From contig JAQVNC010000001.1 of assembly GCA_028703305.1 (NCBI GenBank), positions 56,791 to 120,790 of the forward strand: a stretch of DNA of 64,000 nt. Direction: 5' to 3'. Positions 1 through 64,000 of the stretch are shown here, piece by piece. This DNA comes from Patescibacteria group bacterium (GTDB taxonomy: Bacteria > Patescibacteriota > Patescibacteriia > Patescibacteriales > GWC2-42-12). Numbering within the stretch: position 1 is the first letter of the stretch; each line of letters starts with the position of its first letter. Under the pieces are notes generated by a model. That model saw nothing but the letters and a program-made list of their open reading frames with translations, ran no database searches and had not been told where the DNA came from. The position numbers were made by a program, and so were the translations under genes.

Positions 1-593
1 TGATTTTACTGCCATTATCCAAGCAATCTATAAAATCGCAAAAATCTTTGCAGGAATTACAGCCGAAAATAGATGAAATCAAGAAAAAATTCGCGGATAA
101 TAAAGAAGAGCAAGGCCGGGCCATGATGCAACTATACAAAGAAGAAAAAGTTAATCCATTTTCTTCTTGTTTGCCCTTATTAATCCAATTGCCCTTTTTA
201 TGGGCGGTTTTTATGGTTTTTAGAGCCGGGCTGAGCGGCCAATCGCTTAATCTGGTCTACTCTTTTATTTATCGGCCGGAATTTATTAATACCATGTCTT
301 TAGGCTTTATTGATTTGGCAAAGTCTAATATAATTTTGGCTGTTTTAGCCGGTTTGGCCCAATTTTGGCAGGCGAAAATGATGATTACCAAGCGGCCGGA
401 AGTTCGCGGCAACGGGGCTAAAGATGAAGATATGATGGCAATTATGAATAAGCAGATGCTTTATATCATGCCGGCCTTAACCGTTTTTATCGGCCTGTCT
501 TTCCCGGGCGGCCTAGCGCTTTATTGGCTGATTACCACTCTTTTAACCGCCCTGCAACAGCTGTATCTGTTTAAGCAGAAAGAGAAAATATAA
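1..593 (+). CDS. yidC: Membrane protein insertase YidC, C-terminal part; the reading frame is open to the window start, so the CDS is 5'-truncated
   Basis: Translation (…LLPLSKQSIKSQKSLQELQPKIDEIKKKF…, C-terminal TM helices) matches the YidC/Oxa1 conserved region; there is no stop between nt 3 and 47. Confidence 0.85.
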   Translation, partial: ILLPLSKQSIKSQKSLQELQPKIDEIKKKFADNKEEQGRAMMQLYKEEKVNPFSSCLPLLIQLPFLWAVFMVFRAGLSGQSLNLVYSFIYRPEFINTMSLGFIDLAKSNIILAVLAGLAQFWQAKMMITKRPEVRGNGAKDEDMMAIMNKQMLYIMPALTVFIGLSFPGGLALYWLITTLLTALQQLYLFKQKEKI

Positions 594-613
594 AAAATTT
601 AAGATATAAAAAA

Positions 614-643
614 TAGCTCCTTGTAGTAAGGGGCTATTTTTTA
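614..643 (+). terminator. Rho-independent terminator downstream of yidC
   Basis: Hairpin atagctcctt/aaggggctat followed by a T-run. Confidence 0.55.
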
Positions 644-1070
644 TATAAAACAGTTTATTTTCCGCTCCGCTCGGGACCGCTTTTTTAATAAAGCGGTGCA
701 AAAATCGCGAGCTGGAGAAAATTTAGGGAATTTTTAGGCTACGCTCGGGATAATTTATAACTCGCCTAGACGGCTCAAACATATAAATTATCTAATCTCG
801 CTTTCGCCTAAAAATTCCACTAAATTTTCTAGGCTCGCCTTTAAAATACAATTAAAAATCACCCGGGGGTTCGGGGGTTGGAGTTGGCGCCAAGGCTTAC
901 AGAGATTAGATAAATCTACGTGATAGCCAATCGGAAACCCCCCGAGACTTTTTGCTTACTTTTTAGTCATAAAAAGTAAGTCCTAGCGAAGCGTCACGAA
1001 TGCCTATCAGTTTAAAAAAGTTTGCTATATAAAAACAACCCCTATTTTAGAAGTTGTTTTTATGTTTATT

Positions 1071-1823
1071 TTAAAATTTTCTATTTTTCCCTATGATCAC
1101 GTTTAAATGTTTTTTAATAACCGTAATTTCGGCCGGCGCGCTTAACGGAATGGAACCGTCTAAAAGCAATTGATGCTTTAAATTATGAATTATAATTTTT
1201 TTAATTTTAAAAATTGATAAATGATGGTTTTGCTTGGCAAAAAATTTTTTATTGCCGCTGGTATTAATGACTAATTCTAAAAGCCCGTCGTCGGGCATAA
1301 ATTTTACTTTGGGCGGCAGCTTGATTTGTTCACCGATTAAATTAAAAATATAAATTAAGCCCTTTTCCGCGGTTTCAATAGTATAATTTTTATTCATGTC
1401 AATCACAGTGCCTTGATTATCAATGCTAATGTTAGATAAAAAATACGTTTGATTGGCTAAGCCCAAATCAAGCTTGGTTAGCAGTCTGGCTGATAAAATA
1501 TCACAAGCCTCTTCAATTGATTTAATGCCTAAGCTGGCGGCGATATCATTATTGTCTTCGCCGATCGGGATAATACCTAAAGGGACTTGGCTGCCGGCCA
1601 AAGAGTTCACAATTTGATTGATGGTTTTATTGTTGCCGACCGCGATAATGGTTTTTGCCCCCCTTCTAAGCTCATTGTCAATGGTCTCCGGAATATTTCT
1701 GGTTGGACTAAGCCTGGAGATTTTGCCGTTTAATCCTAAATCGGTGATTCTGGTCTCAATGCGCGCCAGCAAACGATCGTATTTTTTTTGATTCAAGAAA
1801 GAATCATAAATAAAAATGTTCAT
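1071..1823 (-). CDS. Diacylglycerol/lipid kinase catalytic-domain protein (YegS/DagK family)
   Basis: N-terminal MNIFIYDSFLNQKK…RGAKTIIAVGNNKTINQIVNSLAGSQVPLGIIPIGEDNNDIAASLGI matches the DAGK_cat signature. Confidence 0.75.
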   Translation of the reverse strand: MNIFIYDSFLNQKKYDRLLARIETRITDLGLNGKISRLSPTRNIPETIDNELRRGAKTIIAVGNNKTINQIVNSLAGSQVPLGIIPIGEDNNDIAASLGIKSIEEACDILSARLLTKLDLGLANQTYFLSNISIDNQGTVIDMNKNYTIETAEKGLIYIFNLIGEQIKLPPKVKFMPDDGLLELVINTSGNKKFFAKQNHHLSIFKIKKIIIHNLKHQLLLDGSIPLSAPAEITVIKKHLNVIIGKNRKF

Positions 1824-1853
1824 GGTAAAAAAATTATACCAAATTACTTGAGT

Positions 1854-2243
1854 TTATTTTTCTTTATTGTTTATTTTTTTTATTTCTTCAAGTCCGGTTG
1901 CCATAAGGCAGTTGCCGTTAAAAACAGCGCCGCGTTCAATTGATAAGCCGGAGGTTTCAATATCGCCGGAGATTTTGGCTGTTGCCGTAATTTCAAGAAA
2001 GCCTTTGATTTTTACATTGCCGGCAACCTGGCCGCCGATTTTTGCTTCTTTAGCTTCTACATTGGCGGTTATTTTGGCAGTCTTGCCCACTTCCAAATTG
2101 CCATTGGTTTTTAAACTGCCGTCAACCATGCCTTCCACGATAATATTGCCTTGGCCGTTAAAATCACCCTTAACCTTTACTGACGGTCCGATAACGGTTT
2201 CAAAATCATTAAAAACTTCTCCTTGGTCTTGTTTGTTGAACAT
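1854..2243 (-). CDS. Bactofilin (CcmA-like polymer-forming cytoskeletal protein)
   Basis: Repetitive beta-helical GDxxG/NVxAKEAKIGGQVAGNVKIKG pattern typical of the bactofilin domain. Confidence 0.8.
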   Translation of the reverse strand: MFNKQDQGEVFNDFETVIGPSVKVKGDFNGQGNIIVEGMVDGSLKTNGNLEVGKTAKITANVEAKEAKIGGQVAGNVKIKGFLEITATAKISGDIETSGLSIERGAVFNGNCLMATGLEEIKKINNKEK

Positions 2244-2482
2244 AAAGTGTATGTAAATTATAAGTTATTAAATAGACCGGTTTTATTAAATTAACTATAC
2301 TAATTCTAGGCAAGTCTGGCCGGTTTGTCAAAATAAAATATTTAAGTTATTATGATAAGAGTAAAATAGAACGCCGATAGCTGGTGTTATTTTTTTAGTG
2401 ATATATTATAATAAGTCCTGGGGGCAGCTTTAAAGCTTAGGAGAAAGCTGTCTATAGGGTTAAATAGTCCCGATTACTTACC

Positions 2483-2554
2483 GCCCTCGTAGTTCAATGG
2501 ATAGAACAAGGGACTCCTAAGCCCTAGATAGAGGTTCGATTCCTCTCGAGGGCA
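2483..2554 (+). tRNA. tRNA-Arg (anticodon CCT)
   Basis: Manual cloverleaf: acceptor gccctcg/cgagggc, D arm gttc/gaac, anticodon loop cuCCUaa, T arm agagg-ttcgatt-cctct; there is one A:G mismatch at the base of the anticodon stem. Confidence 0.7.
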
Positions 2555-2673
2555 CATTGTTTGAAATTTTAGCTAAAATTAGCATAAATATAGATATTTT
2601 GGCTAATATTAGTAGTTTTATAAAATTATTTTGCTAATATTAAAGTAAATATGTAATTATAATTTAATATTAT

Positions 2674-2746
2674 GGGCCATTAGCTCAGCTGGTAGAGCGC
2701 TTCCATGGCATGGAAGAGGTCAAGGGTTCAAGTCCCTTATGGTCCA
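2674..2746 (+). tRNA. tRNA-Ala (anticodon GGC)
   Basis: Cloverleaf gggccat…atggtcc with a G3:U70 wobble (the Ala identity element), anticodon loop atGGCat, T arm aggg-ttcaagt-ccct. Confidence 0.85.
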
Positions 2747-2793
2747 CTAACATTGAACGATTTTTCGTTCTATCAAAAACTCTACTTAAATAT

Positions 2794-3108
2794 ATGATAT
2801 TTAATAAAGATAATTTTAAGACAGAGGTTGAAGGCTTTGCCGGCCTAGTATTGGTTGATTTTTTCGCTCCATGGTGCGGCCCATGCCAAATGATGTCACC
2901 ACTAATAGATGAGCTAATTGCGGAGAATAAAGATAAAGATATTAAAATTGGAAAACTTGATATAGATGAAAGCCCGGAGATCGCTATTCAATATGGTATT
3001 ATGGGTGTCCCGACTTTTATAGTTTTTAAAAATGGCAAAGCAGTAGATAAAAAAACAAATTATTGCGACAAGGAAGAATTGAAACAACTAATCGCCAAAA
3101 ATAAATAG
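2794..3108 (+). CDS. trxA: Thioredoxin
   Basis: WCGPC active site with a thioredoxin fold; the ORF-track start at 2710 overlaps tRNA-Ala, so the internal ATG at 2794 (MIFNKDNF…) was chosen. Confidence 0.85.
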   Translation: MIFNKDNFKTEVEGFAGLVLVDFFAPWCGPCQMMSPLIDELIAENKDKDIKIGKLDIDESPEIAIQYGIMGVPTFIVFKNGKAVDKKTNYCDKEELKQLIAKNK

Positions 3109-3117
3109 TATATAATT

Positions 3118-3143
3118 TTAAGTCCACAAATTTGTGGACTTAA
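3118..3143. promoter_or_regulatory. Perfect 26-bp palindrome (copy 1) followed by a T-run; candidate trxA terminator and/or operator
   Basis: ttaagtccacaaatttgtggacttaa then tttttt. Confidence 0.5.
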
Positions 3144-3163
3144 GTTTTTTATAGCTAACGGGG

Positions 3164-3189
3164 ATAAGTCCACAAATTTGTGGACTTAA
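3164..3189. promoter_or_regulatory. Second identical palindrome (taagtccacaaatttgtggactta) 46 bp downstream of copy 1, upstream of trxB
   Basis: Exact repeat of the copy-1 palindrome core, with no T-run after it. Confidence 0.45.
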
Positions 3190-3275
3190 GTTTAATGAGA
3201 TAGCTAATATTAGCTAAATTTAATTAAGTGGATAAGTTGGGGGTAAATATTAATAATTTGTTAATTTTTAAATAT

Positions 3276-4193
3276 ATGTTTGATACAATAATCATTGGCG
3301 CCGGTCCGACAGGGATGTCGGCAGCTATATATGCCGCCAGAAGAATGATGAAAACATTGGTAATCTCTAAAAATATAGGCGGCCAGGTTATCTGGGCTTC
3401 TGATATAAAAAATTATCCTGGCATAGAGTTTATTAAAGGCTTTGATTTGATAACTAAAATGAGCCGACAGGTGAAAGATCTTGGGGTTGAGATTAAAGCT
3501 GATGAAGTAAAAAAGATCAGCAAAAATAGTGATAATAGCTTTTTAATTGAAGGCAATAAGGCCAGTTATACGGCTAAAACAATAATTATTGCCATGGGGC
3601 TGGCGCCCAGACAGCTTAATTTGGACAAAGAAAATGAGTTAACCGGCAGGGGAATAAGCTACTGCGCCAATTGTGATGGACCATTGTTCAAGGGTAAAAC
3701 TGTGGCTGTGGCTGGGGGCGGCAACGCGGCCTTGGACGCGGCTGAAGTTATGTCTAAAATTGCCAACAAGGTTTATTTGATTTATCGCAAGCCGCAACTA
3801 AAAGCTTTTGAAAGCTTGGTTTCAGCAGTTAAAGATAAAAGTAATGTGGAGATAATTTTAAGCAGTGAAATTTGCCAGATAATTGGCAGTGAAAAATTGG
3901 AAAAATTGAAAATAATTTCTAATATTAGCCAAGAATCAAGAGAATTAGCTGTGGATGGGCTGTTTGTTGAAATTGGCCATCAACCCAAAACAGAGGTGTT
4001 GGAAGGATTAGTGGAAAGAGATAGTTTAGGGCAGGTTGTTGTGGACTTAAGTGGTAAAACCAGCTGTGATGGAGTTTTCGCGGCCGGCGATGTTACTCAA
4101 AGCGAATTTAAGCAGATTGTTATAGGCTGCGGCCAAGGCGCGGTAGCCGCGTTGTCGGCTTATCAATACTTGCAGACAAGCAAACAAAGTTAA
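3276..4193 (+). CDS. trxB: Thioredoxin-disulfide reductase
   Basis: GAGPTG FAD motif, redox CANCDG, GGGNAA NADPH motif, C-terminal GVFAAGDV; an alternative GTG start lies at 3228. Confidence 0.85.
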   Translation: MFDTIIIGAGPTGMSAAIYAARRMMKTLVISKNIGGQVIWASDIKNYPGIEFIKGFDLITKMSRQVKDLGVEIKADEVKKISKNSDNSFLIEGNKASYTAKTIIIAMGLAPRQLNLDKENELTGRGISYCANCDGPLFKGKTVAVAGGGNAALDAAEVMSKIANKVYLIYRKPQLKAFESLVSAVKDKSNVEIILSSEICQIIGSEKLEKLKIISNISQESRELAVDGLFVEIGHQPKTEVLEGLVERDSLGQVVVDLSGKTSCDGVFAAGDVTQSEFKQIVIGCGQGAVAALSAYQYLQTSKQS

Positions 4194-4211
4194 GATAGAA
4201 ATTGCAGATGA

Positions 4212-4318
4212 AGATTGGGCTAAATTTATAAAATTTTCTACTGCGGAACTCGCCCCAACTTAGCGTCGGGGCTCAAACAGTCCTCGCACGAAAATTTTAC
4301 AAGATTTAGCCCAATCTT
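4212..4318 (+). repeat. About 107-nt long-hairpin palindromic element (copy 1; second copy at 9150..9249), possibly a structured RNA
   Basis: Arms gattgggctaaatttataaaatttt…aaaattttacaagatttagcccaatc with a central GC hairpin cccc…gggg; the copy at 9150 has compensatory changes in both outer and central stems. Confidence 0.6.
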
Positions 4319-4328
4319 ATTGCATTAT

Positions 4329-4937
4329 ATGCTAGATTTAACAGAAGAGAAAAAATTATTTTCTCAAGGCTATAAGATAATAGGCGCTTTAGATGAGGCT
4401 GGGCGCGGGCCTTTAGCCGGGCCGGTAGTGGCCGCCTGCGTTATTTTTAATGCTAATATTAGCATAAATAACGACTTAATCAAAGTTAATGACTCAAAAA
4501 AATTAAGCGAAAAAACCAGAGAGGATTTATTTGAGTTAATTAGAAAAAATTTTCTTGAAGTTGGCGTAGGTATATGCGACCATAAAACCATAGACAGAAT
4601 TAATATATTGCAAGCCACGTTTTTGGCCATGAAGAAGGCGATTAGCTCTGTAAAAATCAAGCCGGATTTTATTATAATTGACGGGTCAGCCAACTTACCT
4701 AATTATTCAACTCCGCAGCAAGCTTATATTAAAGGCGATGAAAGGCTTTTTACTGTCGCCGCGGCTTCAATTATCGCCAAAGTGACCAGAGACAGAATAA
4801 TGCGAGAAATGGATAAATTATATCCGGACTACGGTTTTAGCCGGCATAAAGGCTATGGCACTAAATTTCATCTGGAAAAATTAAGGCAATACGGCCCGTG
4901 CGCGATTCACCGTTTAAGTTTTAATAAGGTTAAATAA
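4329..4937 (+). CDS. rnhB: Ribonuclease HII
   Basis: GxDEAGRGPLAGPVVAA active-site region and RNase HII fold; a TTG alternative start lies at 4320. Confidence 0.85.
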   Translation: MLDLTEEKKLFSQGYKIIGALDEAGRGPLAGPVVAACVIFNANISINNDLIKVNDSKKLSEKTREDLFELIRKNFLEVGVGICDHKTIDRINILQATFLAMKKAISSVKIKPDFIIIDGSANLPNYSTPQQAYIKGDERLFTVAAASIIAKVTRDRIMREMDKLYPDYGFSRHKGYGTKFHLEKLRQYGPCAIHRLSFNKVK

Positions 4938-5017
4938 CGGATAGTATTTTAAAGCTTGTTTAAAAACAAAAATTATTTTATAATGAAAGATATAATCAGG
5001 AAATAATAATTTTTTAT

Positions 5018-5572
5018 ATGCCAGTATCAACAGGAGGCAACACGTTAATTGATGTTAATTTGCTTTTTAGCAAAGCTCAAATTGAAGAAAAAATGAAAGT
5101 CGCCGATTTAGGCTGCGGTTCTTCCGGTCATTTTGTTTTTCCCGCGGCTAAGTTAATCGGCAAAAAAGGAACTATGTACGCGGTTGATATTTTAAGAACT
5201 TCCTTGGAAACGATTAGCAAACGTGCTCGTGTTGAAAATTTGGCTAACATTAAAACAATTTGGAGTAATCTGGAAATATTCGGCGCTACTAAAATTGAAG
5301 CCGGCAGCTTGGACGTTGGCTTGTTAATCAATACTTTGTATCAATCTCATAAGCGAGCTGAAATTTTAAGAGAATCAATCAGGTTGTTGAAAAAAAATGG
5401 CAGGTTGGTTATTGTTGAATGGAAAAACGTTGCCGCGCCGTTCGGCCCGCCGGCGGAAGAAAGAGTAAAAAAAGCATTGGTTGATAACGCGGCTAAAAAA
5501 CTCGGGCTAAGGCCGGAGGATGAATTTGAAGCCGGGCCTTATCATTACGGGCTGATTTACGTAAAGTCATAA
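5018..5572 (+). CDS. Class I SAM-dependent methyltransferase
   Basis: DLGCGSSG motif I and Rossmann-like downstream motifs. Confidence 0.6.
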   Translation: MPVSTGGNTLIDVNLLFSKAQIEEKMKVADLGCGSSGHFVFPAAKLIGKKGTMYAVDILRTSLETISKRARVENLANIKTIWSNLEIFGATKIEAGSLDVGLLINTLYQSHKRAEILRESIRLLKKNGRLVIVEWKNVAAPFGPPAEERVKKALVDNAAKKLGLRPEDEFEAGPYHYGLIYVKS

Positions 5573-5589
5573 AAATTAATTTATTCATT

Positions 5590-5979
5590 ATGGGAAATTT
5601 TTTAACTTGGAATTTTTGGTTTAGCGCCAGGCCTGGCGCATTTACCGACCTTTCTCTTAAAATGGTTTTGGGCTTTATTTTTTTATTGATTATTTTGTCC
5701 ATTGCCAGCGGGGTTATTAAAAAAAGATGGCTTAAAAGTTTATATTTTTCTTTTTGGAGCGGTTTATACACTTTTTTTATTACCAATGCCATTATCGGCT
5801 TAGTGCTAACGTTTTTTAATTATGAAATGGTGCCGTTTTTATCCGCCCGGTTTTGGTTTCTGTTTTGGGCTATAGGCATGTTGGTTTGGCTGGTCTTTAT
5901 TTGCAGGCTTGCCATAAAAATACCGGAGAAAAAGGCGCAAATGGAAAAAGAAAAGGAGTTCAAAAAATATATTCCATAG
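5590..5979 (+). CDS. Hypothetical integral membrane protein (4 predicted TM segments)
   Basis: Hydrophobic segments; function unknown. Confidence 0.45.
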   Translation: MGNFLTWNFWFSARPGAFTDLSLKMVLGFIFLLIILSIASGVIKKRWLKSLYFSFWSGLYTFFITNAIIGLVLTFFNYEMVPFLSARFWFLFWAIGMLVWLVFICRLAIKIPEKKAQMEKEKEFKKYIP

Positions 5980-6031
5980 ATTGAAAATGATAATTTAAAT
6001 TTAGGGCTGTTCATCGGCCCTTTTTTGTTAT

Positions 6032-6391
6032 ATGACTCATAATCAAAGAATTGGAGAATTTGGTGAAACCTTAGCCAAAAATTATTTAATTAAACATGGC
6101 TATAAAATTATTGACGCTAATGTTAAATTAAGCTATCAAGAGCTTGATATTATAGCTTCGCGAGACGGCCAAATCGTTTTTGTGGAAGTAAAAACCAGAA
6201 TCAGCCAGTTTTATGGGCCGGCGGAAAATGCTTTTCAGTTTACTAAGCTTGAAAGATTTAGGCGGGGCATGGAAATGTATATTGGCAATAAAAATTTATA
6301 TGCCGAGGAGGTCAGGGCAGACTTAATTACTGTGGATATTGATCATATTAAAAAAACAGCCAAGATAAAGCATTATAAAGACGTAGTCTAA
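6032..6391 (+). CDS. yraN: YraN family (UPF0102) endonuclease
   Basis: GExGExLA…GYxIxxxNxRxxxGEIDIIA…VFVEVKTR pattern. Confidence 0.8.
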   Translation: MTHNQRIGEFGETLAKNYLIKHGYKIIDANVKLSYQELDIIASRDGQIVFVEVKTRISQFYGPAENAFQFTKLERFRRGMEMYIGNKNLYAEEVRADLITVDIDHIKKTAKIKHYKDVV

Positions 6392-6692
6392 ATTATTTTA
6401 ATGGTTTTTTGCAAAATGCTTTCAGTTTGTGCACTTGTTTATTAACAATTTATCAGCCTTTAATAACATTTTATCAACTCTTGGTGCACTTGACGCTCTT
6501 TAGCTCAGGCAGTTAAACTGAAGTCACCGCTAATATTTTTGTTTAAGTACGCGAGCGGTAATTTTTAAAAATTTTCTTATTAGGGCTAGAAGGACAAGTC
6601 GGCTTAGCTGATTTAATCCCTTTAGCCCTATAATAGAAAAATATTTTTTAGTATTTTAAGCAAGGGGGCTATAATAATAAATTTTCAACACC

Positions 6693-7886
6693 ATGAAAGC
6701 ATTAAAAAGTTTGTTAATTGTTAGCCTCGTTTTATTTTTTTCCGTAATTTTTTCAAATTATGCCTTGGCCGAAGAAACAGCGCCTATTTTAATTTCACCG
6801 GCGCCGTCCGCTGAAGTTAAAGTCGAGATTAAGCCATCACCGGCGCCGACATTAATCGCGCCTAACCAAACAACCATTACCGCTAAAGTAAAGCCGCTGA
6901 TTATCGGCTTAACTAAAAGCGGCAGCTTAGTTAAAATTTTTATTGACGGGGTTTATAACGGCAAGACGGAAATTTTAAACCATGAAAGCGGCACGGCCAA
7001 TTTTTCTTATACGCCATTTTTAAATTTAAGCCGCGGCTGGCACGAAGTTTATGCTATGGCCGAGAATAAAACCGGCGGAGCCAGCAAAAAATCGGCGGTT
7101 TTACGTTTTAATATTGAACTGCCCATGCCGGCGCCGACTATTTTCAAGCCGGTAGTTAATAAAGACACTTCTTCAAACCGGCCTTTTATCGTCGGTTTGG
7201 CGAAAAATGATTCTAAAATTAAAGTTTATATTGATAAAAAGCTAAACGGAGAATTTGAGGTTAAAAATCATCCGAGCGGCATTGCCAATTTTGCTTACAA
7301 GCCGGTTAAGCTATTGGAGCGAGGCAGCCATTTAGTTCACGCCGTGGCTGTAGATAAGCGCGGCAAACAAAGCAGTTGGTCAAATCCGGTTTATTTTTCA
7401 GTTAAGAATTCCGCTATCGCCCAATCAGCCGTTGAAGAAAAAAGTGATACGGTTGCCAGCATCAAAGAACCGGAAGCGACAGTTAAAGTAAATTCCGAAA
7501 CGCCGATTATTTCTAAGAGCTCCGGCGAGGTTGAAAAAAAATCAGATGAACTAACAGAGATTAAAACGGAGGCGGATAAGGCTATTAATAAATTAATCCG
7601 GCAGGATCAGGCCGGTTTGGATGAAATAAAAAGTTTAATTAGAGGCGATAAAGCGGAAAAAACTAGCGCCGGGCAAGGCATGATCAATGAAGGCAAATCA
7701 AACCAAGGGAAATTAAAATTAAGCCTGGTCTTGTTTATTCTCTTTTTGGTCGGCGTGGTGGCTTGGCTGTTATGGGTTAATCGCGAGCTGGTTAAAGAGC
7801 GCCGAGCGCAAAATGAAGCTGAAGAAAAAACCGATAAAGAAAAAGAGGATTTGACAAGCGGCGGACAAAAAGATAAGTTATTATAA
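6693..7886 (+). CDS. Cell-surface protein with a signal peptide, two tandem Ig-like repeats and a C-terminal TM anchor
   Basis: N-terminal signal peptide, an internal duplication (IFIDGVYNGKTEILNHESGTANFSY… / KVYIDKKLNGEFEVKNHPSGIANFAY…), and a C-terminal hydrophobic helix plus charged tail. Confidence 0.6.
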   Translation: MKALKSLLIVSLVLFFSVIFSNYALAEETAPILISPAPSAEVKVEIKPSPAPTLIAPNQTTITAKVKPLIIGLTKSGSLVKIFIDGVYNGKTEILNHESGTANFSYTPFLNLSRGWHEVYAMAENKTGGASKKSAVLRFNIELPMPAPTIFKPVVNKDTSSNRPFIVGLAKNDSKIKVYIDKKLNGEFEVKNHPSGIANFAYKPVKLLERGSHLVHAVAVDKRGKQSSWSNPVYFSVKNSAIAQSAVEEKSDTVASIKEPEATVKVNSETPIISKSSGEVEKKSDELTEIKTEADKAINKLIRQDQAGLDEIKSLIRGDKAEKTSAGQGMINEGKSNQGKLKLSLVLFILFLVGVVAWLLWVNRELVKERRAQNEAEEKTDKEKEDLTSGGQKDKLL

Positions 7887-7948
7887 TCAGACAGTTGTTG
7901 ATTAAGTTAAATATAATAGATGAATTTGTTCCCGGAACGGGCCCCTTC

Positions 7949-7990
7949 TACACCCCTCCCAGTTTAACTGGAGAGGGGTGTTGCCTTTAA
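7949..7990 (+). terminator. GC-rich hairpin terminator after the surface-protein gene
   Basis: acacccctcccag-tttaa-ctggagaggggtgt. Confidence 0.5.
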
Positions 7991-8068
7991 TTAGCGCCTG
8001 CCCGGCTTGACAAAAATAACAGGTATGGTATAATTTAGATAGTTGTCTAAATATCTAAATATTTTTAT

Positions 8069-8335
8069 ATGACTTTAAATATCACCCTGCAAGCTTTATC
8101 CGATCCGACCAGGCGCAAAATTTTAGAAATTTTAAAGAAAAAAGACCTGGCGGCCGGAGAGCTTGGCAAAAATTTTGATATGACTCTGCCCTCGCTGTCG
8201 CACCACTTAAATGTTTTAAAGCAGGCGGATTTAGTAACTAGCCGGCGCCGTGGCCAAGAAATTATTTATTCTTTAAATTTAAGCGTTTTTGAGGAAATCG
8301 CGGAAAAATTAATTAAATTTTTTAAAAAACTTTAA
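8069..8335 (+). CDS. ArsR/SmtB-family HTH transcriptional regulator (SdpR-like by context)
   Basis: LSDPTRRKILEIL…ELGKNFDMTLPSLSHHLNVLKQADLV winged-HTH; it lies upstream of an SdpI-family gene. Confidence 0.8.
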   Translation: MTLNITLQALSDPTRRKILEILKKKDLAAGELGKNFDMTLPSLSHHLNVLKQADLVTSRRRGQEIIYSLNLSVFEEIAEKLIKFFKKL

Positions 8336-8398
8336 AAACCTTTTTAGAAAAGGTTTTCCCTCAAGAGGATAAATAATATTTTCCAAAAATATAATGTA

Positions 8399-8453
8399 TC
8401 AAGTAAGAATTTAATAGCGGGCAAAGCCCTACGGCCATTAAATTCTTACTTGA
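8399..8453. promoter_or_regulatory. Perfect 17-bp inverted repeat with a 21-nt GC loop, immediately downstream of a TATAAT box and upstream of the sdpI-like gene; candidate operator or RNA hairpin
   Basis: tcaagtaagaatttaat-[agcgggcaaagccctacggcc]-attaaattcttacttga. Confidence 0.4.
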
Positions 8454-8463
8454 TGAAAAATCT

Positions 8464-9138
8464 ATGGCTAATCCAATCAAGCCAACAATTAAAACCGAAT
8501 TTATTCCCTTGCTTTTAATAATTTTAACCGCGGCCGCTTCGGTGTTTTTTTATAATAATCTGCCTGAACGCATCGCTACCCATTGGAATTTCGCCGGCCA
8601 GGTTGACGCTTATGGGTCGGGCAAAGCGCAAGCGGTTGCTTTGCCGTCAATGATTATTGGCATGTATTTGCTTTTTTTGGTATTCCCTTATCTGGATCCC
8701 AAAAAAGAGCGATACGAGCAGTTTAGCAAGGTATATCATATTTTTAAGGCCATAATTTTGGGACTTTTGGTTATTGTATATTTTATTGTCGGACTAAACG
8801 GTTTAGGCTATAATTTGCCCGTTGGCGTAATTATACCGTTTCTGATTGGTTTGTTATTCATCATCATCGGCAACTACATGGCTAAGATAAAAATGAATTG
8901 GTTTATGGGCATTCGCACGCCCTGGACGCTGTCTAGCGAAGAAATTTGGAATAAAACCCATCGTTTTGGTGGTAAAATATTTGTCTTGGCCGGCCTATTG
9001 ATGATGGCGGAGACTATTTTGCCATTGAGCTGGAAATTGCCGGTTTTTGTGTTTATGATAGCGGCTTTATTGTTCGGCACTATAGGTTATTCTTATATTA
9101 TTTTTCTTCTGGAAAAAAAGAAAAAAAAATTTAATTAA
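8464..9138 (+). CDS. SdpI/YhfL-family membrane protein (DUF1648 + SdpI immunity domain)
   Basis: IATHWNFAGQVDAYGSG (DUF1648) and NYMAKIKMNWFMGIRTPWTLSSEEIWNKTHRFGGK (SdpI motif), with 5-6 TM helices. Confidence 0.75.
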   Translation: MANPIKPTIKTEFIPLLLIILTAAASVFFYNNLPERIATHWNFAGQVDAYGSGKAQAVALPSMIIGMYLLFLVFPYLDPKKERYEQFSKVYHIFKAIILGLLVIVYFIVGLNGLGYNLPVGVIIPFLIGLLFIIIGNYMAKIKMNWFMGIRTPWTLSSEEIWNKTHRFGGKIFVLAGLLMMAETILPLSWKLPVFVFMIAALLFGTIGYSYIIFLLEKKKKKFN

Positions 9139-9149
9139 AACTACATTAA

Positions 9150-9249
9150 GCTTGGCCTAAATTTATAAAATTTTCTACTGCGGAACTCGGCCGCCTGCTG
9201 GCGGCCTCAAACAGTCCTCGCACGAAAATTTTACAAATTCAGCCCAAGC
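9150..9249 (+). repeat. Second copy of the long-hairpin element (see 4212..4318), with covarying stems
   Basis: gcttggcctaaatttataaaattttctactgcggaactcg-GCCGCCtgctGGCGGC-ctcaaacagtcctcgcacgaaaattttacaaattcagcccaagc. Confidence 0.6.
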
Positions 9250-9251
9250 AT

Positions 9252-10043
9252 TTGTTCTATATGTTAAGAAACATTGAAAGCCAGCATAATCCATTGATTA
9301 AAAATTTAATAAAGTTGCGCGAAGCCGGCCGGGAAAGAAAGCGACAAGGCTTGTTTTTAATTGAGGGTTGGCGTGAAATAAATTTGGCGCTAAAGGGCGG
9401 AGTGGAAATTGTTAATTTGTTTTATTGCCGAGATTATATTAAGCAAGAATTGGAATTTGATGAAGAAAAATTAATTGAAGTCTCAAAAAAAGTTTTTGCT
9501 AAAATATCTTATCGGGAAAATCCTGACGGTTTTTTGGCGGTAGCAAAGTTTAGGGAAATAAAATTAGAAAACATAGAATTAAGCCCCAAGCCGTTAATAA
9601 TTATTTTGGAAGCGGTGGAAAAACCGGGAAATTTAGGCGCGATTTTGCGCACGGCCGACGCGGCCGGAGCGGACGCCGTTATAATTAATGATCCTAAAAC
9701 CGATATTTATAATCCGAACGTAATCCGCGCCAGCCAAGGCACGGTTTTTACTGTGCCGGTAGTTTTAAATTCAATTGACGAAACAATTAATTTTTGCAAA
9801 AGCAAAAAAATAAAAATTTTAGCCACTACGCCGGACACGAAGAAAGAATATATTGAAGTTGATTATAATGGCGGCTGTGCTATAGTAATGGGCGCGGAAG
9901 ACAAGGGTTTAAGCGATGAATGGCTGGCATCGGCTAATGAAAAAATTAAAATAAAAATGAGGGGGATAATAGATTCATTAAACGTTTCGGTCAGTACAGC
10001 CATAATTTTGTTTGAAGCCGTAAGGCAGAGAAATAATAAATAA
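9252..10043 (+). CDS. TrmH/SpoU-family RNA 2'-O-methyltransferase (RlmB-like)
   Basis: SPOUT motifs LIIILEAVEKPGNLGAILRTADAAGADAVII…IVMGAEDKGLS; the start may be the ATG at 9261. Confidence 0.8.
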   Translation: MFYMLRNIESQHNPLIKNLIKLREAGRERKRQGLFLIEGWREINLALKGGVEIVNLFYCRDYIKQELEFDEEKLIEVSKKVFAKISYRENPDGFLAVAKFREIKLENIELSPKPLIIILEAVEKPGNLGAILRTADAAGADAVIINDPKTDIYNPNVIRASQGTVFTVPVVLNSIDETINFCKSKKIKILATTPDTKKEYIEVDYNGGCAIVMGAEDKGLSDEWLASANEKIKIKMRGIIDSLNVSVSTAIILFEAVRQRNNK

Positions 10044-10102
10044 AAAAGCGGAGAGTGTTCATTAAAATATATATTTTTGCCCAATAGGCGTGAAGGAGAT
10101 TT

Positions 10103-10897
10103 ATGAAGGAGAATAGAGAAGTGGTTGTAGAAGCGTTTGATGTTGCCGGCAGTTTTAATCTTGTGCTTTTGCGTTCCCAAATTGATGGGCGAGGAAGTGT
10201 ATTAGGGAGAAATCCTTTGATTTTGGGGTTTGCTGAAGAGCGCTATATGGCCGTATTTGATTATGGCTCGGTAGTTTTTTTTAATTTTTCCATTGAGGAG
10301 GCTAGAGTTTGGCTGAAAGAGCTAAAGGAGCTTTCATTCAGTCTTAACCGCAAGGAGTTCACCGACAGCTTCGCTCTTTATATTGGTGAAAATGGCCAGG
10401 AGCAAGCCACAACTGAACAGCTTTTGGTTAAGGAGTTAACCCGGGACGTAGTGAAGCTGGTGGCAATTGTTTTGTCCCGGTCAGTTGCCTTGGAGTATTA
10501 TGAGGATATGATTGAAGACAAGATGGATCATTTAGAAGGGCCGATAAGCTTATTGGCTAATAAAGGCAGGCTATATTGGAGTTCAGGCAAGTTCACTAAA
10601 AAGTTCGGCTCGGTATTAAGTATTAACTTGGAGTTAGTGCATAGTTTGCACCTTTTGGACGAGCCGGATATTGCCTGGGAGTCTGCGGAGATGCAGCGCA
10701 TTTATCGGCAATTAAACGAGGTATTTGATTTGGACAACCGCTCTCGGGCGGTTGGACAAAAGCTTAAGGTTATTAAGGAGTCATGCCAGTTTATTTTGGG
10801 GCTGCAGCATTTTCGTACCGACAGCGTTCTGGAGCTGGCGATCATAATTTTGTTTATCATTGATATTATTCTTCTGTTCTTCCCATTCAAGCTATAA
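10103..10897 (+). CDS. DUF155/RMD1-family protein with a C-terminal TM helix (tentative); noticeably GC-richer than its neighbours
   Basis: Overall architecture with the C-terminal helix LAIIILFIIDIILLFF, and a codon composition shift. Confidence 0.45.
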   Translation: MKENREVVVEAFDVAGSFNLVLLRSQIDGRGSVLGRNPLILGFAEERYMAVFDYGSVVFFNFSIEEARVWLKELKELSFSLNRKEFTDSFALYIGENGQEQATTEQLLVKELTRDVVKLVAIVLSRSVALEYYEDMIEDKMDHLEGPISLLANKGRLYWSSGKFTKKFGSVLSINLELVHSLHLLDEPDIAWESAEMQRIYRQLNEVFDLDNRSRAVGQKLKVIKESCQFILGLQHFRTDSVLELAIIILFIIDIILLFFPFKL

Positions 10898-10918
10898 AGG
10901 GAAGTTCGCGAGATATAA

Positions 10919-10949
10919 CCAACCCATCTTTTTCGGATGGGTTTTTTTA
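10919..10949 (+). terminator. Rho-independent terminator
   Basis: aacccatc-tttttcg-gatgggtt followed by tttttt. Confidence 0.65.
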
Positions 10950-10956
10950 TAATAAA

Positions 10957-10984
10957 TAAAACAATCCGGTTCTTGGATTGTTTT
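10957..10984 (-). terminator. Hairpin terminator for tRNA-Asp (minus strand)
   Basis: aaaacaatcc-ggttcttg-ggattgtttt followed by an A/T run on the minus strand. Confidence 0.5.
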
Positions 10985-10991
10985 ATTTTTG

Positions 10992-11065
10992 CGGGACGGA
11001 CGGGACTCGGACCCGCGACCTCTGCCGTGACAGGGCAGCGCTCTAACCAACTGAGCTACCGTCCC
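10992..11065 (-). tRNA. tRNA-Asp (anticodon GTC)
   Basis: The reverse complement folds into a cloverleaf: gggacgg…ccgtccc acceptor, D arm gctc/gagc, anticodon loop cuGUCac, T arm gcggg-tccgagt-cccgt, discriminator G. Confidence 0.85.
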
Positions 11066-11171
11066 AATGATAAACAAAAAGTCTCTGGCGAGACTAAAAT
11101 TATACTAACAAAAAAAGAGAAGTTAGTCAATTCCGGAATTATTTGTAAAATTATTAAATCTCTGCTAAATT

Positions 11172-11300
11172 CAAGATAGTTTAGCAAGGTAATGGATTCC
11201 CGCTTTCCCGCCAGAGGCGGACAAGCGCGGGAATGACAAATAGATTCAAGGTAGTTTATTAAGGTAATGGATTGCGGCTCGTAGGCCGCAATGACAAAAT
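11172..11300 (+). repeat. Tandem pair of short hairpin repeats (aaggtaatggattcccgc…gcgggaatgacaa and aaggtaatggattgcggc…gccgcaatgacaa) immediately upstream of the ychF start
   Basis: About 70-bp unit duplicated (tcaagRtagtttaNNaaggtaatggatt…aatgacaaa); both units end in the AATGACAA motif shared with other copies. Confidence 0.65.
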
Positions 11301-11308
11301 AAAAAATT

Positions 11309-12367
11309 ATGTCTTTATCAATCGGAATTGTCGGTTTGCCTAATGTCGGCAAATCAACTTTATTTAACGCTTTAACCAAGAAAAAAGTTGAAGCCTCCAA
11401 TTATCCGTTCTGCACCATTGATCCGAATGTGGGCGTGGTTAAAGTTCCGGACGAAAGGCTGGAAAAATTGGCGACTATTTCCAAGCCTAAAAAAATCATA
11501 CCGGCCTATATTGAATTTGTTGATATCGCCGGCCTGGTTAAGGGCGCGTCCCAAGGCGAAGGGCTGGGCAACCAGTTTTTGTCCCATATTAGAGAGTGCG
11601 ACGCTATTTTAGAAGTGGTGCGCGAATTTAAGGACGATAATATTATTCATGTTAACGGTAAAATTGATCCGGAGGGCGATAAGGAAACCATAAACCTTGA
11701 ATTAATTTTTGCCGACTTGGCCACGGTTGAAAAAAGATTGGATAAAGTCGCACGAGAAGCTAAAAGCGGCAATAAAGAGATGATTGCCTTAAAAGCGCTT
11801 TTGGAAAAATTAAAAATACAGCTTGAGGCCGGCAAGGCTGCGCGCGAGCTTGAGTTAACAGATGATGAAAGAAAAGAAATAAAAAATTTGGGATTGTTAA
11901 CGGTTAAGCCGATAATTTACGTCCTAAACTCCGAGGATAACGCCACTGAAAAATTAGATTGGGGCAGCGAGGTTATTAAAATTAACGCCAAGCTGGAAGA
12001 AGAAATTGCCAGCCTGTCGGAAGATGAGCAGATAGAATATATTAAAGAATTAGGCTTAGACCAAAGCGGTTTGGATAAATTAATTAAAGCTTCATATAAT
12101 GTTTTAGGTCTAATTACTTTTTTAACTACCGGAGCTGACGAAACTCGGGCTTGGACAGTTAAACAAAGCTCTAAAGCGCCGCAAGCGGCCGGCGTCATCC
12201 ATACGGATTTTACCAAAGGCTTTATCCGCGCTGAAATTATTAACTGGCAGAAATTCATTGAAGCCGGATCCGAGGCTAAAGCGCGCGAGCTGGGTTGGAT
12301 TAAAACCGAGGGCAAAGAATATATAATACAAGACGGAGACGTTTGCAATTTTTTAATAAATAATTGA
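11309..12367 (+). CDS. ychF: Ribosome-binding ATPase YchF
   Basis: GIVGLPNVGKSTLFNALT G1 motif, DIAGLVKGASQGEGLGNQFL, and a TGS C-terminal domain. Confidence 0.9.
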   Translation: MSLSIGIVGLPNVGKSTLFNALTKKKVEASNYPFCTIDPNVGVVKVPDERLEKLATISKPKKIIPAYIEFVDIAGLVKGASQGEGLGNQFLSHIRECDAILEVVREFKDDNIIHVNGKIDPEGDKETINLELIFADLATVEKRLDKVAREAKSGNKEMIALKALLEKLKIQLEAGKAARELELTDDERKEIKNLGLLTVKPIIYVLNSEDNATEKLDWGSEVIKINAKLEEEIASLSEDEQIEYIKELGLDQSGLDKLIKASYNVLGLITFLTTGADETRAWTVKQSSKAPQAAGVIHTDFTKGFIRAEIINWQKFIEAGSEAKARELGWIKTEGKEYIIQDGDVCNFLINN

Positions 12368-12390
12368 CAAAGTTTATAAAATTGCTATAT
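12363..12390 (+). promoter_or_regulatory. Near-consensus sigma70 promoter (TTGACA-16-TATATT) overlapping the ychF stop codon
   Basis: tTGAca contains the ychF TGA stop; spacer aagtttataaaattgc; -10 tatatt. Confidence 0.6.
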
Positions 12391-12396
12391 TAAAGG

Positions 12397-12645
12397 GCTA
12401 CATCACAGTTGCTCTTTTTTAATACGCGGGATTCATTGGCCTGCCGGGGCTAATGATGAAATTTTTGCTTAAGCCTTTAAAACCAGTCCGCTGGCCGAGG
12501 CCACCTCCTCCTACCGCAACGGACGGGGTTTTCGCAAAAGTTTGATTTCCCGCTTTAGGGGTTGGTCTGCTGTGCGGCGGAGTTGCCAACGACTGCTCCG
12601 CTTGACTAATGCATGCCACGGACCGCCCCTTTTTCTCTTTTTAAA
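12397..12645 (+). ncRNA. Candidate GC-rich structured ncRNA of unknown class, about 250 nt, bounded by a promoter and a terminator
   Basis: About 55% GC in a roughly 35% GC genome with no credible ORF in any frame; long-range stem aggggttggtc/gaccgcccct followed by ttttctcttttt; an internal gcggag…ctccgc hairpin. Confidence 0.4.
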
Positions 12646-12883
12646 AAGCATCAATTAAGATGCTTCTTTTTTTATAAAATTTGCCCAGATTATTTAATCT
12701 AAAATTTCATATTCCCAGCCCGGTTGCCAACCGGTCGCCAGGTCATTCTCATTATCAATCGTCGTGCCATGCACGAAGTAGGTTATTTTTACGGGCATAA
12801 TTAAGAGTAGATATTTTATTTAGTACAAAGTGTAAAAGAATTAGGGTATAAATGCTCCGGAGACAAGGCTTATTATTACATGA

Positions 12884-14137
12884 CTATGCGGCAAAAGCAA
12901 ACAATTGTTGCTGAATGCACACAGGCGTTTCCTCTTTTTCTTCTTCAATTTCACCGTTAAGCATTTTAATTATCATGTCGCCGATGTGATATCCGAGGTT
13001 TGCAGGTACAGCATTTCCTATTTGTTTATATTGTTGCGAAACGGATCCTGAAAATTTCCAACTATCTGGAAATGTTTGAATTCGCGCGTATTCGCGCACA
13101 GACAAAGGGCGCGTTTCATCTGGATGGCAACGTTCAGTTTGTTTTTGAGCCGGACTGCAAGTTAAGGTTAAAGATGGTTCGTCCCATGACAATCGTCTCG
13201 CCATGCCAGTTTTGCCGCCACCCATAAAATAACTTGCTCCCATGTATTCTTTTTGAAGATTTTCCGGAAGATCTCTCCAGTACCCGCCAGGAGGAATTAG
13301 TTCTAATATTTTTTTCTTTTTTTCGGGATATTCTTGGCCTTCAGATTTTGGGCATCTGTTGAATGCTTCACGCAGGGGAACGATATAATCTTTTTCCCTT
13401 GGAAATGAAATTGGAATATTTAAATCTTTTCTAACGCCAATAATTATAAGACGTTCTCTTTTTTGCGGAACATCCAAATATTGTGATCGTAGAATTTTAT
13501 ATTTAACTCGGTATCCAATTTCTTCTAAAACAGACACCATCGTTTTAATCGTTCTGCCATCGTTATGGTTTAGTAATCCTTTGACATTTTCTCCAATTGC
13601 AATTTTAGGCCTAACTTCCTTAACACATCTCGCGAACTCAAAAAATAATGTACCCCGTATATCTTCAAACCCCATTTTTCGACCAGCTTGCGAAAAAGTC
13701 TGGCAAGGGAAACCTCCTTGAACAATATCAGCCTGCCCTTTAAAAAATTTAAGCTCTCTTATATCTTTTTCCACAACATTCCAATTTGGCTTGTTGATTC
13801 GAAGTGTTTCACAGGCGTGTTTGTCATACTCGTTTAATAACACATGTTCAATTCCCGCGTTTTCCATCCCTAAAGCAGTGCCCCCTGCGCCAGCAAATAA
13901 CTCGATTGCTGTGTAGTTGGACATTCGATTATTCTTTAAAATTTTAAATTTGCTTTTTTTATCCCCATGAGTTTTATTTTGTATTCTCTTTATTTCTTCT
14001 AAACTAAATATACGATCGTTTTTTCCATCTCTAAAAGATTTAATTAATCCTTTTTTATCCCACCTCCTGATAGTATCAATTGAAATACCTAATTGACGAG
14101 CCGCCTCTCCAGCGGTTATGAATTGATTTTTTTTCAT
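12884..14137 (-). CDS. DNA (cytosine-5) methyltransferase with an N-terminal MerR/excisionase-type HTH domain
   Basis: N-terminal FITAGEAARQLGISIDTIRRWDKKGLI (HTH); ELFAGAGG (motif I); GFPCQTFSQAGRKMG (PC motif IV); ENV; and a C-terminal QIGNAVP. Confidence 0.85.
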   Translation of the reverse strand: MKKNQFITAGEAARQLGISIDTIRRWDKKGLIKSFRDGKNDRIFSLEEIKRIQNKTHGDKKSKFKILKNNRMSNYTAIELFAGAGGTALGMENAGIEHVLLNEYDKHACETLRINKPNWNVVEKDIRELKFFKGQADIVQGGFPCQTFSQAGRKMGFEDIRGTLFFEFARCVKEVRPKIAIGENVKGLLNHNDGRTIKTMVSVLEEIGYRVKYKILRSQYLDVPQKRERLIIIGVRKDLNIPISFPREKDYIVPLREAFNRCPKSEGQEYPEKKKKILELIPPGGYWRDLPENLQKEYMGASYFMGGGKTGMARRLSWDEPSLTLTCSPAQKQTERCHPDETRPLSVREYARIQTFPDSWKFSGSVSQQYKQIGNAVPANLGYHIGDMIIKMLNGEIEEEKEETPVCIQQQLFAFAA

Positions 14138-14198
14138 AAAAAATGATAGATTAATAATCTATCATAATTATATCAAATAACCTTTGCCTAGGCAATGG

Positions 14199-14906
14199 TT
14201 ATTTAGTGAGAAAAGCTAATTTAAATAATTCAAAATATTTCTTAGCTTCTTCTTTGCTTAATTTAAACTTGTATTTGTCTACTAAAATATGAGATAGTGC
14301 TTCAAATAGTTCCTGCAGGGCATATTTTCGTCCGGTTGCAAGAGCATAAAAGCTTATGCCATCAATTATTCTGATATTTTTTGCGCTCGGTCTTCTTTTT
14401 TGAGTCTTATTGTCTGATGGGGTAAAAGGTTTGTCGTATATGTTTTTTGCTTGAGGTATTATTTCTACATAATATCCAGTAAAGCGATGAAATTTTTCTG
14501 ATTTAAGTTTTGATTTTATAGCATCATATATTTCAACCTTATGATTTCCTTTTGTTGTATTGAATTTATTTTTTACTTCCGCGATAATTTTCATTTTATC
14601 ATTTGCAACATCCAAACCTCCACCAACGCCGAGATTTTTCCAGCCAGGGATTGCACCCAATACTTCTTGATGAAAATCACCAATGGCATTTTGCATTGTT
14701 TTTTGTGATTGTCTGGCCTTTTCTTGTTTTATCCATTCTTTATATGTTATCGCATGGGTGACCCCATGAAACAAGGCTGAAAAAGGATCAATAACATTTT
14801 TATGGAGATTACTACTGGCCTCACGTTCGGTCGTTTTGATTATTCTGACCACTTTTCCAACGGCAGAAATTAGGTTTTTGTCGGATATAAATTTTAGATA
14901 TGGCAT
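14199..14906 (-). CDS. Putative type II restriction endonuclease partnering the C5-MTase (tentatively Eco47II-like)
   Basis: Adjacent and co-directional with the C5-MTase, 235 aa, no housekeeping similarity; the family assignment is from memory only. Confidence 0.45.
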   Translation of the reverse strand: MPYLKFISDKNLISAVGKVVRIIKTTEREASSNLHKNVIDPFSALFHGVTHAITYKEWIKQEKARQSQKTMQNAIGDFHQEVLGAIPGWKNLGVGGGLDVANDKMKIIAEVKNKFNTTKGNHKVEIYDAIKSKLKSEKFHRFTGYYVEIIPQAKNIYDKPFTPSDNKTQKRRPSAKNIRIIDGISFYALATGRKYALQELFEALSHILVDKYKFKLSKEEAKKYFELFKLAFLTK

Positions 14907-14927
14907 AAATATTTTTAATAATTAATT

Positions 14928-15110
14928 AAATCGTTTTCGCGGCGGAGCGGTTTTGCTCAACGTCGGCGCATATAAGAAGAAATGCGAAACGAGTTGAGGT
15001 GGTACAATTTGTGCGGAGCACTACCACCGAAAACGAGTGTAGCATTTTTTGCGTGAACGAGCCATGCGAGTGAGCCTTATATGCGCTGTTATATGCTGTG
15101 CCAGCCTTAT
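14928..15110. repeat. GC-rich repeat A: the 3' half of the 66-bp core plus a variable hairpin module (gcgcatataag…cttatatgcgc)
   Basis: cgcggcggagcggttttgctcaacg matches the right half of the cores at 15731 and 18911; long-range cgttttcg/cgaaaacg pairing. Confidence 0.6.
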
Positions 15111-15111
15111 A

Positions 15112-15570
15112 CTAAAGCTGTTTTTTCATTAGTGTCATTGAACCTACATCACCAACAATTTCCTTTATTTTTTTATATCCTAACTTCTTATAAAAATTTA
15201 CTGCAAAGGGGCTTGCTTTAAGGGAGACGGAGCGAAAACCCCATTTTTTTGCGTCACTTTCTAAACGATTCATGAGCTCTCTACCAATGCCCTTACCATG
15301 ATAATTCGGATTAACAAACACAGCACGACCCCAATTATCGTTCAGTGTTAAATCTAAAGTAGCAGTACCAACAACTTTTCCATTTAATTCAGCAACATAG
15401 ATATTGAATCGTTTAGAATCCTTAATAAACTGACCAGGTGTAAAATGCTTGTAGAGGATCACAGTTTGCTTTTTAGTTATATCTTTACTGTTAATTAAAA
15501 CGATACATTTTCTGCTTAAATAAGAAAGTTTTCGCTCGTCTCCCTTTTTAAATTTTCGAATTTTAATCAT
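15112..15570 (-). CDS. GNAT-family N-acetyltransferase
   Basis: Acetyl-CoA motif VGTATL…RAVFVNPNYHGKGIGRELM; start taken at MIKIRKF (15570), because the ORF-track N-extension runs into the GC repeat. Confidence 0.75.
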   Translation of the reverse strand: MIKIRKFKKGDERKLSYLSRKCIVLINSKDITKKQTVILYKHFTPGQFIKDSKRFNIYVAELNGKVVGTATLDLTLNDNWGRAVFVNPNYHGKGIGRELMNRLESDAKKWGFRSVSLKASPFAVNFYKKLGYKKIKEIVGDVGSMTLMKKQL

Positions 15571-15574
15571 AAGT

Positions 15575-15900
15575 TTAAGGCTGACATGGCATATAACGCG
15601 CGCGGGATATGCGATGCGCCTGGAGGCCAGTACTCTGGCCGCAAGGCGTTTCGCATATCCCGAGTTGGGCGATGCCGCTCCGCCTTGCCCGTAGGGCGGG
15701 CGAGCGGCGAGTCCAACGAGGGCCTGCCCGCGCGCGTTGAGCAAAACCGCGAGCACCGAGCGTTAGCGAGGGCGGAGCGGTTTTGCTCAACGTATCGGCA
15801 TATCTGATGTTTGCCGTAGCGTAGCGGAGGCAAATATGGGTGGAGGCTTTTGTATAAAAGCCGTAACCAGATATGCCGTGTTATGTGATGTGCATGTTTT
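15575..15900. repeat. GC-rich repeat B: hairpin cgggatatgcga…tcgcatatcccg, then the 66-bp core (15731..15796), then a variable hairpin module (ggcatatctg…cagatatgcc)
   Basis: The core cgcgcGTTGAGCaaaaccgc…gcggttttGCTCAACgtatc is identical to 18911..18976. Confidence 0.7.
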
Positions 15901-16016
15901 ACTTTAATCCCGATAGCAATCGGGATTGCTCTAAAAAAGAATTTTAATTTTGTTTTTTTTGTTTTGAAAAAATGAAAGAGGGGTTAGGGGTGAATTCCAT
16001 TTTTCAAAACTCCTTA

Positions 16017-16754
16017 TTATTTACTACGTTGTTTTTTATAAGCCTCAATAATTTTATTTGCCAATTCATTAGATTTAGATTCGTATTTTACAAATTCATC
16101 AATATTATCTTGTTTAACATGTAGCTGCCCTTCTCCGGTGTTGCCTCTGTGCTGTCCTTTTGAATAGTATTTATTTTGCTCAACTTCTTTTGAAGCAAGT
16201 ACCCAATATTTAATCGTGTCTCGCCAAACTCCAACCCAAACAAAAACATCGCAACATTTAGGCTTTACTTGTTGAAAATTCATATCAAATGGTAGTCCTG
16301 ATTCCCATGCTAACGCTTTAACATAAAGTGCTTCTTGACTGTTAAAATCGACAGCTCTTGAGGCTTTAACTTCTATTTTAATCATTTCTCCATTCGTTAG
16401 CGGATATAAAAAGTCGTATTCTCCAGAATAATTTTCTTCAAGTTTCTTTGTTGGCTTAATAAGTTCAGGAGCAAGCTCTTTTAGGTGTCCCTGTGCCCAT
16501 TGTTCTCCAAACCCACGTGGTGCAGAAATTTCAAATATGTAGAGATACATATTTCTAGCAATATACTCATCTCTAATTTCTAGATAATCGTCTAAAGTGA
16601 TTTTATCTAGACCTAACAAAGTTGAAATTATGTATTCATATTCATTAAATGGATACACCGAAATTAAATTTTCGAGCCTTGTTTTAAGTCCGTCGCCCTC
16701 TTGTTTTGAAAGAGAGTCTATCATCTTTTCGAGTTTTTTCTTTAGAATTTCCAT
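16017..16754 (-). CDS. Hypothetical protein with a PD-(D/E)xK-like motif; putative restriction endonuclease of the second R-M module
   Basis: …EYDFLYPLTNGEMIKIEVKASRA… (D…ExK arrangement); 4 bp downstream of and co-directional with the N6A-MTase. Confidence 0.4.
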   Translation of the reverse strand: MEILKKKLEKMIDSLSKQEGDGLKTRLENLISVYPFNEYEYIISTLLGLDKITLDDYLEIRDEYIARNMYLYIFEISAPRGFGEQWAQGHLKELAPELIKPTKKLEENYSGEYDFLYPLTNGEMIKIEVKASRAVDFNSQEALYVKALAWESGLPFDMNFQQVKPKCCDVFVWVGVWRDTIKYWVLASKEVEQNKYYSKGQHRGNTGEGQLHVKQDNIDEFVKYESKSNELANKIIEAYKKQRSK

Positions 16755-16758
16755 AGGA

Positions 16759-18723
16759 TTATTTAATGTTAAAATTTTTAATATGTTTTTTTTCTTTTTC
16801 TGTAAGACTAAATTGATCCATTATATAATTATCCAATTCTTCATATTTGTCTTTTTTGGCTATTATATCATCTACTAATTTCATAATTATTTCAAAAATT
16901 TCTTTATTCCATAAAGGTAAAGGCATTTGTTCAATATGATTTCTCAAAACTTTTATACTCGAAAACTTTTTTTGAAAAATAAACTGATAAGGAGATGAGT
17001 TTAATAAAGCAACGATAACCTTAATTGGATAGTTTGGGATTTTGGGAATTACAATATTTGCACTATTTAAAGTTAATTTTTGCTTGTCATCATATGCAAA
17101 TATCAAATACTTTGAAATGAAGCGATAAATTAATTTTTCTTTAGCTCTATATTTTTCGATAGGAGCAACTTGTTGAAATTTTTCGGGAGTAAATTGTATG
17201 TAATTTGACGGATTACTTAAAATAAATTTATCAACTTCTTTTCCTTTATATATTTCTTCAAGTCCTTCTTTTTTTTCGCTCGTTATATATGCTTTGTTAT
17301 TGCCAGTAACAATACCAAGTGCCCAATCTGCTTGATTTGATAATGTTGTGTGCTGAATATCAAAAATTTTATCAATTATGCTTGTATCAAAGCCATTTGC
17401 ATGTATGTCAAAAACAAAGTCAATATTATTTTTCCACTTAGATTGTTCAATGAAATATTTTTCATTTTCTTTAAAAATTTCAATCTGTGTGTTTTCTATT
17501 CTGTTTTTTTCTAAATCAAGTCTGATAACTGGAGTAAATACATTTTTAAACACACGATTCAAACAAGAGACTTTTTTTATATGAGTATTTTTCAAAATAA
17601 TTTCTCGTATATCTTTGTGTGTTTTTACATTCAAAATTGATTCAGGCAAGATAAATGAAATAAATCCTCCGTCTTTTAGCAAATCAATACTCTTTTTTAA
17701 GAAATAAGAGAAAGATTCTAAAGATGTTATTTCAGGATAGGTTGTTTTTAATTTTTCTGTATCTAATTTTGAAAAATGAACACCCCAAGGTGGATTTGTC
17801 GCAATTACATCAAAATCTCTAATATTCTCGTCATTCAAACTAAATAAATCATAACTTCCAATTTCAAAAAGTGTATTTTTACAAACAATATTTGGTGCGA
17901 AGTTTTGATCTTTATATTTCATCAAGATATTTAATCTTGCGATTCTCACAGCTATTTCGTCTATATCAACTCCGTAAATATTTTTTGGATTTTCAACTGT
18001 ATCAGCAAATGCTAATAAAAATTGACCTGTTCCACAACAAGGGTCTAAAACTTTAGAATCTGTTTTTACATAATCCTTAATTATTTCATTAACGATTGTT
18101 TCTGGCGTATAATAAGAGCCTCCTTGTGATTTTTCCCCCTCAAGTAATAGTGATTGATAAAAAAATCCCAAAGTATCACGTTGTCTGGGGATAGAACAAT
18201 TTAACAAAAAGGAATATTCATCTTTAACATTATCAACACCAATATCTGATAACCATGCTTTGATTTCTTCTGAGATTTGTTTGTTGGTGGAAGATAAATT
18301 TTGTGTGATTAAATTTTGAATTGTAATATTTGAAAATATTTTTTCTTTTTGAAGTAAGTTAAGACTTAATAATAATAAAGAAAGTGAAGTATTAATATTA
18401 TTTTTTGAAACAAAGTCTAAAATTTTATTTATGTCATCAATACTAATCCCATCTTTTAAATATTCATCTGGAATAAAAGTCCTCTCTGCTTTAGATTTAT
18501 TTGCCCTTCCATTTAATTTGTCAAAATCACCATTTACTATGTTAGATTTGATATTTTCAATATCGGATAAACTAAAAGAATATCGTCTTTCATTGTTATA
18601 TGTTTTTAGATGACCGCATTTAACCCAATTTCTTACGGTCGCAGTTGAAATACCTAAAAAAGACGACGCTTTTTCAATGTCTATGATATTTTTTGCCTTA
18701 TTTGTAATAGTTAATTCCTGCAT
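16759..18723 (-). CDS. Gamma-class N6-adenine DNA methyltransferase with an N-terminal HTH and a C-terminal target-recognition domain
   Basis: N-terminal ASSFLGISTATVRNWVKCGHL (HTH); VLDPCCGTGQFLL (motif I) precedes DVIATNPPWG (motif IV); start taken at MQELTIT (18723), so the ORF-track N-extension is untranslated leader. Confidence 0.8.
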   Translation of the reverse strand: MQELTITNKAKNIIDIEKASSFLGISTATVRNWVKCGHLKTYNNERRYSFSLSDIENIKSNIVNGDFDKLNGRANKSKAERTFIPDEYLKDGISIDDINKILDFVSKNNINTSLSLLLLSLNLLQKEKIFSNITIQNLITQNLSSTNKQISEEIKAWLSDIGVDNVKDEYSFLLNCSIPRQRDTLGFFYQSLLLEGEKSQGGSYYTPETIVNEIIKDYVKTDSKVLDPCCGTGQFLLAFADTVENPKNIYGVDIDEIAVRIARLNILMKYKDQNFAPNIVCKNTLFEIGSYDLFSLNDENIRDFDVIATNPPWGVHFSKLDTEKLKTTYPEITSLESFSYFLKKSIDLLKDGGFISFILPESILNVKTHKDIREIILKNTHIKKVSCLNRVFKNVFTPVIRLDLEKNRIENTQIEIFKENEKYFIEQSKWKNNIDFVFDIHANGFDTSIIDKIFDIQHTTLSNQADWALGIVTGNNKAYITSEKKEGLEEIYKGKEVDKFILSNPSNYIQFTPEKFQQVAPIEKYRAKEKLIYRFISKYLIFAYDDKQKLTLNSANIVIPKIPNYPIKVIVALLNSSPYQFIFQKKFSSIKVLRNHIEQMPLPLWNKEIFEIIMKLVDDIIAKKDKYEELDNYIMDQFSLTEKEKKHIKNFNIK

Positions 18724-18771
18724 GGTAATTTGTCTTTTATAGTGTAATTGTATCTTGTTTTCAAAAATATT

Positions 18772-18806
18772 AAAATCGTTTTCGGAGCGATAGCGGAGAA
18801 AACACC
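18772..18806. repeat. Degenerate partial copy (D) of the GC-rich repeat in the 5' leader of the N6A-MTase
   Basis: aaaatcgttttcggagcgatagcggagaaaacacc versus repeat A aaatcgttttcgcggcggagcgg. Confidence 0.45.
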
Positions 18807-18879
18807 TTATACCCCCCTCTTTAAAAATTAAAAAAATCAAATTCCTTGTTTCTTAAAGCCCACCAAAAACATTTAAAAA

Positions 18880-19140
18880 AACAAATTTTTCAAAAATATG
18901 TCGCCTAACGCGCGCGTTGAGCAAAACCGCGAGCACCGAGCGTTAGCGAGGGCGGAGCGGTTTTGCTCAACGTATCCGAATATACGAAGTTCTAATTTTT
19001 TTCTGTGTTATAATTGTGCGGACACGCCAACGCAGAAAAAAATTAGAATTTAGGCGGAGATAAAATTCAACTCATTAATGTAATGTAAAAAGGAATTTTA
19101 TCGGAGCCGTATATTCGGTGTTATCGGATGTAAAATTTAT
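18880..19140. repeat. GC-rich repeat C: GCCTAAC-gcgcgc then the 66-bp core (18911..18976) then a variable module (cgaatatacg…cgtatattcg, with a nested ttctaatttttttctg…cagaaaaaaattagaa hairpin)
   Basis: 66-bp perfect identity with 15731..15796; the flanking stems covary around a central ATAT. Confidence 0.7.
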
Positions 19141-19152
19141 TAGCGGGCTTAT

Positions 19153-19482
19153 TTAAACGAAAATTTGAATAATATAATAATAAATGACACTTAAAACAAG
19201 TATTAAACTTGTTGCTTTGATAAATTGATTTTTTATTAATATCGAAAATTTGATTAAAAAGAACGTTAATGCCAAAAATATTATTAGCGGATAAATGCTC
19301 ATTATAACAAAAGCAGTGCCTCCAAAAACGGCTTGAATGCTTTCGTTGAAATCAGAAGGGTAGCCGTTTATTTTTGGAATTATAAATAAGTAACATGCTG
19401 ATAAAAATAATGAGCTTACAAAAAGAAGCGGAATTAATAAAAAATCAAATTTTTGGGGTCTTAAGATTTGTAGTGGTTTCAT
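19153..19482 (-). CDS. Hypothetical small membrane protein (3 TM segments)
   Basis: Hydrophobic profile only. Confidence 0.45.
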   Translation of the reverse strand: MKPLQILRPQKFDFLLIPLLFVSSLFLSACYLFIIPKINGYPSDFNESIQAVFGGTAFVIMSIYPLIIFLALTFFLIKFSILIKNQFIKATSLILVLSVIYYYIIQIFV

Positions 19483-19597
19483 TGTTATATTGTTAAAAAT
19501 TAGAAAGCTAATAAATTTTATTTCCGATAACTAGTTATATATGAACTTAATTATATTTTATTTAATTTTACAATAAAAATCAAATAAGGTTTTGGGT

Positions 19598-19634
19598 TTT
19601 TTTCTGGATTCCCGCCTGTGCGGGAATGACAAGC
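19598..19634 (+). repeat. Short hairpin repeat ttttctggattcccgcctgtgcgggaatgacaa (S2)
   Basis: Same consensus as the copies at 20845, 50640, 11187 and 62333. Confidence 0.65.
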
Positions 19635-19638
19635 GGGA

Positions 19639-20814
19639 TTATTTTTCCAATATAACTATCTCCCGCCAAACCTTTTGCCCGTCGCGGCCGTAGATAATAC
19701 TGTCGCGGTTGGTTATTTTTAGAAAAATATTTTTTTTCAGGTTGGCCGGTATAGAGCCAATAATTTTATAACCATCTATGTTAGGGTAGATAAAAGTTGA
19801 AAGTTTTCCCTGAAACACGGGCCAAATCATCACGATTTTACCACCGGGTTTTAAAATTTTTTTAAATTCTCTTAAACTTTCGGAATATAATTTTTCCAGT
19901 TCAGTTTTTATTTTATTAATCGGCGTATTGCCTCTTTGCGGGCCTAAATACGGTTCGGTAATAATAAAATCTATTGAATTCGGCGCAATGTGTTTTGAAA
20001 TTTGCGCGGCGTCAGAATGAAAAAGCTTAAAATTTAAAGCTTCAAGTTTAAAATTAGATTGAACCCAGGCGAGATTATTTTTTGTGTCTCCGAGAGCCCT
20101 GTCGGATATATCAGAACCGGTTATTTTTTTATAGCCCATTAAAGCCGCTTCGGTAATAATCGTGCCAGAACCGCAAAATGGATCTAAAATAGCCGCGCCT
20201 AAATCCGCGCCAGCTAAATTTATCATAATCTGCGCCAGCTTGGGCGGCAACATGCCGGAATAATCGTCGCGCGCCGGCCGGCCGTAATCTCTAAATGACA
20301 ATTCTTTAAACGGCTGGACGGCCAGGGTTTTTCCTAAAAGTAATTTTTTATTAAATTCAATAATAACGATTTCCACGCCTTTGTCCGTAACTAATTTGTT
20401 CTGCTCCACCACTACGCTTGATAAAGTCGGTTCCCGGCTTATAACCCAGCGGCTATTTATGCCTGACTCTTTAAGTAATTTTTTAAATTCCATGCCTAAA
20501 ACTTTTAAGTTAATTTTACTTTTACCATAATAAGAAATGCCAAAATTAAATTTTGAATCACTTTTTTCCGGTTTGGCGAAGCTGGTAGCTGATTTTAAAA
20601 TGTCTTTAACAGCAATTGAAGCTGGCTCGCCATGAATTAGGCCGAATTTAACGGTGCCGCCGATTTTTTTAATAATATTAGCCTTTATTTCTTCGTTAGT
20701 TTCTAAAATCGCGATATTTTTTTGAATTAAAGAAAATTGGCCATGATTAAAAACGGCCGTTAGTTCGGCTAAGGATAAAGTCGGGTTGGTGCCCAGAATG
20801 AAGAAATAACGCAT
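19639..20814 (-). CDS. THUMP-domain RNA methyltransferase (RlmL/Trm-G10-like, UPF0020)
   Basis: N-terminal THUMP-like region plus DPFCGSGTIITEAALMGYKKITGSDIS…, a SAM-binding methylase core. Confidence 0.7.
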   Translation of the reverse strand: MRYFFILGTNPTLSLAELTAVFNHGQFSLIQKNIAILETNEEIKANIIKKIGGTVKFGLIHGEPASIAVKDILKSATSFAKPEKSDSKFNFGISYYGKSKINLKVLGMEFKKLLKESGINSRWVISREPTLSSVVVEQNKLVTDKGVEIVIIEFNKKLLLGKTLAVQPFKELSFRDYGRPARDDYSGMLPPKLAQIMINLAGADLGAAILDPFCGSGTIITEAALMGYKKITGSDISDRALGDTKNNLAWVQSNFKLEALNFKLFHSDAAQISKHIAPNSIDFIITEPYLGPQRGNTPINKIKTELEKLYSESLREFKKILKPGGKIVMIWPVFQGKLSTFIYPNIDGYKIIGSIPANLKKNIFLKITNRDSIIYGRDGQKVWREIVILEK

Positions 20815-20844
20815 ATTTTTAGTAAATTGATTTTGCTGATGATT

Positions 20845-20877
20845 TTTTCTGGATTCCCGCTTTCGCGGGAATGACGA
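20845..20877 (+). repeat. Short hairpin repeat ttttctggattcccgctttcgcgggaatgacgaa (S3)
   Basis: Consensus family member; lies in the THUMP-MTase upstream region. Confidence 0.6.
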
Positions 20878-21114
20878 AGGTAATTTAATTAAACCTTAGC
20901 ATAAGAATATGGCTCTTGCAATTTATTTTTGGCTGTGGTAATGTATGAATACAATTTAATTTAACCTTTCCCATATTTAACTGCTAGTGCTGTTAAATAG
21001 CCTGGCGCAAAGCCAGACTAAAGGTATTCTCAAGTAATCCCATGATTGGCAATTCAAGCCGCGAGAATATCTTGGGATTTTTGTTAATAAGGCAAAAATT
21101 AACCAATTAAAATT

Positions 21115-21606
21115 ATGTCCAGAACAAAATCCAGCGAAATTCCCCATTACGAATTGCTTTACTTAATCTCCAATAAGTTCAGCGAAGATGAGGTAAAACC
21201 AATCGTGGAAAAAGTAAATTCTTTGATTGTAAGCAATCAGGGTAAAATAACCTTGGCCGAAGATTTAGGCAAAAAGAGGTTGGCTTATCCGATAAAAGGC
21301 TTTCGTTACGGCTATTATGATTTAGCCGAGTTTGATATGCCGGGAGAAAATTTAATCAATCTTGATCGCGCTTTGCGCATGATGAATGAAGTTTTAAGGC
21401 ATCAAATCGTTACCAAAATCGTAAAAACCGCCGAGCAGATAGCCGAAGACAAAAAAATCGCCGAGAAAATCGCGGCTCGCAACGACAAAGCGGAAAAAGA
21501 AGAAGAGAAAAAAGAAAAAGCCAAAGAAGCCGATAAAGAAAAAGTTGATTTAAAAGATTTGGACGAAAAGCTAGATAAAATTTTAGAAACCAACGATTTG
21601 CTATAA
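21115..21606 (+). CDS. rpsF: 30S ribosomal protein S6 with a Lys/Glu-rich C-terminal tail
   Basis: HYELLYLISNKFSEDEVKPIVEKV… is an S6-like N-terminus; part of the conserved rpsF-ssb-rpsR gene order. Confidence 0.85.
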   Translation: MSRTKSSEIPHYELLYLISNKFSEDEVKPIVEKVNSLIVSNQGKITLAEDLGKKRLAYPIKGFRYGYYDLAEFDMPGENLINLDRALRMMNEVLRHQIVTKIVKTAEQIAEDKKIAEKIAARNDKAEKEEEKKEKAKEADKEKVDLKDLDEKLDKILETNDLL

Positions 21607-21643
21607 TTATTATAAAATTTAATTTATAAATAAACTCAAATTT

Positions 21644-22114
21644 ATGAATTTGAACAAAGCCATGATCATTGGCAATTTGACTCGAGACCCGGAAATAAGG
21701 ACTACGCCAACCGGGCAGACAGTAGCTTCATTCTCGGTCGCGACCAATTACGTTTGGACCGACCAATCAGGCCAGAAAAGAGACAAAGCTGAATTCCATA
21801 ACATTGTCGCTTGGAGGCGGTTAGCGGAAATTTGCGGCCAATACTTAAAGAAGGGGTCAAAAATTTATATTGAAGGCAGGATGCAGACTCGCGACTGGGT
21901 CGGCCAGGACGGAGTCAAGCGCTATCGCACGGAAATTATCGCTGAAAATATGATCATGTTAGATCGCGCCGGCGCCGGTACAGGCGGGTCATTTAGCCGC
22001 CCGGAAGAGCCGCCGATGCCAAGCGAACCGGTGATTGACGTTGAAGAAGCGGTCGGTATGGGCGATGGCGGCGTGAGCGAAGAAGAAATCAGAGTTGAAA
22101 ATATACCATTTTAA
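21644..22114 (+). CDS. ssb: Single-stranded DNA-binding protein
   Basis: MNLNKAMIIGNLTRDPEIRTTPTGQTVASFSVATN OB-fold N-terminus and an acidic C-terminal tip (EEEIRVENIPF). Confidence 0.9.
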   Translation: MNLNKAMIIGNLTRDPEIRTTPTGQTVASFSVATNYVWTDQSGQKRDKAEFHNIVAWRRLAEICGQYLKKGSKIYIEGRMQTRDWVGQDGVKRYRTEIIAENMIMLDRAGAGTGGSFSRPEEPPMPSEPVIDVEEAVGMGDGGVSEEEIRVENIPF

Positions 22115-22121
22115 ATACTTA

Positions 22122-22234
22122 GTCATTGCGAGCGAACGGAGTGAGCGAAGCAATCTCACGTATGAGAAGTTTAAATTATAATTTTTACTTCGTGGGATTG
22201 CTTCGTCGCCTATTACGGCTCCTCGCAATAACAA
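22122..22234. repeat. Nested palindromic repeat L1 (gtcattgcgag…gaagcaatctcac…gtgggattgcttc…ctcgcaataacaa), intercistronic between ssb and rpsR
   Basis: Outer and inner inverted blocks shared with five other copies. Confidence 0.75.
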
Positions 22235-22245
22235 TTCATATTACT

Positions 22246-22467
22246 ATGGAAGAAACAATTAAAAAAGAAAAACGATGCCATTTTTGCGTTGAGAACTTAA
22301 AAGACATTGATTACAAAGACGCTAATTTACTGCGCCGGTTTATAAATTCTTACGGCAAGATTTTACCCAAGAAAAGAACCGGCACCTGCGCGAAACATCA
22401 GCGCAAGCTGGCGGCTTCAATTAAGCGCGCTCGAGTGATGGCTATTTTGCCGTTCACCAATAAATAA
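22246..22467 (+). CDS. rpsR: 30S ribosomal protein S18
   Basis: Translation from the ATG at 22246 ([70 protein letters not shown]); the ORF-track N-extension is repeat-derived. Confidence 0.85.
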
Positions 22468-22487
22468 TCTTCATAAGCAAATATAAT

Positions 22488-23045
22488 ATGTTAAGTTTAA
22501 GCGAAATTAAAATTGGCGCTTTGTTAAAAATTGCCGGCGAACCTTACGCGGTGATTAAAGCCGACCATCATAAAATGGGGCGCGGCGGAGCGGTTCTAAA
22601 AACCAAATTAAAAAATTTAATTAACGGCAATATTTTGGAGCAAACTTTCCAGGGTTCTGATAAAGCCGAAGAAGCCGAAACCGATACCCAGAAAGCCAAT
22701 TATTTATATAAGACTGACAGCGAGGCCAGTTTTATGAATAATGAAAGCTATGAGCAATTTAGCTTGCCTTTAGAGCAGATCGGCGATATGTTGAAATTTT
22801 TAAAAGAAGGCACGGATATAGATGTTTTATATTTTCAAGGCAATCCGGTAGCCTTAAAATTGCCGATTAAAATCGCTTTAAAAGTTGTTAGCGCCCCCCC
22901 TGGAGTTAAAGGCAACTCGGCCGGCAATGTTACCAAGGCGGTTGAGCTGGAAACCGGAACGCAATTAAATGTGCCCATGTTTATTAACGAAGGCGATATA
23001 GTAATCGTCAATACCGATACGGGTGAATATGTCAGCCGGGCGTAG
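22488..23045 (+). CDS. efp: Elongation factor P
   Basis: KIGALLKIAGEPYAVIKADHHKMGRGGAVLKTKLKNL (KOW) with OB domains II and III. Confidence 0.9.
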   Translation: MLSLSEIKIGALLKIAGEPYAVIKADHHKMGRGGAVLKTKLKNLINGNILEQTFQGSDKAEEAETDTQKANYLYKTDSEASFMNNESYEQFSLPLEQIGDMLKFLKEGTDIDVLYFQGNPVALKLPIKIALKVVSAPPGVKGNSAGNVTKAVELETGTQLNVPMFINEGDIVIVNTDTGEYVSRA

Positions 23046-23107
23046 ATAAAAAATAAATTTGCATAAATAAAAAACAGAGGCTAAATTGCCTCTGTTTTTT
23101 TTAAATT

Positions 23108-23245
23108 GTCATTGCGAGCGTTAGCGAAGCAATCTCACGAACAATTTAAATAGAATAAATTTTTATTGCAGTGATAATCTATGATTTTAATAAATAGTAT
23201 GTGAGATTGCTTCGTCGCACGAGTACGTACTCCTCGCAATGACAA
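23108..23245. repeat. Nested palindromic repeat L2, between the efp and recA 3' ends
   Basis: gtcattgcgagcgttagcgaagcaatctcac…gtgagattgcttcgtcgcacgagtacgtactcctcgcaatgacaa. Confidence 0.75.
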
Positions 23246-23252
23246 ACCGAGA

Positions 23253-24290
23253 TTAGGCTTCAACTTCCTTTGCTTCCACTTCCGAGAGAATCCTTTTTCT
23301 GATTTCTTTCATTAATTTTTTATCGGCGCGCAGAAATCTTTTGGCGTTTTCCCGGCCTACGCCCAATTTTATATCGCCGAAGCTATAGGAGTTGCCGGAT
23401 TTGCTGACCACGCCATTAGCTACACCGGTATCTAATAAATCGCCGGAGATAGAAATGCCTTCATTATACATAATATCAAACTCGCAAGCCCGAAACGGCG
23501 CTGCCACTTTATTCTTAACCACTTTGGCTTTAACGCGGTTGCCGATAATTTTGTCGCCTTGTTTAATTTGGGCTGCTCTTCTCACTTCAATTCTGACCGA
23601 AGCATAAAATTTCAAGGCTGTGCCGCCGGTAGTGGTTTCCGGGTTGCCGAAGAAGACACCGATTTTCATCCTAATCTGATTTATGAAAATAACCACGGTT
23701 TTAGTTTTGGCAATAGTGCCGGTTAGCTTTCTTAAGGCTTGGCTCATGAGCCGCGCCTGGAGCCCCATATGAGAATCTCCCATGTCGCCTTCAATTTCTT
23801 TTTGCGGCACCAGCGCGGCTACCGAGTCAACCACCACCACATCAACCGCGTTGGAACGGACCAAAGTTTCCAATATTTCCAAGGCTTGCTCGCCGGTGTC
23901 AGGCTGGCTGATCAGCATTTCTTTGACGTTAATGCCTATTTTTTCCGCGTATTCAGGATCTAAAGCATGTTCGGCGTCAATAAAAGCGGCAATACCTCCC
24001 ATTTTTTGCACCTCGCTGATAATATGCTGGGCCAAGGTGGTTTTACCGCTGGCTTCCGGGCCGAAAATTTCTATAATGCGGCCGCGCGGCACGCCGTTTA
24101 TGCCTAAAGCGATATCTAAGGATAAGCAGCCGGTCGGCACGGCGTCAACGTCTGATTTCTTAGCATCGCCGAACCTCATAATCGCGCCTTCGCCGTATTT
24201 TTCCTTAATTTGTTCTATGGCCGATTGAGCCGCCTGCATTTTTTCGTCGGATTCGCTTCTCTCTTTATTAGCCTTTATTTTAGTGTCCAT
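23253..24290 (-). CDS. recA: Recombinase RecA
   Basis: [13 protein letters not shown] Walker A, L1/L2 loops and overall RecA length. Confidence 0.95.
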
Positions 24291-24388
24291 ATTATATAAT
24301 TTAATAAATTAAAAAAGGGTATAACAACCCCCTTGTTATTTATATAATAGACTATTTTAAAATTATTGGCAATTAAACAATATAACCT

Positions 24389-25063
24389 TTATTCTTTAAC
24401 TAAAATTTGTCTAACGACCGTATTGCCGCGGCTATGCTTTTTATTGGCGGTTATGGTTATGATATTTATGCCGTTTTTAAGGCTGATAGTCTGGGAAAAA
24501 TCGCCGTTTTTATCGGTTAAAACGGTTTGGCCGTTAATTATCAAGCTGGCTTCGGCTTCAGTATGCCCGCTTACTTCCAAAGAAGTCTGGCTGGTAGTTA
24601 AGTTGGCGGCCGGGCTGTTTATAATCAGTAGTGGCGGCGAAATTATTTTATTGACGCGATAGCCTAGATATATAAAACAGACGCAGATAATTAAAAAAAT
24701 TATGACATTTTTTAAAATTTTCGGCATGGCTAAAAGGTAGCGTTTTTTTACAACTTGTTTGGAAAATATTTCTTTATTTCTTTTAGGCTCCAAGACATTA
24801 ATTTCGGCTTCAAAATCAGCGGCCAGTTTTTTATAGTCCAAACCTAAAAAAAGCGCGTATTCGCGCAAAAAGTTTTTTCCGTAGACTCCATGGGGCAGTT
24901 TTTCGTATTCGCCTTTTTCCAAAGCTATTAAGTATTTTTCGTTGATGTTTAGTTTTTTGGCGATTTGAGAAAGCTTTAGTTTTTTCTCTTGCCTTCTGCT
25001 CCTAAGTTGCTCGGAAACCGTCTCGGAGTCTAAATAAATTTTATTGGATTTAAATAAATTCAT
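24389..25063 (-). CDS. RodZ-like cytoskeleton protein (XRE-type HTH + TM + C-terminal domain)
   Basis: N-terminal LRSRRQEKKLKLSQIAKKLNINEKYLIALEKGEYEKLP (HTH), a single TM helix and an extracytoplasmic C-terminus. Confidence 0.6.
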   Translation of the reverse strand: MNLFKSNKIYLDSETVSEQLRSRRQEKKLKLSQIAKKLNINEKYLIALEKGEYEKLPHGVYGKNFLREYALFLGLDYKKLAADFEAEINVLEPKRNKEIFSKQVVKKRYLLAMPKILKNVIIFLIICVCFIYLGYRVNKIISPPLLIINSPAANLTTSQTSLEVSGHTEAEASLIINGQTVLTDKNGDFSQTISLKNGINIITITANKKHSRGNTVVRQILVKE

Positions 25064-25066
25064 TGA

Positions 25067-25501
25067 TTATTTATTAAACCAAGTTGAGGTTGCCCAATTG
25101 CCGCTAATGCCTAAAGAAGTAAAGACTAATTGGATTATCATGTAGCTGGTAAAAACAATAACCAAGCCGACAACCGCGCCGATTAAAGTTTGCTTGCCGC
25201 GTGTTACCCATTCCGGATTGCCGGCCGACAGCATCATCATTAAGCCGCCGGCCACGAAAGCCAATAAGGCTAAGGAGCCGACAATGCCGAGAATAATTTT
25301 AGTGGCATTAATAGCTATCCTGGTAAAATCATTTAATTCGCATGTGCCGGTAGTCATGCAGGCGCTTTTAGCATTTAATGCCATATCGCTGTTTTCTGTG
25401 GGGTCATTAAGCAATGGAGCCGCCTTTACCGTCAAAATACCAATAGCAAAAACATTAATCAAGAGAAAAAGTATGATTGAAAATTTTATAATGTTTTTCA
25501 T
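25067..25501 (-). CDS. TrbC/VirB2-family pilin-like protein
   Basis: Signal peptide plus two hydrophobic helices around GGLMMMLSAGNPEWVTRGKQTLIGAVVGLVIVF. Confidence 0.5.
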   Translation of the reverse strand: MKNIIKFSIILFLLINVFAIGILTVKAAPLLNDPTENSDMALNAKSACMTTGTCELNDFTRIAINATKIILGIVGSLALLAFVAGGLMMMLSAGNPEWVTRGKQTLIGAVVGLVIVFTSYMIIQLVFTSLGISGNWATSTWFNK

Positions 25502-25514
25502 TTGATTTATTTTA

Positions 25515-26921
25515 TTACTGGTTTAAATTAACCGTCTGCTGGACTTTTTGCGCCGCTAAATTAATGACGCTTTCCATTTTATCTTGGGCTAAAATCGCGC
25601 TATCAATCATTTCGGCGAATATTTTTTCCATAGCGTTTGAATCCGCGCCATGGTACCAGCTTTTAGCCGTTAAAACCTGGCTGGCGAAAACGCCAATGTC
25701 TAGATCATCAATTTGTTCGTTAACCAAAGAACGCAGAGCCGTCGGCCTTTTGGATTTTGCTAAATAAGTTTTAGCTTGATCGGCTTTAGTTTCAAATTGG
25801 ATAAAATCCCAAGCCTCATTGGCATATTTGCTTTTGTTGGAAACGGTTTCCAGCCAATAATTGGCGAAATTAATCGGCGTGTTGCCTTCAATCTGCGGCA
25901 TTTTCGTTATGCCGAAATTAAGCTTGGGCGCTTGCGCTTTGATAACCGGTAAATGATAGGCGTAGCCGAACATAACGCCTAATTTCCCTTGAGCGAACAT
26001 ATTTGAAGAAATTTCCAGATCTTTATTCCAGGCATAAACTTCTTTGGCCGGGTTGGCGAAATCAGAATAAAAGCGCAAGGCTTCCAGGCCGGGATTATAT
26101 TTTTGATCTTGGAAAGCCGCCGGGATCCTATTAAATAAAACTTGGCCGTTGTCGTCCATCATGACCGAGCCGTTTTGCATCATTAAAGCCGACAAAATAT
26201 CGCTATAACGTTCAATGTTGGTAGTGCCGCCAAGAGCCGCGCCTGATTGGATAATTTCGCCTTTGTCGTTTTGCTTGGTCATTTTTTTTACGTCTTGTTG
26301 GAATTCAGCATTCCAGTAAGCCGGCGGCTGGGCGATGCCGGCGTTGTTAAACAGATCTTTGTTATAATACATGGCTAGAGTGTCAACCGATAAGGGCAGG
26401 CCGTAGACTTTATCCTCATATTGCTTGGTTTTTTCATTAAAAGTCGGGATAATCACGTCTTGATAAACCGCATCAACGAAATTATTTTTTATGTCATTCA
26501 AGCTCAGGCTTTTAGCAGTTCTTAATTCAGGGATGACTTCTTTTTTAATGGTGCCTTTGGTTATCGGATAAGCCATGGTAATAGTCGCGGGCATAGGCGT
26601 TATTTTGCTCGCGTATTTTTTTGTCCAAGTATTATGGATGGAAAAAATATCCGGTCCGCGATCCTCGGCCAAGGCGTTTATCAGTTCGCTTTCATATTCA
26701 CTATATCGCAATTTACGGTAATTTATGGTAATAAAAGGGTGCAGCGCTTTATAGGCGGCTAAAATTTCTTCAAAAGCGTCTTCGCCGTCATAAACTCGCC
26801 AATAAGTAAGCGTAATCGGCTTCATGGCGTCTTGGGTTTTTTTGTCAACCAGCTTGCAGCCGAAGCCGGAGGTCAGAATGATAATAAAGAGTAGTGATAA
26901 GATTATTATGCGGTTTTTCAT
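25515..26921 (-). CDS. ABC transporter extracellular solute-binding protein (family 1, sugar type), a lipoprotein
   Basis: Lipobox …LTSGFGC and the SBP_bac_1 fold pattern. Confidence 0.75.
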   Translation of the reverse strand: MKNRIIILSLLFIIILTSGFGCKLVDKKTQDAMKPITLTYWRVYDGEDAFEEILAAYKALHPFITINYRKLRYSEYESELINALAEDRGPDIFSIHNTWTKKYASKITPMPATITMAYPITKGTIKKEVIPELRTAKSLSLNDIKNNFVDAVYQDVIIPTFNEKTKQYEDKVYGLPLSVDTLAMYYNKDLFNNAGIAQPPAYWNAEFQQDVKKMTKQNDKGEIIQSGAALGGTTNIERYSDILSALMMQNGSVMMDDNGQVLFNRIPAAFQDQKYNPGLEALRFYSDFANPAKEVYAWNKDLEISSNMFAQGKLGVMFGYAYHLPVIKAQAPKLNFGITKMPQIEGNTPINFANYWLETVSNKSKYANEAWDFIQFETKADQAKTYLAKSKRPTALRSLVNEQIDDLDIGVFASQVLTAKSWYHGADSNAMEKIFAEMIDSAILAQDKMESVINLAAQKVQQTVNLNQ

Positions 26922-27083
26922 AGATAATTAATTTTTGAATTTTTAATTTTGCCCCCATCCGGGGATAAATAATTTTTAAATAATGACTAAATTTTTAATG
27001 TTTAAAAATTGGAAATTAAAAATTGTTAGGTTATTACCTGATAATATTATAACATAAATTAAAAGGTAATAAAAATCGGTGTC

Positions 27084-28601
27084 TTATTCTATCCTCGGCC
27101 GATACTGTAGGGCTTCGGCGATATGAGGCGTTAAAATAGCTTCTTCGCCGGCCAAGTCAGCGATAGTGCGAGCCAGTTTAAGGATGCGAAAATAGCCTCT
27201 GGCCGATAGATGCATTTGATCCACGGCTTGATGCAGTAAATTAGTTGAGATATTGTCAACGCGGCAGAAACGTTTAATGGCTTCAGGCGACATTTCCGAG
27301 TTGGTTATAAAATTAGTGCCGATGAAACGTTCGGTTTGCCTGCTTCTGGCGCTTTCCACCCGTTTTTTTATTTCTTCTGATTTTTCACTATTCGCGGTCG
27401 CGGCCAGTTTATCAAATTTTATTCTCGGCACTTCAATATGCAGGTCAATCCGATCTAAAATCGGGCCGGAGATTTTTTTCTTGTAATTCATAATTTGCGT
27501 TGAAGAACAAACGCAATTTTTTTCCCGATCGCCCAAGTAGCCGCAAGGGCAGGGGTTGGAGGCGGCCACTAAAATGAATTTGGCTGGAAAGCTTAAATTG
27601 CTGGCGGCTCGGCTGATATGAATTACGCCGTCCTCTAAAGGCTGTCTTAAGTTTTCCAGAACCTGGCGTGTGAATTCAGCGAATTCATCCAAAAATAAAA
27701 CACCGCGATGGGCCAAAGAAATTTCTCCGGGCTTTGGCCAGGTGCCGCCGCCGACTAAAGACACGCCAGAGGCTGTATGATGGGGCGACCTAAAGGGACG
27801 CGAAGTCATTAATGGCGTCTCGGCCGGCAATTCTCCGGCCACGCTGTAAATTTTGGTTATTTCCAAAGCTTCTTTTAAAGATAAATTAGGTAAAATTGAC
27901 GGCATAGTGCGGGCAATCAAAGTTTTACCTGATCCTGGCGGGCCGCTCATTAAAACATTATGGGCGCCGGCGGCCGCGATTTCCATGGCTCGCTTAACAT
28001 GCTCTTGGCCTTTAATATAGGCCATGTCAAATTCAACAGTGGCGTTGGTGAAATTAAATTCCGTGTAAGGCGCGCCGGCTATGATTTGGCGGTTTTCCAG
28101 GTGAGCGACCAGTTCAACTAAATTATTAACCGGTATGACTTCAAGGTCATTAACCAGTTTAGCTTCGCAAGCATTGGCCGCCGGCACGAAGATGGCGGTT
28201 AAGCCTTTATTTTTAGCTTTGATGGCAATAGGCAGAACGCCGTTAACCGGCCTAAGTTCGCCGTTTAGAGCCAGTTCGCCGACGAATAAAAAGCGGGAAA
28301 AATCTTCGCAGTTTATTTTTTTAGTCGCGGCTAAAATACTGATGGCGATCGGCAGGTCGTAGCTTGGGCCTTGCTTTCTTAAATCAGCCGGCGCCAGATT
28401 AACCGTGACTTTTCTTTTGGGAAAATAAAGTCCGGAATTTTTTACCGCGCTTCTGACCCGTTCCCTTGATTCCGAAACCGCGGCATCAGGCAGGCCGACA
28501 ATAATAAAAGCGCCTAGAGGGTTATTGGAGATATCAGCTTCAACCTGAACCAGCTCGGCATCCAGCCCGACTACGGCGGCGGAGATAATTTTTGAAGACA
28601 T
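27084..28601 (-). CDS. comM: YifB/ComM-family Mg-chelatase-like AAA+ ATPase
   Basis: N-terminal Lon-like SSKIISAAVVGLDAELVQVEADIS, Walker A GPPGSGKT and a C-terminal Mg-chelatase region. Confidence 0.85.
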   Translation of the reverse strand: MSSKIISAAVVGLDAELVQVEADISNNPLGAFIIVGLPDAAVSESRERVRSAVKNSGLYFPKRKVTVNLAPADLRKQGPSYDLPIAISILAATKKINCEDFSRFLFVGELALNGELRPVNGVLPIAIKAKNKGLTAIFVPAANACEAKLVNDLEVIPVNNLVELVAHLENRQIIAGAPYTEFNFTNATVEFDMAYIKGQEHVKRAMEIAAAGAHNVLMSGPPGSGKTLIARTMPSILPNLSLKEALEITKIYSVAGELPAETPLMTSRPFRSPHHTASGVSLVGGGTWPKPGEISLAHRGVLFLDEFAEFTRQVLENLRQPLEDGVIHISRAASNLSFPAKFILVAASNPCPCGYLGDREKNCVCSSTQIMNYKKKISGPILDRIDLHIEVPRIKFDKLAATANSEKSEEIKKRVESARSRQTERFIGTNFITNSEMSPEAIKRFCRVDNISTNLLHQAVDQMHLSARGYFRILKLARTIADLAGEEAILTPHIAEALQYRPRIE

Positions 28602-28631
28602 AAATTATAATGTCATGGCGATAATAAAAGA

Positions 28632-31286
28632 CTAACTTCTTACCACCTTGGCGGCTTCATCCAATTTGATGCTTAAGAGTTTGGAAACGCCGCTTTCTTC
28701 CATGGTAACGCCGTAAAGAATATTGGCGCGGCGCATGGAGGCGCGGTTATGAGTAATGACAATAAATTGAGTTTTATGCGATAGATCGTCTAAAATTTTT
28801 GCCAGGCGCTCGGAATTGGCTTCGTCTAGCGAAGCGTCAACTTCGTCTAAAACCACGAACGGCGAAGGATTACAGCTAATAATAGCGCAAATTAGCCCAA
28901 TAGCGGTTAAAGCTCTTTCGCCGCCGGAGAGCATGGTGATGGCTTTTATTTTTTTACCCGGGGGCGTAGCTAAAATTTCAATGCCGGCCAAGCCGGTGGC
29001 ATTATATTTTTGCAAGTATTTTATCCGTTTTAAGTTAGCCGCGAATTTATCTTCCAGCGCCTGGTCTTCAGCCGCCGGTTTAATTATGTCAGTTTCATTT
29101 TTTTCCTCTTTTTTGTTTTCAGGCAATTCTTCAGTTAAAACTTTAACGATTTTGGCCGAGCCGCCGTTAAATAAAATTTTAAAATACTCTTCAAACTTAA
29201 GGGAAATATTTTTAAATTCTTTATCAAACCTTTCCTTGATTATGGCATCAAGCTCTTTAATTATTTTTTCCAGGGATCCAACGGCTTCATTTAAATCATG
29301 AGTTTGATTTTCAAGGTAATCAAAGCGCTCTTTAGTTTCAAAATATTCTTTTTCAATTTCCGGATCAATGCCGCCAATTTGATCAATTTGCCGCTTCAGC
29401 GAATTAATTTTTTCCAAAGCCGCTTCCGCGTCAATCGGCTCTTCCACAATTTTATCCATGACTTCTTTTAGGTTGCCATAGTTATTTCTGATTTCAATTT
29501 CCAAATCTTCCAGCCTGGTTTCAAATCTGGTGGAATTTATTTTTAATTCATTTAATTCGCGGCTTAAATCGTTTATTTCGCTTTGCAGAGAAGAGAGATT
29601 TTTTTGCAGAGAAAAAAGTTTGGCTCTTTGCTCATTTTCTTTGGCGTTAAACGAATTTAATTTTTCTTTAATAGCGCTGATTTTCAGATTAAATTCTTCA
29701 ATTTTACTTTTTATATCAGTTTGCTCTTTTTTGTTGCCATTTAAATCGGCCATCCCCTTATTAGCCTTCAGTTTATTAGCAATATTGTTAAGCTCTGTTT
29801 CTAGCTGTTCTTTTCTTTCTTTAATCAATTTAACTCTTTCCGATCTGGCGGAAATGCGGAAACTGCTTTCGTTAATTTTTGCCATAATCGCCTCTTTTTC
29901 ATAAGTTAGAGCCATTAAATTTTTTTGCGCCTGTTCTAAATTTTCTTTTTCCAGAGCGTCGGAAGAAAGACCTAAAATTAGTTTAATTTTTTCCCTGATT
30001 TTAGCTATTATTATTTTAATTTCGGCTAAATTTTCAGTATTATCAATTTCCTCGGATAAGCTTTTCAAGTTTTTTAATTCCAGGTTGATTTTTTCCATGC
30101 CTTCGCCGCTAAGGCTTGAGCCATGCCGCAAAAGTTCGTCATTTAAGCGGCTAACTTTTAAGTTAATGGCCTCTTTATCTTTTTCCAAGTTGACTAAAAT
30201 TAGCTTTTCCTGTTCAATATTTTTTTCCAAGCCTTCAGCTTCTTCGCTTAATTTTTTAATTTCTTTTTCAATCTCCGAACTTTTATTGACGAGCCAGGAC
30301 AAATCAAATTGGCCGCTAGCCTCAAGCTTAACTTCAAGTTCTGCTTCCAATTTGGCTAATTGTTTAGTTAAAACTTCTTTTTTGCTTAAGAATTCATTTA
30401 ATTCTTTCTGCCAGCCGTTAAATTCATCGCTGTTCTGATTTTGTTTTTCAAGCTGACCCAGTTCACGGCTTAAAAGAGCGCTTTTCTTTTCTTTTTCCAG
30501 CTTAACGCGCTCTAAATTTAAAAATTTTTTATTAAAATCAGTGAATTTACCGTTAATTTCGTGCCAAATTTTACTATAATAATTTTTCTGCAAATCTTTT
30601 AATTCGGCTTCAACCTCGCCGCGTTTTTTTAATTTATTTACCTGCCTGGTTAAGCTTTTTAAGCGTGGCTCAATTTCCGTTAACAGCATTGAAGCCTGGT
30701 TTAAGTTTTCGTAACTCCTAATTAATTTATTAAGCGAGTCGTCGCGTTTGATTTGAAATTGCTTAACGCCGGTGGCCTCATCAAAAAATTCTTTTCTTTC
30801 GGAAAGCGTGGTGTTTAAAAAACCTTCAACCATGCCCTGGCCGATGACGCTATAGGTTTTTTGGCCGAAATTTGATTTGGCTAAGAGTATCTGCACATCG
30901 CTTAAGCGGACGCGGTTTTGATTGATTAAATATTCGCTTTCGCCGTCGCGGTAGATGCGGCGGGTTAAGATTACCTGTGAATAATCAATGGCGGCTTTAT
31001 GGTCTTCGTTATTTAAGTAAAGCGAAACTTCGGCCATACTTAGCTTTCCCTTCTTATCCGAGCCGGAAAAGATAATATCTTCGCTTTTTTTGCCGCGCAA
31101 GGTTTTCATGCTTTGCTCGCCCAAAGCCCAGCGCACGGCGTCGGCGATATTGGACTTGCCCGAACCGTTAGGGCCGACGATAGAAGTAATGCCGCGCTGG
31201 TTGCCGGTCAGCATGCCGGGAAAAATCAAAGTATTTTTATTGGCAAAAGATTTAAAGCCTTGGATTTCCAGTTTTTCTAAATACAT
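28632..31286 (-). CDS. smc: Chromosome segregation protein SMC (short form, 884 aa)
   Basis: N-terminal FKSF…GPNGSGKSNIADAVRWALGEQS, long coiled coils, and a C-terminal LSGGERALTAIGL…DEVDASLD signature. Confidence 0.85.
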   Translation of the reverse strand: MYLEKLEIQGFKSFANKNTLIFPGMLTGNQRGITSIVGPNGSGKSNIADAVRWALGEQSMKTLRGKKSEDIIFSGSDKKGKLSMAEVSLYLNNEDHKAAIDYSQVILTRRIYRDGESEYLINQNRVRLSDVQILLAKSNFGQKTYSVIGQGMVEGFLNTTLSERKEFFDEATGVKQFQIKRDDSLNKLIRSYENLNQASMLLTEIEPRLKSLTRQVNKLKKRGEVEAELKDLQKNYYSKIWHEINGKFTDFNKKFLNLERVKLEKEKKSALLSRELGQLEKQNQNSDEFNGWQKELNEFLSKKEVLTKQLAKLEAELEVKLEASGQFDLSWLVNKSSEIEKEIKKLSEEAEGLEKNIEQEKLILVNLEKDKEAINLKVSRLNDELLRHGSSLSGEGMEKINLELKNLKSLSEEIDNTENLAEIKIIIAKIREKIKLILGLSSDALEKENLEQAQKNLMALTYEKEAIMAKINESSFRISARSERVKLIKERKEQLETELNNIANKLKANKGMADLNGNKKEQTDIKSKIEEFNLKISAIKEKLNSFNAKENEQRAKLFSLQKNLSSLQSEINDLSRELNELKINSTRFETRLEDLEIEIRNNYGNLKEVMDKIVEEPIDAEAALEKINSLKRQIDQIGGIDPEIEKEYFETKERFDYLENQTHDLNEAVGSLEKIIKELDAIIKERFDKEFKNISLKFEEYFKILFNGGSAKIVKVLTEELPENKKEEKNETDIIKPAAEDQALEDKFAANLKRIKYLQKYNATGLAGIEILATPPGKKIKAITMLSGGERALTAIGLICAIISCNPSPFVVLDEVDASLDEANSERLAKILDDLSHKTQFIVITHNRASMRRANILYGVTMEESGVSKLLSIKLDEAAKVVRS

Positions 31287-31489
31287 AATATTTTAAAGCC
31301 CTCTTTTAAAAGAGGGATGAGGTTTGTTGCTAGATTTATTATACAATATTTTGTTTAAATAAAAAAGCCGGCAGATGTTTTTGTCTCTGCCGGGTGAACA
31401 TTGTTGAAGAGCGAAGTCGCCGCGCATGGCTTAGATTTGCCTTTTAAGGGCAGGCCGGCCGCGGCCAAGGGTTTTAGGATCACCTCACT

Positions 31490-31939
31490 TTACCCATACC
31501 TTCGCCTATTCGGTTGAATCTGAAACACTTTCGATTTATTAGTGTTCATATTCACACCTCCTTTCGTCTGGCGATGGGCAGGTTCAATGCTTGGGGTATA
31601 GCTCAACCCGCCGAACTGCATAGTCAATTCAATTTTTCCGTCAATAATCATCTGGTGCGCGGCGCGTATTTCCCTGATGCGCCATTTCATCTTTTTCCCC
31701 AGAAGCAGAATTTGTAAAAATAGTATAGCTTCGCTTGGAGTTAAATTACCGAACAGCTGATGAAAGCACCAGTGAATAATGCCGTTGAAGCGTTTGAGGT
31801 TGCCAGAATTTTTGCCACCCCCTCTTTTTTCTGAAATTAGATGGTGGTCTTCGAAGTTACCCCAATTTTTCCAGGGGCGAGATTTATTTTCATGAGATTC
31901 TTTTTTTTCCACCCCTTTTTTCTTGGCTTTTCTGGACAT
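31490..31939 (-). CDS. Small HNH endonuclease-domain protein
   Basis: EDHHLISEKRGGGKNSGNLKRFNGIIHWCFHQLF follows the HH…GG…NL…H spacing of an HNH motif. Confidence 0.5.
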   Translation of the reverse strand: MSRKAKKKGVEKKESHENKSRPWKNWGNFEDHHLISEKRGGGKNSGNLKRFNGIIHWCFHQLFGNLTPSEAILFLQILLLGKKMKWRIREIRAAHQMIIDGKIELTMQFGGLSYTPSIEPAHRQTKGGVNMNTNKSKVFQIQPNRRRYG

Positions 31940-32295
31940 ATTTCCCCCTTTCCGGTTTTTGGCAAAATATTAATGAAAAGTTCTGTGTATAATAATTTTA
32001 CCATTATTTAAAAAATAATAAAAGATAAATTAAAAACACCGCCTTTGGAGTCCTGGCGGTGTTTTTTCCCATGCTCGCCTTATCATGACGATAATTGATA
32101 AAGCAGGAAAGGGAGCTGTGTTAATCAGGCAGTATTTCCGTTAACCATTTTTTTATTTTTGGTTTTTTATTGTCTTGGCTGTTTAATTAACACAGCTTCT
32201 TCATATGTTTTTATGACATATGCTAAATTTATTTTTTAGCCCTCCTTTTTACTTATTCATTTTTCAAGGTGCGATGTCCGCGGCATTTATTTGTT

Positions 32296-32589
32296 TTAAC
32301 CGCGATATATATTTATATATAATGATAAATTTATCTGGCCGGATCTTTCCAAATAATAAATATTTTCATTAACCAGCCCTTGGTTTTGCCGTCCCGCTTC
32401 TATTGAATTAAAAATAAAGCTAAGAAATAAAGCGCTGGTTATTACAATAAAAAAAGCAATGGACAAGCTTACTAAGAGTCCAGACCAGCTGAACTCCTGC
32501 TCCACTGCTTTTTTCTTTATCGTATTGTAATATTTCCAACCGATATTCCCTAAATTAAAATAATCGGCTTGATTTTTTGCTAATGACAT
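32296..32589 (-). CDS. Hypothetical small membrane protein
   Basis: Single TM helix; its start lies 95 bp downstream of the glgA stop on the same (minus) strand; weak support. Confidence 0.3.
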   Translation of the reverse strand: MSLAKNQADYFNLGNIGWKYYNTIKKKAVEQEFSWSGLLVSLSIAFFIVITSALFLSFIFNSIEAGRQNQGLVNENIYYLERSGQINLSLYINIYRG

Positions 32590-32684
32590 TTGTTTTGATT
32601 TTTGTTTTTTATAGATAATATAATTTTGTATTATCTAATATCATTTTAGCAAAAATTTTGTATTTTGTCAATGTGGATAAAAAA

Positions 32685-34097
32685 TTATTTTTTTAATTTT
32701 TTGTAAAGTTTTAAATATTCATGAGCCGGCTTATTCCAGGAAAAATCTTGCTTTAGGCCGTTAAGCTGAAGCCGGCGCCAGAATTTTTTATTTTTATAAA
32801 AAACAGTTAAAGCCTTATCTATGGTTTTATATAATTCTTGGCCGGAATATTTTTTAAAAGCAAAACCAACTTTATGGTTGACCGTATCGGCCAGTCCGCC
32901 GGTTTTTCTGACTAGCGGTACGCTGCCATAGCGCATGGCGATTATCTGGCCCAGACCGCAGGGTTCAAAACGGGACGGCATTAAGAAAATATCGGCGCCG
33001 GCGTAAATTTGATGCGCCAGTTTTTCGTCAAATTTAATTAGCGCGCTGAATTGGCGCGGAAATTTTTTAGATAAGCTTAAAAGCTGCTGCTCGTATTCTT
33101 TTTGGCCGGTGCCCAAAAAGACAAACTGGCAGTTAAGCTGGCTAAAGTTTTCCGTAATTAAATTCAGGCCCTTTTGCCAAACTAAACGAGAAATTAAACC
33201 GACCAAAGCCATATTTTTATCTAGGGGCAAGCCTAATTGCTTCTGTAAAGCCAGTTTATTGGCGGTTTTTTTCTCTAAATTTTTAAACGAATATTTTTGG
33301 CTGATTAAATTATCAGTAGCTGGGTTAAAAAAGCCGGTATCAATGCCGTTTAGTATGCCGTAAAGATCCTTTTTTCTTTTTTTAAGGATTTTTTCAAGAT
33401 TAGCGCCATATTCTTTGGTTAAAATTTCTTTAGCATAAGTCGGGCTGACCGTATTAATTAAATCGGCGTTTAAGATACCATCGGCCAGGTAATTATTGTT
33501 TTTATTTATGCCTTGGTTAGCCAAATTATGGATGGTTAGGAGAGTTTTGGTTTTAGCGAAGAAATTATCTTGTTGATTTAATGTTTTAATAAAACCGGCG
33601 ACCGGAGCCGTATGCCAATCATTTAAATGCATGACGTCAGGCTTGAAATTTAATTTTTTTGCCACGGCCAGGGCGGCGCGGCTAAAAAAGGCAAATCTTT
33701 TTAAATCATCTGGCTGTCTGGTATATTTTCCGTTTAATATTAATCGCGGGCCGGAGTAGATTTCGCTGGAGCTAAAAAATTTATGCTCAATTAAATAAAC
33801 GGGAATTTTTGTTCCCGGCAGATTAGTTTTATAGACATCAATAATTTTGTCTTTATCGCCCGTTGTCACGGCCAGGCGGCTGATAATTTTTTCAGCCGGA
33901 TATTTTCTTTTATCAATCAAGCCGTAAAAGGGCAGGCAGATTCTAATATCTATCCCTAGCCCAGCCAGAGCTTTAGGCAAGCTGCCAGCTACGTCGCCCA
34001 AGCCGCCGACTTTAGCTAAAGGCGCGACCTCGGCCGAGAGAAATAAAACTTTAATTTTAGGTTTGTTTGGCATAATTTTTATCTTTCTTTTATCCAT
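32685..34097 (-). CDS. glgA: Glycogen/starch synthase (ADP-glucose type, GT5)
   Basis: KVGGLGDVAGSLPKAL N-terminal motif and a GT-B C-terminal domain. Confidence 0.85.
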   Translation of the reverse strand: MDKRKIKIMPNKPKIKVLFLSAEVAPLAKVGGLGDVAGSLPKALAGLGIDIRICLPFYGLIDKRKYPAEKIISRLAVTTGDKDKIIDVYKTNLPGTKIPVYLIEHKFFSSSEIYSGPRLILNGKYTRQPDDLKRFAFFSRAALAVAKKLNFKPDVMHLNDWHTAPVAGFIKTLNQQDNFFAKTKTLLTIHNLANQGINKNNNYLADGILNADLINTVSPTYAKEILTKEYGANLEKILKKRKKDLYGILNGIDTGFFNPATDNLISQKYSFKNLEKKTANKLALQKQLGLPLDKNMALVGLISRLVWQKGLNLITENFSQLNCQFVFLGTGQKEYEQQLLSLSKKFPRQFSALIKFDEKLAHQIYAGADIFLMPSRFEPCGLGQIIAMRYGSVPLVRKTGGLADTVNHKVGFAFKKYSGQELYKTIDKALTVFYKNKKFWRRLQLNGLKQDFSWNKPAHEYLKLYKKLKK

Positions 34098-34651
34098 TTA
34101 AGTATTTGTTCGGTTAAATTATTATCCGGCAGTTTTTCAGTTTCAATTATTAAATAAGGCAGAGTCGTTTTTTTAATTTCTTTAAGATATTCTTGCTGTT
34201 GCTTAATATACCAATCCGGCCGGCGCAAGATTCTTTCATAATGCGGGTAAAGTTTTAGCCGGTCGTTAATTCTGGCTTGGATTATTTTTTTGTCCGGCGG
34301 TAAAGTTATTAAAATTATTTTAAAGCCCAGTTTTTTTAAATGTTGCTCCGTCTTTTTATAATTTATTTCTTTGTGGCGGTGCAGGCGGCTATAGATAATA
34401 TCGGATAAATAAAATTTTTCCACCAAGAGATTGCTGTTTTTTAATTCAGTAAAAATTTTTAAATAAGATTCTATAACCGGCCGGCCATGCTTGGTGCCGT
34501 AGACGCCGATATCACAGTTAAACCAGTGGCAGCCGTCAAGCAGATAGCCGCTTTTATTATATTTTGGCTCTAACTGGTCGTAAATTCGCGACATCAGCCA
34601 GCTTTTGCCGGCCAGCTCCGCCCCTTCAAAAATTAGATGGTGTATTTTCAT
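34079..34651 (-). CDS. P-loop nucleoside/nucleotide kinase-like protein (dNK/thymidylate-kinase fold, tentative)
   Basis: FEGAELAGKS Walker A and a DIIYSR motif. Confidence 0.4.
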   Translation of the reverse strand: MKIHHLIFEGAELAGKSWLMSRIYDQLEPKYNKSGYLLDGCHWFNCDIGVYGTKHGRPVIESYLKIFTELKNSNLLVEKFYLSDIIYSRLHRHKEINYKKTEQHLKKLGFKIILITLPPDKKIIQARINDRLKLYPHYERILRRPDWYIKQQQEYLKEIKKTTLPYLIIETEKLPDNNLTEQILKWIKER

Positions 34652-34655
34652 TTGA

Positions 34656-35519
34656 TTAGCCGATTATTTTTTTAATATCGGTTAAATAATCAGAGTCAAT
34701 TCTAAAATAATCATAGCAGTTATTTAGGCCGTCCGAGGTTGGTTCAAAACGGTGAAAATCAGAGCCGCCGGCCATAATTAATTTATATTCTCGGGCCAGG
34801 CGCCGGGTGTACATAATCGCGCCAAGGGAATGATGGGGCGAAATAACTTCCAGGCCGTCTATGCCAAGTTTTTTAAGGCTGGCGATGAATTTTTTATCAA
34901 GATGATTATGCTTGCCCGGATGGTTTAGAATCAGCTGGCCGTTAATTTTTTTCTTTAATTTTATAATTTGCTTTAGGCTAATATAGCTTTCGCTGATTTT
35001 AACAAAGGCCGGGTTTTTAAAAATTTTCATCAAGATTTCGTCTTGGCCGGGTTTGGCTGTTTTTAATTTTTTTACGATTATTTTTTTATTGGCCGGTATT
35101 TTATAAATATGGTCAATCAGATGATTAAGCGGAATATAATGGTTAAATTTATCCAACAGGCGGTTTTCGTTAATTTTAAAGCCGTGTTGCTTTAATTTAA
35201 TTAAAGCGTTTCTAATCTGGCGCCGGCGCCTGGTTTGGCTGGCCCTTAAAAGATTATGAAGTTCCGGGTCGCGCGAGTCAAAATTGTACCATAAGAGATT
35301 GAATTTTCTATGGCCGAGCTTTGCGTAAAGCTCCAAGCCGTTAATGGCTTTAATGTTTTTCTTTTGGCAGGCCAGTTTAAATTCTTCAAGCCCGCCGACC
35401 GTGTTATGGTCGGTTAGGGCGGCGATTTTTATATTACTTTCTGACAAAAAATCAGCCAATTGGCTAGGCGTTAGGTAGCCGTCGGAATAAATTGAATGAA
35501 GCTGCAAATCAATTAACAT
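34656..35519 (-). CDS. PHP-domain phosphoesterase
   Basis: DLQLHSIYSDGYLTP…ALTDHNTV PHP motifs. Confidence 0.7.
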   Translation of the reverse strand: MLIDLQLHSIYSDGYLTPSQLADFLSESNIKIAALTDHNTVGGLEEFKLACQKKNIKAINGLELYAKLGHRKFNLLWYNFDSRDPELHNLLRASQTRRRRQIRNALIKLKQHGFKINENRLLDKFNHYIPLNHLIDHIYKIPANKKIIVKKLKTAKPGQDEILMKIFKNPAFVKISESYISLKQIIKLKKKINGQLILNHPGKHNHLDKKFIASLKKLGIDGLEVISPHHSLGAIMYTRRLAREYKLIMAGGSDFHRFEPTSDGLNNCYDYFRIDSDYLTDIKKIIG

Positions 35520-35523
35520 AATT

Positions 35524-36561
35524 TTATATATTGATGTCCAATTTTAAATTTTGGCTGATTTGGATTAAGAGGCCATGCGCTCTCTCCGGCTCGGCTTTAT
35601 CTTTTAAGAGGAAAAAAATAGCGGTGCGCAGAGCTGTCCAGTTATAGTAATTATCAATTCTTTTATTTAGATTATCATCTAAAGTTATTTTGGCGTTTTT
35701 AAGGTAGCTTTTTAAAAAAAGCTGCTTTATTTTTTTTACCTCCTCTTGGTCGTTGATTTTACGAAGCATCATAAATTCCAGCTGCTGTAAAAAGGCGCCT
35801 AAATCCCGGGCGTAATCCGCCAAGCAAATATCGGTAAAATCTATGACGCCGATTTTATTTTTATCAATAATAATGACATTCTCCGGATGGGCGTCGCCAT
35901 GAATCAACCAGCGTTCTTCGGTTGAAGAGAGAAAGTTTTTTTCTTCTTGATTTATCCTTTCATAGGCGTGTCGGCAAACTTCAAAATAGCGCGGCTCGCT
36001 GTCCCGCACTTTGGTCAGGGCTTGAGCCATGCCCGGAATAACAGTTTCAATCCGGCTGTTTAAAGGGTTAAAATTTTTGGCCGTTTCGGCCACGGCGCTA
36101 AGATGATGCAATTTGGCGAACCAAGCGGCCGCTTTAACCACAACCGATTCTACGGTCTTTATGTCTCCGCGGCGGATATATTGATAAAGATTTTCGCCGC
36201 TAATGCCTTGATAAAAAAAAGCGTTAAAATCAGGCGAATAAAATAGCGGCCTGGGTATGGTCAAATTGCCTTTATTAAATCCGTTTTGCCAAAGAAAAGT
36301 TAAAGCTTCAAAAGAATTAAGGCGCGGTTCATCGCTATGAGCCGTAGCGTAAATTAATAGAGTCTGCGGTTTATTTTCCGAAGCTACAAAAGTAGTTTGA
36401 TATTCAATTACCACATGATAAGTGGAAACCCAAATATTGTCTTTTATCAAGCGAGTTTTTATCTCTTTAATATCGGAAAACTCGGGATATTCGGGCAAGA
36501 TTTCTTTTTTAAATAAAGCTAAAACGAATTTTTGGTCTAGTAAATTATTGATTTTGTTCAT
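35524..36561 (-). CDS. APH/choline-kinase-fold phosphotransferase (possibly maltokinase-like, by context)
   Basis: HGDAHPENVIII…IDFTD catalytic loop (Brenner and DFG-like motifs). Confidence 0.6.
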   Translation of the reverse strand: MNKINNLLDQKFVLALFKKEILPEYPEFSDIKEIKTRLIKDNIWVSTYHVVIEYQTTFVASENKPQTLLIYATAHSDEPRLNSFEALTFLWQNGFNKGNLTIPRPLFYSPDFNAFFYQGISGENLYQYIRRGDIKTVESVVVKAAAWFAKLHHLSAVAETAKNFNPLNSRIETVIPGMAQALTKVRDSEPRYFEVCRHAYERINQEEKNFLSSTEERWLIHGDAHPENVIIIDKNKIGVIDFTDICLADYARDLGAFLQQLEFMMLRKINDQEEVKKIKQLFLKSYLKNAKITLDDNLNKRIDNYYNWTALRTAIFFLLKDKAEPERAHGLLIQISQNLKLDINI

Positions 36562-36562
36562 A

Positions 36563-37732
36563 TTATTTCAGCCAAAAGCGATGCCAATGCTTATGCCAAA
36601 TTAGTTGTTTTATTTTTATGTATAATTTTTCCGCCTTGATTTTAGCCTGCCTGGTTTTCGGATCGGCTAAGGCGCGGATGCTTCTAATTAATTCATTTAC
36701 GCCTTTTTCCGTTTCATCCGGATTCCAGGCAATCGGCCCGTAAAGCTTAAAGTCATGGGCGCTGGCCCACCAAAAAGTGCAGCTGGCTAAGCCTTTGTCC
36801 AGATGCTGTCTGGCCCAAAAATAATTTTGGTCTTTGGCGTATTTATTAACGTTGGCGATAGCGGCGCCGGCTAATTGCCACAGCAGGGTTTGAATTTTAT
36901 TTTTTTTATTTTGCCAGAGAAAATAGGGCAAATTATTTTTTAATTCTTTTTCGGTTGATTCCCAGGATGAGGCTCGCAAGGCGATTTTTTCAGGCTGGCT
37001 TAATCCGCTTAAATATTCGCCGGCCGTCAAGGTTTTAACTTCAGGGCAATGCAACAGCTTTTCAAAAGCATAGCTAAAATCTTTATGCCTTAAGCCGTAA
37101 AGTTCGGCGTCGGTTGCCGTAACAACAATTTCATTTTTTGGTTTTTCCATCAATTTAAAAATTACTTGCGGCGCGTATTTTTTTGAATTTTGCCTTTGGC
37201 GAAAAAGTATTTTAAGGCCGGAATTTTTATCAAGGTAAAGGCGGGAAAAATTAAGCCGGCTCGGCTTTTTTGCGGCGCTTATTTCATCAAGCATAATCCA
37301 GCGATAATTTAACTTTTTTATTATTTTAGCCAGCCTAATCCCGTAAGCCGCTTCGGGAATAAAAAAGCCCGAAGCCTTAAATTTCGGGCCGAAATATTTT
37401 TTTAAAATTTCCTCGTTAAGTTTAATCTGCCTGATAATTTCTTTGTCGGGCAGTAAGGCAAGTAATGGATGAAAAGCGGCCGAGCCGGTTAGTTCTATCT
37501 GCCCGCTAGCCACTAGCGCTTTTAAGTCGTTAATTAATTCTTTGTAGCCTAAAATTTCCAGTCTTTCCAAAAGGCAGCCGGTTAGATTAAGGGTGAATTT
37601 AATTTGCCGGTTTCGTTTTAAGGCGCTAATGATTCTTTTATAGCTTTTTTCAACCGCCTCAACAATAGTTTCGCCGGCCGCGGTCGGCGGCTGATAAAAG
37701 TGAAGAAAATTAACCCAAGTGATTTTAGGCAT
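36563..37732 (-). CDS. Glycoside hydrolase family 57 protein
   Basis: N-terminal VNFLHFYQPP (the HxHQP-type GH57 signature). Confidence 0.7.
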   Translation of the reverse strand: MPKITWVNFLHFYQPPTAAGETIVEAVEKSYKRIISALKRNRQIKFTLNLTGCLLERLEILGYKELINDLKALVASGQIELTGSAAFHPLLALLPDKEIIRQIKLNEEILKKYFGPKFKASGFFIPEAAYGIRLAKIIKKLNYRWIMLDEISAAKKPSRLNFSRLYLDKNSGLKILFRQRQNSKKYAPQVIFKLMEKPKNEIVVTATDAELYGLRHKDFSYAFEKLLHCPEVKTLTAGEYLSGLSQPEKIALRASSWESTEKELKNNLPYFLWQNKKNKIQTLLWQLAGAAIANVNKYAKDQNYFWARQHLDKGLASCTFWWASAHDFKLYGPIAWNPDETEKGVNELIRSIRALADPKTRQAKIKAEKLYIKIKQLIWHKHWHRFWLK

Positions 37733-37743
37733 ACTATAATTTT

Positions 37744-37845
37744 GTCATTGCGAGGAGCCACGTACTCGTGGCGACGCGGCAATCTCTGGTTGAGCTCCGA
37801 GTATGTGAGATTGCTTCGCTTCCTTTGGTCGCTCGCAATGACAAT
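37744..37845. repeat. Nested palindromic repeat L3
   Basis: gtcattgcgaggagccacgtactcgtggcgacgcggcaatctctg…gtgagattgcttcgcttcctttggtcgctcgcaatgacaa; near-identical to L6. Confidence 0.75.
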
Positions 37846-37854
37846 CGTAAAAAG

Positions 37855-39324
37855 TTATTCGTTGTTTTTTAACGCTTTTCTATATAAAGCGACGTATTTT
37901 TTGGCCGGTATTTCCCAGCTATTGGATTCTTCCATCGCTCGCACAATCAATGCACGCCAAATATTTTTATATTGGCGGGTTTCCAAAGCTCTGATAATGG
38001 CGGCAAAAAGCGAATATTTGTCAAAACCGGTAAAGTTAAAGCCGGTGCCGCGGTTGGTTCGGGGATTATAATTAGTAACAGTATCATAAAGGCCGCCGAC
38101 TTTTCTAACCACCGGGATGCAGCCATAGCGCATGGCGATTAATTGGTTGATGCCGCAAGGCTCATGGTGCGATGGCAGAAGAAAAATATCAGCGCCGGCG
38201 TAAATTAAAGTTTCCATGGCTTGGTTTTCCTTAAATGACAGCCAGATGATTTTTTTTGGGTATTTTTTATTATATTTTTTAAGTTCGGCGATATAGCTTT
38301 TATCGCCATCGCCCATAATTATAATTTGTATATCCAATTTAGCCAATGGCTCCATTATTTCCAAGACTAAATCCATGCCTTTTTGGAAAGTAACCCTTGA
38401 AGTTAAAGCGATAATCGGCATTTCCCGGTCAACCGGCAGGCCGATTTTTTTCTGCAGATATTCTTTATTTAATTTTTTGCGGTGGATTTTTTTGTAATTA
38501 TAGTTTTTAAATAAGCCTTTGTCATTATCCGGATTGTAAGTTTTGTAGTCAATGCCGTTTATAATGCCGTAAAGCTTGTCTTGGCGGTTACCGAGGATCC
38601 GATGCAAGTCTTGGCCGAATTTTTTTGTTAAAATTTCTTCGCGGTATTGCTCGCTGACCGTATTTATAATATCGGCCGAGAGAATGGCCCGTTTGGCGAA
38701 ATTAATATTTTCCATTCTAGGGTCGTCTTGATGCGGCAGGCGGCTGCGGCCGTAGTCTTTATCTTTATTGGGTATTTCCCACCAGCTGTGGCCGAGCTGA
38801 AACACCAAATTATGGATAGTAAAAATTGTTTTGGCTTTTTTCAGGGTGTCTGAATACTGGAAATCAGTTTTTAAATAATAGGGAATTAAACCGGTATGCC
38901 AGTCATGGCAATGCACGATGTCAGCCTCAAATTTTAAAAAAGAAATGAGTTTTAACGCCGCCACGTCAAAGGCTAAAAAGCGCGCGTTTTCATGCGATGA
39001 GCCGTAAATGGTTTTTCTGGCGGAGAAATATTTTTTATTTTCAATAAAATAGACCGGCAGATTTTTCATCAAGTAGCCTCGCCAGAAATTAACTTGGATT
39101 TTATCAACCGAATTTAAATAGACGCTTGCATTTTCTTTGATTAATTTTAAATTATGCTGTTTAACATCAATGGTTTGGCCGTAAAGCGGAGTAATAATAA
39201 TGATTTCATGGCCCAATCTTTTAAGGGCCTTAGGCAGGCTTTTAGCCACGTCAGCCAGCCCGCCGGTTTTGGAAAACGGGGCGACTTCGGCCGCGATGGA
39301 AACTATTTTTAAGGGCTTAGACAT
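37855..39324 (-). CDS. Second glycogen synthase-like glycosyltransferase (GT5/GT4)
   Basis: KTGGLADVAKSLPKAL; start taken at MSKPLKIV (39324). Confidence 0.75.
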   Translation of the reverse strand: MSKPLKIVSIAAEVAPFSKTGGLADVAKSLPKALKRLGHEIIIITPLYGQTIDVKQHNLKLIKENASVYLNSVDKIQVNFWRGYLMKNLPVYFIENKKYFSARKTIYGSSHENARFLAFDVAALKLISFLKFEADIVHCHDWHTGLIPYYLKTDFQYSDTLKKAKTIFTIHNLVFQLGHSWWEIPNKDKDYGRSRLPHQDDPRMENINFAKRAILSADIINTVSEQYREEILTKKFGQDLHRILGNRQDKLYGIINGIDYKTYNPDNDKGLFKNYNYKKIHRKKLNKEYLQKKIGLPVDREMPIIALTSRVTFQKGMDLVLEIMEPLAKLDIQIIIMGDGDKSYIAELKKYNKKYPKKIIWLSFKENQAMETLIYAGADIFLLPSHHEPCGINQLIAMRYGCIPVVRKVGGLYDTVTNYNPRTNRGTGFNFTGFDKYSLFAAIIRALETRQYKNIWRALIVRAMEESNSWEIPAKKYVALYRKALKNNE

Positions 39325-39334
39325 AGAAATAAAA

Positions 39335-39811
39335 TTAAATACTATTACCGGCGCAAATCGCGATCGCCAGCGCGTCGGCCGCGTCATCAGGTCTGGGCAG
39401 TTCTTTAAGATTTAAAATAATTTTGACCATTCTTTGCACCTGGTCTTTTCTGGCGTGGCCATAAGTGGAAACGGCTTGTTTTACTTGATACGGCGTGAAT
39501 TCCACGCTGTTAATTTTATTTAGCTTGGCCGTTAAGACAACCACGCCCCTGGCTTGGCCGACGATCAGCGCGGTTTTTACGTTGTTGCCGAAAAATAATT
39601 CTTCAATGGCAATTAAATCCGGCTTATATTTTTTAATTAGTTTGGTGAGCTCTGAATTTATTATTTCCAGCCGATCGGCCAGGTTAAGCTTGGCCGAAGT
39701 TTTTATTGAGCCATAGCCAAGGCAGGTTAATTTATTGTTATCAATTTTAACAATGCCAAAGCCGGTATCGGCGATGCCCGGGTCAATGCCCAGAATCGTT
39801 TTTATAGCCAT
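39335..39811 (-). CDS. ruvC: Holliday junction resolvase RuvC
   Basis: ILGIDPGIADTGFGIV and catalytic D/E positions. Confidence 0.85.
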   Translation of the reverse strand: MAIKTILGIDPGIADTGFGIVKIDNNKLTCLGYGSIKTSAKLNLADRLEIINSELTKLIKKYKPDLIAIEELFFGNNVKTALIVGQARGVVVLTAKLNKINSVEFTPYQVKQAVSTYGHARKDQVQRMVKIILNLKELPRPDDAADALAIAICAGNSI

Positions 39812-39816
39812 TTAAT

Positions 39817-40539
39817 TTATAAATTAGCGTTTGTATAGTAATCCGAGACATCTTCATTATTATCTAGCTCTTCAATGAATTTTTCCACTTGATTTTTTTC
39901 TTCTTCGCTTAAATCGGCCGGCTCTTTGGCGACGTATTCAACTTCAGCCGACGCGGTTTTAATATTTTTATTTTCTAAAAATTGTTTGGCTTTTTGCAGA
40001 TCCGCAGGCGCGGTATAAATAGTCATGCCTTCAGCTTCTCTTTTAATATCTTCGGCGCCGGCGTCAATCAATTCCAACTCAAAATTTTCATCGGTTAATT
40101 TTTTGCTGTTAATCTCCTCGCTTTCAATCATAATTACCCCGCGCTGGGAGAAATTCCACATAACCGATCCCAAGGCGCCGCCATGCTTGGAAAATAAATG
40201 GCGGATTTCCGAAGCGGTGCGGTTTTTATTATCGCTTAAGCATTTAACGATAAATTGCGTCTTAACCGGCCCGATGCCTTCATAAGTAAGCTCTTCAATC
40301 TGCGCTCCGCCGGCTTCACCGGTGCCGCGCTTAACGGCGCGATCAATATTGTCTTTAGGCATATTAACGGCGCGCCCTTTATCCATGGCCATGCGCAAGC
40401 TAAAATTAACGTCTGGGTCGCCGCCTTTTCGCGCCGCTATAGTAATCAGCTTGGCGATTTTAGTAAAAATCGCTCCTTTTTTAGCGTCCACTACGGCTTT
40501 TTGCCTTTTAGTTGTCGCCCATTTTGAGTGTCCGGACAT
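39817..40539 (-). CDS. yebC: YebC/PmpR-family transcriptional regulator
   Basis: MSGHSKWATTKRQKAVVDAKKG N-terminus. Confidence 0.85.
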   Translation of the reverse strand: MSGHSKWATTKRQKAVVDAKKGAIFTKIAKLITIAARKGGDPDVNFSLRMAMDKGRAVNMPKDNIDRAVKRGTGEAGGAQIEELTYEGIGPVKTQFIVKCLSDNKNRTASEIRHLFSKHGGALGSVMWNFSQRGVIMIESEEINSKKLTDENFELELIDAGAEDIKREAEGMTIYTAPADLQKAKQFLENKNIKTASAEVEYVAKEPADLSEEEKNQVEKFIEELDNNEDVSDYYTNANL

Positions 40540-40662
40540 ATGATTCAATTATAAATTTTAAATTAATATATTTATTTAAAATCAGCTTATAGCTGATGGA
40601 GTAAATTTAACAGAAGTTTAGACAAAAATCAAGGTTATGATATAATAAAATTATCATAAAAT

Positions 40663-41316
40663 ATGGCGCTTAAAACCGCGCTGATTAATAATTTAACGAA
40701 TAAAATTATGAATATTGATTTTAAAAATGTTTTAAAGCATTACGCGGCGCGAACCCATGAAAAAATGAAAGAAGTTTTAATGGATCCGGCCGGAGCCGGT
40801 CCGGCTATTCATTATTATATGATTAGAGGCGGAGTTAACCAAAGGAATATTACCGTTTGGGAGCCCGGCACAATTTCAGGGGAATATATTAAAACCTACG
40901 GCCATTATCATGTGGGCGAGTTGAGCGAGACTTATGAAATTATTTATGGCCAGGGGGTGGCACTGCTGCAAAAATTAGCCGAAGATGAAAATGGAAATAT
41001 AATTGTTGATGAGGTTGAAGAATTTAAAGCCATTTCGGTTAAGGCGGGCCAGGTTGTATTTATGCCGCCTAAATGGGGCCATTTGGTAGTTAATGCCGGA
41101 AAGACATATTTTGCCACAGCTGATGACAGCCCGGTGGATTTTGAAGACCGCGACCCGGCCAGTTTTCCCGGGCATGCGGACTATGAACTGGTGAAAAAAA
41201 TGAGGGGCTTCGCTTACTATGTGGTTGAGCATGGCGGCCAGCCGGCGCTTAAGAAGAACCCGCTTTATAAAATAATTAAAAAACAAGATTTGGGCGGTTT
41301 GCCGGTAATAAAATAA
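40663..41316 (+). CDS. Cupin-type glucose-6-phosphate isomerase (cPGI), tentative
   Basis: TYGHYH…E motif region and a cupin fold. Confidence 0.5.
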   Translation: MALKTALINNLTNKIMNIDFKNVLKHYAARTHEKMKEVLMDPAGAGPAIHYYMIRGGVNQRNITVWEPGTISGEYIKTYGHYHVGELSETYEIIYGQGVALLQKLAEDENGNIIVDEVEEFKAISVKAGQVVFMPPKWGHLVVNAGKTYFATADDSPVDFEDRDPASFPGHADYELVKKMRGFAYYVVEHGGQPALKKNPLYKIIKKQDLGGLPVIK

Positions 41317-41535
41317 ATGAATTTAATTCATAAATATAAATTTATGTTCATCCCCTGGCTATTGATTATTTTAGGATTTATTTTCCTTTTGGAAAATCTT
41401 AATCTCCTGCCTTGGTTAAATTGGTCTGTGATTTGGCCGGTGATTTTAATTTTAGCCGGATTGTATATGATGAAAAAGAAAGGCGGCGATAATTGCTGCG
41501 GCTGGCTAAGCGGGAAGAAAGAAGGAGAAAAATAA
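41317..41535 (+). CDS. Small membrane protein (2 TM)
   Basis: Hydrophobicity; start adjacent to the upstream gene's stop. Confidence 0.4.
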   Translation: MNLIHKYKFMFIPWLLIILGFIFLLENLNLLPWLNWSVIWPVILILAGLYMMKKKGGDNCCGWLSGKKEGEK

Positions 41536-41564
41536 GCAGGTGATTTGCTAAATAAGTGTGTTTA

Positions 41565-41593
41565 TTGACTAAAAGTAAGTTTTAGTTTATAAT
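41565..41593 (+). promoter_or_regulatory. Consensus sigma70 promoter (TTGACT-17-TATAAT) for tRNA-Glu
   Basis: ttgact aaaagtaagttttagtt tataat, about 37 nt upstream of the tRNA. Confidence 0.6.
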
Positions 41594-41629
41594 TTTTTTA
41601 GTCTTGCGAAAGGCTATTTATTTTTACTC

Positions 41630-41701
41630 GGCCCCTTCGTCTAGTGGTTAGGACACCAGGTTTTCATCCTGGTAACAGGAGTTCGATTCTCCTAGGGGCT
41701 A
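41630..41701 (+). tRNA. tRNA-Glu (anticodon TTC)
   Basis: Cloverleaf ggcccct…aggggct, anticodon stem-loop ccagg-ttTTCat-cctgg, T arm aggag-ttcgatt-ctcct. Confidence 0.85.
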
Positions 41702-41709
41702 CAATTAAA

Positions 41710-41735
41710 AAAACCGGCAGTTGCCGGTTTTTATT
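41710..41735 (+). terminator. Rho-independent terminator after tRNA-Glu
   Basis: aaccggcag-ttgccggtt plus ttttt. Confidence 0.65.
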
Positions 41736-41754
41736 TTGTTAAATTATGTAATCT

Positions 41755-42693
41755 TTAAAAGAAAATAAATTTTTTTATGGCGCTTCTGTAAACCCGGTAA
41801 GGCTTGGGGCCGACAAAAACTTGGCCGTTTATAAAAATCGTGGGCGTGCCGTAAAGTTTGGTTTTTTGCAGTTCTTTAAATTGATTTTTAATAATATTTT
41901 TAGCGCTAGGCTCGCCTAAGCATTTATTGATGCCGGACGCGTTAAAGCCAAATTCATCTAAGGCTTGATTGATAAAAGCCGTATCGGACAATTTTGTTTT
42001 GTCGGCGGTGAATAAATAATCGTTTAAGGCCCAAAATTTTTCTTGGTCTTGGCTATAAGCGCAATAAGCGATGTCTGATAAATAACCGGTGTTGGCTACG
42101 GCCGGATAATGGGCGAAAATTAAATTAGTTTTTTCCGTTTTAGCCAGCCGGCGAATTTCCGGATAGGCCTTGCGGCTGTAATCGCATTCATAGCAGCCGA
42201 TAAAAACAATGGTATTTTTTGAATCGGCGGTTATTTTTGGAAAGCTTGATAAATCAACGCCAGAAAGCGTTAAATCTTTTTCGCTTTGCCCTTTGGCGCT
42301 GCAGCTGCCGGCCGTATTTAGCTGCGTTATTTTATTGTTTTCTCCGCTCGGGTCAAAAGCGCAAAAGCCGGATTGATTTAAGCCATTGCAGCTGCCGTAA
42401 AAATAATAATTGTAGCCGCCTTTAACTATATAAAAAGTGCTGGCCACCATTAAAATAAAGAAAATCCAGGAAAGAAGCTCAAAATGTTTATTGAACATTC
42501 GCGCGGCCAAGTCAGAGCGGTTTAACAGTTTAGCCAAGATTTTATTTTTTATCTTTTCTTTAAAGTCCATTTTACAGGGGCGGAAAGTTACTCTTCTAAA
42601 AACGCAATCCAGGGCTTCTAAGGCTAAAGCGCGGTGCGTGGCGCTAAATATGCCTAAGATTGAAAAAATGATTAAAGCGATGACACAGAACAT
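41755..42693 (-). CDS. Membrane-anchored DsbA-like thiol:disulfide oxidoreductase
   Basis: N-terminal TM helix, CYEC CxxC motif and a thioredoxin-like C-terminus. Confidence 0.55.
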   Translation of the reverse strand: MFCVIALIIFSILGIFSATHRALALEALDCVFRRVTFRPCKMDFKEKIKNKILAKLLNRSDLAARMFNKHFELLSWIFFILMVASTFYIVKGGYNYYFYGSCNGLNQSGFCAFDPSGENNKITQLNTAGSCSAKGQSEKDLTLSGVDLSSFPKITADSKNTIVFIGCYECDYSRKAYPEIRRLAKTEKTNLIFAHYPAVANTGYLSDIAYCAYSQDQEKFWALNDYLFTADKTKLSDTAFINQALDEFGFNASGINKCLGEPSAKNIIKNQFKELQKTKLYGTPTIFINGQVFVGPKPYRVYRSAIKKFIFF

Positions 42694-42696
42694 AAA

Positions 42697-43911
42697 TTAT
42701 AATATTTTAATTATTTTATTTAAACCGTTGATAAATATTTCCGCCTCGGCCATGGTGTTATAAAAATAAAGAGAGGCGCGAGCTGAAGTTTTTATATTAT
42801 GGGCATCAAACCAACTGTGAACGCAGTGCTGGCCCGAACGGATCATAATATTGGAAGTTTCATCCAGCAGCATGGCGATTTGGTTTGAATCCATGCTTTC
42901 AATATAGAATGATACAATGCCGCCTCTTAGGCTCGGGTTAATCGGACCGATTATTTTTGCTTGGGGAATTTTTAAAATTTCTTCGGTGAGATATTCATTT
43001 AACTTGTATTCCTGCTCGGCGATATTTTCATAGCCGATTTTTTTTAAATAATCAACGGCTTCACCTAAGCCGATAATGCCGGCATAATCCTGCAGTCCGG
43101 CTTCAAATTTTTCCGGCAGGGGTAATAATTTATGGCCAGAGTAAGTTGAATATTCAACCGTTTCGCCGCCGGTTAAGAACGGGTCAAGATTTTCCAGTAA
43201 ATATTTTTTGCCGTATAAGACGCCAGTACCGGTCGGCCCAAGCATTTTATGCCCGGAAAACGCCAGAAAATCAACGTCCAAATCGGTTACGTTAATTTTT
43301 TTATGCGGCGCTGATTGAGCCGCGTCTAAAAGTACCAAGGCTCCATGCTGATGCGCTATGTTAATTATTTCTTTGGCCGGAATACTGACGCCGTCAAGAT
43401 TTGAAGTCTGGACCATGGCGACTAATTTTACCTGCCCACTCATCATGCTCTCAAATTTTTCCAGGTCAAAAGTATTGTCCGGTTTTGAAGGAACGATTTT
43501 ATGAATTACGTTGATTTTTTTTGTCAGAATCTGCCAGGGTATTAGATTGGAATTATGTTCTTTGTCAGTAGTTAAAATTATGTCGCCCGGGCTTAATTTT
43601 AGGCTGTGGGCGATTAAGTTTATGCCTTCAGTGGTGTTGCGGGTAAAAATTATTTCCTCCGTATGTTTTGCATTGATAAATTCGGCTATGGTTTTCCTGG
43701 CCTCAGCCACTTTTTTAGTTACCATATCCGCCAGCTTATGTCCGCTTCGTCCGGCGCAAGCCGGGTAATCATTATAATACTCATTTATGGCTTTAATCAC
43801 GGGTAATGGCTTTAAGCTCATACAGGCATTATCAAAATAAACCGGCGGCTGGCCGTTGATTGTTTTTTGGAATAAGGCGAAATCTTGCCGGATTTTTTCC
43901 AGATTTATCAT
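42697..43911 (-). CDS. Cysteine desulfurase (class V aminotransferase, SufS/NifS-like)
   Basis: PLP lysine context AFSGHKMLGPTGTGVLYGKK and a C-terminal catalytic-Cys region. Confidence 0.8.
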   Translation of the reverse strand: MINLEKIRQDFALFQKTINGQPPVYFDNACMSLKPLPVIKAINEYYNDYPACAGRSGHKLADMVTKKVAEARKTIAEFINAKHTEEIIFTRNTTEGINLIAHSLKLSPGDIILTTDKEHNSNLIPWQILTKKINVIHKIVPSKPDNTFDLEKFESMMSGQVKLVAMVQTSNLDGVSIPAKEIINIAHQHGALVLLDAAQSAPHKKINVTDLDVDFLAFSGHKMLGPTGTGVLYGKKYLLENLDPFLTGGETVEYSTYSGHKLLPLPEKFEAGLQDYAGIIGLGEAVDYLKKIGYENIAEQEYKLNEYLTEEILKIPQAKIIGPINPSLRGGIVSFYIESMDSNQIAMLLDETSNIMIRSGQHCVHSWFDAHNIKTSARASLYFYNTMAEAEIFINGLNKIIKIL

Positions 43912-43935
43912 ATCTAGTATTATAGCTGATTAATT

Positions 43936-44889
43936 TTAATAAACAAGATTAAATAAATAACCGATAAAAATAATTCCCAGAGCCACCGTGCTAAAAAATA
44001 TCGCCAAAAGCTTCATGGTCATAACTTTTTTAAGCATGATCGCTTCAGGCAGTGACAGCCCGGCAATAGCCATCATGAAAGCCAGCGCGGTTCCCAGGGG
44101 AATACCTTGGACGGTTAGGGCAAAAATTATCGGCACTAGCATTGAACAGCCGGCATAAATCGGAATTCCGATTAAAGTGGCGATGGGAACGGCCAGAATT
44201 GAATTAACGCTAAGATATTTTTGAAAAAAATCAGTTGGAATATAGCCGTGGATTATGGCGCCGACGCCCACGCCGATAATGATAACCAGCCAAAGTTTTT
44301 TAAAAGTGATAAAGCTTTCATTTAGCGAATATTGAATTTTTCCCTCAAGGCTTTTAGGCAGATAGTTAAGGTTTAAATTCTCCCCATTATCGCCGTTAAA
44401 TTTTAAAATTATTTCTTTATCCAGTTTCATCTTTCCGATTATTAAACCGACAACAACGCCTAAAATAATACCGGTCAGAGCGTAAAGAGCGGCGATTTTC
44501 CAGCCAAAGGTTCCGCCCATTAGCACAAAAACAACTTCATTTACCAAAGGAGAGGTAATAATAAAAGAAAAAGCGACTCCCAGAGGCATCTCCGCTTTTA
44601 TAAATCCAATAAAAATTGGTATGGACGAGCAAGAACAAAAAGGCGTAACCGCTCCGAGCATTGAAGCGGAAAGATTGCCTAGGCCGAATTTTTGTTTAGA
44701 GAAGGTTTCTTTTAATTTATGGGGAGGCAGAAAGGTCCGAATAAAAGCGATAACCGCGATAATAATCAGGATTAGAAAATAAATTTTAACCGTGTCATAA
44801 ACAAAAAAGTTTAGGCTGCCGCCTATTTTTGAAGCGGAGTCAAAATTTAAAAGAGAAAAAATAAGCCAGTCGGCGAATATTTTAATCAT
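43936..44889 (-). CDS. Permease (UPF0718-type, 8-9 TM)
   Basis: Polytopic membrane protein with conserved Cys pairs (PFCSCSS). Confidence 0.6.
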   Translation of the reverse strand: MIKIFADWLIFSLLNFDSASKIGGSLNFFVYDTVKIYFLILIIIAVIAFIRTFLPPHKLKETFSKQKFGLGNLSASMLGAVTPFCSCSSIPIFIGFIKAEMPLGVAFSFIITSPLVNEVVFVLMGGTFGWKIAALYALTGIILGVVVGLIIGKMKLDKEIILKFNGDNGENLNLNYLPKSLEGKIQYSLNESFITFKKLWLVIIIGVGVGAIIHGYIPTDFFQKYLSVNSILAVPIATLIGIPIYAGCSMLVPIIFALTVQGIPLGTALAFMMAIAGLSLPEAIMLKKVMTMKLLAIFFSTVALGIIFIGYLFNLVY

Positions 44890-44908
44890 AATTTTAATTC
44901 ATTATTTT

Positions 44909-45208
44909 TTAGCCGCAGCAGCCGCAGCCATCATTTTTGCCGCTATGGCTAGTATTATTATTTTTTGTTTCGTTCACGCGGCAATCTTCGCTGCCAATAT
45001 TTTTATCGCAACAACAATCGTCGGTTTTGCCATAGGCCTTAAAGATATTTTTGATAAAATTAGCCGCGGAAAATTCCGGTCTGATATTTTTTGATCGGCA
45101 TTTTGGGCAAACGAATTTTTCGCTTTTGCCTTCTTCTTTTTCTCGGATTGCCGCTTTAATCTCAAAGGCATTGCCGCAATCAGCGCATTTATAAGCGTAA
45201 GTCGCCAT
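44909..45208 (-). CDS. Zinc-ribbon (FmdB-like) protein with a Cys-rich C-terminal tail
   Basis: CADCG…CPKC ribbon and a DDCCCD…GCGCCG tail. Confidence 0.5.
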   Translation of the reverse strand: MATYAYKCADCGNAFEIKAAIREKEEGKSEKFVCPKCRSKNIRPEFSAANFIKNIFKAYGKTDDCCCDKNIGSEDCRVNETKNNNTSHSGKNDGCGCCG

Positions 45209-45239
45209 AGATTTTAAAATTAATAAGTTAAATTATTTT

Positions 45240-45509
45240 TTAATGCAAAATTTTTTCTAAAGTTTTTTTTAATTCCGCCAGAGTTTTTTTATTTAAGGAA
45301 TAGTACACCCGTTTGCCGTCTTTACGGTCCGAGATCACTTTATTTTCTCGCAAGATTCCTAGGTGATGCGAAGTAAGATTTTGCGGTAAATTAAATTTTT
45401 TAAAAATATTACAAACGCACTTTTCTTCGGAAGCCAAATAATTAACGATATTGAAACGTATGTCATTCCCTAAAATATTAAACAGCTTGTATGTTTTTTT
45501 TATTGCCAT
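45240..45509 (-). CDS. ArsR-family metalloregulator
   Basis: ILGNDIRFNIVNYLASEEKCVCNIFKKFNLPQNLTSHHLGILRENKVI, including a CVC metal site. Confidence 0.8.
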   Translation of the reverse strand: MAIKKTYKLFNILGNDIRFNIVNYLASEEKCVCNIFKKFNLPQNLTSHHLGILRENKVISDRKDGKRVYYSLNKKTLAELKKTLEKILH

Positions 45510-45511
45510 AG

Positions 45512-45539
45512 TATCATATCAATATATATTGATATGATA
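45512..45539. promoter_or_regulatory. Perfect 28-bp palindrome immediately upstream of arsR; a probable ArsR operator
   Basis: tatcatatcaatatatattgatatgata. Confidence 0.6.
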
Positions 45540-45573
45540 ACGCATAAAAAAAATATAGTCAAACGGCTATATT

Positions 45574-46038
45574 TTATTTTAAGTTATTAAGGCAACTATT
45601 TTGCCGGTAGAGCCGGTGCATAGAGCAGCCCCGGCGAGAAAAGGCGTCGTTTAAGCCTGAGGCGTCAACCAACCAACCGGCGATGATTATGGCGGCAACG
45701 AAGCCGATGATGATTATTTTAAAATTAATTTTATAAGAAAAATCATATTGGCGGATCAGCCAAACCCCGATAATCAGGCCTGAAATTGCCAGAATTATCG
45801 CCCACCAGGGAAAGCTTTCTATGAGTTGGGCAAAACGGTACTCGCCCATAGGTCCATGGGTGCGCAAAGAAAATCTGATTAAGCCGACTAGAAAAACTGA
45901 GCTGATAACGGAAAAGACTAAACCGATTAAAATCAGGCTTGAACCAATAATAAAATAAAACCGCGGGCGCATCTTTAATTTGCTCTCATGGATTTCGCGC
46001 ATGACGCTGTCGGCGATATTTTTTATTTCTTTTGGCAT
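45574..46038 (-). CDS. Membrane protein, a probable anti-sigma factor overlapping the ECF sigma gene by 16 nt
   Basis: Overlapping arrangement with the sigma gene; 3 TM segments. Confidence 0.45.
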   Translation of the reverse strand: MPKEIKNIADSVMREIHESKLKMRPRFYFIIGSSLILIGLVFSVISSVFLVGLIRFSLRTHGPMGEYRFAQLIESFPWWAIILAISGLIIGVWLIRQYDFSYKINFKIIIIGFVAAIIIAGWLVDASGLNDAFSRRGCSMHRLYRQNSCLNNLK

Positions 46039-46565
46039 ATGTGTTTTAATAATATTTTTGCCCGGCTAATGCGGGTGGCGACCGTACCTATCGGCAATCT
46101 TAAAATGTCACTGATTTCTTCGTAAGACTGCTCGTCAATATAATGTAGCCTTAATGGCTCGGCGTAAAGCAGCGGCATTTCATTGAAACATTTTTCAATG
46201 TTTTCGGCGATTTCTTGGCGCTCAAAATTTATTTCAATATTCTCCCCGCTTTTAAAATCAACTTTATCTAAAATTGGGGTTTCTTTTTGGTATTTTTTAA
46301 TAATATTTAAGGCTTCATTATGGACAATGCGGTAGATCCAGCTGGAAAATTTCTTTTTAACGTTAAAGCCTTTTAAATTGATGAAAGCTTTAATGAAAGC
46401 GGTTTGGACGATATCGGCGGCACTGGCTTCGTTTTTAGTTAAATTAACGGCATAGCGCAAAAGTTTGTCCTGATAGCGGCTGATTATGACGGCATAAAGC
46501 TCCTGGTCTTCTGACCGGACTTTTTCAATCATGGCTTCGTCAGAAAACTCTTTATATTCTTTCAT
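46023..46565 (-). CDS. ECF-type RNA polymerase sigma-70 factor
   Basis: Region 2 (SSWIYRIVHNEALN) and region 4 HTH (LPIGTVATRISRAK). Confidence 0.85.
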   Translation of the reverse strand: MKEYKEFSDEAMIEKVRSEDQELYAVIISRYQDKLLRYAVNLTKNEASAADIVQTAFIKAFINLKGFNVKKKFSSWIYRIVHNEALNIIKKYQKETPILDKVDFKSGENIEINFERQEIAENIEKCFNEMPLLYAEPLRLHYIDEQSYEEISDILRLPIGTVATRISRAKILLKHICQKK

Positions 46566-46650
46566 AATAGAATTATATCAAATCCTTTTAAACAATACAC
46601 TAAGCCCCGAACTAGCTAGGGCTTAGTGTATTAAATAGGTTCGCGTTTAA

Positions 46651-47040
46651 TTATCGGTTTAAGCCGCGCCCCATGCCTCGGCCGCCGCCGTTTAGTCCGC
46701 AGCCCGCGCCGTTATTTAGGCCTAGGCCAAGTTCCTGGCGAAGCTTTTGCGCTTCAGCGGTTTTGCCCTGAACGGCCAAGTTATGGGCTTCGGCGAATTT
46801 AGCGAAATTATCCTGATTGATAACTTGCGTAACCCGCCCCCGTCCGGCCATCAAATTTTTCCAGGCGTTATAATCTTTATTTAAGAAAGCCTGCTCCATA
46901 GCCGCGTGGCGCTCGGCCGTATAGTTTGGCCCTTTAACCGTTGGGTCGCCCTGATAAGCGTAAACCGAACTGGCGTAGAGGCCGGCGCTGCCAAAGATGA
47001 TCAGCGCCAATAATCCCAATCCCAAAGTAATTTTTTTCAT
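46651..47040 (-). CDS. Secreted protein with a Gly-rich C-terminus (Spy/ZraP-like envelope-stress protein?)
   Basis: Signal peptide; sits next to the ECF sigma module. Confidence 0.4.
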   Translation of the reverse strand: MKKITLGLGLLALIIFGSAGLYASSVYAYQGDPTVKGPNYTAERHAAMEQAFLNKDYNAWKNLMAGRGRVTQVINQDNFAKFAEAHNLAVQGKTAEAQKLRQELGLGLNNGAGCGLNGGGRGMGRGLNR

Positions 47041-47174
47041 AAGGTTAAATTGTTAGTTTATTATTTATTCCGACCTTTGCTTCTACTACAATACTAGAGG
47101 TGGTTTTCTTTCATGGCCGGGCATTAAATTAATTTTTTTTTGACTAATTTTAGTGGGCGAATTAGAATATAGGC

Positions 47175-47954
47175 ATGAATAAGCTATTTATTAAAAATCG
47201 TAAAGGTCAGAATATGGCGGTAGTTATAGAAGAAGCTGACAACCCCAAAGGCTTGGCGTTTGTCATGCATGGCAATGCCAGCAATAAAGACTTGGTGCAG
47301 ATAAAAACTTTTGCCAGGGTATTTTTGGATAATGGCTACACGGTCGTCAGGTTTGACACCACCAATTCTTCGGGCGAAAGCGATGGCCAGCTGGAAGATG
47401 CCACACTGACTAATTATTATGAAGATTTGGAAGATGTAATTAGTTGGGCCAGCAGGCAAAGTTTTTATAAGGAACCGTTTATTTTATGCGGCCACAGTCT
47501 GGGCGGCATGGCCGTGGCGTTGTTCGCGGAAAAATATCCGGAAAAAATTAAAGCCTTGGCGCCAATTTCCGTTGTGATATCAGGAGAATTATCGGAGCAG
47601 ACCCAGGAATTTAAAGAAATAGGGCTAGCCTGGAAAGAAAAAGGTATAAGAGAGTGGCCGAGTGTCAGCATGCCAGGGATGATGAAAAGATTGAAATGGA
47701 ATCATGTAGTGGACAAAAGAAAATATGATATACTGCCCGAGGCGAATAAATTAACCATGCCAGTACTGATGATAGTAGGAGAATTAGACGACGTTACTCC
47801 GCTGGAACACCAAAAATTACTCTACGAAAAACTGCCGGGGGAAAAAGAACTTCATGTCATCAAAGGCTCCGGCCATTCTTTCATCAAGCAGGGGCATTTG
47901 GATGAAATAAAAGAGATTATGGGGAGGTGGGCGGTAAAAATTATAAATTTATGA
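47175..47954 (+). CDS. Alpha/beta-fold hydrolase
   Basis: GHSLGG nucleophile elbow with Asp/His downstream. Confidence 0.75.
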   Translation: MNKLFIKNRKGQNMAVVIEEADNPKGLAFVMHGNASNKDLVQIKTFARVFLDNGYTVVRFDTTNSSGESDGQLEDATLTNYYEDLEDVISWASRQSFYKEPFILCGHSLGGMAVALFAEKYPEKIKALAPISVVISGELSEQTQEFKEIGLAWKEKGIREWPSVSMPGMMKRLKWNHVVDKRKYDILPEANKLTMPVLMIVGELDDVTPLEHQKLLYEKLPGEKELHVIKGSGHSFIKQGHLDEIKEIMGRWAVKIINL

Positions 47955-48988
47955 TTATCTTAGGTATTGAAACATCTTGCGATGAAACCGCGGCTACGGT
48001 TTTACACGGGGCTGGTAATAAAATAAAAGTTTTATCCAACGTGGTGTCATCGCAAATTGAGATACATAAAAAATACGGCGGCGTGGTGCCGGAAGTGGCG
48101 GCTAGGGAGCATGTTTTAAATATTTTGCCGGTAGTAAATGAAGCTTTGAGAAAGGCTAAAATCCTCCTAGCCCCCTTTGTTAAAGGGGGTAAAAAAATTG
48201 ACGCCATCGCGGTAACAATTGGGCCGGGTCTAATTACTTCTTTGTTGGTGGGCGTGGAAACGGCCAAGACTTTAGCCTATGCCTGGGGCGTACCGGCGGT
48301 GGCGGTCAATCACATTGAAGGCCATATCTATGCCAATTTTATAAATAACCAGCCAAAATTTCCCGCCTTGATTTTAACCGTTAGCGGCGGGCATACCATG
48401 CTTATTTTAATGAGCGGGCATGGAAAATATAAAGTTTTGGGCGAAACGCGGGACGACGCGGCCGGTGAAGCGTTTGATAAAGCGGCGCAATTACTGGGGT
48501 TGGGATATCCGGGCGGTCCGATAATCGCCGCCGAAGCGCTTAAGGCAAAAAATAAAAATTTGAGCTTGCCTAGGCCAATGCTTAATTCTGGCGATTTTGA
48601 TTTTTCTTTTTCCGGGCTTAAAACCGCGCTATTATATGAAATACAGAAAGATAAAAATTGGCGGAAAAGAATACCGGATTATGCTTATGAATTTGAACAG
48701 GCCGTGGCGGATGTATTAGTGAGTAAAACCATTAAAGCGGCTTTAAAATATAAGGTAAAAAACATAATGTTGTCCGGTGGTGTGGCCGCGAACCTAGAGC
48801 TGAGAAGCCAACTGGATCAAGCTGTGAAAAATAAATTAACTGGCGCGAAATTAATTATTCCGGAATTTAAATATTGTACTGATAACGCGGCCATGATTGC
48901 CGTGGCCGGCTACTTTCGAGCTAAAAGAAAAGATTTTACGCCGTGGCAAAAGCTAAAAGCGGATGCGAATTTAGAATTGACAAAATAA
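47951..48988 (+). CDS. tsaD: tRNA N6-adenosine threonylcarbamoyltransferase TsaD
   Basis: MIILGIETSCDETAATV…, HxxGH metal site; ATGA overlap with the upstream gene. Confidence 0.85.
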   Translation: MIILGIETSCDETAATVLHGAGNKIKVLSNVVSSQIEIHKKYGGVVPEVAAREHVLNILPVVNEALRKAKILLAPFVKGGKKIDAIAVTIGPGLITSLLVGVETAKTLAYAWGVPAVAVNHIEGHIYANFINNQPKFPALILTVSGGHTMLILMSGHGKYKVLGETRDDAAGEAFDKAAQLLGLGYPGGPIIAAEALKAKNKNLSLPRPMLNSGDFDFSFSGLKTALLYEIQKDKNWRKRIPDYAYEFEQAVADVLVSKTIKAALKYKVKNIMLSGGVAANLELRSQLDQAVKNKLTGAKLIIPEFKYCTDNAAMIAVAGYFRAKRKDFTPWQKLKADANLELTK

Positions 48989-49004
48989 TTATATTTGCTA
49001 TACT
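48977..49004 (+). promoter_or_regulatory. Consensus sigma70 promoter (TTGACA-16-TATACT) overlapping the tsaD stop
   Basis: ttgaca aaataattatatttgc tatact. Confidence 0.6.
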
Positions 49005-49011
49005 GATTTTA

Positions 49012-49296
49012 GAACTTAACAATCATAAAACCCGTTCGGATCCCGAGTAATCGGGATTGGGTCTGAACATAAAGGGTGGTTTCTGCATTAGTGGAAACCC
49101 GGCTTCCTCCGTAACCATAGGATAATTGATGTCTTCTGCCTTTGGGCAGAGTATGAGTCAATGAGCGGAAACAAAGCGCTCAAAAGCGTTTTTTTGTTTT
49201 CGGAATAAGGGTGGCAACACGTAAAGTTAAAGGCTTTTCGTCCCTTAAGCATAGTTTGGCTATGTTTAAGAGAGGGGAAGCTTTTTTGTTTTTTTA
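49012..49296 (+). promoter_or_regulatory. Candidate T-box riboswitch leader with a Trp (UGG) specifier
   Basis: AAUAAGGGUGGCAACACG (T-box-like; AAGGG…CCCUU antiterminator with a UGGC bulge) lies about 60 nt upstream of an alternative terminator hairpin plus UUUUUUGUUUUUUU; an agUGGAaa specifier candidate in a 5' stem; a GUAA-tetraloop hairpin. Confidence 0.45.
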
Positions 49297-49329
49297 AATT
49301 GAACATTATAAATTAAGGAGGGAAAAATT

Positions 49330-49503
49330 ATGAAATGCGGTAAACATCCGGATGTGAAAATGGTAGTTAAGGAAATGGCGGTTGGCTGGGGCAATGAAAG
49401 CAAATTAGTTTGCCCAAAATGCGAAGAGGAAGCAAAAGCGTCGGCTGATAAAACAATTGGTTCTCAGGCGGTTTTTTCAGTAGGAGGGCATGGCGGCTGG
49501 TAA
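49330..49503 (+). CDS. Small (57 aa) zinc-ribbon protein; not in the ORF track because it is under 60 aa
   Basis: Strong SD (aaggaggg) 6 nt before the ATG; MKCGKH…CPKCEEE. Confidence 0.5.
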   Translation: MKCGKHPDVKMVVKEMAVGWGNESKLVCPKCEEEAKASADKTIGSQAVFSVGGHGGW

Positions 49504-49597
49504 TAGCCAAAACGCGGGGAACGAAATTATCTTTCGTTGCCCGCTCTTTTTTAAAATTAAACTTTACAAATTAACCAAATAAATATAGAATAAAACC

Positions 49598-50626
49598 ATG
49601 GAATTAAATAAAAACAACAATAAACCAACTGTTTTTTCCGGAGTTCAGCCTTCGGGCGTTTTGCATTTGGGCAATTATCTGGGTGCTTTGGCCCAATGGG
49701 TGGAAATGCAGAATCAATTTAACTGCATTTTTTGCGTGGTGGATTACCATGCCATTACGGTTAAACAGGAGGCTAAAAATTTATCTGAGAATATTTTAAA
49801 TGTGGTAAAAGCATATCTGGCTTCCGGCATCAACCCGGAAAGATCCGTAATTTTTCAGCAATCGGATATTACGGCGCATACGGAGTTGGCTTGGATTTTA
49901 AATTGCGTGGCCAGAATGTCGGATTTAAATAAGATGACGCAATTTAAGGAAAAAGGTCTGGGCAAAGAATCGGTCGGCGTGGGGCTTTTTGATTATCCGG
50001 TTTTAATGGCGGCCGATATTTTACTCTATAATACCGATGCCGTGCCGGTCGGCGAAGATCAAGTCCAGCATGTGGAATTAACCCGCACGCTGGCAAAAAG
50101 ATTTAATAATGAATATGGCAATGTGTTTAAAATTCCCGAAGTAACGGTCAGGAAACAAGGCGCGCGCATTATGGGGCTTGACGATCCAACGAAAAAAATG
50201 AGCAAAAGCGCGGCTTCGGCGGCCAATTATATTTCTTTATTAGACAGGCCGGAAGCGGCGGCCAAGAAAATTACGCGGGCGGTAACCGACTCGGGCTCGG
50301 AAATAAAATATGACGCGAAGAAAAAGCCGGCCATTGCCAATTTAATGACGATTTATTCATTGTTGTCCAATACGAGTATTAAAGAGCTGGAGGCGAAGTA
50401 TGAAGATAAAGGTCCCGCCTACGCTAAAGCTTCGGCGGGCAAGTATGGTGATTTTAAAAAAGATTTAGCTGGGGTGGTCGTAGAGTTTTTAAATGAATTT
50501 CAAATTAAATATAATAGTTTTAGCGATAAAGAAGTAAAGCAAATTCTAAAAGACGGCGCGGAAAAAGTCAGGCCGATAGCCGAAGCGACATTAAAAAATG
50601 TAAAAAATAATTTAGGCATTAACTAA
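49598..50626 (+). CDS. trpS: Tryptophan--tRNA ligase
   Basis: PSGVLHLGNYLGA (HIGH-type) and KMSKS. Confidence 0.9.
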   Translation: MELNKNNNKPTVFSGVQPSGVLHLGNYLGALAQWVEMQNQFNCIFCVVDYHAITVKQEAKNLSENILNVVKAYLASGINPERSVIFQQSDITAHTELAWILNCVARMSDLNKMTQFKEKGLGKESVGVGLFDYPVLMAADILLYNTDAVPVGEDQVQHVELTRTLAKRFNNEYGNVFKIPEVTVRKQGARIMGLDDPTKKMSKSAASAANYISLLDRPEAAAKKITRAVTDSGSEIKYDAKKKPAIANLMTIYSLLSNTSIKELEAKYEDKGPAYAKASAGKYGDFKKDLAGVVVEFLNEFQIKYNSFSDKEVKQILKDGAEKVRPIAEATLKNVKNNLGIN

Positions 50627-50629
50627 ATT

Positions 50630-50700
50630 GTTATTGCGAAAAATTTCTGGATTCCCGCCTGCGCGGGAATGACAAATTGGAGATTGGTCGCAATGACATT
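50630..50700 (+). repeat. Short hairpin repeat S4 (tttctggattcccgcctgcgcgggaatgacaa) nested inside a minimal gttattgcgaa…gtcgcaatgaca frame; it supplies ATGs upstream of gdh
   Basis: Shares the consensus of the other S copies; the flanks resemble the termini of the L family. Confidence 0.65.
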
Positions 50701-51946
50701 TAAATTTATGGCAGACCAATTTAAAGGAGTTATCAATCAGTTAAATAAAACAGCGGCTATCATGAAGATTGAACATGATGAATTGGAAATTTTAAGAAAA
50801 CCCGACCGGATAATAGAAGTCTCTTTGCCCGTGCTAATGGATGACGGCCATATCAAAGTTTTTACCGGCTACCGAGTGCAGTATAATAACATTCGCGGGC
50901 CGTATAAAGGCGGAATTCGCTATCATCCTAAAGTTAATTTAGACGAGGTCAAGACCTTGGCTTTTTGGATGACCATAAAATGCGCTGTGGCCGACATACC
51001 TTACGGCGGCGGCAAAGGCGGCGTTTCCGTTGACGTAAAAAAATTAAGTTCCGGAGAGCTTGAGCGCTTAACGCGCGCTTATACCCGGGGCTTTGCCGAT
51101 TTTATCGGTCCGACTAAAGATGTGCCGGCGCCTGACGTTTATACCAATCCGCAAATTATGGCTTGGCTGATGGACGAATATAGCCATATTAAGGGCGAAA
51201 ATACGCCGGCGGTCGTAACCGGCAAACCGGTGGAAATCGGCGGCTCGCTCGGTCGCGGCACGGCAACCAGCTTAGGCGGGTTTTATGTTTTTGAAGAGGT
51301 TCTCGCCAAAATGAAAATGCCGAAAAAGAAAATCAGCCTGGCGGTCCAGGGCTTTGGCAACGTCGGCATGAATTTCGCGGTTATCGCTTACGCGGCCGGC
51401 TATAAGATCGTGGCCGTGTCTGATTCAAGCGGGGCGATATATGATAAAAACGGCTTAAATATAGATAAGGTTTTGTCTCATAAACAGGCTACCGGCTCGG
51501 TCATTAATTTTATTGGCGCGAAAAATATTACCAATGAGCAATTATTGGAATTGCCGGTTGACGTAGTCGTGCCGGCGGCCTTGGAAAATGTCATCACTGA
51601 AAAAAACGCCGGCCGGGTAAAAGCCAAAGTAATTTTTGAGATGGGCAACGGCCCGACCACGGCCGAGGCTGAAGTCAAGCTTAATAAAAAAGGCGTGTTA
51701 ATCGTGCCGGATGTTTTAGCCAATTCCGGCGGCGTGATCGTTTCTTATTTTGAATGGGTGCAGAATTTAAGGCATTTCTATTGGGATCAAGCCAAGGTTG
51801 AATCCCATTTGAAAAGGCAGATTATCAATGCCTTTGATAAGGTTTGGCAGACCATGGAGAGCCAAGGCAACCGGGAGATGAGGACCGCGGCCTATATAGT
51901 CGCGGTGGAAAGATTGGTTAAAGCGCTTAAAGTAAGAGGAATTTAA
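50693..51946 (+). CDS. Glutamate dehydrogenase
   Basis: [14 protein letters not shown], and a Rossmann GFGNVG; start ambiguous (50669, 50693 or 50708). Confidence 0.85.
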
Positions 51947-51955
51947 GATAATATT

Positions 51956-52064
51956 GTCATTGCGAGCTTCTGAAAGAAGCGAAGCAATCTCACGAATGGC
52001 AAGTTTGGGTAAAAAATTGTTGTCCGTGAGATTGTTTCGTCGCTGAAGCTCCTCGCAATGACAG
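51956..52064. repeat. Nested palindromic repeat L4
   Basis: gtcattgcgagcttctgaaagaagcgaagcaatctcac…gtgagattgtttcgtcgctgaagctcctcgcaatgaca. Confidence 0.75.
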
Positions 52065-52070
52065 AATAAT

Positions 52071-52367
52071 ATGGATATCCAAGAACTTTTAGCTTCGGCT
52101 AAAACGCAAACCTTTGACCGGTTCGCGCAAAAGCTAAATACTTTAGTCAGAGAAAATTACCGCTTTAGCAATTTGGACGAAGCTAACAGGAAAATTGTTT
52201 TAGATATAATTAAGAAGCATTTAGGCGATATCCATCGCGGCCAGGGCATCTCTTCGGTGGTTTTAGAGCGGGAAAGTTATAATTTGTACCAAAATCGAGA
52301 GAAGCTGAAATTGACCGAAGAAGATTTGAAAGACATTAAGGAGATATTGAGATTATTTAAAAAATAG
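52071..52367 (+). CDS. Hypothetical protein (98 aa)
   Basis: An ORF with plausible start context; no recognisable family. Confidence 0.4.
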   Translation: MDIQELLASAKTQTFDRFAQKLNTLVRENYRFSNLDEANRKIVLDIIKKHLGDIHRGQGISSVVLERESYNLYQNREKLKLTEEDLKDIKEILRLFKK

Positions 52368-52423
52368 AAGACAAATAAAAAAGCCGAGGCGATAACAGCC
52401 TCGGCTTTTTTATATGAAAAATT

Positions 52424-53761
52424 TTAATTCTCTCGGATTAATTTTAATAATTCGTTTTTTTTGTTTTCCATCAATTCCTTGGTCTTTGCTTCTAAGTTAA
52501 GCCGTAGAACCGGTTCAGTATTTGATTTTCTAATATTAAACCACCATTCGGGGTACTCAACCGTTATTCCATCAAGGTTGGAAATTTTCCCATTTTTATA
52601 TTTTCTTTTTATCTCTTTTAATTTAGCGTCTTTGTTTTTAACTTCACTGTTAGTTTCTTCAATTTGGAAGTATTTAATATAATCTTTTATCATTCCCGAA
52701 AAGTTTTTTTTGCTTTCGGAAAGTATCTGGGTAATAATTACCGCCGTTATCATGGCGCTGTCGGCTCGGTAGTTATCGCGGAAATAGTAATGGCCGGACA
52801 GCTCGCCTCCAAAAACCGCCTTAGTTTGCTTCATTAATTTTTTTATAAAGCTATGGCCAACTCTGGAAATTAAAGGTTGTCCGCCGTTGGCCTTAATTAA
52901 TTCCGGAATAAGGCGGCTACAGCGCAAATCATAAATTATTTTTTCTCCTTTATGCCGGCTTAAAAAATATTTTGCCAGAATGGCAACGATAGAGGCGCCA
53001 TTTATTAGATTGCTTTTTTCATCAACAAAAAATACCCTGTCAGCGTCGCCGTCAAAAGCCATGCCGAAATCAGCTTTCGTTTGTCTAACTTTTTTTTGCA
53101 GCTGAACCATGTTTTTGCCTTCAATCGGGCTTGGCTGATGGTTAGGAAAAGAGCCGTCTAGCTTAAAATATAGAGGTATGATTTTGCAAGGAAGTTCCGC
53201 ATAAATTTTTGATAAAATTTTTCCGCCCATGCCATTGCCGGCGTCAGCAACTATTTTTAGCTTTTTTATTTTATTTTTGTCAATAAAGCTTAAGACATTC
53301 TTATTGTAATTTGGCAGGATATTATTTTTTTTTATTTTTTGTTTGGCGTTTTTTATATTTATTTTGTGTTTTATGACTGCTTGCCTAAGTTTTTTTATAT
53401 CATTTTCGCCAAAAGGAACGGCTCCTTCTTTAGTTAATTTAAAACCGTTCCATTCTTTAGGATTATGAGAAGCCGTTATCATTATGGCGGCTAAGTTTAA
53501 TTTGCCTGACGCGAAATAAGTTACATCGGTAGATACCAAGCCGATATCAATTACTTCCGAGCCGGCTTGATTTATGCCTTTAGCCAAAGCATCAAATATT
53601 GGCTTGGAAGAAAGCCGCATATCTCTGCCAACAATAATCTTTTTAGCTTGATTTAATCTGGCAAAACAAAAGCCAATCGCCTGCGCCGTTTCTTCATTTA
53701 ATTGATTCGGATAAATTCCCCGGATATCATAGGCTTTAAAGATGCTTGGATTAACTTGCAT
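52424..53761 (-). CDS. Phosphoglucosamine mutase / phosphomannomutase (alpha-D-phosphohexomutase)
   Basis: Active-site TASHNP and GDGDADR metal loop. Confidence 0.85.
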   Translation of the reverse strand: MQVNPSIFKAYDIRGIYPNQLNEETAQAIGFCFARLNQAKKIIVGRDMRLSSKPIFDALAKGINQAGSEVIDIGLVSTDVTYFASGKLNLAAIMITASHNPKEWNGFKLTKEGAVPFGENDIKKLRQAVIKHKINIKNAKQKIKKNNILPNYNKNVLSFIDKNKIKKLKIVADAGNGMGGKILSKIYAELPCKIIPLYFKLDGSFPNHQPSPIEGKNMVQLQKKVRQTKADFGMAFDGDADRVFFVDEKSNLINGASIVAILAKYFLSRHKGEKIIYDLRCSRLIPELIKANGGQPLISRVGHSFIKKLMKQTKAVFGGELSGHYYFRDNYRADSAMITAVIITQILSESKKNFSGMIKDYIKYFQIEETNSEVKNKDAKLKEIKRKYKNGKISNLDGITVEYPEWWFNIRKSNTEPVLRLNLEAKTKELMENKKNELLKLIREN

Positions 53762-53835
53762 ATTTATCGGTTATTTTATAAAAAAGGCGATAGATTTTAC
53801 CGCCTTTTTTATTCTAACAAAGTATATTATTTTTG

Positions 53836-54972
53836 TTAAGCTTTCTTAAATGACAGCATAATTCCGCCCAAGCCCCAGAGCATGGCCAGCAGCGCCACAA
53901 TCCAGCCGATAAACGGCAAAGCGAAAATCAAATAGGCTACTATAATGCCAACTACCATGGCTAAAATCAAGGAATCTTTTTGCTTGGCCCAATAATTATT
54001 TAAGAGGCTTCGGCCGATTAAAATGCCGACCAAAATTTTACTTAGGTAAATCGCGATTAGCCAGAGGCCCAGCGTAATAAAAGCCAGAGGCAAGCCGATA
54101 ATAGTAATAAGTAAAACTATAAATATTAAAGGCGTTAAGAATAAAGCTAAAACTCCCCAGCCCAAAGCCGGGCCGACTTTAGCCAGCATTAAGTCCGTGG
54201 TTTTAATTATCTGTTCGCGCCAGAAACTGATTATAACCAAGCCGATGACTAAAGCGGAAAAAATGGAAATTAATTTTCCCCACCACCAGCCCAAATTAGC
54301 CGCGTTTGATTTTTTATTAACCACGGCCGGGAAATTATGGATAGTTTCACCTTTTATTACCGCGCCGGCATCAACGGCCGCGTCTTTACCAGATTTATAG
54401 GTTACATTGCCGTTAATTTTGGCCGTGTTGGCGATTACTAATGGTTTATCATAGTTGTTCTGCGAGCCAAAATTAAGATTAAGATTTTTTCCGATTTGTC
54501 CGGCCACGTTAACTTTGCCGGCGCTGCCGTAGAAATCGCGGCCGATATTGCCCCTTAGTTCAAAAATATTGCCTAACACCAATAAGTCCCAGCCGATGGT
54601 TGAGCTGGCCGAGGTAACGACGGTTGCGCCAACGGTTATGCCGTTGCGCGCCACTTGGCCGTTAAAATTAACCGTATTGCCAACCACGCGCAGATTGCCG
54701 CCGATTTTGCCGTTAATGCTAATGGATTGTCCGGCGCAAATCACATCGCCGGCCACGTCGCCATTGATGTTGACGGATTGTCCGGCGCAAATCACATCGC
54801 CGGTAACTTTGCCTTCAATGGTTAAATTAGAACCGACCGCGTAAAGGTTGCCCTCAATTACTTCCTCTTTAGGCACATAAATAGAGTCGCCTTTTTTAAC
54901 GCTGTAAGCTGAGGCCGCTAAAGGAAGGAGCAGGACGGCCAAACAGGCCACCAGAAGAGTTGTTTTTTTCAT
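53836..54972 (-). CDS. Membrane-anchored bactofilin-like repeat protein
   Basis: Signal/TM at the N-terminus, GDVICAGQSVNINGDVAGDVICAGQSISINGKIGGNL bactofilin-like repeats, and a multi-TM C-terminus; start taken at MKKTTLL (54972). Confidence 0.55.
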   Translation of the reverse strand: MKKTTLLVACLAVLLLPLAASAYSVKKGDSIYVPKEEVIEGNLYAVGSNLTIEGKVTGDVICAGQSVNINGDVAGDVICAGQSISINGKIGGNLRVVGNTVNFNGQVARNGITVGATVVTSASSTIGWDLLVLGNIFELRGNIGRDFYGSAGKVNVAGQIGKNLNLNFGSQNNYDKPLVIANTAKINGNVTYKSGKDAAVDAGAVIKGETIHNFPAVVNKKSNAANLGWWWGKLISIFSALVIGLVIISFWREQIIKTTDLMLAKVGPALGWGVLALFLTPLIFIVLLITIIGLPLAFITLGLWLIAIYLSKILVGILIGRSLLNNYWAKQKDSLILAMVVGIIVAYLIFALPFIGWIVALLAMLWGLGGIMLSFKKA

Positions 54973-55019
54973 ATAATTGTGTTTTAATAATATATACTCT
55001 AATAATAACATTTAAGGTA

Positions 55020-56624
55020 ATGGCTATCAAGCAAAAGCAAAACAGAAAAAACGCTATCGGCGAATTATTAAACAGTAAGATTAAGTCGCGCGTTGAGTTA
55101 ATGGCGATTAAAAGAAAACTGGCTAAAAAATACGGCGAGAAAATTTTGTCGCACTCGGAAATTTTAAAAGAATATAGAAATAAGTTGAGTACAACAACGA
55201 TTAAGCGGCAAGCCGAGCTGGAAAAAGTTTTGCGCAAGCGTTCGGTCAGGACCATGTCCGGCATCGCGCCGGTAGCGGTTTTAACCAAGACCTACCCCTG
55301 CCCGGGTAAATGCGCTTATTGCCCGACTGAAAAAGATGTGCCGCAAAGTTATTTGTCCAATGAGCCGGCGGTCATGCGCGCTATCCGCTGTGGCTATGAT
55401 CCGTATAAGCAGGTTCAACTGCGCTTGCGCGCCCTAGAAGCTAATGGGCATGAACCGACCAAAATTGAATTGATTGTCATCGGCGGAACCTGGTCGGTTT
55501 TACCGGAGAATTATAAATATTGGTATATTATGGAGTGTTTTAGGGCGGCAAATGAACATGGCGTTAAAAGCCAAAAACACAGTTCAAAATTAAAAATTGC
55601 TAAATTAAAAAATAATTTAAATTTAGAGCAGAAAAAAAACGAAAGCGCTAAATATAAAATTATCGGCATAACTTTGGAAACCAGACCGGATTATATTAAT
55701 AAAAAAGAGCTGTTAGAGATGCGCGAGCTGGGCTGTACCAGGGTTGAATTAGGCGTGCAGGCGATTGACGATAAAATTTTAAAATTAAATAAGCGCGGCC
55801 ATGGCGTGGCAGAGGTGGCGCAGGCTACCAAGTTACTAAAAAATTATGGTTTTAAAGTAACTTATCATATCATGCCGGGGCTGCCCGGGGCGACGGCCAA
55901 AAAAGATTTGGCCATGTTTAAAAAATTATTTACAAACGAACGTTTTCAGCCGGATCAGCTTAAATTTTATCCGACCGTGGTAACGCGCGGCAGTTTATTA
56001 TATAAATGGTGGCGCGCCGGGAAATATAAGCCGTATTCGGATAAGGTTCTCAAAGACTTGATTATGAAATGCAAAAAAGTCGTGCCGCCATACGTGCGCA
56101 TTATCCGCCTTATCCGTGATATTCCCGGCGAATCAATTATGGCCGGAAATTTAATAACCAATCTAAGGCAGGTCATGAAAGATCAAGGCGTGGTTTGCAG
56201 GTGCATAAGATGCCGGGAAGCCAAAGAGCAAAAGTTTAAAGTTGAAAGTTTAAAGTTGAAAGTTATTAGATATAAAGCTTCCGGCGGGGTAGAATATTTT
56301 TTAAGTTATGAATCTAAAGATGGAAAAGTTTTATATGGGTTTTGCAGGTTAAGGCTTGTTAATGCAAAATCCCCCTTGCCCCCTTTGCTAAAGGGGGCTG
56401 GATTGATTCGTGAATTACATGTTTATGGCGAGTTGGTTTCGGTGGGTAAATTAAAAAAAGTCCAGCATGCGGGACTGGGAAAAATGTTAATGCAAGAAGC
56501 GGAAAAAATAACGCGCGAGCAAGGTTATAAAAAAATAGCCGTGATTGCCGGCGTGGGCGTGCGCGGCTATTATCGGAAGTTAGGATATCGCCTGGAAGAT
56601 AGTTATATGGTTAATAGCTGGTAA
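55020..56624 (+). CDS. Elp3-like radical-SAM plus GNAT acetyltransferase (tRNA wobble-uridine modification homologue)
   Basis: CPGKCAYCP radical-SAM cluster motif and a C-terminal GNAT region (GLGKMLMQEAE); start at the ATG at 55020. Confidence 0.75.
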   Translation: MAIKQKQNRKNAIGELLNSKIKSRVELMAIKRKLAKKYGEKILSHSEILKEYRNKLSTTTIKRQAELEKVLRKRSVRTMSGIAPVAVLTKTYPCPGKCAYCPTEKDVPQSYLSNEPAVMRAIRCGYDPYKQVQLRLRALEANGHEPTKIELIVIGGTWSVLPENYKYWYIMECFRAANEHGVKSQKHSSKLKIAKLKNNLNLEQKKNESAKYKIIGITLETRPDYINKKELLEMRELGCTRVELGVQAIDDKILKLNKRGHGVAEVAQATKLLKNYGFKVTYHIMPGLPGATAKKDLAMFKKLFTNERFQPDQLKFYPTVVTRGSLLYKWWRAGKYKPYSDKVLKDLIMKCKKVVPPYVRIIRLIRDIPGESIMAGNLITNLRQVMKDQGVVCRCIRCREAKEQKFKVESLKLKVIRYKASGGVEYFLSYESKDGKVLYGFCRLRLVNAKSPLPPLLKGAGLIRELHVYGELVSVGKLKKVQHAGLGKMLMQEAEKITREQGYKKIAVIAGVGVRGYYRKLGYRLEDSYMVNSW

Positions 56625-57480
56625 TTTCTTTTAGCAGTTGGTTAACATAATCCAGAGATGAATCATTTAAAATAGTAATATCAAATTTTTTCTTAAACTG
56701 TTTTAAGTTTTCTTTTTCGTCATGATTATAAAAGCCGATTTTAATTAAATGGTCGTAATTAAAGCCGGTTACCATATCAACATCGCCCAGCCGGTCGCCC
56801 AACAGGATAACATTTTTTCTTTTTTTCATTTTCCGCCAGATGACCGGAAAATTTTTTATTTTCGCTTCATCTTTATTGGCGCTATGGATAATAGGCTTTT
56901 TAAAGCCAATCATCCGCCCTTTTTTATCCCAGATTAAAGTATTGGAAATTATATAAATATTGTTTGATTGGATTTTGCTTTGGCGCAGGCTGGCCTTGAC
57001 CGACTCATCGCCCAGACCGCTGGCCGACATGATAACTAAAGGTATTTTATTAATTCTAAGAAGTTTAAAAAAATCAACGCCGCCGTCTCTTAAGCGGATA
57101 TTATCAGACTTAACTGCCCGGGCGATATCTTTTTTGGTCAGGTCGGATTCAATTAGGAGTTTGAAATGTTTAGACCACCATTCATTCATGGCGCGTTTTT
57201 TTTTGGTCGGGGAAACTTTATAGCTGTCTTCTATGGGGTGGTATTTGTAGTAAAGGGCGTAGGATTTTTCCGGGTAATCAGGGGTCAGATATTTTTCATC
57301 GCGCAATACTGAAATTAGGGAATTTACTTTTTTGCCATTAACATAGGCTTTAGTTAAAGTATTGTCAAAATCAGCCAGAACATGAATTTTGCGCGCGCCA
57401 GTGCGCGCTAAAGCGGCAATAGTTTTTTTCAGCTTTTTAGGGCTGGTAATTATTATATTTTTAGGCGTTATTTTAGACAT
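56611..57480 (-). CDS. HAD-superfamily hydrolase, pyrimidine-5'-nucleotidase (UMPH-1)-like
   Basis: HVLADFDNTLT motif I, and a downstream Lys and DD motif. Confidence 0.55.
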   Translation of the reverse strand: MSKITPKNIIITSPKKLKKTIAALARTGARKIHVLADFDNTLTKAYVNGKKVNSLISVLRDEKYLTPDYPEKSYALYYKYHPIEDSYKVSPTKKKRAMNEWWSKHFKLLIESDLTKKDIARAVKSDNIRLRDGGVDFFKLLRINKIPLVIMSASGLGDESVKASLRQSKIQSNNIYIISNTLIWDKKGRMIGFKKPIIHSANKDEAKIKNFPVIWRKMKKRKNVILLGDRLGDVDMVTGFNYDHLIKIGFYNHDEKENLKQFKKKFDITILNDSSLDYVNQLLKEITSY

Positions 57481-57620
57481 ATTTTTATGGTAGCAAGTTT
57501 ATTTATTTTTGTCATGCCAGCCGTAGCCTGCCCCCTTTCTTTTGACAAAAAGAGTGGAAAAAACTACTATTAAGATAAAGATTTTGTATTATCGTAGACA
57601 GTATTTATTAAATTATGAGT

Positions 57621-57662
57621 GTGTGAGATTGCTTCGTCGCTGGAGCTCCTCGCAATGACAAT
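57621..57662. repeat. Right half of nested palindromic repeat L5 (a possible degenerate left arm lies near 57513)
   Basis: gtgtgagattgcttcgtcgctggagctcctcgcaatgacaa. Confidence 0.6.
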
Positions 57663-57671
57663 TTTAAATAT

Positions 57672-58919
57672 ATGTTAAATTATAAAATTTTAAATGAGCA
57701 GGATGCTGAAGTTATGGCCGCGGTTAAACGGGAAATGGCCAGGCAGGCCGAGGAAATGGAATTAATCGCTTCGGAAAATTATACTTCTAAAGCCGTGCTG
57801 GAAGCCATGGCGACCGTCTTGACCAATAAATATTCCGAGGGCACGCCAGGCCACCGTTATTACGGCGGCAATAAATTCGTGGATGAAGTGGAAACTATCG
57901 CGGTAGAGCGGGCAAAAAAATTATTCTCGGCTGAGCATGTTAATGTCCAGCCTCTTTCCGGTTCGCCGGCTAACGCGGCCGTGTATATGGCATTTATTAA
58001 GCCGGGTGATAAAGTTTTAGGCTTGCGCTTAGACCATGGCGGGCATTTATCGCATGGTCATCCGGTTAATTTTTCCGGCATGCTGTATAATTTTACCCAA
58101 TATGAAGTTGACGCCGAAACCGGTAAAATTGATATGGAGAAAGTTAGGGAAGTCGCTTTGCGGGAAAAGCCGAAAATGATCGTGGCCGGCTATAGCGCTT
58201 ATTCACGGGAAATAGAATGGCAAAAATTTAAAGATATCGCGGACGAAGTAGGCGCGTTCACTTTCGCGGATATAGCTCATACGGCAGGACTGATCGCGGC
58301 CGGCGAGATGAATAATCCGGTGTTGATTTTTGACGTGGTTTCCACGACCACTCATAAAACTTTACGCGGCCCGCGCGGCGCCATGATAATGTGCAAAGAG
58401 CAGTTTGCCAAGCAGGTTGACCGGGCGGTTTTTCCCGGCATGCAGGGCGGGCCGCATGACCATATCACCGCGGCTAAAGCCGTGGCTTTCGGCGAAGCTT
58501 TGCGCCCGGAATTTAAAGAGTATGCCAAGCAAGTAACCTTGAACGCCAAACTTATGGCCGAGGAATTTATAAGGCTGGGCTATCGGGTAATTTCTAACGG
58601 CACGGACAACCATTTAATGGTGGTTGATATGACCTCTAAAGGTTTATCGGGCAAAGAAGCTGAAATTATTTTAGATAAATGCGGTATTTCGGTTTCCCGC
58701 TCCACAATTCCGAACGACCCTAATCCGCCCATGAACCCATCGGGCGTGCGCTTTGGCACTCCGGCTATTACCACCCGCGGCATGAAAGAGGAAGAAATTA
58801 AAAAAATCGTCGGCTGGATTAATGCCGCGATTGAACAAAAAGACGAGGCGGAAATGCTTGATAATATTAAGAAGCAAGTTAAAGAAATGTGCTTGGAATT
58901 TCCGATACCTTCAATATGA
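57672..58919 (+). CDS. glyA: Serine hydroxymethyltransferase
   Basis: PLP site …STTTHKTLRGPRGAMI… and overall SHMT conservation. Confidence 0.95.
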   Translation: MLNYKILNEQDAEVMAAVKREMARQAEEMELIASENYTSKAVLEAMATVLTNKYSEGTPGHRYYGGNKFVDEVETIAVERAKKLFSAEHVNVQPLSGSPANAAVYMAFIKPGDKVLGLRLDHGGHLSHGHPVNFSGMLYNFTQYEVDAETGKIDMEKVREVALREKPKMIVAGYSAYSREIEWQKFKDIADEVGAFTFADIAHTAGLIAAGEMNNPVLIFDVVSTTTHKTLRGPRGAMIMCKEQFAKQVDRAVFPGMQGGPHDHITAAKAVAFGEALRPEFKEYAKQVTLNAKLMAEEFIRLGYRVISNGTDNHLMVVDMTSKGLSGKEAEIILDKCGISVSRSTIPNDPNPPMNPSGVRFGTPAITTRGMKEEEIKKIVGWINAAIEQKDEAEMLDNIKKQVKEMCLEFPIPSI

Positions 58920-58920
58920 T

Positions 58921-59013
58921 GTCATTGCGAGGAGCGCTAGCGACGAAGCAATCTCTGGTTAATATCCGAGTACGTGAGATTGCTTCGCTCCTTTCAGTCG
59001 CTCGCAATGACAC
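58921..59013. repeat. Nested palindromic repeat L6, abutting the glyA stop
   Basis: gtcattgcgaggagcgctagcgacgaagcaatctctg…gtgagattgcttcgctcctttcagtcgctcgcaatgaca. Confidence 0.75.
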
Positions 59014-59021
59014 TATTTTTT

Positions 59022-59870
59022 ATGTCTAAAATTATTGACGGCAAAATTTTGGCGGAAAAAATCAAAGATAAAATCGCCAAAGAAATATATGATTTAAAAG
59101 GGCCAAGGCCGAATTTGGCCATTATTTTAATCGGCCAGCGTCCGGATTCGCAGTTGTATGTAAATTTAAAAGAAAGAGAGGCTAAAAAAGTCGGCATTGA
59201 TACCCATCTCTATAAATGCCCGGAGAATATCAGCGAGCTGGAAATTTTAGAAATGATAAAATGCTTAAATGAAGATAAAACCATTGACGCGATTTTAGTG
59301 CAGCTGCCCATGCCGGTAGAAATTGATACGGACACGATTATTATGGCGCTTGATCCGGTAAAAGACGTTGACGGTTTTCATCCGGATAATTTGGAAAAAA
59401 TTTTAAAAGACTGCGGTTCATCTTATTTAATGCCGCCGGTTTATGCCACGGTTTTAGAGATGCTAAACAGCATAAATTATGAAATAAAAGATAAACAAGT
59501 TTGTGTAATTTCCAATGCTGATATTTTCGGTCAGACTTTAGCCCATGTTTTAAAATGCCAAGGCGCCAAAGCGGAGATGGCTAAAGCGGATGATAAAAAT
59601 TTAGCCGAAAAAACCGGCCAAGCCGACGTTTTAATCACGGCCGCTGGCAGACCGGAATTTATCAAGAAGCGGATGATAAAACAAGGTGCCGTCATTATAG
59701 ATATTGGCATTAATCAGAAAGGCGATAAAGTCGTGGGTGATGTTGATTTTAATAATGTAAAAGACAAAGCCGGCTATATTACTCCGGTACCCGGCGGGGT
59801 CGGCCCCATGACTATCGCCATGGCGTTTAAAAATACACTGGAGATTTTTAAGAAAAGGCATAAAAAATAA
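59022..59870 (+). CDS. folD: Bifunctional methylenetetrahydrofolate dehydrogenase/cyclohydrolase
   Basis: KIIDGKILAEKIK…, YxxxK active site and a PGGVGPMT C-terminal motif; start at the ATG at 59022. Confidence 0.9.
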   Translation: MSKIIDGKILAEKIKDKIAKEIYDLKGPRPNLAIILIGQRPDSQLYVNLKEREAKKVGIDTHLYKCPENISELEILEMIKCLNEDKTIDAILVQLPMPVEIDTDTIIMALDPVKDVDGFHPDNLEKILKDCGSSYLMPPVYATVLEMLNSINYEIKDKQVCVISNADIFGQTLAHVLKCQGAKAEMAKADDKNLAEKTGQADVLITAAGRPEFIKKRMIKQGAVIIDIGINQKGDKVVGDVDFNNVKDKAGYITPVPGGVGPMTIAMAFKNTLEIFKKRHKK

Positions 59871-59970
59871 AGTGAATGATTGAATAAAAAATACCGGAGT
59901 CATTTCTGGCTCCGGTTTTTGCTTGAATTTTTCCGTTATGTTAATCTTAAGTTAGTTTATTTATTACGTC

Positions 59971-60008
59971 AAGGAAATGGATCCCGGGTCAAGTCCGCAA
60001 TGACAATA
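59971..60008 (+). repeat. Degenerate short hairpin repeat S6 (aaggaaatggatcccgggtcaagtccgcaatgacaa) overlapping the recQ start
   Basis: Matches the aaggtaatggattcccgc…gcaatgacaa family; its aATGacaa provides the recQ ATG. Confidence 0.5.
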
Positions 60009-62072
60009 CAAAATATGGAAAATAAAAAACAAGAGCTCTTAGAGCTTTTAAAAATACACTATGGTTTTAATTCGTTTCGGCCGGGCCAAGAAAAAGTTAT
60101 AGATAATATCCTGGCCGGCCGTTCTACCGTAGTTATTATGCCGACCGGCGGCGGCAAGTCTTTATGCTACCAGCTGCCGGCTTTGGTTTTGGACGGCGTT
60201 ACTTTAGTAATTTCGCCTTTAATCGCTTTAATGAAAGATCAGGTTGACGGCCTTTTAAAAATCGGTCTGCCGGCTACTTTTATTAACTCTTCTATTAGCC
60301 AGGCTGAAACTTTAAACAGAATAGAAGCGGTTAAAGCCGGCCAATATAAATTACTCTATATCGCGCCGGAAAGATTTTATAGCGCCGATTTTATGGCTGC
60401 TTTAAGCCAGATTAAAGTTAGTTTGTTCGCGGTTGACGAAGCGCATTGCATTAGCCAATGGGGGCATGATTTTCGCCCCAGCTACATAAAATTAAGAAGC
60501 GCCATTGAAGTATTGGGCAAGCCTACGGTGGTGGCCTTAACCGCTACGGCCACGTTGGAAGTCAGGGACGATATCATTAAGCAATTAGGCTTAATTGATC
60601 CAGCCTTAGTTATTACCGGTTTTGCCAGGCCTAATTTGCAGTTTGGCGTAATTAACACCCAAGATTCGCGCAAGCCGCAATTTGTTTTAGACGCGATTTC
60701 TAGCGCGCCGGACGGCACCGGCATAATTTACGTTGGCACGCGATCGCGCGCCGACGAACTCTTGCAGGTATTACTCGGCAATAATATTGAAGCGGTGAGT
60801 TATCATGCCGGCATGGATATAGAAGACCGGAAATGGGTGCAGGAAAATTTTATGAAAGGCAAAGCTAAAGTTATTGTGGCCACTAACGCCTTTGGGCTGG
60901 GCATTGATAAGCGAGACATCAGGTTTGTTATTCATTATGACATGCCGGGCACGATTGAAGCCTATTATCAGGAAGCCGGCCGAGCCGGCCGCGACGGCAA
61001 ACAAAGTTTTTGCCTGCTTTTATATAGTCCGCGCGACCGCTATCTTCAGGAATTTTTTATCAAAGGCGATAATCCGCCGCCGGAAATGATTTTGGAAATT
61101 TATGAAATTTTAAAAAATTACGAAACCGACACGATTTTAATCACTTACGCGGAAATTGCCGAAATGCTGTCCGATAAAGTTCCGGAAATGGCTATTGGTA
61201 CGGCCATAAAAGTTTTGGAACGCGAAGGCTATATCACGCGTTCGCATGACCGGGTGGGGCAGGCGTATCTCAAAGCTCATAACTCAAAACTCGCAACTCA
61301 AAACTTAAAGAGTAAAAGCCAGCGTGAAAATTTGGAGCGCCTGCTTAATAAATACGGCAGCGAGCTGGAAGCCGGCATGTACGCCGACTTAGAAGAAGTG
61401 GCGGATGTTTTAGGCATAAAAAAAGATACTTTAGCGCGCCTAATTAAAAAATTAAAAGATCTGGATTTAGTTGATTATGTGCCGCCGTTTCGGGGCACGG
61501 AATTAAAAATATTAAAACGAGTTGATGGCAATGATGTTAAGCTTGACTTCGCGGCTTTAAAATATAAATTAAAGCATGCTTACAATAAATTGGATCTAAT
61601 GGAAAATTATATTTATCATAATACTTGCAGACAAAAATATATTCTTGATTATTTTGGCGACTTGGAGTCGCAAAAATGCGCCAAGTGCGATAATTGCCTG
61701 GTCGGCAATATGGATGAGGTGGAAAAAGTTCAAGTTGAAGCCAAACATAAAAAGAAAACTTCAAGCCTGTCAACCAAGCTAACGCAGCTGGAAACTTTGG
61801 AATTATGGAATAAGGGATTTAGTTTGGAAAAAATCGCCCAGGCGCGAGAGTTGGCCGTCGGCACGATTATCGGCCATTTGTGTTTTTTAGCCGAAAAAGG
61901 CTTAGGCGTTAATATTGATAAGCTGGTTAAGCCGGAACGGCAGAAAAGAATAATGGAAGTTGTAAAGAAAATTGGCGCGGATAAGCTAACGCCGATTCGC
62001 GAGGCGCTAGGCGAGGAATTTAGCTGGGACGAGATAAAATTGGTATTGGCGAAGATGAAAAGTAAAAAATAA
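60000..62072 (+). CDS. recQ: ATP-dependent DNA helicase RecQ
   Basis: [15 protein letters not shown] (motif I), [14 protein letters not shown] (DEAH), Zn-binding and HRDC-like C-terminus. Confidence 0.85.
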
Positions 62073-62074
62073 AC

Positions 62075-62785
62075 ATGGATAAACAAACGCAGAAAAATTT
62101 ATTAGAGCTGGTAAAAAAAAATTACGAGGAAATCGCGGAGAATTTTGATATAACCAGAAAAAAACAGTTATGGCCGGAGCTTTTGAAATTGGCCGAAATG
62201 GTGAAAGATGGAGATAGAATTTTAGATGTTGGCTGTGGCAACGGTAGATTGATAGAAGCGTTTGGCGAAAAGAAAATAGAATATCTGGGAGTGGATAGTA
62301 GTGAGAAACTGGTTGAAACGGCGAAGAAGAATCTGGGCTCCCGCCTGCGCGGGCATGACAAATTGGCGGTCGGTGATATTTTAAAATTGGATAAATTGCC
62401 GGAGAAAGATTTTAATTATGTTTTTTGCATTGCCGTCTTGCACCATCTGCCGGGCGAAGATTTAAGGCTGGAAGCTTTAAAGCAGATGAAAAATAAAATA
62501 AATAGTAACGGCAAAATTATAATCACGGTTTGGAATTTATGGAGCCGGTGGAAATTTATAAAATTGATTTTTAAGTACGGTTGGTTTAAGTCAGCCGGCA
62601 AAAACCAGATGGACTTCGGCGATATTTTGTTTGATTGGAAAAATAATAAGGGCGAGCGGATTAGCCGGCGGTATTACCATGCCTTTACCAAAAATGAATT
62701 AAAAAAACTGTCTGTCCGCGCGGGGTTTAAAGCGGAGAAAATATATAAAGATAAATATAATTATTACGCGATTTTAACCAAATAG
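62075..62785 (+). CDS. Class I SAM-dependent methyltransferase carrying an in-frame repeat-derived insertion
   Basis: LDVGCGNGRL motif I; residues …LGSRLRGHDKLAVGD… are encoded by an S-type repeat. Confidence 0.65.
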   Translation: MDKQTQKNLLELVKKNYEEIAENFDITRKKQLWPELLKLAEMVKDGDRILDVGCGNGRLIEAFGEKKIEYLGVDSSEKLVETAKKNLGSRLRGHDKLAVGDILKLDKLPEKDFNYVFCIAVLHHLPGEDLRLEALKQMKNKINSNGKIIITVWNLWSRWKFIKLIFKYGWFKSAGKNQMDFGDILFDWKNNKGERISRRYYHAFTKNELKKLSVRAGFKAEKIYKDKYNYYAILTK

Positions 62786-62867
62786 CCTTGATTTATTAAA
62801 GGTGTTATGTTATTTTAAAATAGACTCCGAGCTAAGGAGTTTTTTGCTATAATATAATTAAGCATTA

Positions 62868-62941
62868 GCACCCGTAGCTCAATTGGATAGAGTACTTGGC
62901 TTCGGACCAAGGGGTTGTAGGTTCAAATCCTGCCGGGTGCA
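62868..62941 (+). tRNA. tRNA-Arg (anticodon TCG)
   Basis: Cloverleaf gcacccg…cgggtgc; anticodon stem-loop cttgg-ctTCGga-ccaag; T arm gtagg-ttcaaat-cctgc. Confidence 0.75.
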
Positions 62942-63061
62942 CAAAGTAAATTTGAAAATTTGGCTGGGTAGCTTCCGCCTACGCCAAGGCTTCGACGGAC
63001 AAGCGCATTAGAGATATGTTTATGTCTTTATGGCTTGCCCTACGAAGCTTTAGCGAAGTAG

Positions 63062-63138
63062 GGCTGGGTAGCTCAGTTGGTTAGAGCGTGGCACTCATAA
63101 CGCCAAGGTCGAGAGTTCAAGCCTCTCCCCAGCCACCA
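63062..63138 (+). tRNA. tRNA-Met/Ile2 (anticodon CAT); CCA is encoded
   Basis: Acceptor ggctggg/cccagcc, D arm gctc/gagc, anticodon loop ctCATaa, T arm gagag-ttcaagc-ctctc. Confidence 0.8.
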
Positions 63139-63146
63139 AAATTCAA

Positions 63147-63222
63147 GCGCTGTTAGCTCAGCTGGTAGAGCAGATCCCTCTTAAGGATAAGGTCACAGGT
63201 TCGAATCCTGTACAGCGCACCA
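63147..63222 (+). tRNA. tRNA-Lys (anticodon CTT); CCA is encoded
   Basis: Acceptor gcgctgt/acagcgc, anticodon loop ctCTTaa, T arm acagg-ttcgaat-cctgt. Confidence 0.8.
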
Positions 63223-63225
63223 AAT

Positions 63226-63256
63226 AAAAAAGAAGGCTTTTAGAGCCTTCTTTTGT
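63226..63256 (+). terminator. Terminator after the tRNA cluster
   Basis: agaaggct-tttag-agccttct followed by ttttg. Confidence 0.6.
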
Positions 63257-63269
63257 TGTCGGTAATTTT

Positions 63270-63551
63270 TTATTTTCCCTTTAGCGCGTCTTTCAAAGTT
63301 TTTCCGGTTTTAAATTTAGCTACCGTGACCTGCGGGATCTGGATTCTTTCTGATGGCCTTTGTGGATTAACGCCGCCTCGGGCATGGCGCGACTTTGCCA
63401 TAAATGTGCCGAAGCCGGTTATAGTAACTTCGTTGCCGGCTTTAAGCTCGGAGATAATGGTCGAGACCAAAGCTTCAACCATGTCTTCGGCCTGTTTTTT
63501 TGTTACCGCCACTTCAGCGGCGATTTTTTCTATTAAGCCTGCTTTGTTCAT
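63270..63551 (-). CDS. HU-family nucleoid-associated DNA-binding protein
   Basis: MNKAGLIEKIA…GFGTF…R..R.GRNP arm. Confidence 0.9.
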   Translation of the reverse strand: MNKAGLIEKIAAEVAVTKKQAEDMVEALVSTIISELKAGNEVTITGFGTFMAKSRHARGGVNPQRPSERIQIPQVTVAKFKTGKTLKDALKGK

Positions 63552-63561
63552 AGATTTAAAG

Positions 63562-64000
63562 TTATTTTATATTAATATATTTTATGATTGGTTTTATACT
63601 TTTGGCTTTTTTGGTTTTCGGATCAATCGTTAATAAGACGGCGCTGAAAATGGCGCGCCCGGTTTCCGGTATAATATGGGTGGTTTTAATTTGCGTTAGA
63701 AAAGTTTTAATAATGCCTGCTTTATCTACACCGATAACTCCGTCAGCCAAGCCGGTCATGCCCACGTCAGAAATCGCGGCCGTGCCTGATTCTGAAATTC
63801 GCGCGTCAGCCGTCATAATATGAGTATGCGTTCCTAAAATCGCGCTTACTCTACCGTCCAGGTAATGGGCCAAAGCGATTTTTTCCGAAGTGGCTTCAGC
63901 ATGCATATCAATTATTATAGCAGATAGGTTATTATTGGCAAGATTAGATAAAATTTCGTCGGCTTTATGGAAAGGATTATTATGATCCATGGACATAAAA
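63562..64000 (-). CDS. YmdB-like metallophosphoesterase (TIGR00282), truncated by the window edge
   Basis: DMHAEATSEKIALAHYLDGRVSAILGTHTHIMTADARI matches the C-terminal half of YmdB; the N-terminus lies beyond the window. Confidence 0.75.
   Translation of the reverse strand, partial: FMSMDHNNPFHKADEILSNLANNNLSAIIIDMHAEATSEKIALAHYLDGRVSAILGTHTHIMTADARISESGTAAISDVGMTGLADGVIGVDKAGIIKTFLTQIKTTHIIPETGRAIFSAVLLTIDPKTKKAKSIKPIIKYINIK

Follow-up and report, generated by a model that had tools for sequence, protein, structure and literature searches.

The window analysed here, a 64-kb stretch of DNA, carries two long hairpins that differ in sequence but remain paired, each placed between two genes, and this raises the question of what kind of element they represent. 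Copy A (4204..4318, + strand) consists of a one-sided 5′ motif and a long imperfect hairpin (4211-4318). It is preceded by trxB, encoding thioredoxin-disulfide reductase (3228..4193, +; stop at 4193, outside the element), and followed by rnhB, encoding RNase HII (4320..4937, +; ORF from 4320, ATG at 4329). Copy B (9143..9249, +; hairpin 9150-9249) has the same orientation and lies between an SdpI/DUF1648 membrane protein gene (8464..9138, +; stop at 9138) and a SpoU-family RNA methyltransferase gene (9252..10043, +; ORF from 9252), whose frame stays open backwards across copy B with no start codon inside the element. The neighbours of both copies are housekeeping genes in conserved synteny adjoining dnaA. 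A first-pass annotation had reported the two hairpins, their two shared blocks and their positions relative to genes, and both copies were located as described. The hairpin extent stood, but the left end had to be moved outward by ~8 nt to take in the tetranucleotide RCAK (GCAG at 4204..4207 in copy A, ACAT at 9143..9146 in copy B, both +), which in copy A lies outside the palindrome, ~30 nt upstream of a TTTTCT anchor.

When aligned, the copies, each ~110 nt long, share the identical blocks CTAAATTTATAAAATTTTCTACTGCGGAACTCG and CTCAAACAGTCCTCGCACGAAAATTTTACAA (33 and 31 nt). The universal core of copy A comprises a 5′ block, ACTGCGGAACTC (4240..4251, +; GAGUUCCGCAGU on the − strand), a variable apical GC hairpin, GCCCCAACTTAGCGTCGGGGC (4252..4272, +), and a 3′ block, TCAAACAGTCCTCG (4273..4286, +; CGAGGACUGUUUGA on the − strand); that of copy B (9177..9217, +) consists of ACTGCGGAACTC, the apical hairpin GGCCGCCTGCTGGCGGCC (9189-9206) and TCAAACAGTCC. 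The apical hairpins thus differ, as do the outer stems (GATTGGG/CCCAATC vs. GCTTGG/CCAAGC), and in both cases pairing is kept, as had been claimed. Core probes of 17 and 19 nt had exactly 2 matches each in the 64 kb, compared with chance expectations of ~0.08 and 0.00, and a covariance model (R1) recognized only A (72.2 bits, 4224-4299, − strand) and B (72.3 bits, 9161-9233, − strand) as canonical copies in the window. A weak match at 743..794 on the − strand (11 bits, E about 1) is possibly a divergent relative, with another palindromic arm, GATAATTTATA/TATAAATTATC, around the mini-core TGTTTGAG-CCGTCTAGG-CGAGTT.

In what follows, P (the ACTGCGG... orientation) denotes the + strand of the window and M its complement. 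Copies A and B each fold into one long hairpin, both as RNA (z = −6.8 to −8.9; matched by 0/200 shuffles) and as single-stranded DNA (z = −4.8 to −8.1). Of the two strands, the minus one gives the more stable fold (−56.9 kcal/mol in both copies, against −46.5 and −42.4 kcal/mol for the plus strand), and across the family M was more stable than P in 98 of 109 instances. From outside to inside, the element is built of the one-sided RCAK on P, a stem of 25-90 bp whose sequence differs by lineage and by copy with self-complementarity retained, and an invariant, strand-asymmetric apical module. On M this module reads CGA-GGACU-GUYUGA-[variable hairpin]-G-AGUUC-CG-CAG-U, and it is predicted to contain a 3-nt bulge, a 1-nt bulge, a G.U pair and a 6x1 internal loop. 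The structure was supported on 67 cores: the first apical pair covaries family-wide, and N13-U72 occurs as A-U in 35 sequences and as G.U in 31. Most apical loops are GNA triloops or GCGNAGC mini-hairpins, GNRA and UUCG being almost absent; as DNA, d(GCGNAGC) forms a hairpin of unusual stability. The GA...GA flanking this stem does not vary, not even in the divergent mini-core families (Ralstonia, Maricurvus and the relative at 743), and nowhere in the family has the asymmetric core been "corrected" into a perfect palindrome.

The first-pass annotation took covariation as a sign of selection on structure, and suggested that random, non-compensatory divergence among further copies would speak against this. 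Among 21 related copies of full length, 93% of cells were paired, and both sides had changed in 19 of 27 outer-stem pairs, a result equalled by 0/500 shuffles. The claim withstood this check, but the argument does not hold strictly when a DNA palindrome is long, because template-switch correction of quasi-palindromes can also yield paired changes; arm mismatches counted by column were G.U in 13 and A.C in 10 cases, a near-equal frequency.

Copies beyond the window, which the annotation had proposed to search for, proved abundant. The core ACTGCGGAACTC-[variable hairpin]-TCAAACAGTCC was found at more than 230 loci (>111 genome and >120 metagenome loci with the exact core) in Patescibacteria, Bacteroidota, Bacillota, Beta- and Gammaproteobacteria, Campylobacterota, Spirochaetota and Actinomycetota, with tandem copies in Bacteroidales and a truncated copy at L013:3252. 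The cultivable species Maricurvus nonylphenolicus and Iodobacter arcticus are among the carriers. The central 35 bases are identical across at least 7 phyla and always form the apex of a long stem, the sequence of which is lineage-specific yet self-complementary. None of 2.9 million viral contigs carried a copy, Rfam held no matching family, ribozyme or motif, and no prior description was found in Rfam or the literature searched.

Comparison of close, syntenic relatives showed gain, loss or replacement of the element at the same site. The trxB-rnhB spacer, filled in the window, carries an element with a degenerate core in L112, holds another palindrome in L113 and is empty (16 bp) in L114. The sdpI-spoU spacer is empty (11 bp) in L112, occupied by subfamily 1 in the window and by subfamily 2 in L113 and L114. 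Apical hairpins turn over completely between copies but remain perfect. Both orientations occur among the copies, most of which lie at gene ends, with no terminal repeat conservation and no detectable target duplication. The element carries no gene. It inserts into intergenic spacers and, now and then, in frame into essential housekeeping genes: intragenic copies were seen in IleRS (~16 Saccharibacteria loci), SHMT and an MnmG-like gene, only 3 independent events among ~150 sites. Proteins 85-93% identical lack an insertion at the IleRS site, which in L117 and L118 is taken by other palindromes. These observations bear out the mobile palindromic (REP/MITE-like) option raised at first pass. A role needed locally by the operon is not supported, given the orthologous 11-16-bp spacers without the element and core loss in L112. 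Nor is a terminator, as the elements have no T-run and gave no terminator-like match. They contain no promoter either.

The element is polar. RCAK was found at the fixed position −29/−28 on the left in 47 of 62 copies, compared with 8 of 62 on the right (shuffles: mean 13, max 26). P lies on the sense strand at 65 vs. 24 co-directional sites (73%, p = 1.6e-5) and on the locally G-rich strand at 86/116 sites (~74%, p = 2e-7); 11 further sites lie between divergent genes and others inside coding sequences. Transcription, instead of replication, could be the source of this orientation bias. Polarity, the conservation of a strand-asymmetric apex and its sharing across phyla are points that the first-pass annotation did not contain.

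Within ileS, third positions were variable at 11/60 sites inside the element vs. 123/180 (p = 1.7e-11), first and second positions were equally variable (12.5% vs. 12.2%), and conservation ended at the hairpin ends. Frozen synonymous sites suggest either a host-level nucleotide function or very recent site-specific spread, as opposed to a passive relic.

Taken together, we consider it somewhat more probable than otherwise that a non-autonomous mobile palindromic DNA element, REP/REPIN- or RPE-like and mobilised in trans as ssDNA, accounts for both hairpins as its copies. The folded single strand would be acted on in trans by a putative enzyme, by analogy with hairpin handling by Y1/HUH enzymes (TnpA of IS200/IS605; RAYT with REP). 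The enzyme may recognise the asymmetric bulges of the apex, with the one-sided tetranucleotide as a candidate cleavage or target site. The arms would drift with compensation because pairing alone is required of them, and either the enzyme or a further function at host level would hold the core constant. Several features sit uneasily with this reading: an identical 35-nt core shared across phyla is unlike the lineage-specific REP/RAYT pairs; REPs measure 20-50 nt and carry GTAG, whereas a single 75-230-nt hairpin with RCAK is found here; the small apical hairpin, expected to be bound by the enzyme, is the most variable part; and synonymous sites in ileS are nearly invariant. The lack of any recurrent neighbour gene in 231 loci (1.6 Mb) agrees with a non-autonomous element; it counts against the proposed enzyme that a regular-expression test, weak and limited to these neighbourhoods, detected no Y1/HUH-like ORF or transposase family recurring beside the element.

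The nucleotide-level constraint in ileS is shared ground for two readings in which RNA is the functional molecule. A cis-acting structured RNA of operon mRNAs, mainly in P orientation and spread secondarily as a repeat, is a distinctly less probable account. It could stabilise the upstream mRNA as a 3′-end or intercistronic hairpin, serve as a nuclease (e.g. RNase III) processing site or modulate how the next gene is translated; mRNA stabilisation by REP hairpins is already known. The sense-strand bias, the position between stop codon and next start in compact operons, and a strong, covarying hairpin agree with this. However, 27% of co-directional sites have the opposite orientation, copies also occur between divergent genes and within genes, and orthologous operons work with an empty spacer or a deleted core; moreover, the P-strand core is poorly paired, all wobble and G.A-type features being on M, the apical loops are not GNRA/UNCG, and terminator features are absent. 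In the second reading, M encodes an autonomous functional RNA module whose active part would be the invariant internal loops: a protein-binding motif of k-turn/loop-E type, or else a small self-cleaving ribozyme of a new kind. Its dispersal would resemble that of hammerhead or twister motifs. Invariant junction and loop nucleotides, covarying stems and a variable-length apical stem across phyla are typical of ribozymes and riboswitches, and 5′-YGAR-3′, which the invariant GA...GA fits, is the context of tandem sheared G.A pairs; the greater stability of M and the A-U/G.U alternation at N13-U72 point the same way. We nevertheless regard such a module as improbable: M is antisense to flanking genes at most sites, no conserved promoter accompanies it, ileS conservation is confined to the hairpin, Rfam ribozymes and motifs gave no match, and L112 lost the core without consequence. 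Read from the sequence, the hammerhead core (CUGANGA...GAAA) does not match, and a k-turn needs a 3-nt, not a 5-nt, bulge.

Two DNA-level alternatives fare worse. An imperfect palindrome with conserved extrahelical bases, a variable terminal structure and a strand-specific fold, placed directly behind ORFs, resembles a folded single-strand site for a tyrosine recombinase (integron attC or CTX-type Xer), with the neighbouring genes as cassettes. This is very unlikely and largely refuted: RYYYAAC/GTTRRRY boxes are absent from the ends of both copies, no integrase occurs among the neighbours of the 231 loci, copies lie within coding sequences, and the flanks are housekeeping genes in conserved synteny by dnaA with spacers both filled and empty. 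Least probable of all is that the two hairpins of the window arose by local duplication or are inert relics of quasi-palindromes lacking function or mobility, their "compensatory" changes made by template-switch correction. The similar G.U and A.C mismatch counts and the complete yet perfect turnover of apical hairpins fit mutation copying one arm from the other, but the family-wide data contradict this: the same core recurs at more than 230 loci in many phyla, two subfamilies filled one site independently, and the uncorrected core, one-sided motif and frozen synonymous sites are left unexplained.

Among known systems, integron attC sites are likewise imperfect palindromes with conserved asymmetry, variable terminal structure and a one-strand fold after ORFs; the present element differs in having neither R''/R' boxes nor a neighbouring integrase, and in its syntenic housekeeping flanks. 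MITEs (Correia, ERIC, RUP, BOX) are also small, non-coding, palindromic, multi-copy and intergenic in both orientations, sometimes intragenic, but their families are genus- or family-restricted and have conserved terminal inverted repeats and target duplication, whereas here the ends are most variable and no duplication was seen. IS200/IS605 and their miniature derivatives (PATEs) share the lack of terminal inverted-repeat conservation and of target-site duplication, a specific short motif confined to the 5′ side, a bias to the G-rich, lagging-template strand and recognition through hairpins that carry extrahelical bases (PMC8266576). They carry two subterminal hairpins of conserved sequence, left and right, in contrast to one long, variable-tip hairpin here, which has no tnpA or tnpB nearby.

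Closer are REP/REPIN elements with RAYT (TnpA_REP, Y1-HUH): multi-copy, mostly extragenic hairpin palindromes at gene ends, gene-less and polar, with a long hairpin predicted in ssDNA/mRNA, frequent compensatory arm changes, a conserved stem mismatch or bulge and a one-sided conserved tetranucleotide (PMC3116915, PMC8266576). For REPIN hairpins, both compensatory changes and a 5′-tailed, asymmetric intermediate are described (PMC3116915); REPs require the 5′ tetranucleotide and the conserved stem bulge, and are cleaved at CT or CA (PMC8266576). There, however, two REPs are inverted, GTAG abuts the stem and REP/RAYT pairs are vertically inherited; here RCAK stands at a fixed distance, the apex, not the ends, is conserved, and no RAYT was seen near the 231 loci. 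RPE-1 to RPE-10, compared by description, have Rickettsia hosts, unlike the present element with its carriers in Patescibacteria, Bacteroidota, Bacillota, Proteobacteria and others; a trans-phylum core is not reported for them, and few intragenic events are seen here. RPEs too are ~100-150-bp palindromes that lie between genes and insert in frame in unrelated housekeeping genes, which are not destroyed (PMC10969869).

Both hairpins described in the first-pass annotation were found where it had placed them. Copy A (4204-4318) lies between trxB and the gene for RNase HII, and copy B (9143-9249) between an SdpI-like gene and a gene for a SpoU-type methyltransferase. They align with 87% identity across ~140 nt, with two long identical blocks enclosing a GC hairpin that differs between them; the outermost stems differ as well, with complementarity kept (GATTGGG...CCCAATC in copy A, GCTTGG...CCAAGC in copy B). 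Whether taken as RNA or as ssDNA, each copy forms a single long hairpin, with a fold far beyond that of shuffled controls. Each of two core probes matched exactly twice in the 64 kb, against a chance expectation of ~0, and a covariance model detected only these two canonical copies, at 72 bits each, together with one weak divergent relative at 743-794. This third hairpin, on the minus strand, has arms GATAATTTATA/TATAAATTATC around a mini-core TGTTTGAG-CCGTCTAGG-CGAGTT, is bordered by mini-hairpins of the GCGAAAGC and GAGCGTAGC type, and possibly represents a sister family of the element.

Other repeats were also seen in the window: a distinct short palindromic family (TCTGGATTCCCGCCTGCGCGGGAATGAC...; 19603-19645, 20848-20890, 50646-50688 and 62332-62374), a further hairpin family (GTCATTGCGAGC...GAAGCAATCTCAC / GTGAGATTGCTTCG; 22122-22209, 23186-23238, 37771-37843, 51956-52063, 57608-57660 and 58940-59012), and an 83-nt repeat with 94% identity between copies and an inverted repeat CGTTGAGCAAAACCGC...GCGGTTTTGCTCAACG inside (14941-14979, 15729-15811 and 18909-18991).

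The strand of the element that lies on the window plus strand is designated P and its complement M; the core is the conserved asymmetric apical module on either side of the variable apical hairpin, and the arms form the long outer stem. On P the core reads ACTGCGGAACTC...TCAAACAGTCC, and on M GGACUGUUUGA...GAGUUCCGCAGU. For both window copies M folds more stably, at -56.9 kcal/mol as RNA versus -46.5 and -42.4 for P, and at -32 kcal/mol as DNA versus -24 to -27; beyond the window M is the stabler strand in 98 of 109 instances. This gain stems mostly from the core. The arms outside it show little strand asymmetry, and an asymmetry of the arms alone was gone after the first pair beside the core (A-U in 35 sequences, G.U in 31) had been left out. 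Reading M from the outside in, the basal stem is followed by a CAG bulge of 3 nt and a CG:CG step; next come a bulged single A and the helix GGACU:AGUUC, one pair of which is G.U, and then an internal 6x1 loop, with GUUUGA facing G, and the apical stem. Divergent copies may have GUYYGA as the loop and AGUCC in place of AGUUC, while distant "mini-core" hairpins (window 743, L039, L110, Maricurvus and Ralstonia megaplasmids) retain just YUGUYUGA-hairpin-GAGUU. GNA triloops and GCGNAGC mini-hairpins dominate the apical loops on M, and GNRA and UUCG are nearly absent. The k-turn is built from a C-stem, a 3-nt bulge, tandem sheared G.A pairs and an NC-stem; in the element the GA/GA around the apical stem is invariant and the bulge would be 5 nt, and the likeness is a resemblance only.

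The first-pass annotation had also held that the stems of the two copies diverge in a compensatory manner, and copies beyond the window bear this out. Among 21 full-length copies of the Patescibacteria family to which the window pair belongs, pairing is kept in 93% of cells and 19 of 27 outer-stem pairs have changed on both sides, a value matched in 0 of 500 shuffles. Across the wider family covariation is seen at the first apical pair (G-C 47, A-U 7, C-G 5, G.U 4, U.G 2) and at basal pairs, with shuffled and slid controls far lower. Given this covariation and the pairing statistics of the 21 copies, the divergence is therefore not of the random, non-compensatory kind that the annotation had set against its structural reading.

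An exact split-core search returned at least 111 loci when one genome per species was searched, and at least 120 loci in metagenomes. Hosts among the matches listed include Saccharibacteria, Gracilibacteria, Parcubacteria/Falkowbacteria, Bacteroidales, Johnsonella (Bacillota), Methylophilaceae, Iodobacter, Maricurvus, other Gammaproteobacteria, Halarcobacter, a Spirochaetota SAG and an Actinomycetota MAG; none of the at least 111 genome loci listed is from Rickettsia. In every lineage it is this core that forms the apex of a 75-230-nt hairpin, with arms that are unrelated from lineage to lineage. The core had 0 matches in 2.9 million viral contigs, and the element is therefore not phage-borne; plasmid BLAST gave no canonical copy. 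No match to Rfam 15 was obtained at the gathering threshold (the window plus 18 diverse loci) or in E-value mode (three copies), the best scores being generic miRNA-precursor matches of at most 25 bits against cut-offs of 80-100 bits, which we count as chance. Apart from coincidental HBV primer matches to ACTGCGGAACTC, the core string does not occur in the searchable literature.

Several lineages carry arrangements of their own. Plasmid BLAST brought to light Ralstonia hairpins, several long ones per megaplasmid, in the R. pseudosolanacearum GMI1000 megaplasmid (L115:1455-1570) and 128 Ralstonia plasmid records; unannotated there, they carry the mini-core only (GGC-UGUCUGAG-CGAAG-CGAGUUU-GCC). 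Maricurvus nonylphenolicus (L058:7100-7190, L063) has two families, the canonical one, with hairpins of 173 nt between the conserved flanks TTAGTGCNATCCCC / TACCT, and a second one with the variant core GGAGGU-UGUCUGAG...GAGUU-UACGUAGCG; a replichore comparison in this genus covered 3 copies only. In Bacteroidales (L064, L091, L011) several copies lie directly 3' of tRNA genes, and two occur as tandem pairs with a spacing of 184-378 bp.

The source MAG of the window is a Patescibacteria near Falkowbacteria, and three relatives (L112, L113 and L114; TrxB ~84% identical) share its gene order from dnaA onwards. The trxB-rnhB spacer, filled in the window, is also filled in L112 (7951-8070), with arms nearly unchanged and the whole core swapped for a plain hairpin CCCGCAtttGCGGGG; it holds another, AT-rich palindrome in L113 and is empty, at 16 bp, in L114. 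The L112 sequence amounts to a natural core-deletion allele. At the sdpI-spoU spacer the window has a copy with subfamily 1 arms, L112 is empty (11 bp), and L113 and L114 are filled by copies of subfamily 2 (arms CAGCTYCACGGATAYTCG..., loop GUCUGA). From this pattern of filled and empty alleles at both spacers, it follows that the operons can dispense with the element. Genus-level divergence sets the time scale of its gain or loss, and the same spacers are used again. Comparison of the orthologous copies in L113 and L114 shows one compensated arm change, and the apical hairpins are wholly different, perfect in each. Elsewhere, a truncated copy occurs at L013:3252 and tandem copies in L011 and L041. 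The ends of the element, that is, the outermost stem, are its most variable part, and filled-versus-empty alignments at both window sites gave no convincing target-site duplication, the flanks being too diverged for base-exact junctions; at the sdpI site an AT-rich repeat, and at copy A the sequence ATTGCA, looked like duplications and did not prove to be general.

Copies also lie within genes. At ~16 Saccharibacteria loci the element is inserted in frame in a class I aminoacyl-tRNA synthetase, whose homologues are named isoleucyl-tRNA synthetase (IleRS) in their sources, between the catalytic and anticodon-binding domains; the encoded peptide includes ...TGDTAELAALKQSSY... The position is empty in proteins 85-93% identical, and at the same codon position L117 and L118 have differing palindromic inserts of 132 and 174 nt that are unrelated to the element. 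This surface loop of Saccharibacteria IleRS (L004:7280-7450; L117, L118) is an insertion hot spot. A serine hydroxymethyltransferase (SHMT) gene in one Patescibacteria contains the element in frame in M orientation (L019:5090-5180), and a MnmG/GidA-like gene, assigned by reading its sequence, contains it in P orientation in the same phase as IleRS (L143:1937-1966). P frame 0 is open in 36 of 73 copies, compared with 14-25 in other frames, which is no more than suggestive of a designed reading frame. Because this frame is open, the public call for the SpoU methyltransferase gene in L113 (12918-13886) reaches 63 codons upstream, through the element; such repeats can corrupt start-site annotation.

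Third codon positions of ileS are frozen inside the element. In the 11 Saccharibacteria genomes with an ileS copy, 11 of 60 are variable in the 180-nt element region versus 123 of 180 in the flanking 540 nt (Fisher p = 1.7e-11), while first and second positions vary equally little (12.5% in the element region, 12.2% in the flanks). The search pattern holds just 23 core bases constant, and the ileS element arms are likewise frozen. This reflects either purifying selection on the nucleic acid itself or very recent site-specific spread among these species; the element is not a passive relic.

The element is polar. A tetranucleotide motif, RCAK (consensus ACAKKAR), occurs outside the stem on one side, at -29/-28 from a TTTTCT anchor on P, in 47 of 62 non-identical copies of the Patescibacteria family. 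It is found on the opposite side in 8 of 62, its reverse complement in 11 and 8, and shuffled controls averaged 13 and reached at most 26. RCAK lies 5-8 nt beyond the stem, often with TAR next; copy A has GCAG (4204-4207) and copy B has ACAT (9143-9146). Orientation was counted at 146 non-redundant sites. Where neighbours are co-directional, P is the sense strand in 65 cases and M in 24 (p = 1.6e-5), the remaining classified sites being convergent (19) or divergent (11), and P is the locally G-rich strand at 86 of 116 sites (p = 2e-7). Pairing of the left flank with the inner CGCAGTAGAA as guide and target, striking in L081 and L015, was discarded as not significant overall (mean complementarity 5.57, versus 5.09 in shuffles and 5.33 for the right flank). 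Copies A and B contain no promoter-like site and no terminator-like site (4204-4318, 9143-9249); the intrinsic terminator was dropped as a candidate, there being no GC hairpin with a T-run in either element. All-against-all clustering of adjacent ORFs, at 111 and then 231 listed loci, gave no recurrent neighbour gene, only housekeeping families.

The element is a polar insertion that carries no gene, occurs in multiple copies and forms a hairpin; its asymmetric apex is invariant and its arms compensate freely, and it turns over at specific spacers and in a protein loop. Its closest mechanistic models are the single-strand hairpin elements of Y1/HUH enzymes. It is probably a non-autonomous element moved in trans as folded ssDNA, by an enzyme, on a strand and at junctions that we infer; recognition would be through the bulges of the apex, with RCAK as a cleavage or target motif. 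In REP systems the genome has a matching RAYT (Y1-HUH) gene in single copy, and REPs often lie beside it. No RAYT was present among the neighbours at the 231 listed loci, and an HUH...Y motif regex, a weak test, had 0 matches in 1876 ORFs. A simple REP analogy fits poorly with a core identical across phyla, a variable tip, one long hairpin and frozen synonymous sites, and these misfits keep alive readings of the apex itself as a functional RNA or ssDNA motif. We consider it unlikely that the apex (CGAGGACUGUYUGA-hairpin-GAGUUCCGCAGU, with candidate tandem G.A, G.U and two bulges) is a previously undescribed functional module, be it a recognition hairpin of an ssDNA mobile element or a hitch-hiking RNA motif. 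As ssDNA it could define a new, horizontally promiscuous class of mobile element; as RNA it could be a protein-binding or self-cleaving motif riding on palindromic repeats. If the functional-module reading is true, the apex is under selection even at the synonymous sites of an essential gene. That the core is something categorically new seems to us doubtful.

Small palindromic repeats (REP, RPE, MITEs) are held to be lineage-restricted. A 35-nt core that is identical in the ultra-small Patescibacteria and in Bacteroidota, Bacillota and Proteobacteria leaves two alternatives: mobilising machinery that is shared very widely or is transferable, so far unlinked to such repeats, or a conserved functional RNA/DNA motif absent from current catalogues. 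Together, the filled and empty alleles, the IleRS loop hot spot and the frozen synonymous sites constitute a natural experiment that pits selection on nucleic-acid structure against selfish spread. In practice, these repeats will confuse gene calling, as in the L113 ORF extension, and the assembly of metagenome-assembled genomes.

Several known systems were set aside. No Rfam 15 covariance model for hammerhead, twister or other ribozymes came near its gathering threshold. PARCEL repeats are tandem coding repeats of 25 residues (PMC2996958) and were rejected for that reason. TIGR-Tas, the only system met in keyword searches of the literature on RNA motifs or palindromes in Patescibacteria/Saccharibacteria, comprises tandem guide arrays and a Tas gene, unlike the element. 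ERIC, hammerhead, group II domain V, SRP, 6S, Y RNA and boxA have a superficial likeness only, and none was taken up. Integron attC sites have R''/R' sites (RYYYAAC...GTTRRRY), IntI and cassettes, whereas the ends of the element lack these boxes, its neighbours are syntenic housekeeping genes, and no integrase cluster was found among neighbours at the 231 listed loci. Classical MITEs keep their terminal inverted repeats conserved and duplicate the target site; in the element the outermost stem is the most variable part, and no duplication was seen at either window site.

Three systems come closer. IS200/IS605 elements have neither TIRs nor TSDs; they insert on the 3' side of a short motif and have a lagging-template bias (PMC8266576 and established knowledge). 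Their miniatures insert 3' of a specific tetra- or pentanucleotide on one strand; in the element the motif is one-sided and no TSD was visible, in flanks too diverged for base-exact junctions. The miniatures have distinct left and right subterminal hairpins where the element has just one long hairpin. Like REPs and REPINs, the element is a multi-copy, mainly extragenic imperfect palindrome that folds as a hairpin. REPIN hairpins are long, carry compensatory changes and have a 5'-tailed intermediate (PMC3116915), and REPs depend on a tetranucleotide on the 5' side and on a bulge in the stem, with cleavage at CT or CA (PMC8266576). The REP tetranucleotide, usually GTAG, directly precedes the palindrome, whereas the element has RCAK, which does not abut the stem. 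The REPIN unit is a doublet of two inverted short-palindrome REPs with a spacer; the element forms one unbroken hairpin around one conserved apex, and its arms are not themselves conserved REPs. Rickettsia palindromic elements (RPEs), ~100-150-bp palindromes, lie in spacers and in frame in coding genes, an insertion behaviour described for them previously (PMC10969869) and shared by the element in IleRS, SHMT and the MnmG-like gene. Among the matches listed its hosts are other than Rickettsia, and the RPE phenomenon of in-frame palindromes within essential proteins now extends to the candidate phyla radiation. The element resembles REP/REPINs, RPEs and IS200-type miniatures and misses the defining feature of each, namely GTAG and REP doublets, the RPE hosts, and the two subterminal hairpins. 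We file it as a palindromic mobile repeat, of an already-known kind in a new form.

Follow-up and report, generated by a model that had tools for sequence, protein, structure and literature searches.

The closest described systems are the repeats known as the Neisseria Transformation Sequence (NTS) or Ssn-related motif (SRM), described by Chenal et al. 2025, Nat Commun (PMC11893778), a family that encompasses the Neisseria dRS3 repeat ATTCCCN8GGGAAT and has a published 28-nt NTS consensus, CGTCATTCCCGCGMAVGCGGGAATCYRG (PMC11893778). In Neisseria, the NTS hairpin is recognized by SsnA, a single-domain GIY-YIG endonuclease of ~95 aa. Binding of the hairpin by SsnA requires single-stranded DNA (ssDNA) and the NTS orientation, and the cut is made a few nucleotides upstream (PMC11893778). 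The flanks have separate roles, with the GTC upstream of the palindrome being needed for cleavage by SsnA and the C after it for binding (PMC11893778). Strand-specific ssDNA binding and cleavage by Ssn have been demonstrated only for the Neisseria and Wolbachia enzymes, and among genomes in which SRMs number more than 200, 81% carry ssn (PMC11893778). Patescibacteria are not mentioned in the main text of that paper, which surveyed genomes from the RefSeq reference and representative sets (PMC11893778).

REP elements and BIMEs with their RAYT proteins (IS200/IS605-like Y1 transposases) resemble the repeats reported here in being short, oriented extragenic palindromes found in tandem or inverted clusters. 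The likeness may extend to an ssDNA hairpin recognized by a small nuclease that is itself encoded by a hairpin-flanked gene. The proposed partner is GIY-YIG here and HUH/Y1 there, the conserved head is GTCATT here and GT[AG]G in REP, and no RAYT is present in the window, by which we mean the whole 64-kb stretch of DNA analyzed.

NTS-type hairpins in the window

On sequence grounds, the repeats on the minus strand of the window are NTS/SRM copies, so that an already known hairpin type is met here in the small genome of a Patescibacteria (CPR) MAG, a host different from Neisseria, with the hairpin sequence essentially unchanged. The element would be a short oriented DNA hairpin, 5'-(C/T)GTC-ATTCCCGC-loop-GCGGGAAT-C-CAG-3', on the window minus strand. 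A sequence-only reading had listed seven copies of a repeat family, and the family is real and far above chance: the motif is present at all seven sites, and GCGGGAATGACAA with at most 2 mismatches has 9 matches against 1.6 expected, a number reached in 0 of 100 shuffles. The list itself needs qualification, because only 5 of the copies are intact hairpins when folded as ssDNA (8-bp stems, dG −8.6 to −13.1 kcal/mol, z −3.5 to −4.3), while the 2 at 59971-60008, before recQ, and 62332-62361, inside a methyltransferase gene, are decayed.

Two of the intact copies form a tandem pair in the gap between tRNA-Asp and ychF. The first (11189-11240, minus strand) has an expanded 21-nt loop with a nested hairpin and folds with −13.1 kcal/mol (z −3.8), and the second (11264-11298, minus strand; −8.6 kcal/mol, z −4.0) is a variant, GTCATTGCGGC-CTACGA-GCCGCAATCC, whose GCGGC/GCCGC stem represents a compensatory double change. 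In the Neisseria system, activity is abolished when the hairpin is kept but its sequence is changed (PMC11893778), and this variant may not be recognized by an NTS-specific Ssn. Two further intact copies, TGTCATTCCCGCACAGGCGGGAATCCAG (19601-19632, minus strand; a match to the SRM pattern, z −3.5) and CGTCATTCCCGCGAAAGCGGGAATCCAG (20846-20877, minus strand; z −3.9), bracket in direct orientation a UPF0020-type methyltransferase gene (19639-20814, minus strand; Pfam PF01170), the former lying 6 nt past its stop codon and the latter 31 nt upstream of it. The fifth (50644-50675, minus strand; z −4.3) occupies the gap between trpS, which ends at 50626, and gdh, and stands in tandem with a degenerate second unit (50676-50700, minus strand; …GGTCGCAATGACA) that carries an ATG at 50693 and has no stable fold. 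As for the decayed copies, the one before recQ (59971-60008, minus strand) forms no hairpin (z 0.06), and in the other (62332-62361, minus strand) only the 5-bp core pairs (z −1.3).

When an NTS is defined by at most 1 mismatch to CGTCATTCCCGCGMAVGCGGGAATCYRG, as in PMC11893778, the copies at 20849-20876 (minus strand, 0 mismatches) and 50647-50674 (minus strand, 1 mismatch) qualify, and that at 19604-19631 (minus strand) has 2 mismatches. The degenerate SRM pattern HGTCWYN(0-2)YYVSBRHN(0-5)WNVSBRGN(0-2)RNCYNB, taken from PMC11893778, has 4 matches in the window, every one of them on the minus strand; in first-order Markov simulations (n = 100), the mean was 0.07. A hairpin on ssDNA, as expected of an NTS, is formed by the 5 intact copies, and in all 5 the palindrome is preceded by GTC and followed by C. 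The window repeats therefore resemble those of Neisseria in sequence (0 to 2 mismatches to the 28-nt consensus in 3 copies), in a hairpin with orienting flanks (GTC upstream, C downstream), and in being multi-copy and mostly intergenic. They differ in that one window copy is embedded in frame in a coding sequence, whereas in N. meningitidis 2% of NTS are located within genes (PMC11893778), and in that the window also has another hairpin family associated with Ssn.

Gene starts and transcripts

The sequence-only reading had taken the repeat for a start-proximal hairpin that controls translation or transcription, that gives the ATG of AATGACAA as an initiation codon, or that targets 5' ends. What stands of this is the position of the copies at ychF, gdh, and recQ, which end 7 to 10 nt before the real starts (11309, where the variant hairpin ends 10 nt upstream, 50708, and 60015, respectively). 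In-frame ATGs also exist at 50669 and 50693 for gdh and at 60000 for recQ, and in one relative (L125) a repeat ATG is likewise in frame with recQ. Initiation does not take place at these ATGs, however. Before ychF, the repeat ATG at 11291 is followed by three codons and then TAA. Among the 120 closest GDH homologues, 41 are 412 aa in length and almost all of the 60 inspected have the N-terminus M-A-(D/N)-Q-F-K, while NCBI's gdh call for this genome (P0241) begins MADQFKG; because the orthologues and the NCBI call begin in this way, the gdh start is placed at ATG 50708, after the repeat. Alignment of PDB GDH chains to the long gdh ORF begins only at residue 15-16. When 5' regions of orthologues without the element were compared, RecQ was found to begin with MENKKQ or MAEDNKKQ, equivalent to 60015 and downstream of the position corresponding to the repeat. 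There is little Shine-Dalgarno signal in these genomes, as read from the upstream sequence of a few starts, and it does not discriminate among the candidate ATGs.

A preference for gene 5' ends is also absent. Among 123 copies at 120 loci of other genomes, with genes called as crude longest ORFs, the gene boundaries that face the copy ends are 69 starts and 77 stops; the gene downstream runs in the direction of the copy in 34 cases and against it in 44, and no orientation or distance bias to neighboring genes was seen. Within the window, one copy lies 6 nt past a stop codon and one inside a gene, and an Rfam scan returned only 7 tRNAs at or above the gathering score, with no match to the repeat. 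We therefore regard a role in supplying starts or targeting 5' ends as extremely improbable: the lack of 5' bias and the initiation of the proteins after the repeat are the 2 outcomes that the sequence-only reading had itself named as refuting it. Proximity to start codons is instead a by-product of tiny intergenic gaps, and the gdh and recQ starts are not supplied by the repeat. In the closest relative (L132), neighboring genes are 1 to 33 nt apart, and with gaps so small any intergenic insertion abuts a start. The ATG within AATGACA would be incidental, and any regulatory influence that a hairpin in the 5' UTR may have as a by-product finds no support. There is a consequence for annotation, since both ATG and TTG occur in the element and 5 of its 6 reading frames are open, so that ORF callers run gene starts into the hairpin; longest-ORF calls for gdh, recQ, folD, and rpsR are too long.

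Some REP elements act as terminators or mRNA-stabilizing hairpins, and the stable GC-rich stems and intergenic location of the window copies would suit an element that works at the RNA level. Such a role is nonetheless very improbable here. On neither strand is the stem followed by a T-run, the tails being GACAA or CCAGAAA, which led us to reject an intrinsic terminator, and a terminator scan calls none of the copies; past folD, a canonical terminator is already present (59893-59916). The repeats occur in either orientation relative to neighboring genes, and SsnA does not bind the RNA form of the hairpin (PMC11893778). A promoter reading was likewise rejected.

Turnover among relatives and the protein partner

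The closest relative, L132, is syntenic and has a GDH that is 91% identical, but it has no copy before recQ and none between trpS and gdh, where its spacer is 33 nt and contains no NTS. At the recQ site, an intact NTS is present in L125 and none in L123, L127, or L132, and intact copies are found at the recQ and methyltransferase sites in other relatives. Because the closest relative is without the copies at the same gene junctions, they are, to judge from these comparisons, lineage-specific indels. The proposal of a small repeat that comes and goes is thus borne out by presence and absence at orthologous junctions (L132 versus the others).

This behavior is REP-like, with short oriented hairpins in tandem or inverted pairs, mostly intergenic and variable among relatives, and it could be explained by a REP/RAYT- or MITE-type element moved by a transposase (IS200/IS605 Y1 or DDE) without any tie to Ssn; the authors of the Ssn paper drew the same analogy to REP (PMC11893778). 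We consider a transposase-driven origin improbable on several counts. Pfam scans of the main ORFs of the window found no Y1 or DDE transposase, RAYT, or integrase, and within the window no RAYT flanked by repeats was seen. The flanks of 112 copies contain no conserved flank, target-site duplication, target motif, or longer terminal repeat (≤0.17 bits per position), so the terminal inverted repeats and target-site duplication expected of a MITE are lacking in this set, and a unit of ~30 nt is too short for a classical MITE. Correia elements (NEMIS) and bacterial MITEs are comparable as small, abundant, intergenic inverted-repeat DNA near gene starts in naturally competent hosts, but their terminal inverted repeats are of defined length and they duplicate a TA target, whereas the 112 NTS copies show no duplication or target motif. 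Finally, wherever a gene was found abutting the hairpin in another genome, it encodes a GIY-YIG Ssn.

The 31-nt core was found at ≥120 loci from many phyla, several lineages of Patescibacteria among them, and Ssn homologues are common in Patescibacteria. At 2 loci (L011 and L110) the core directly abuts a GIY-YIG ORF, and at a Moranbacteria locus (L128/L130) ssn has the same NTS on either side of it, in inverted orientation (NTS-ssn-NTS), so that the hairpin-flanked ssn of Neisseria has a counterpart in relatives from the same phylum as the window. NTS-ssn modules also occur on viral contigs and are therefore able to arrive and leave. The window differs from Neisseria in that no ssn is visible: a gene of the cognate type (cd10448 GIY-YIG, about 95 aa) was not found in the 64 kb by tblastn with GIY-YIG queries, by a motif regular expression, or by Pfam scans of the main ORFs.

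It is highly probable that the window copies are NTS/SRM elements tied to Ssn. A putative cognate Ssn, encoded outside the window, would bind the 5 intact copies when their strand becomes single-stranded, for example in incoming transforming DNA or in replication and repair intermediates. The repeats would then act like REP-type selfish or domesticated elements, accumulating where they are harmless, namely in the very short intergenic spacers of a compact genome and in one permissive protein loop. The system would in this way be placed in Patescibacteria. A less favorable possibility is that the hairpins are relics, inherited or acquired with an Ssn module (e.g., in a prophage) that has since been lost, and are now drifting without a protein partner. 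The decay of 2 of the 7 copies, the failure to find ssn in the window, and the mobility of the viral modules are all compatible with this, but we think it unlikely, as 5 copies retain perfect 8-bp stems along with the flanking GTC and C, and the compensatory double change in the stem of one copy argues that the hairpin is maintained. The absence of copies from a relative with a 91% identical GDH further implies that they are recent, or were recently lost in L132.

One property is left unaccounted for by the link between NTS and Ssn. The orientation of all 7 copies is identical, with the NTS sense strand being the minus strand, and GC skew is positive across the entire window. A replication-strand bias as a general rule was dropped, since 98 loci of other genomes split 56:42, which is not significant, and cross-genome tests showed no orientation bias relative to GC skew or to genes.

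A second hairpin family and the methyltransferase loop

The window also contains units of the form TGTCATTGCGAG…GAAGCAATCTCAC, which we call family B; they too are Ssn-associated and have the GTCATT head in common with NTS, adding a second hairpin family to those linked to Ssn. Most occur as inverted pairs: between ssb and rpsR (22121-22236), between efp and recA (23107-23244), between a GH57 gene and glgA (37743-37843), between gdh and a 98-aa ORF (51955-52063), and between the SHMT gene (glyA) and folD (58920-59012), where the pair fills the gap from the SHMT stop to the folD start at 59021. A single unit lies upstream of the SHMT gene (57620-57660, minus strand). In L132, the SHMT and folD genes are 1 nt apart and the junction that corresponds to 51955-52063 is 5 nt. 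Comparison of the filled and empty versions of the latter site leaves any duplication ambiguous; ATAATAT is a possible duplication, and it is not seen at other copies.

The decayed NTS at 62332-62361 lies within a coding sequence (62075-62785) that the sequence-only reading did not mention. The gene encodes a class I SAM methyltransferase, in which the repeat is in frame, encodes LGSRLRGHDK, and, in a structural model, falls at a helix end and in the loop before a strand. This one loop of a conserved methyltransferase carries an in-frame hairpin in 36 of 120 homologues (16 of NTS type and 20 of family B type), and the NTS followed by a …RNDK unit, as in the tandem at 50644-50700, is found in frame among them. 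NTS and family B alleles are interleaved on the tree of the 120 homologues, and all loop variants share the AATGAC end. A speculative reading, to which we give only limited credence, is that Ssn-related hairpins of Patescibacteria have been inserted, expanded, and exchanged in frame at this loop. If so, this would suggest a site-directed, nuclease-linked copy mechanism, such as template switching after a nick made by Ssn at GTCATT, and would offer a first view of how such repeats spread, as well as of the diversification of a protein loop. The loop is a natural locus at which to follow repeat insertion and turnover across many genomes. Rickettsia palindromic elements (RPE; cited in a MITE review, PMC10969869) are similar in that a palindromic repeat is tolerated in frame and adds a surface-region peptide. 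RPE differ in sequence and are about 100-150 bp, compared with a unit of ~30 nt here, or 50-110 nt when paired, and the in-frame repeats reported here fall in a single loop of one orthologous gene, with the repeat family differing between lineages.

An NTS-type hairpin family in a patescibacterial host

The repeat motif was found at all seven sites in the window that a sequence-only reading had listed. The motif TTTCTGGATTCCCGC occurs three times exactly, and GCGGGAATGACAA, allowing up to 2 mismatches, gives 9 matches against 1.6 expected, a number reached in none of 100 shuffles. A structural scan of the window for GATT, a 5-nt stem, a loop, the complementary stem, and AATG found perfect hairpins at five places, in every case on the plus strand in the notation of that reading. 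Folding as ssDNA gave 8-bp stems in five copies (dG −8.6 to −13.1 kcal/mol, z −3.5 to −4.3). The intact hairpins are at 11189-11240, with a 21-nt loop that holds a nested hairpin, at 11264-11298, with a compensatory GCGGC/GCCGC variant stem, and at 19601-19632, 20846-20877, and 50644-50675. The copy before recQ (59971-60008) has lost its fold, and the one within the coding sequence 62075..62785 (62332-62361) retains only a 5-bp core.

In the literature, the palindrome ATTCCC…GGGAAT is treated by Chenal et al. 2025 (PMC11893778), where the 28-nt Neisseria Transformation Sequence (NTS) is given as CGTCATTCCCGCGMAVGCGGGAATCYRG, inclusive of the older dRS3 repeat, and a degenerate Ssn-related motif (SRM) is defined. 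SsnA is a 94-aa single-domain GIY-YIG protein (cd10448) whose binding to the hairpin requires both ssDNA and this orientation, and which cleaves a few nucleotides upstream of it; cleavage is governed by the three bases before the palindrome and binding by the C after it (PMC11893778). The motif typically flanks ssn genes, and in Neisseria, Ssn cutting lowers the integration of NTS-bearing transforming DNA (PMC11893778). On the minus strand of the window, 20849-20876, 50647-50674, and 19604-19631 match the NTS with 0, 1, and 2 mismatches, respectively. The SRM pattern has 4 matches in the window where 0.07 are expected, and the GTC and C flanks are kept in 5 of 5 intact copies. The repeat family of the window is one already described, and what is new is its member in a Patescibacteria host. 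The repeat had no match in Rfam.

At no fewer than 120 loci in a species-representative genome set, the 31-nt core and its flanks recur exactly; the loci span Proteobacteria, Planctomycetota, Omnitrophota, Nitrospirota, Chloroflexota, Bacteroidota, and several Patescibacteria lineages. A GIY-YIG ORF of 96 to 97 aa directly adjoins the hairpin in Desulfosarcina widdelii (L011) and at one further locus (L110), and homologues of this protein are numerous in the patescibacterial Moranbacteria, Liptonbacteria, and Doudnabacteria. At the Moranbacteria locus L128/L130, the ssn gene, at 10001-10291 in L130, lies between two NTS of identical type in inverted orientation, the upstream one in contact with the ATG of the gene. 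The window comes from a Patescibacteria MAG, its methyltransferase and GDH being 100% identical to NCBI proteins encoded on a 163,831-bp contig. No GIY-YIG ORF was present within the 64-kb window, and its main ORFs, scanned against Pfam, included no transposase, RAYT, or integrase. The source genome is predicted to encode a cognate Ssn able to recognise the five intact copies, and the repeats probably persist as REP-like passengers at neutral positions.

In IMG/VR, 120 or more viral or proviral contigs (L253-L372) carry the NTS core, and 5 of them have an adjacent ssn gene (L253, L278, L316, L341, and L342); the family may be able to spread from one phylum to another in this way. Around 112 NTS copies, neither a conserved target nor a duplication was seen in the flanks. 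A second, inverted hairpin is commonly found tail-to-tail, 10 to 25 nt beyond the CCAGAA tail of the NTS (flanks of L001-L120), and these pairs resemble BIME-like clusters. All seven window copies share one orientation, and the GC skew of the window points to the plus strand as the leading strand; across 98 loci elsewhere, orientation relative to GC skew was split 56:42, which is not significant. Within 19601-20877, the UPF0020-type methyltransferase gene 19639..20814(-) has an NTS copy at each side. The two copies are direct repeats whose sense strand is the coding strand of the gene, an NTS-gene-NTS layout as discussed for Neisseria.

Repeat copies and gene starts

It had been proposed from the sequence that the repeat furnishes start codons, a claim contradicted by orthologue N-termini. 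GDH is 412 aa long in 41 of the 120 closest homologues, and almost all of the 60 homologues whose N-termini were inspected begin with M-A-(D/N)-Q-F-K. The NCBI call for the source genome is the 412-aa form, and alignments with PDB GDH chains begin at residue 15-16 of the long gdh ORF. The homologue N-termini, the NCBI call, and the PDB alignments therefore place the gdh start at ATG 50708, downstream of both repeat ATGs (50669 and 50693). Orthologues of recQ without the repeat begin with MENKKQQLLELL (L127), MAEDNKKQQ (L123), and MRENTKKQE (L132, the closest relative), so the window recQ starts at 60015. At ychF, the repeat ATG (11291) is followed by TAA.

Nor did the proposed targeting of gene 5' ends hold, as there is no bias among 123 copies in other genomes: by crude gene calls, copy ends faced gene starts in 69 cases versus stops in 77, and the downstream gene was co-oriented in 34 versus opposed in 44. 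Within the window, the copy at 19601-19632 lies 6 nt past a stop codon, the copy at 20846-20877 is 31 nt upstream of the start of that same gene, and the copy at 62332-62361 is inside a gene. The description of a small, mobile-like repeat is borne out by L132, whose GDH is 91% identical and which is syntenic with 47.9-61.8 kb of the window. Its trpS-gdh spacer is 33 nt long and lacks an NTS, versus 81 nt in the window, and it has no copy upstream of recQ. The copies are therefore lineage-specific indels in very short spacers, where nearness to a start is unavoidable.

A reading of the repeats as terminators was rejected, none of the window copies being terminator-like. A canonical intrinsic terminator (10-bp stem, then TTTTG) follows folD at 59893-59916 and is distinct from the decayed copy upstream of recQ.

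With 5 of its 6 frames open and both ATG and TTG in its sequence, the NTS is a source of mis-annotated N-termini. Longest-ORF starts at 58974, 59880, 22126, and 50669 extend into repeats; the real starts are 59021 for folD, 60015 for recQ, and 50708 for gdh, with that of rpsR downstream of 22236.

Family B and its Ssn-like neighbours

A second hairpin family, family B (TGTCATTGCGAG…GAAGCAATCTCAC), usually forms inverted pairs, each about 100 nt long, and occupies six further gene junctions in the window (22121-22236, 23107-23244, 37743-37843, 51955-52063, 57620-57660, and 58920-59012), two of which measure 1 nt and 5 nt in L132. The GTCATT head is common to family B and the NTS, and the GCGGC variant of the window is intermediate between them. 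In a metagenome scan, an Ssn-like GIY-YIG ORF adjoined a family B unit in 4 of the 120 matches listed. Family B stands beside a distinct Ssn-like GIY-YIG subfamily at metagenomic loci L237, L148, L146, and L150, and in L237, it is present in inverted orientation on both sides of the gene, which lies at 670-954(-). The family B-linked Ssn carry REKQIKGGSR where the NTS-linked Ssn have REKQLKKWNR. With Ssn-like ORFs beside or between its units, family B is a second hairpin-Ssn pairing. This second Ssn-linked family and the methyltransferase hot spot are the parts that deserve further attention.

The window also holds a third palindromic repeat, CGTTGAGCAAAACCGC…GCGGTTTTGCTCAACG (14941-14979, 15729-15811, and 18909-18991), which flanks the genes in a restriction-modification island of low GC (29-33%) encoding a Dcm methylase with an Eco47II endonuclease (12884-14906) and an Eco57I/TaqI-like methylase (16759-18840). 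Two copies of a 48-nt repeat, 92% identical, lie directly 3' of thioredoxin-reductase-like and SdpI-like genes (4208-4255 and 9145-9192).

The hypervariable methyltransferase loop

The decayed NTS in the class I methyltransferase gene 62075..62785 codes for LGSRLRGHDK, which in an AlphaFold model (pLDDT 89.5) lies where helix 77-90 ends and in the loop ahead of strand 96-99. The methyltransferase is conserved in Patescibacteria, but across its 120 closest homologues (P0001-P0120), this loop (residues 84-100) is hypervariable, ranging from 17 to 68 aa. The position is empty in about 21 of the 120; 16 have an in-frame NTS encoding a 10-residue peptide, in some cases with the loop expanded or a second unit in tandem; 20 have an in-frame family B unit (REIASSPSTAPRNDK); and the remainder have heptamer-periodic or other inserts. 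Inserts with a 7-aa period, such as NYELRITNYEF, correspond to heptanucleotide repeats in the DNA. At the nucleotide level, the loop contains a perfect NTS in L122, a family B unit in L123, and an expanded tandem in L125. Allele types are interleaved on a poorly resolved neighbour-joining tree of the homologues, which suggests that repeats at this loop may have been repeatedly gained, lost, or exchanged. In 2 relatives (L123 8853-10735 and L124 5294-7176), the orthologous methyltransferase is followed after a few kb by a bAvd gene and a reverse transcriptase, a pair resembling a diversity-generating retroelement.

Follow-up and report, generated by a model that had tools for sequence, protein, structure and literature searches.

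The GC-rich stretch that directly follows ychF in this patescibacterial contig is most likely a real, previously uncatalogued gene for a small non-coding RNA, with its own promoter and terminator. The gene would span about 275 nt, roughly from 12398 to 12673 on the + strand of the window (the whole 64,000-nt stretch of DNA that was analyzed), and would be inherited immediately 3' of ychF. There is good confidence that the structured RNA gene is genuine and does not belong to the neighboring restriction-modification island, and its place is most likely within the core ychF locus. The complete account, which joins the RNA gene to the mechanism proposed below, is slightly favored as the best explanation overall. 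Judging from the genomes compared, the RNA appears to be limited to a narrow group of Falkowbacteria-like Patescibacteria (CPR bacteria). Patescibacteria are symbionts with tiny genomes and are mostly uncultured, and to our knowledge almost no regulatory RNAs have been reported from the Candidate Phyla Radiation to which they belong.

The upstream neighbor of every copy is ychF (11309-12367, + strand, in the window), an open reading frame for a redox-regulated, ribosome-binding ATPase. Its product is 100% identical to P0001, which carries the NCBI name YchF, and the Pfam domains MMR_HSR1 (PF01926) and YchF-GTPase_C (PF06071) are recorded for it. Downstream of the RNA, the genes lie on the - strand and are convergent, with no + strand gene following; the RNA is therefore not a cis-leader, as had already been argued in an earlier reading of the DNA alone (the sequence-only reading). 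The GC content of about 55% given in that reading applies to the core of the element (12426-12630, 56.6%), but not to the longer stretch from 12398 to 12645, which has 51.2%, compared with 39.3% for the window.

From its geometry, a strong sigma-70-type promoter, TTGACA-16-(TG)TATATT (12364-12391, + strand), would drive the RNA. It matches at 11 of 12 positions, carries the TG of an extended -10 element within its 16-nt spacer, and is the top-scoring promoter in 11000-14200. The -35 box TTGACA (12364-12369) contains the ychF stop codon TGA (12365-12367) and the -10 box TATATT lies at 12386-12391, which bears out the near-perfect promoter overlapping the ychF stop that had been picked out by eye. 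TTGACA-N16/17-TATATT can also be read directly in L173, L081, L085, L169 and L174 (with TATAGT in L174), and the predicted promoter is thus kept in six copies, the window included. Where RNA-less relatives were read (L083, L171 and L175), it is absent 3' of ychF.

Past the -10 box, the first 26 nt fold into a hairpin and a U run. The hairpin, P0 (AAAGGGC...GCUCUUU plus U run, 12392-12420, + strand), is present in the minimum-free-energy fold, and by direct reading its stem co-varies among copies (GGGC/GCUC; GGGCAAU/AUUGUCC in L081; GGACUG/CGGUCC in L169). Promoter geometry would place the start site at about 12396-12400, inside the left (5') arm of P0, so that transcripts from this promoter could not form the hairpin and would read on. 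P0 thus probably serves as the intrinsic terminator of ychF, and not as part of the RNA, and transcripts from the internal promoter would escape it; alternatively, it would be the 5' stem-loop of the RNA.

At the 3' end, the U-rich tract UUUUUCUCUUUU read after the last helix (12631-12642, + strand) could serve as a first terminator in the window copy only; at this place L173, L085 and L169 lack a clean run of U. It is followed by an intrinsic terminator, AAAAAGCAUC-AAUUAA-GAUGCUUCUUUUUUU (12643-12673, + strand), for which the terminator scan reports a hairpin at 12646-12665 with a T run, confirming the second hairpin terminator of the sequence-only reading. This terminator is kept in all seven copies, with compensatory changes in its stem (GCAUC/GAUGC, GCACC/GGUGC, GCGUC/GGCGC). 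Because it is the only one common to all copies, the unit is taken to extend to about 12673, and the 3' end of 12645 proposed earlier falls short of it. An A run before the hairpin and a U run after it suggest that the terminator is probably bidirectional and also stops the convergent - strand gene; transcription of the RNA would thus end at a terminator used jointly with that gene. The proposal of a promoter-to-terminator unit stands, as a unit without a conserved open reading frame, both signals having been found by the scans.

Folding is specific to the + strand, where the z score of the window copy is -3.32 (0 of 200 shuffles as good) versus -0.12 for the - strand. Among the homologues described below, five of six have + strand z scores of -3.4 to -6.5, and the + strand outscores the - strand in all six. 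The predicted shape is an AU-rich 5' tail, a three-way domain, a 74-nt rod and the terminator. In domain 1 (12426-12553, + strand, from RNAalifold), a closing stem P1 (GCGGGA/UCCCGC) surrounds hairpin P2 and a long arm, P3. P2, CAUUGGCCU-GCCG-GGGCUAAUG (12434-12455, + strand), has nine pairs, is 100% paired, and shows two compensatory and four one-sided changes. Domain 2, or P4 (12557-12630, + strand), is the rod-like hairpin, with analogous rods in the window, L173, L169 and L174 and a shortened form in L085. Its base helices are GGGG/CCCC and GGUCUG/CGGACC, flanked by CUG and CCA, and its variable tip is GCGGCGGAG/CUCCGC. The base helix co-varies as GGUCUG/CAGACC in L169, GGCUG/CAGUC in L174 and GGACCGG/CCGGUCC in L081.

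The long-range 3' stem noticed earlier, AGGGGTTGGTC...GACCGCCCCT (12557-12630), is likewise part of the minimum-free-energy fold, with TTTTTCTCTTTTT coming next. Two further motifs of the sequence-only reading, UGAUGA (12452-12457) and GCGGAG...CTCCGC, are both present in the window copy, but UGAUGA is not conserved, as L173 reads AAUGACAAAG in its place. A kink-turn or C/D-box RNA was rejected on the same grounds, together with the lack of tandem G-A on the opposite strand.

Structure prediction with homologous loci, as that reading had advised, found the secondary structure kept and covariation within it. The RNAalifold consensus of the window, L173 and L085 contains 43 pairs, of which 11 have compensatory changes. 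Tool-based pair counting, restricted to these three alignable copies, from which the structure was itself derived, gave 96% of the pairs kept and 11 pairs changed on both sides, compared with 0 to 3 in slid controls and with no shuffle as high among 500. G-U pairs make up 16 of 126 paired cells and would be A-C mismatches if read from the opposite strand. In the remaining four copies, individual helices are supported by direct reading only, and MAFFT with RNAalifold on all copies, on P4 or on P3 produced misalignments and nothing informative.

Comparison of the position after ychF in related genomes, also advised in the sequence-only reading, located copies in six of 11 distinct relatives whose YchF is 87-92% identical (L173, L085/L086, L169/L170, L082, L174 and L081). 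The family so defined has seven copies, of which the window, L173, L085 and L169 are supported by blastn similarity; L169, L082, L174 and L081 are assigned through their position, short motifs, promoter and terminator. About half of the relatives that are equally close lack the RNA (L083, L167/L168, L171, L172 and L175); it is therefore dispensable or has moved in these genomes. It also diverges fast, with 75% identity where YchF is 92% identical, and is absent from relatives at 73% YchF identity or less. The GTDB species representatives closest by YchF (66-73% identical) have no similar sequence 3' of ychF, and a metagenome scan by YchF returned, among the matches listed, only distant relatives (at most 71%). 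A covariance model of domain 1, R1, recovered only its three training sequences, with no second copy in the window, and missed L169, L082, L174 and L081, also when filters were switched off or small regions were searched. A pattern scan of viral contigs gave 10 matches, all attributable to chance and without blastn similarity.

One alternative, which is quite unlikely, is that the region is no gene of its own but a long structured 3' UTR or double-terminator buffer between convergent ychF and His_Phos_1 genes, its promoter being an AT-rich look-alike. Its position between convergent genes with a bidirectional terminator at the end is consistent with this, as is the frequency of promoter-like sites in AT-rich DNA (17 found in the scan versus 7.3 expected), and in L082 an inserted 115-aa ORF precedes the RNA, which would there be a 3' UTR. 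On the other hand, the hairpin and U run at 12392-12420 already separate ychF from the element, and the promoter occurs in six copies and is missing where the RNA is missing. The same genes are only 45-140 nt apart in relatives, and compensatory changes over about 40 pairs would be unexpected for a mere spacer. A small-protein gene or decayed coding remnant is highly improbable. The window copy does contain ORFs of 30, 38, 47 and 66 aa over its two strands, yet the 30-aa frame stops after 11 codons in L173, has no start in L085 and lies in a segment deleted in L169. The ORF lists of the seven copies have no member in common on either strand, and substitutions preserve base pairs rather than a reading frame.

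The RNA is GC-rich and structured, it has a strong promoter, its genome is a reduced one, and no 6S, SRP, RNase P or tmRNA was found elsewhere in the 64-kb window, observations that would suit a highly diverged member of one of these housekeeping classes. Such an origin has very little probability given the searches made. At gathering thresholds, Rfam 15 reports only seven tRNAs in the whole window. Over 12250-12800 (551 nt), with E values up to 10, only chance-level matches appear (E at least 0.38; 10-25 bits against thresholds of 41-141), and with E up to 1 nothing matches at the RNA element in the six homologous loci. ARAGORN detects no tmRNA in the window. The absence of RNase P, tmRNA, SRP and 6S signatures noted by eye is thereby upheld, and the cmscan that had been recommended matched no family in the window copy or its homologues. 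The fold, a three-way domain plus a rod, also differs from the 6S rod with its central bubble, and loss in half of close relatives together with fast evolution speaks against a housekeeping role. The RNA is not described in the full-text literature searched. Retron, omega and CRISPR-type RNAs were rejected, as the immediate neighbors encode no reverse transcriptase, TnpB or Cas protein (Pfam).

The sequence-only reading had suggested that the element might close the cassette array as its terminal member or serve the adjacent island as a regulatory RNA. The restriction-modification island (12884-19482) does lie only about 250 nt away, and the RNA is GC-rich like the 83-nt repeats of the island. 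However, homologues stand 3' of ychF in the island-free L173, L169 and L085, and an island origin, whether as terminal cassette, attC-like recombination site or island-encoded regulator, is accordingly given almost no weight. No repeat family covers 12392-12673 or links it to the 83-nt repeats, and blastn against phage and plasmid sequences gave no match to the RNA. In addition, a His_Phos_1 relic (12694-12798, - strand), recognized by BLASTP and DNA alignment of a 34-aa ORF, sits between the RNA and the island as the former convergent neighbor. The relic joins the first 27 and last 12 residues of a 183-aa His_Phos_1 protein, with 23 of 27 residues identical to the L173 gene product in the N-terminal part and 10 of 12 in the C-terminal part. 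The ancestral order is ychF, the RNA and a convergent His_Phos_1.

The proposed function centers on the tip of P3, where a pyrimidine tract, CCACCUCCUCCUACC (12501-12515, + strand), with a CUCCU core resembles an anti-Shine-Dalgarno sequence and is the putative seed or recognition site. A tract with this core occupies the corresponding hairpin tip in L173, L085, L169, L082 and L174, or six copies with the window. For its 5-mers the unpaired probability averages 0.2-0.6 in the window copy, against 0.4-0.9 for the other copies, and although mostly unpaired, the CUCCU tract is predicted to be partly paired in the window and L173. In Gram-positive bacteria, sRNAs with C/U-rich loops act by loop pairing with G-rich, Shine-Dalgarno-like sequences. 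By analogy, the RNA may tentatively be regarded as a trans-acting riboregulator whose exposed CUCCU loop would base-pair with a small number of target RNAs at purine-rich, AGGAG-like sites, a possibility short of even odds. As Shine-Dalgarno sites precede only four of 56 ORFs in the window and are hardly used, the classic mode of action, in which ribosome-binding sites are occluded, is doubtful. Among 56 translation start regions in the window, the best predicted duplex has -25.2 kcal/mol, no better than the -24.6 +/- 2.9 of shuffled loops, and the 64-kb window contains no extended complement.

An unlikely alternative is that the RNA is a protein-binding or ribosome-directed decoy, whose loop ...CACCUCCU(U/C)... 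would mimic the 16S rRNA 3' tail. Such a decoy would titrate a putative factor that recognizes the tail or the small subunit (such as Era, bS21/bS18/bS6 or YchF itself) and would not pair with mRNAs. The 16S rRNA 3' end is GAUCACCUCCUUU (the anti-Shine-Dalgarno); the loop sequence is CCACCUCCUCCUA in the window copy, and L169 has CCACCUCCUUUCCC. With Shine-Dalgarno sites largely absent, an anti-Shine-Dalgarno look-alike would have few mRNA partners. The gene always adjoins that of a ribosome-binding ATPase, and P3 and P4 each contain a similar short motif, G(C/U)CUG-CUG ... CA-C(G/A)G(G/A)C, as would suit a repeated protein site. However, in L173 (CUCUCCUUA) and L082 (ACUCCUA) only CUCCU is left of the match, pairing upstream of the loop differs from that of 16S helix 45, and adjacency to ychF may reflect only common descent. 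The 16S gene of the host lies outside the window. The more specific version, in which the exposed ...CACCUCCU... loop captures a factor that otherwise reads or sequesters the anti-Shine-Dalgarno tail, or YchF, in a bacterium largely without Shine-Dalgarno initiation, is very improbable; if a decoy did operate, translation initiation would be tuned, for example in the balance of the few mRNAs led by Shine-Dalgarno sites against leaderless or unstructured ones.

A promoter-to-terminator sRNA with covariation support is a concrete candidate to look for in groundwater metatranscriptomes, within the limits of a narrow clade in which half of close relatives have lost it. It presents two testable oddities, namely a promoter apparently nested in the stop codon and terminator of the upstream gene, and an anti-Shine-Dalgarno-like loop in a host that makes little use of Shine-Dalgarno sites.

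Among known systems, 6S RNA (RF00013) resembles this RNA as a structured transcript of about 200-300 nt with its own strong promoter and no adjacent same-strand gene to regulate. The two differ in that the present RNA has no cmscan match at E values up to 10, combines a three-way junction with a separate rod where 6S forms one rod opened by a large central bubble, and is patchily present among close relatives. Integron attC sites and cassette arrays likewise place GC-rich imperfect hairpins between genes near an island. Unlike these, the RNA lacks the R''/L''-L'/R' core sites, on which ground an attC site was rejected, has no copies elsewhere in the array, carries a predicted promoter and terminator of its own and is kept in island-free relatives. 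At the P3 tip, the window and L169 match the 16S rRNA 3' tail with CCACCUCCU(C/U), and CUCCU is found in all six loop copies, but the motif of the RNA lies in the hairpin loop of an unrelated fold rather than at a 3' end, and its flanking nucleotides are not conserved. From the C/U-rich-loop sRNAs, the RNA is set apart by matching none of their Rfam families in sequence or structure, by its length of about 275 nt compared with about 100 nt for RsaE, by a host that hardly uses Shine-Dalgarno sites and by its confinement to a narrow patescibacterial group. With RsaE/RoxS, the RNAIII hairpins and FsrA it has in common, by prediction, a stand-alone gene with a sigma-70/sigma-A promoter, an intrinsic terminator and no ORF, and a stable fold of several hairpins in which pyrimidine-rich loops complementary to G-rich, Shine-Dalgarno-like sequences would be exposed. 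The RNA would be one more family in a well-known class and introduces no new principle.

The candidate small non-coding RNA of about 275 nt (roughly 12398-12673, + strand) directly follows ychF (11309..12367, + strand) in a Patescibacteria (CPR) genome. At NCBI, a protein identical to the YchF encoded here is recorded for a 'Patescibacteria group bacterium' MAG; its nearest named relatives are Candidatus Falkowbacteria. The -35 box of the promoter, TTGACA (12364-12369, + strand), contains the ychF stop TGA and is separated by a 16 nt spacer from the -10 box TATATT (12386-12391, + strand), with TG immediately 5' of the latter. With 11 of 12 positions matching, this promoter-like site is the top-scoring one in 11000-14200. 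The GC content is 51.2% for 12398-12645 and 56.6% for 12426-12630, in a window of 39.3% GC. The P4 stem, AGGGGTTGGTC...GACCGCCCCT (12557-12630, + strand), has a T-rich tract directly 3' of it, followed by a second hairpin (12646-12665, + strand) with a T run behind, and the genes 3' of the element are all on the - strand. Every element listed in the sequence-only reading is found where that reading had placed it.

That reading had also proposed comparing the same position downstream of ychF in related genomes, and homologous copies are found in some of them. A protein search retrieved YchF proteins 85-92% identical to that of the window, and the contigs of eleven were compared. The element stands directly 3' of ychF in the loci L173, L085 (=L086), L169 (=L170), L082, L174 and L081. 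It is absent from L167/L168, L171, L172 and L175, where the next gene follows after only 45-140 nt, and from L083, where an unrelated, AT-rich stretch of about 270 nt with a REP-like insert takes its place; close relatives seem able to do without the element. Nothing similar follows ychF in species representatives with 66-73% identical YchF. Blastn aligns the window copy with that of L173 (75% over 281 nt), and it also links L173 with L085 and with L169. At a YchF identity of 92%, that of the RNA is 75%. The motif GCCTGCTG-N-ACGGGCG occurs, among 186 loci, only in L173, L085/L086 and L169/L170, while L082, L174 and L081 were assigned by direct reading, through position, a shared promoter or leader, the common terminator, and the loop and P4 motifs. 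A covariance model of domain 1 built on the three closest copies (window, L173, L085) fails to detect L169, L082, L174 and L081, and the family membership of these four is therefore less secure.

The copies share an architecture. TTGACA-N16/17-TATATT is present in every copy except L082, with TATAGT in L174, and immediately behind the -10 box lies hairpin P0, which has a U run and a stem that co-varies by direct reading (GGGC/GCUC, GGGCAAU/AUUGUCC, GGACUG/CGGUCC). Domain 1 (12426..12553) consists of hairpin P2 and a long arm, P3, closed by P1; L169, L082 and L174 lack the inner closing strand, and in them a single outer GGGG/CCCC helix appears to surround both domains. The tip of P3 is a pyrimidine loop with a CUCCU core: CCACCUCCUCCUA in the window, CUCUCCUUA in L173, CCCUCCUUU in L085, CCACCUCCUUU in L169, ACUCCUA in L082 and GACCUCCUCCC in L174. 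The P4 rod, shortened in L085, has the base GGUCUG/CRGACC and the flanks CUG and CCA. The final terminator, AAAAAGCAYC...GRUGCUUU with a U run, is common to the copies, and because the U tract behind P4 is clean in the window copy only, their common 3' end is probably this second terminator, near 12673.

For domain 1 of the window, L173 and L085, RNAalifold gives 43 pairs, 11 of them with compensatory double changes. Pair counting on the model-based alignment, with only three sequences and a structure derived from the same three, finds 96.0% of cells paired versus 44-54% after sliding the partners by 1-3 columns, and 11 pairs changed on both sides versus 0-3; none of 500 shuffles reaches the observed value. 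G-U pairs, at 16/126 paired cells, are compatible with the + strand only, and direct reading shows compensatory changes also in the terminator, P0 and the P4 base. For the + strand RNA of 12398-12645, the minimum free energy is -87.1 kcal/mol (z = -3.32; 0/200 dinucleotide shuffles fold as well); its reverse complement has a z of -0.12. On the + strand, five of six homologues are significantly more stable than their shuffles (z = -3.4 to -6.5); the L082 copy is not (z = -1.4). ORFs of at least 20 aa are completely different between copies on both strands, with none in common. In L173 a stop ends the 30-aa frame of the window copy after 11 codons, and L085 lacks its start. The element is thus probably not coding, in agreement with the earlier claim that it holds no plausible frame.

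An Rfam 15 scan of the whole window returned tRNAs only, a permissive scan of 12250-12800 chance-level matches only, and ARAGORN no tmRNA in the window. The element thus belongs to no Rfam 15 family, consistent with the failure to match it by eye to RNase P, tmRNA, SRP or 6S.

The suggestion that the RNA is a terminal cassette member or a regulatory RNA of the adjoining island is contradicted by gene order. The arrangement in L173, L169 and L085 is ychF -> RNA <- His_Phos_1 <- ... <- UPF0020/N6_N4 methyltransferase, then rpsF (+). In the window, His_Phos_1 is a relic, a 34-aa ORF (12694-12798, - strand) that has lost its interior through an in-frame deletion, so that residues 1-27 and the final 12 meet at a repeated GW(Q/L)PG motif; L173 holds the full 183-aa gene. 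The island (12884-19482, - strand) is inserted between this relic and the conserved block of methyltransferase (19639-20814) and rpsF (21115-21606). It follows that the RNA is older than the island. The island is defence-type, encoding a C5 DNA methylase with an N-terminal MerR helix-turn-helix, an Eco47II-family endonuclease, a GNAT acetyltransferase, a 245-aa protein, a 693-aa type IIG enzyme (N6_Mtase, Eco57I, TaqI_C) and a 109-aa protein; a Pfam scan of seven island and flanking ORFs gave no integrase family match.

The window also contains several repeats. The 'cassette spacers' of the sequence-only reading are 83-nt GC-rich repeats between island genes (15729-15811 and 18909-18991, 94% identical; partial copy 14941-14979) carrying the palindrome GTTGAGCAAAACCGC...GCGGTTTTGCTCAAC. 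Unlike canonical attC (RYYYAAC...GTTRRRY), they have their GTT...AAC boxes in reverse order; they have no repeat in common with the RNA, which was itself rejected as an attC-like site. Short intergenic hairpin repeats of family D1, GGATTCCCGC...GCGGGAATGACAA, lie at 11186-11300, 19603-19645, 20848-20890, 50646-50688 and 62332-62374, two of them immediately upstream of ychF. A second family (D4, D7-D9, D15; core GTCATTGCGAGC...GAAGCAATCTCAC) lies at about 22122, 23186, 37771, 51956, 57608 and 58940. Both families resemble REP or MITE elements.

The stretch downstream of ychF is a turnover hotspot: in genomes whose YchF is 87-92% identical (L081-L086, L167-L176), it carries different genes, namely a cation ATPase, an NNMT-type methyltransferase, a sigma-70 factor, DUF7670, MFS fragments, a NUDIX-DHH protein and an AAA_14 ATPase. 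An element of about 40 nt, GAGACGCTTGTCC[G/A]CCGAAGCTTTAGCG[G/T]AGGCGGAG, is inserted at the ychF 3' end in L174 (4036-4125) and L171 (4054-4150), with a similar one in L083 (5060-5110). A copy of the final ~27 nt of ychF (GATGTTTGTAATTTTTTGAT...TAA) stands on either side, and the insert resembles a small mobile element that duplicates its target, giving a new C-terminus. In L082 (5153-5500), an inserted ORF of 115 aa, which has only a faint DUF7736 match and is preceded by a strong AAGGAGG ribosome-binding site, separates the promoter region from the RNA, which would be co-transcribed as its 3' UTR; the CUCCU loop could in principle pair in cis with that site.

Direct support exists for the consensus and conservation of promoter and terminator, for the conservation of both the fold and the pyrimidine loop, and for the lack of an ORF. 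Judging from geometry, transcription would start 6-9 nt past the -10 box (12396-12400), within the 5' arm of P0 (12392-12398). P0 and its U run would terminate ychF transcripts, and transcripts from the internal promoter, lacking the left arm of P0, would read through into the RNA. That this RNA is a mere structured spacer or 3' UTR is unlikely, because the promoter is conserved, intergenic regions are short in relatives without the RNA, and compensatory changes occur.

The C/U-rich-loop sRNAs of Gram-positive bacteria pair in trans through such loops. By analogy, the RNA might pair in trans through its CUCCU loop with AGGAG-like sites; this is the favoured mechanism, but its probability is rather low. 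In the whole window, just 4 of 56 long ORFs carry GGAG, GAGG or AGGA in the 22 nt before the start codon and the leaders are AT-rich, which suggests that translation initiation in this organism mostly does without Shine-Dalgarno pairing. Furthermore, the loop pairs with no start region in the window better than shuffled loops do. This evidence counts against a simple model of ribosome-binding-site occlusion, and it makes room for a role directed at a protein or the ribosome, for example as a decoy of the 16S 3' tail, although such a role is itself rather unlikely.

No description of this RNA downstream of ychF was found in the literature searched. With its structure conserved and co-varying in three copies, the initial view of a novel ncRNA is supported: the RNA most likely represents a new, fast-evolving sRNA family of narrow distribution in Patescibacteria. 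To our knowledge, the regulatory RNAs of the CPR are nearly unexplored, and this family offers two testable points, the nested promoter and an anti-SD-like loop in an SD-poor organism. Among known systems, the candidate element behaves like a stand-alone bacterial sRNA gene.
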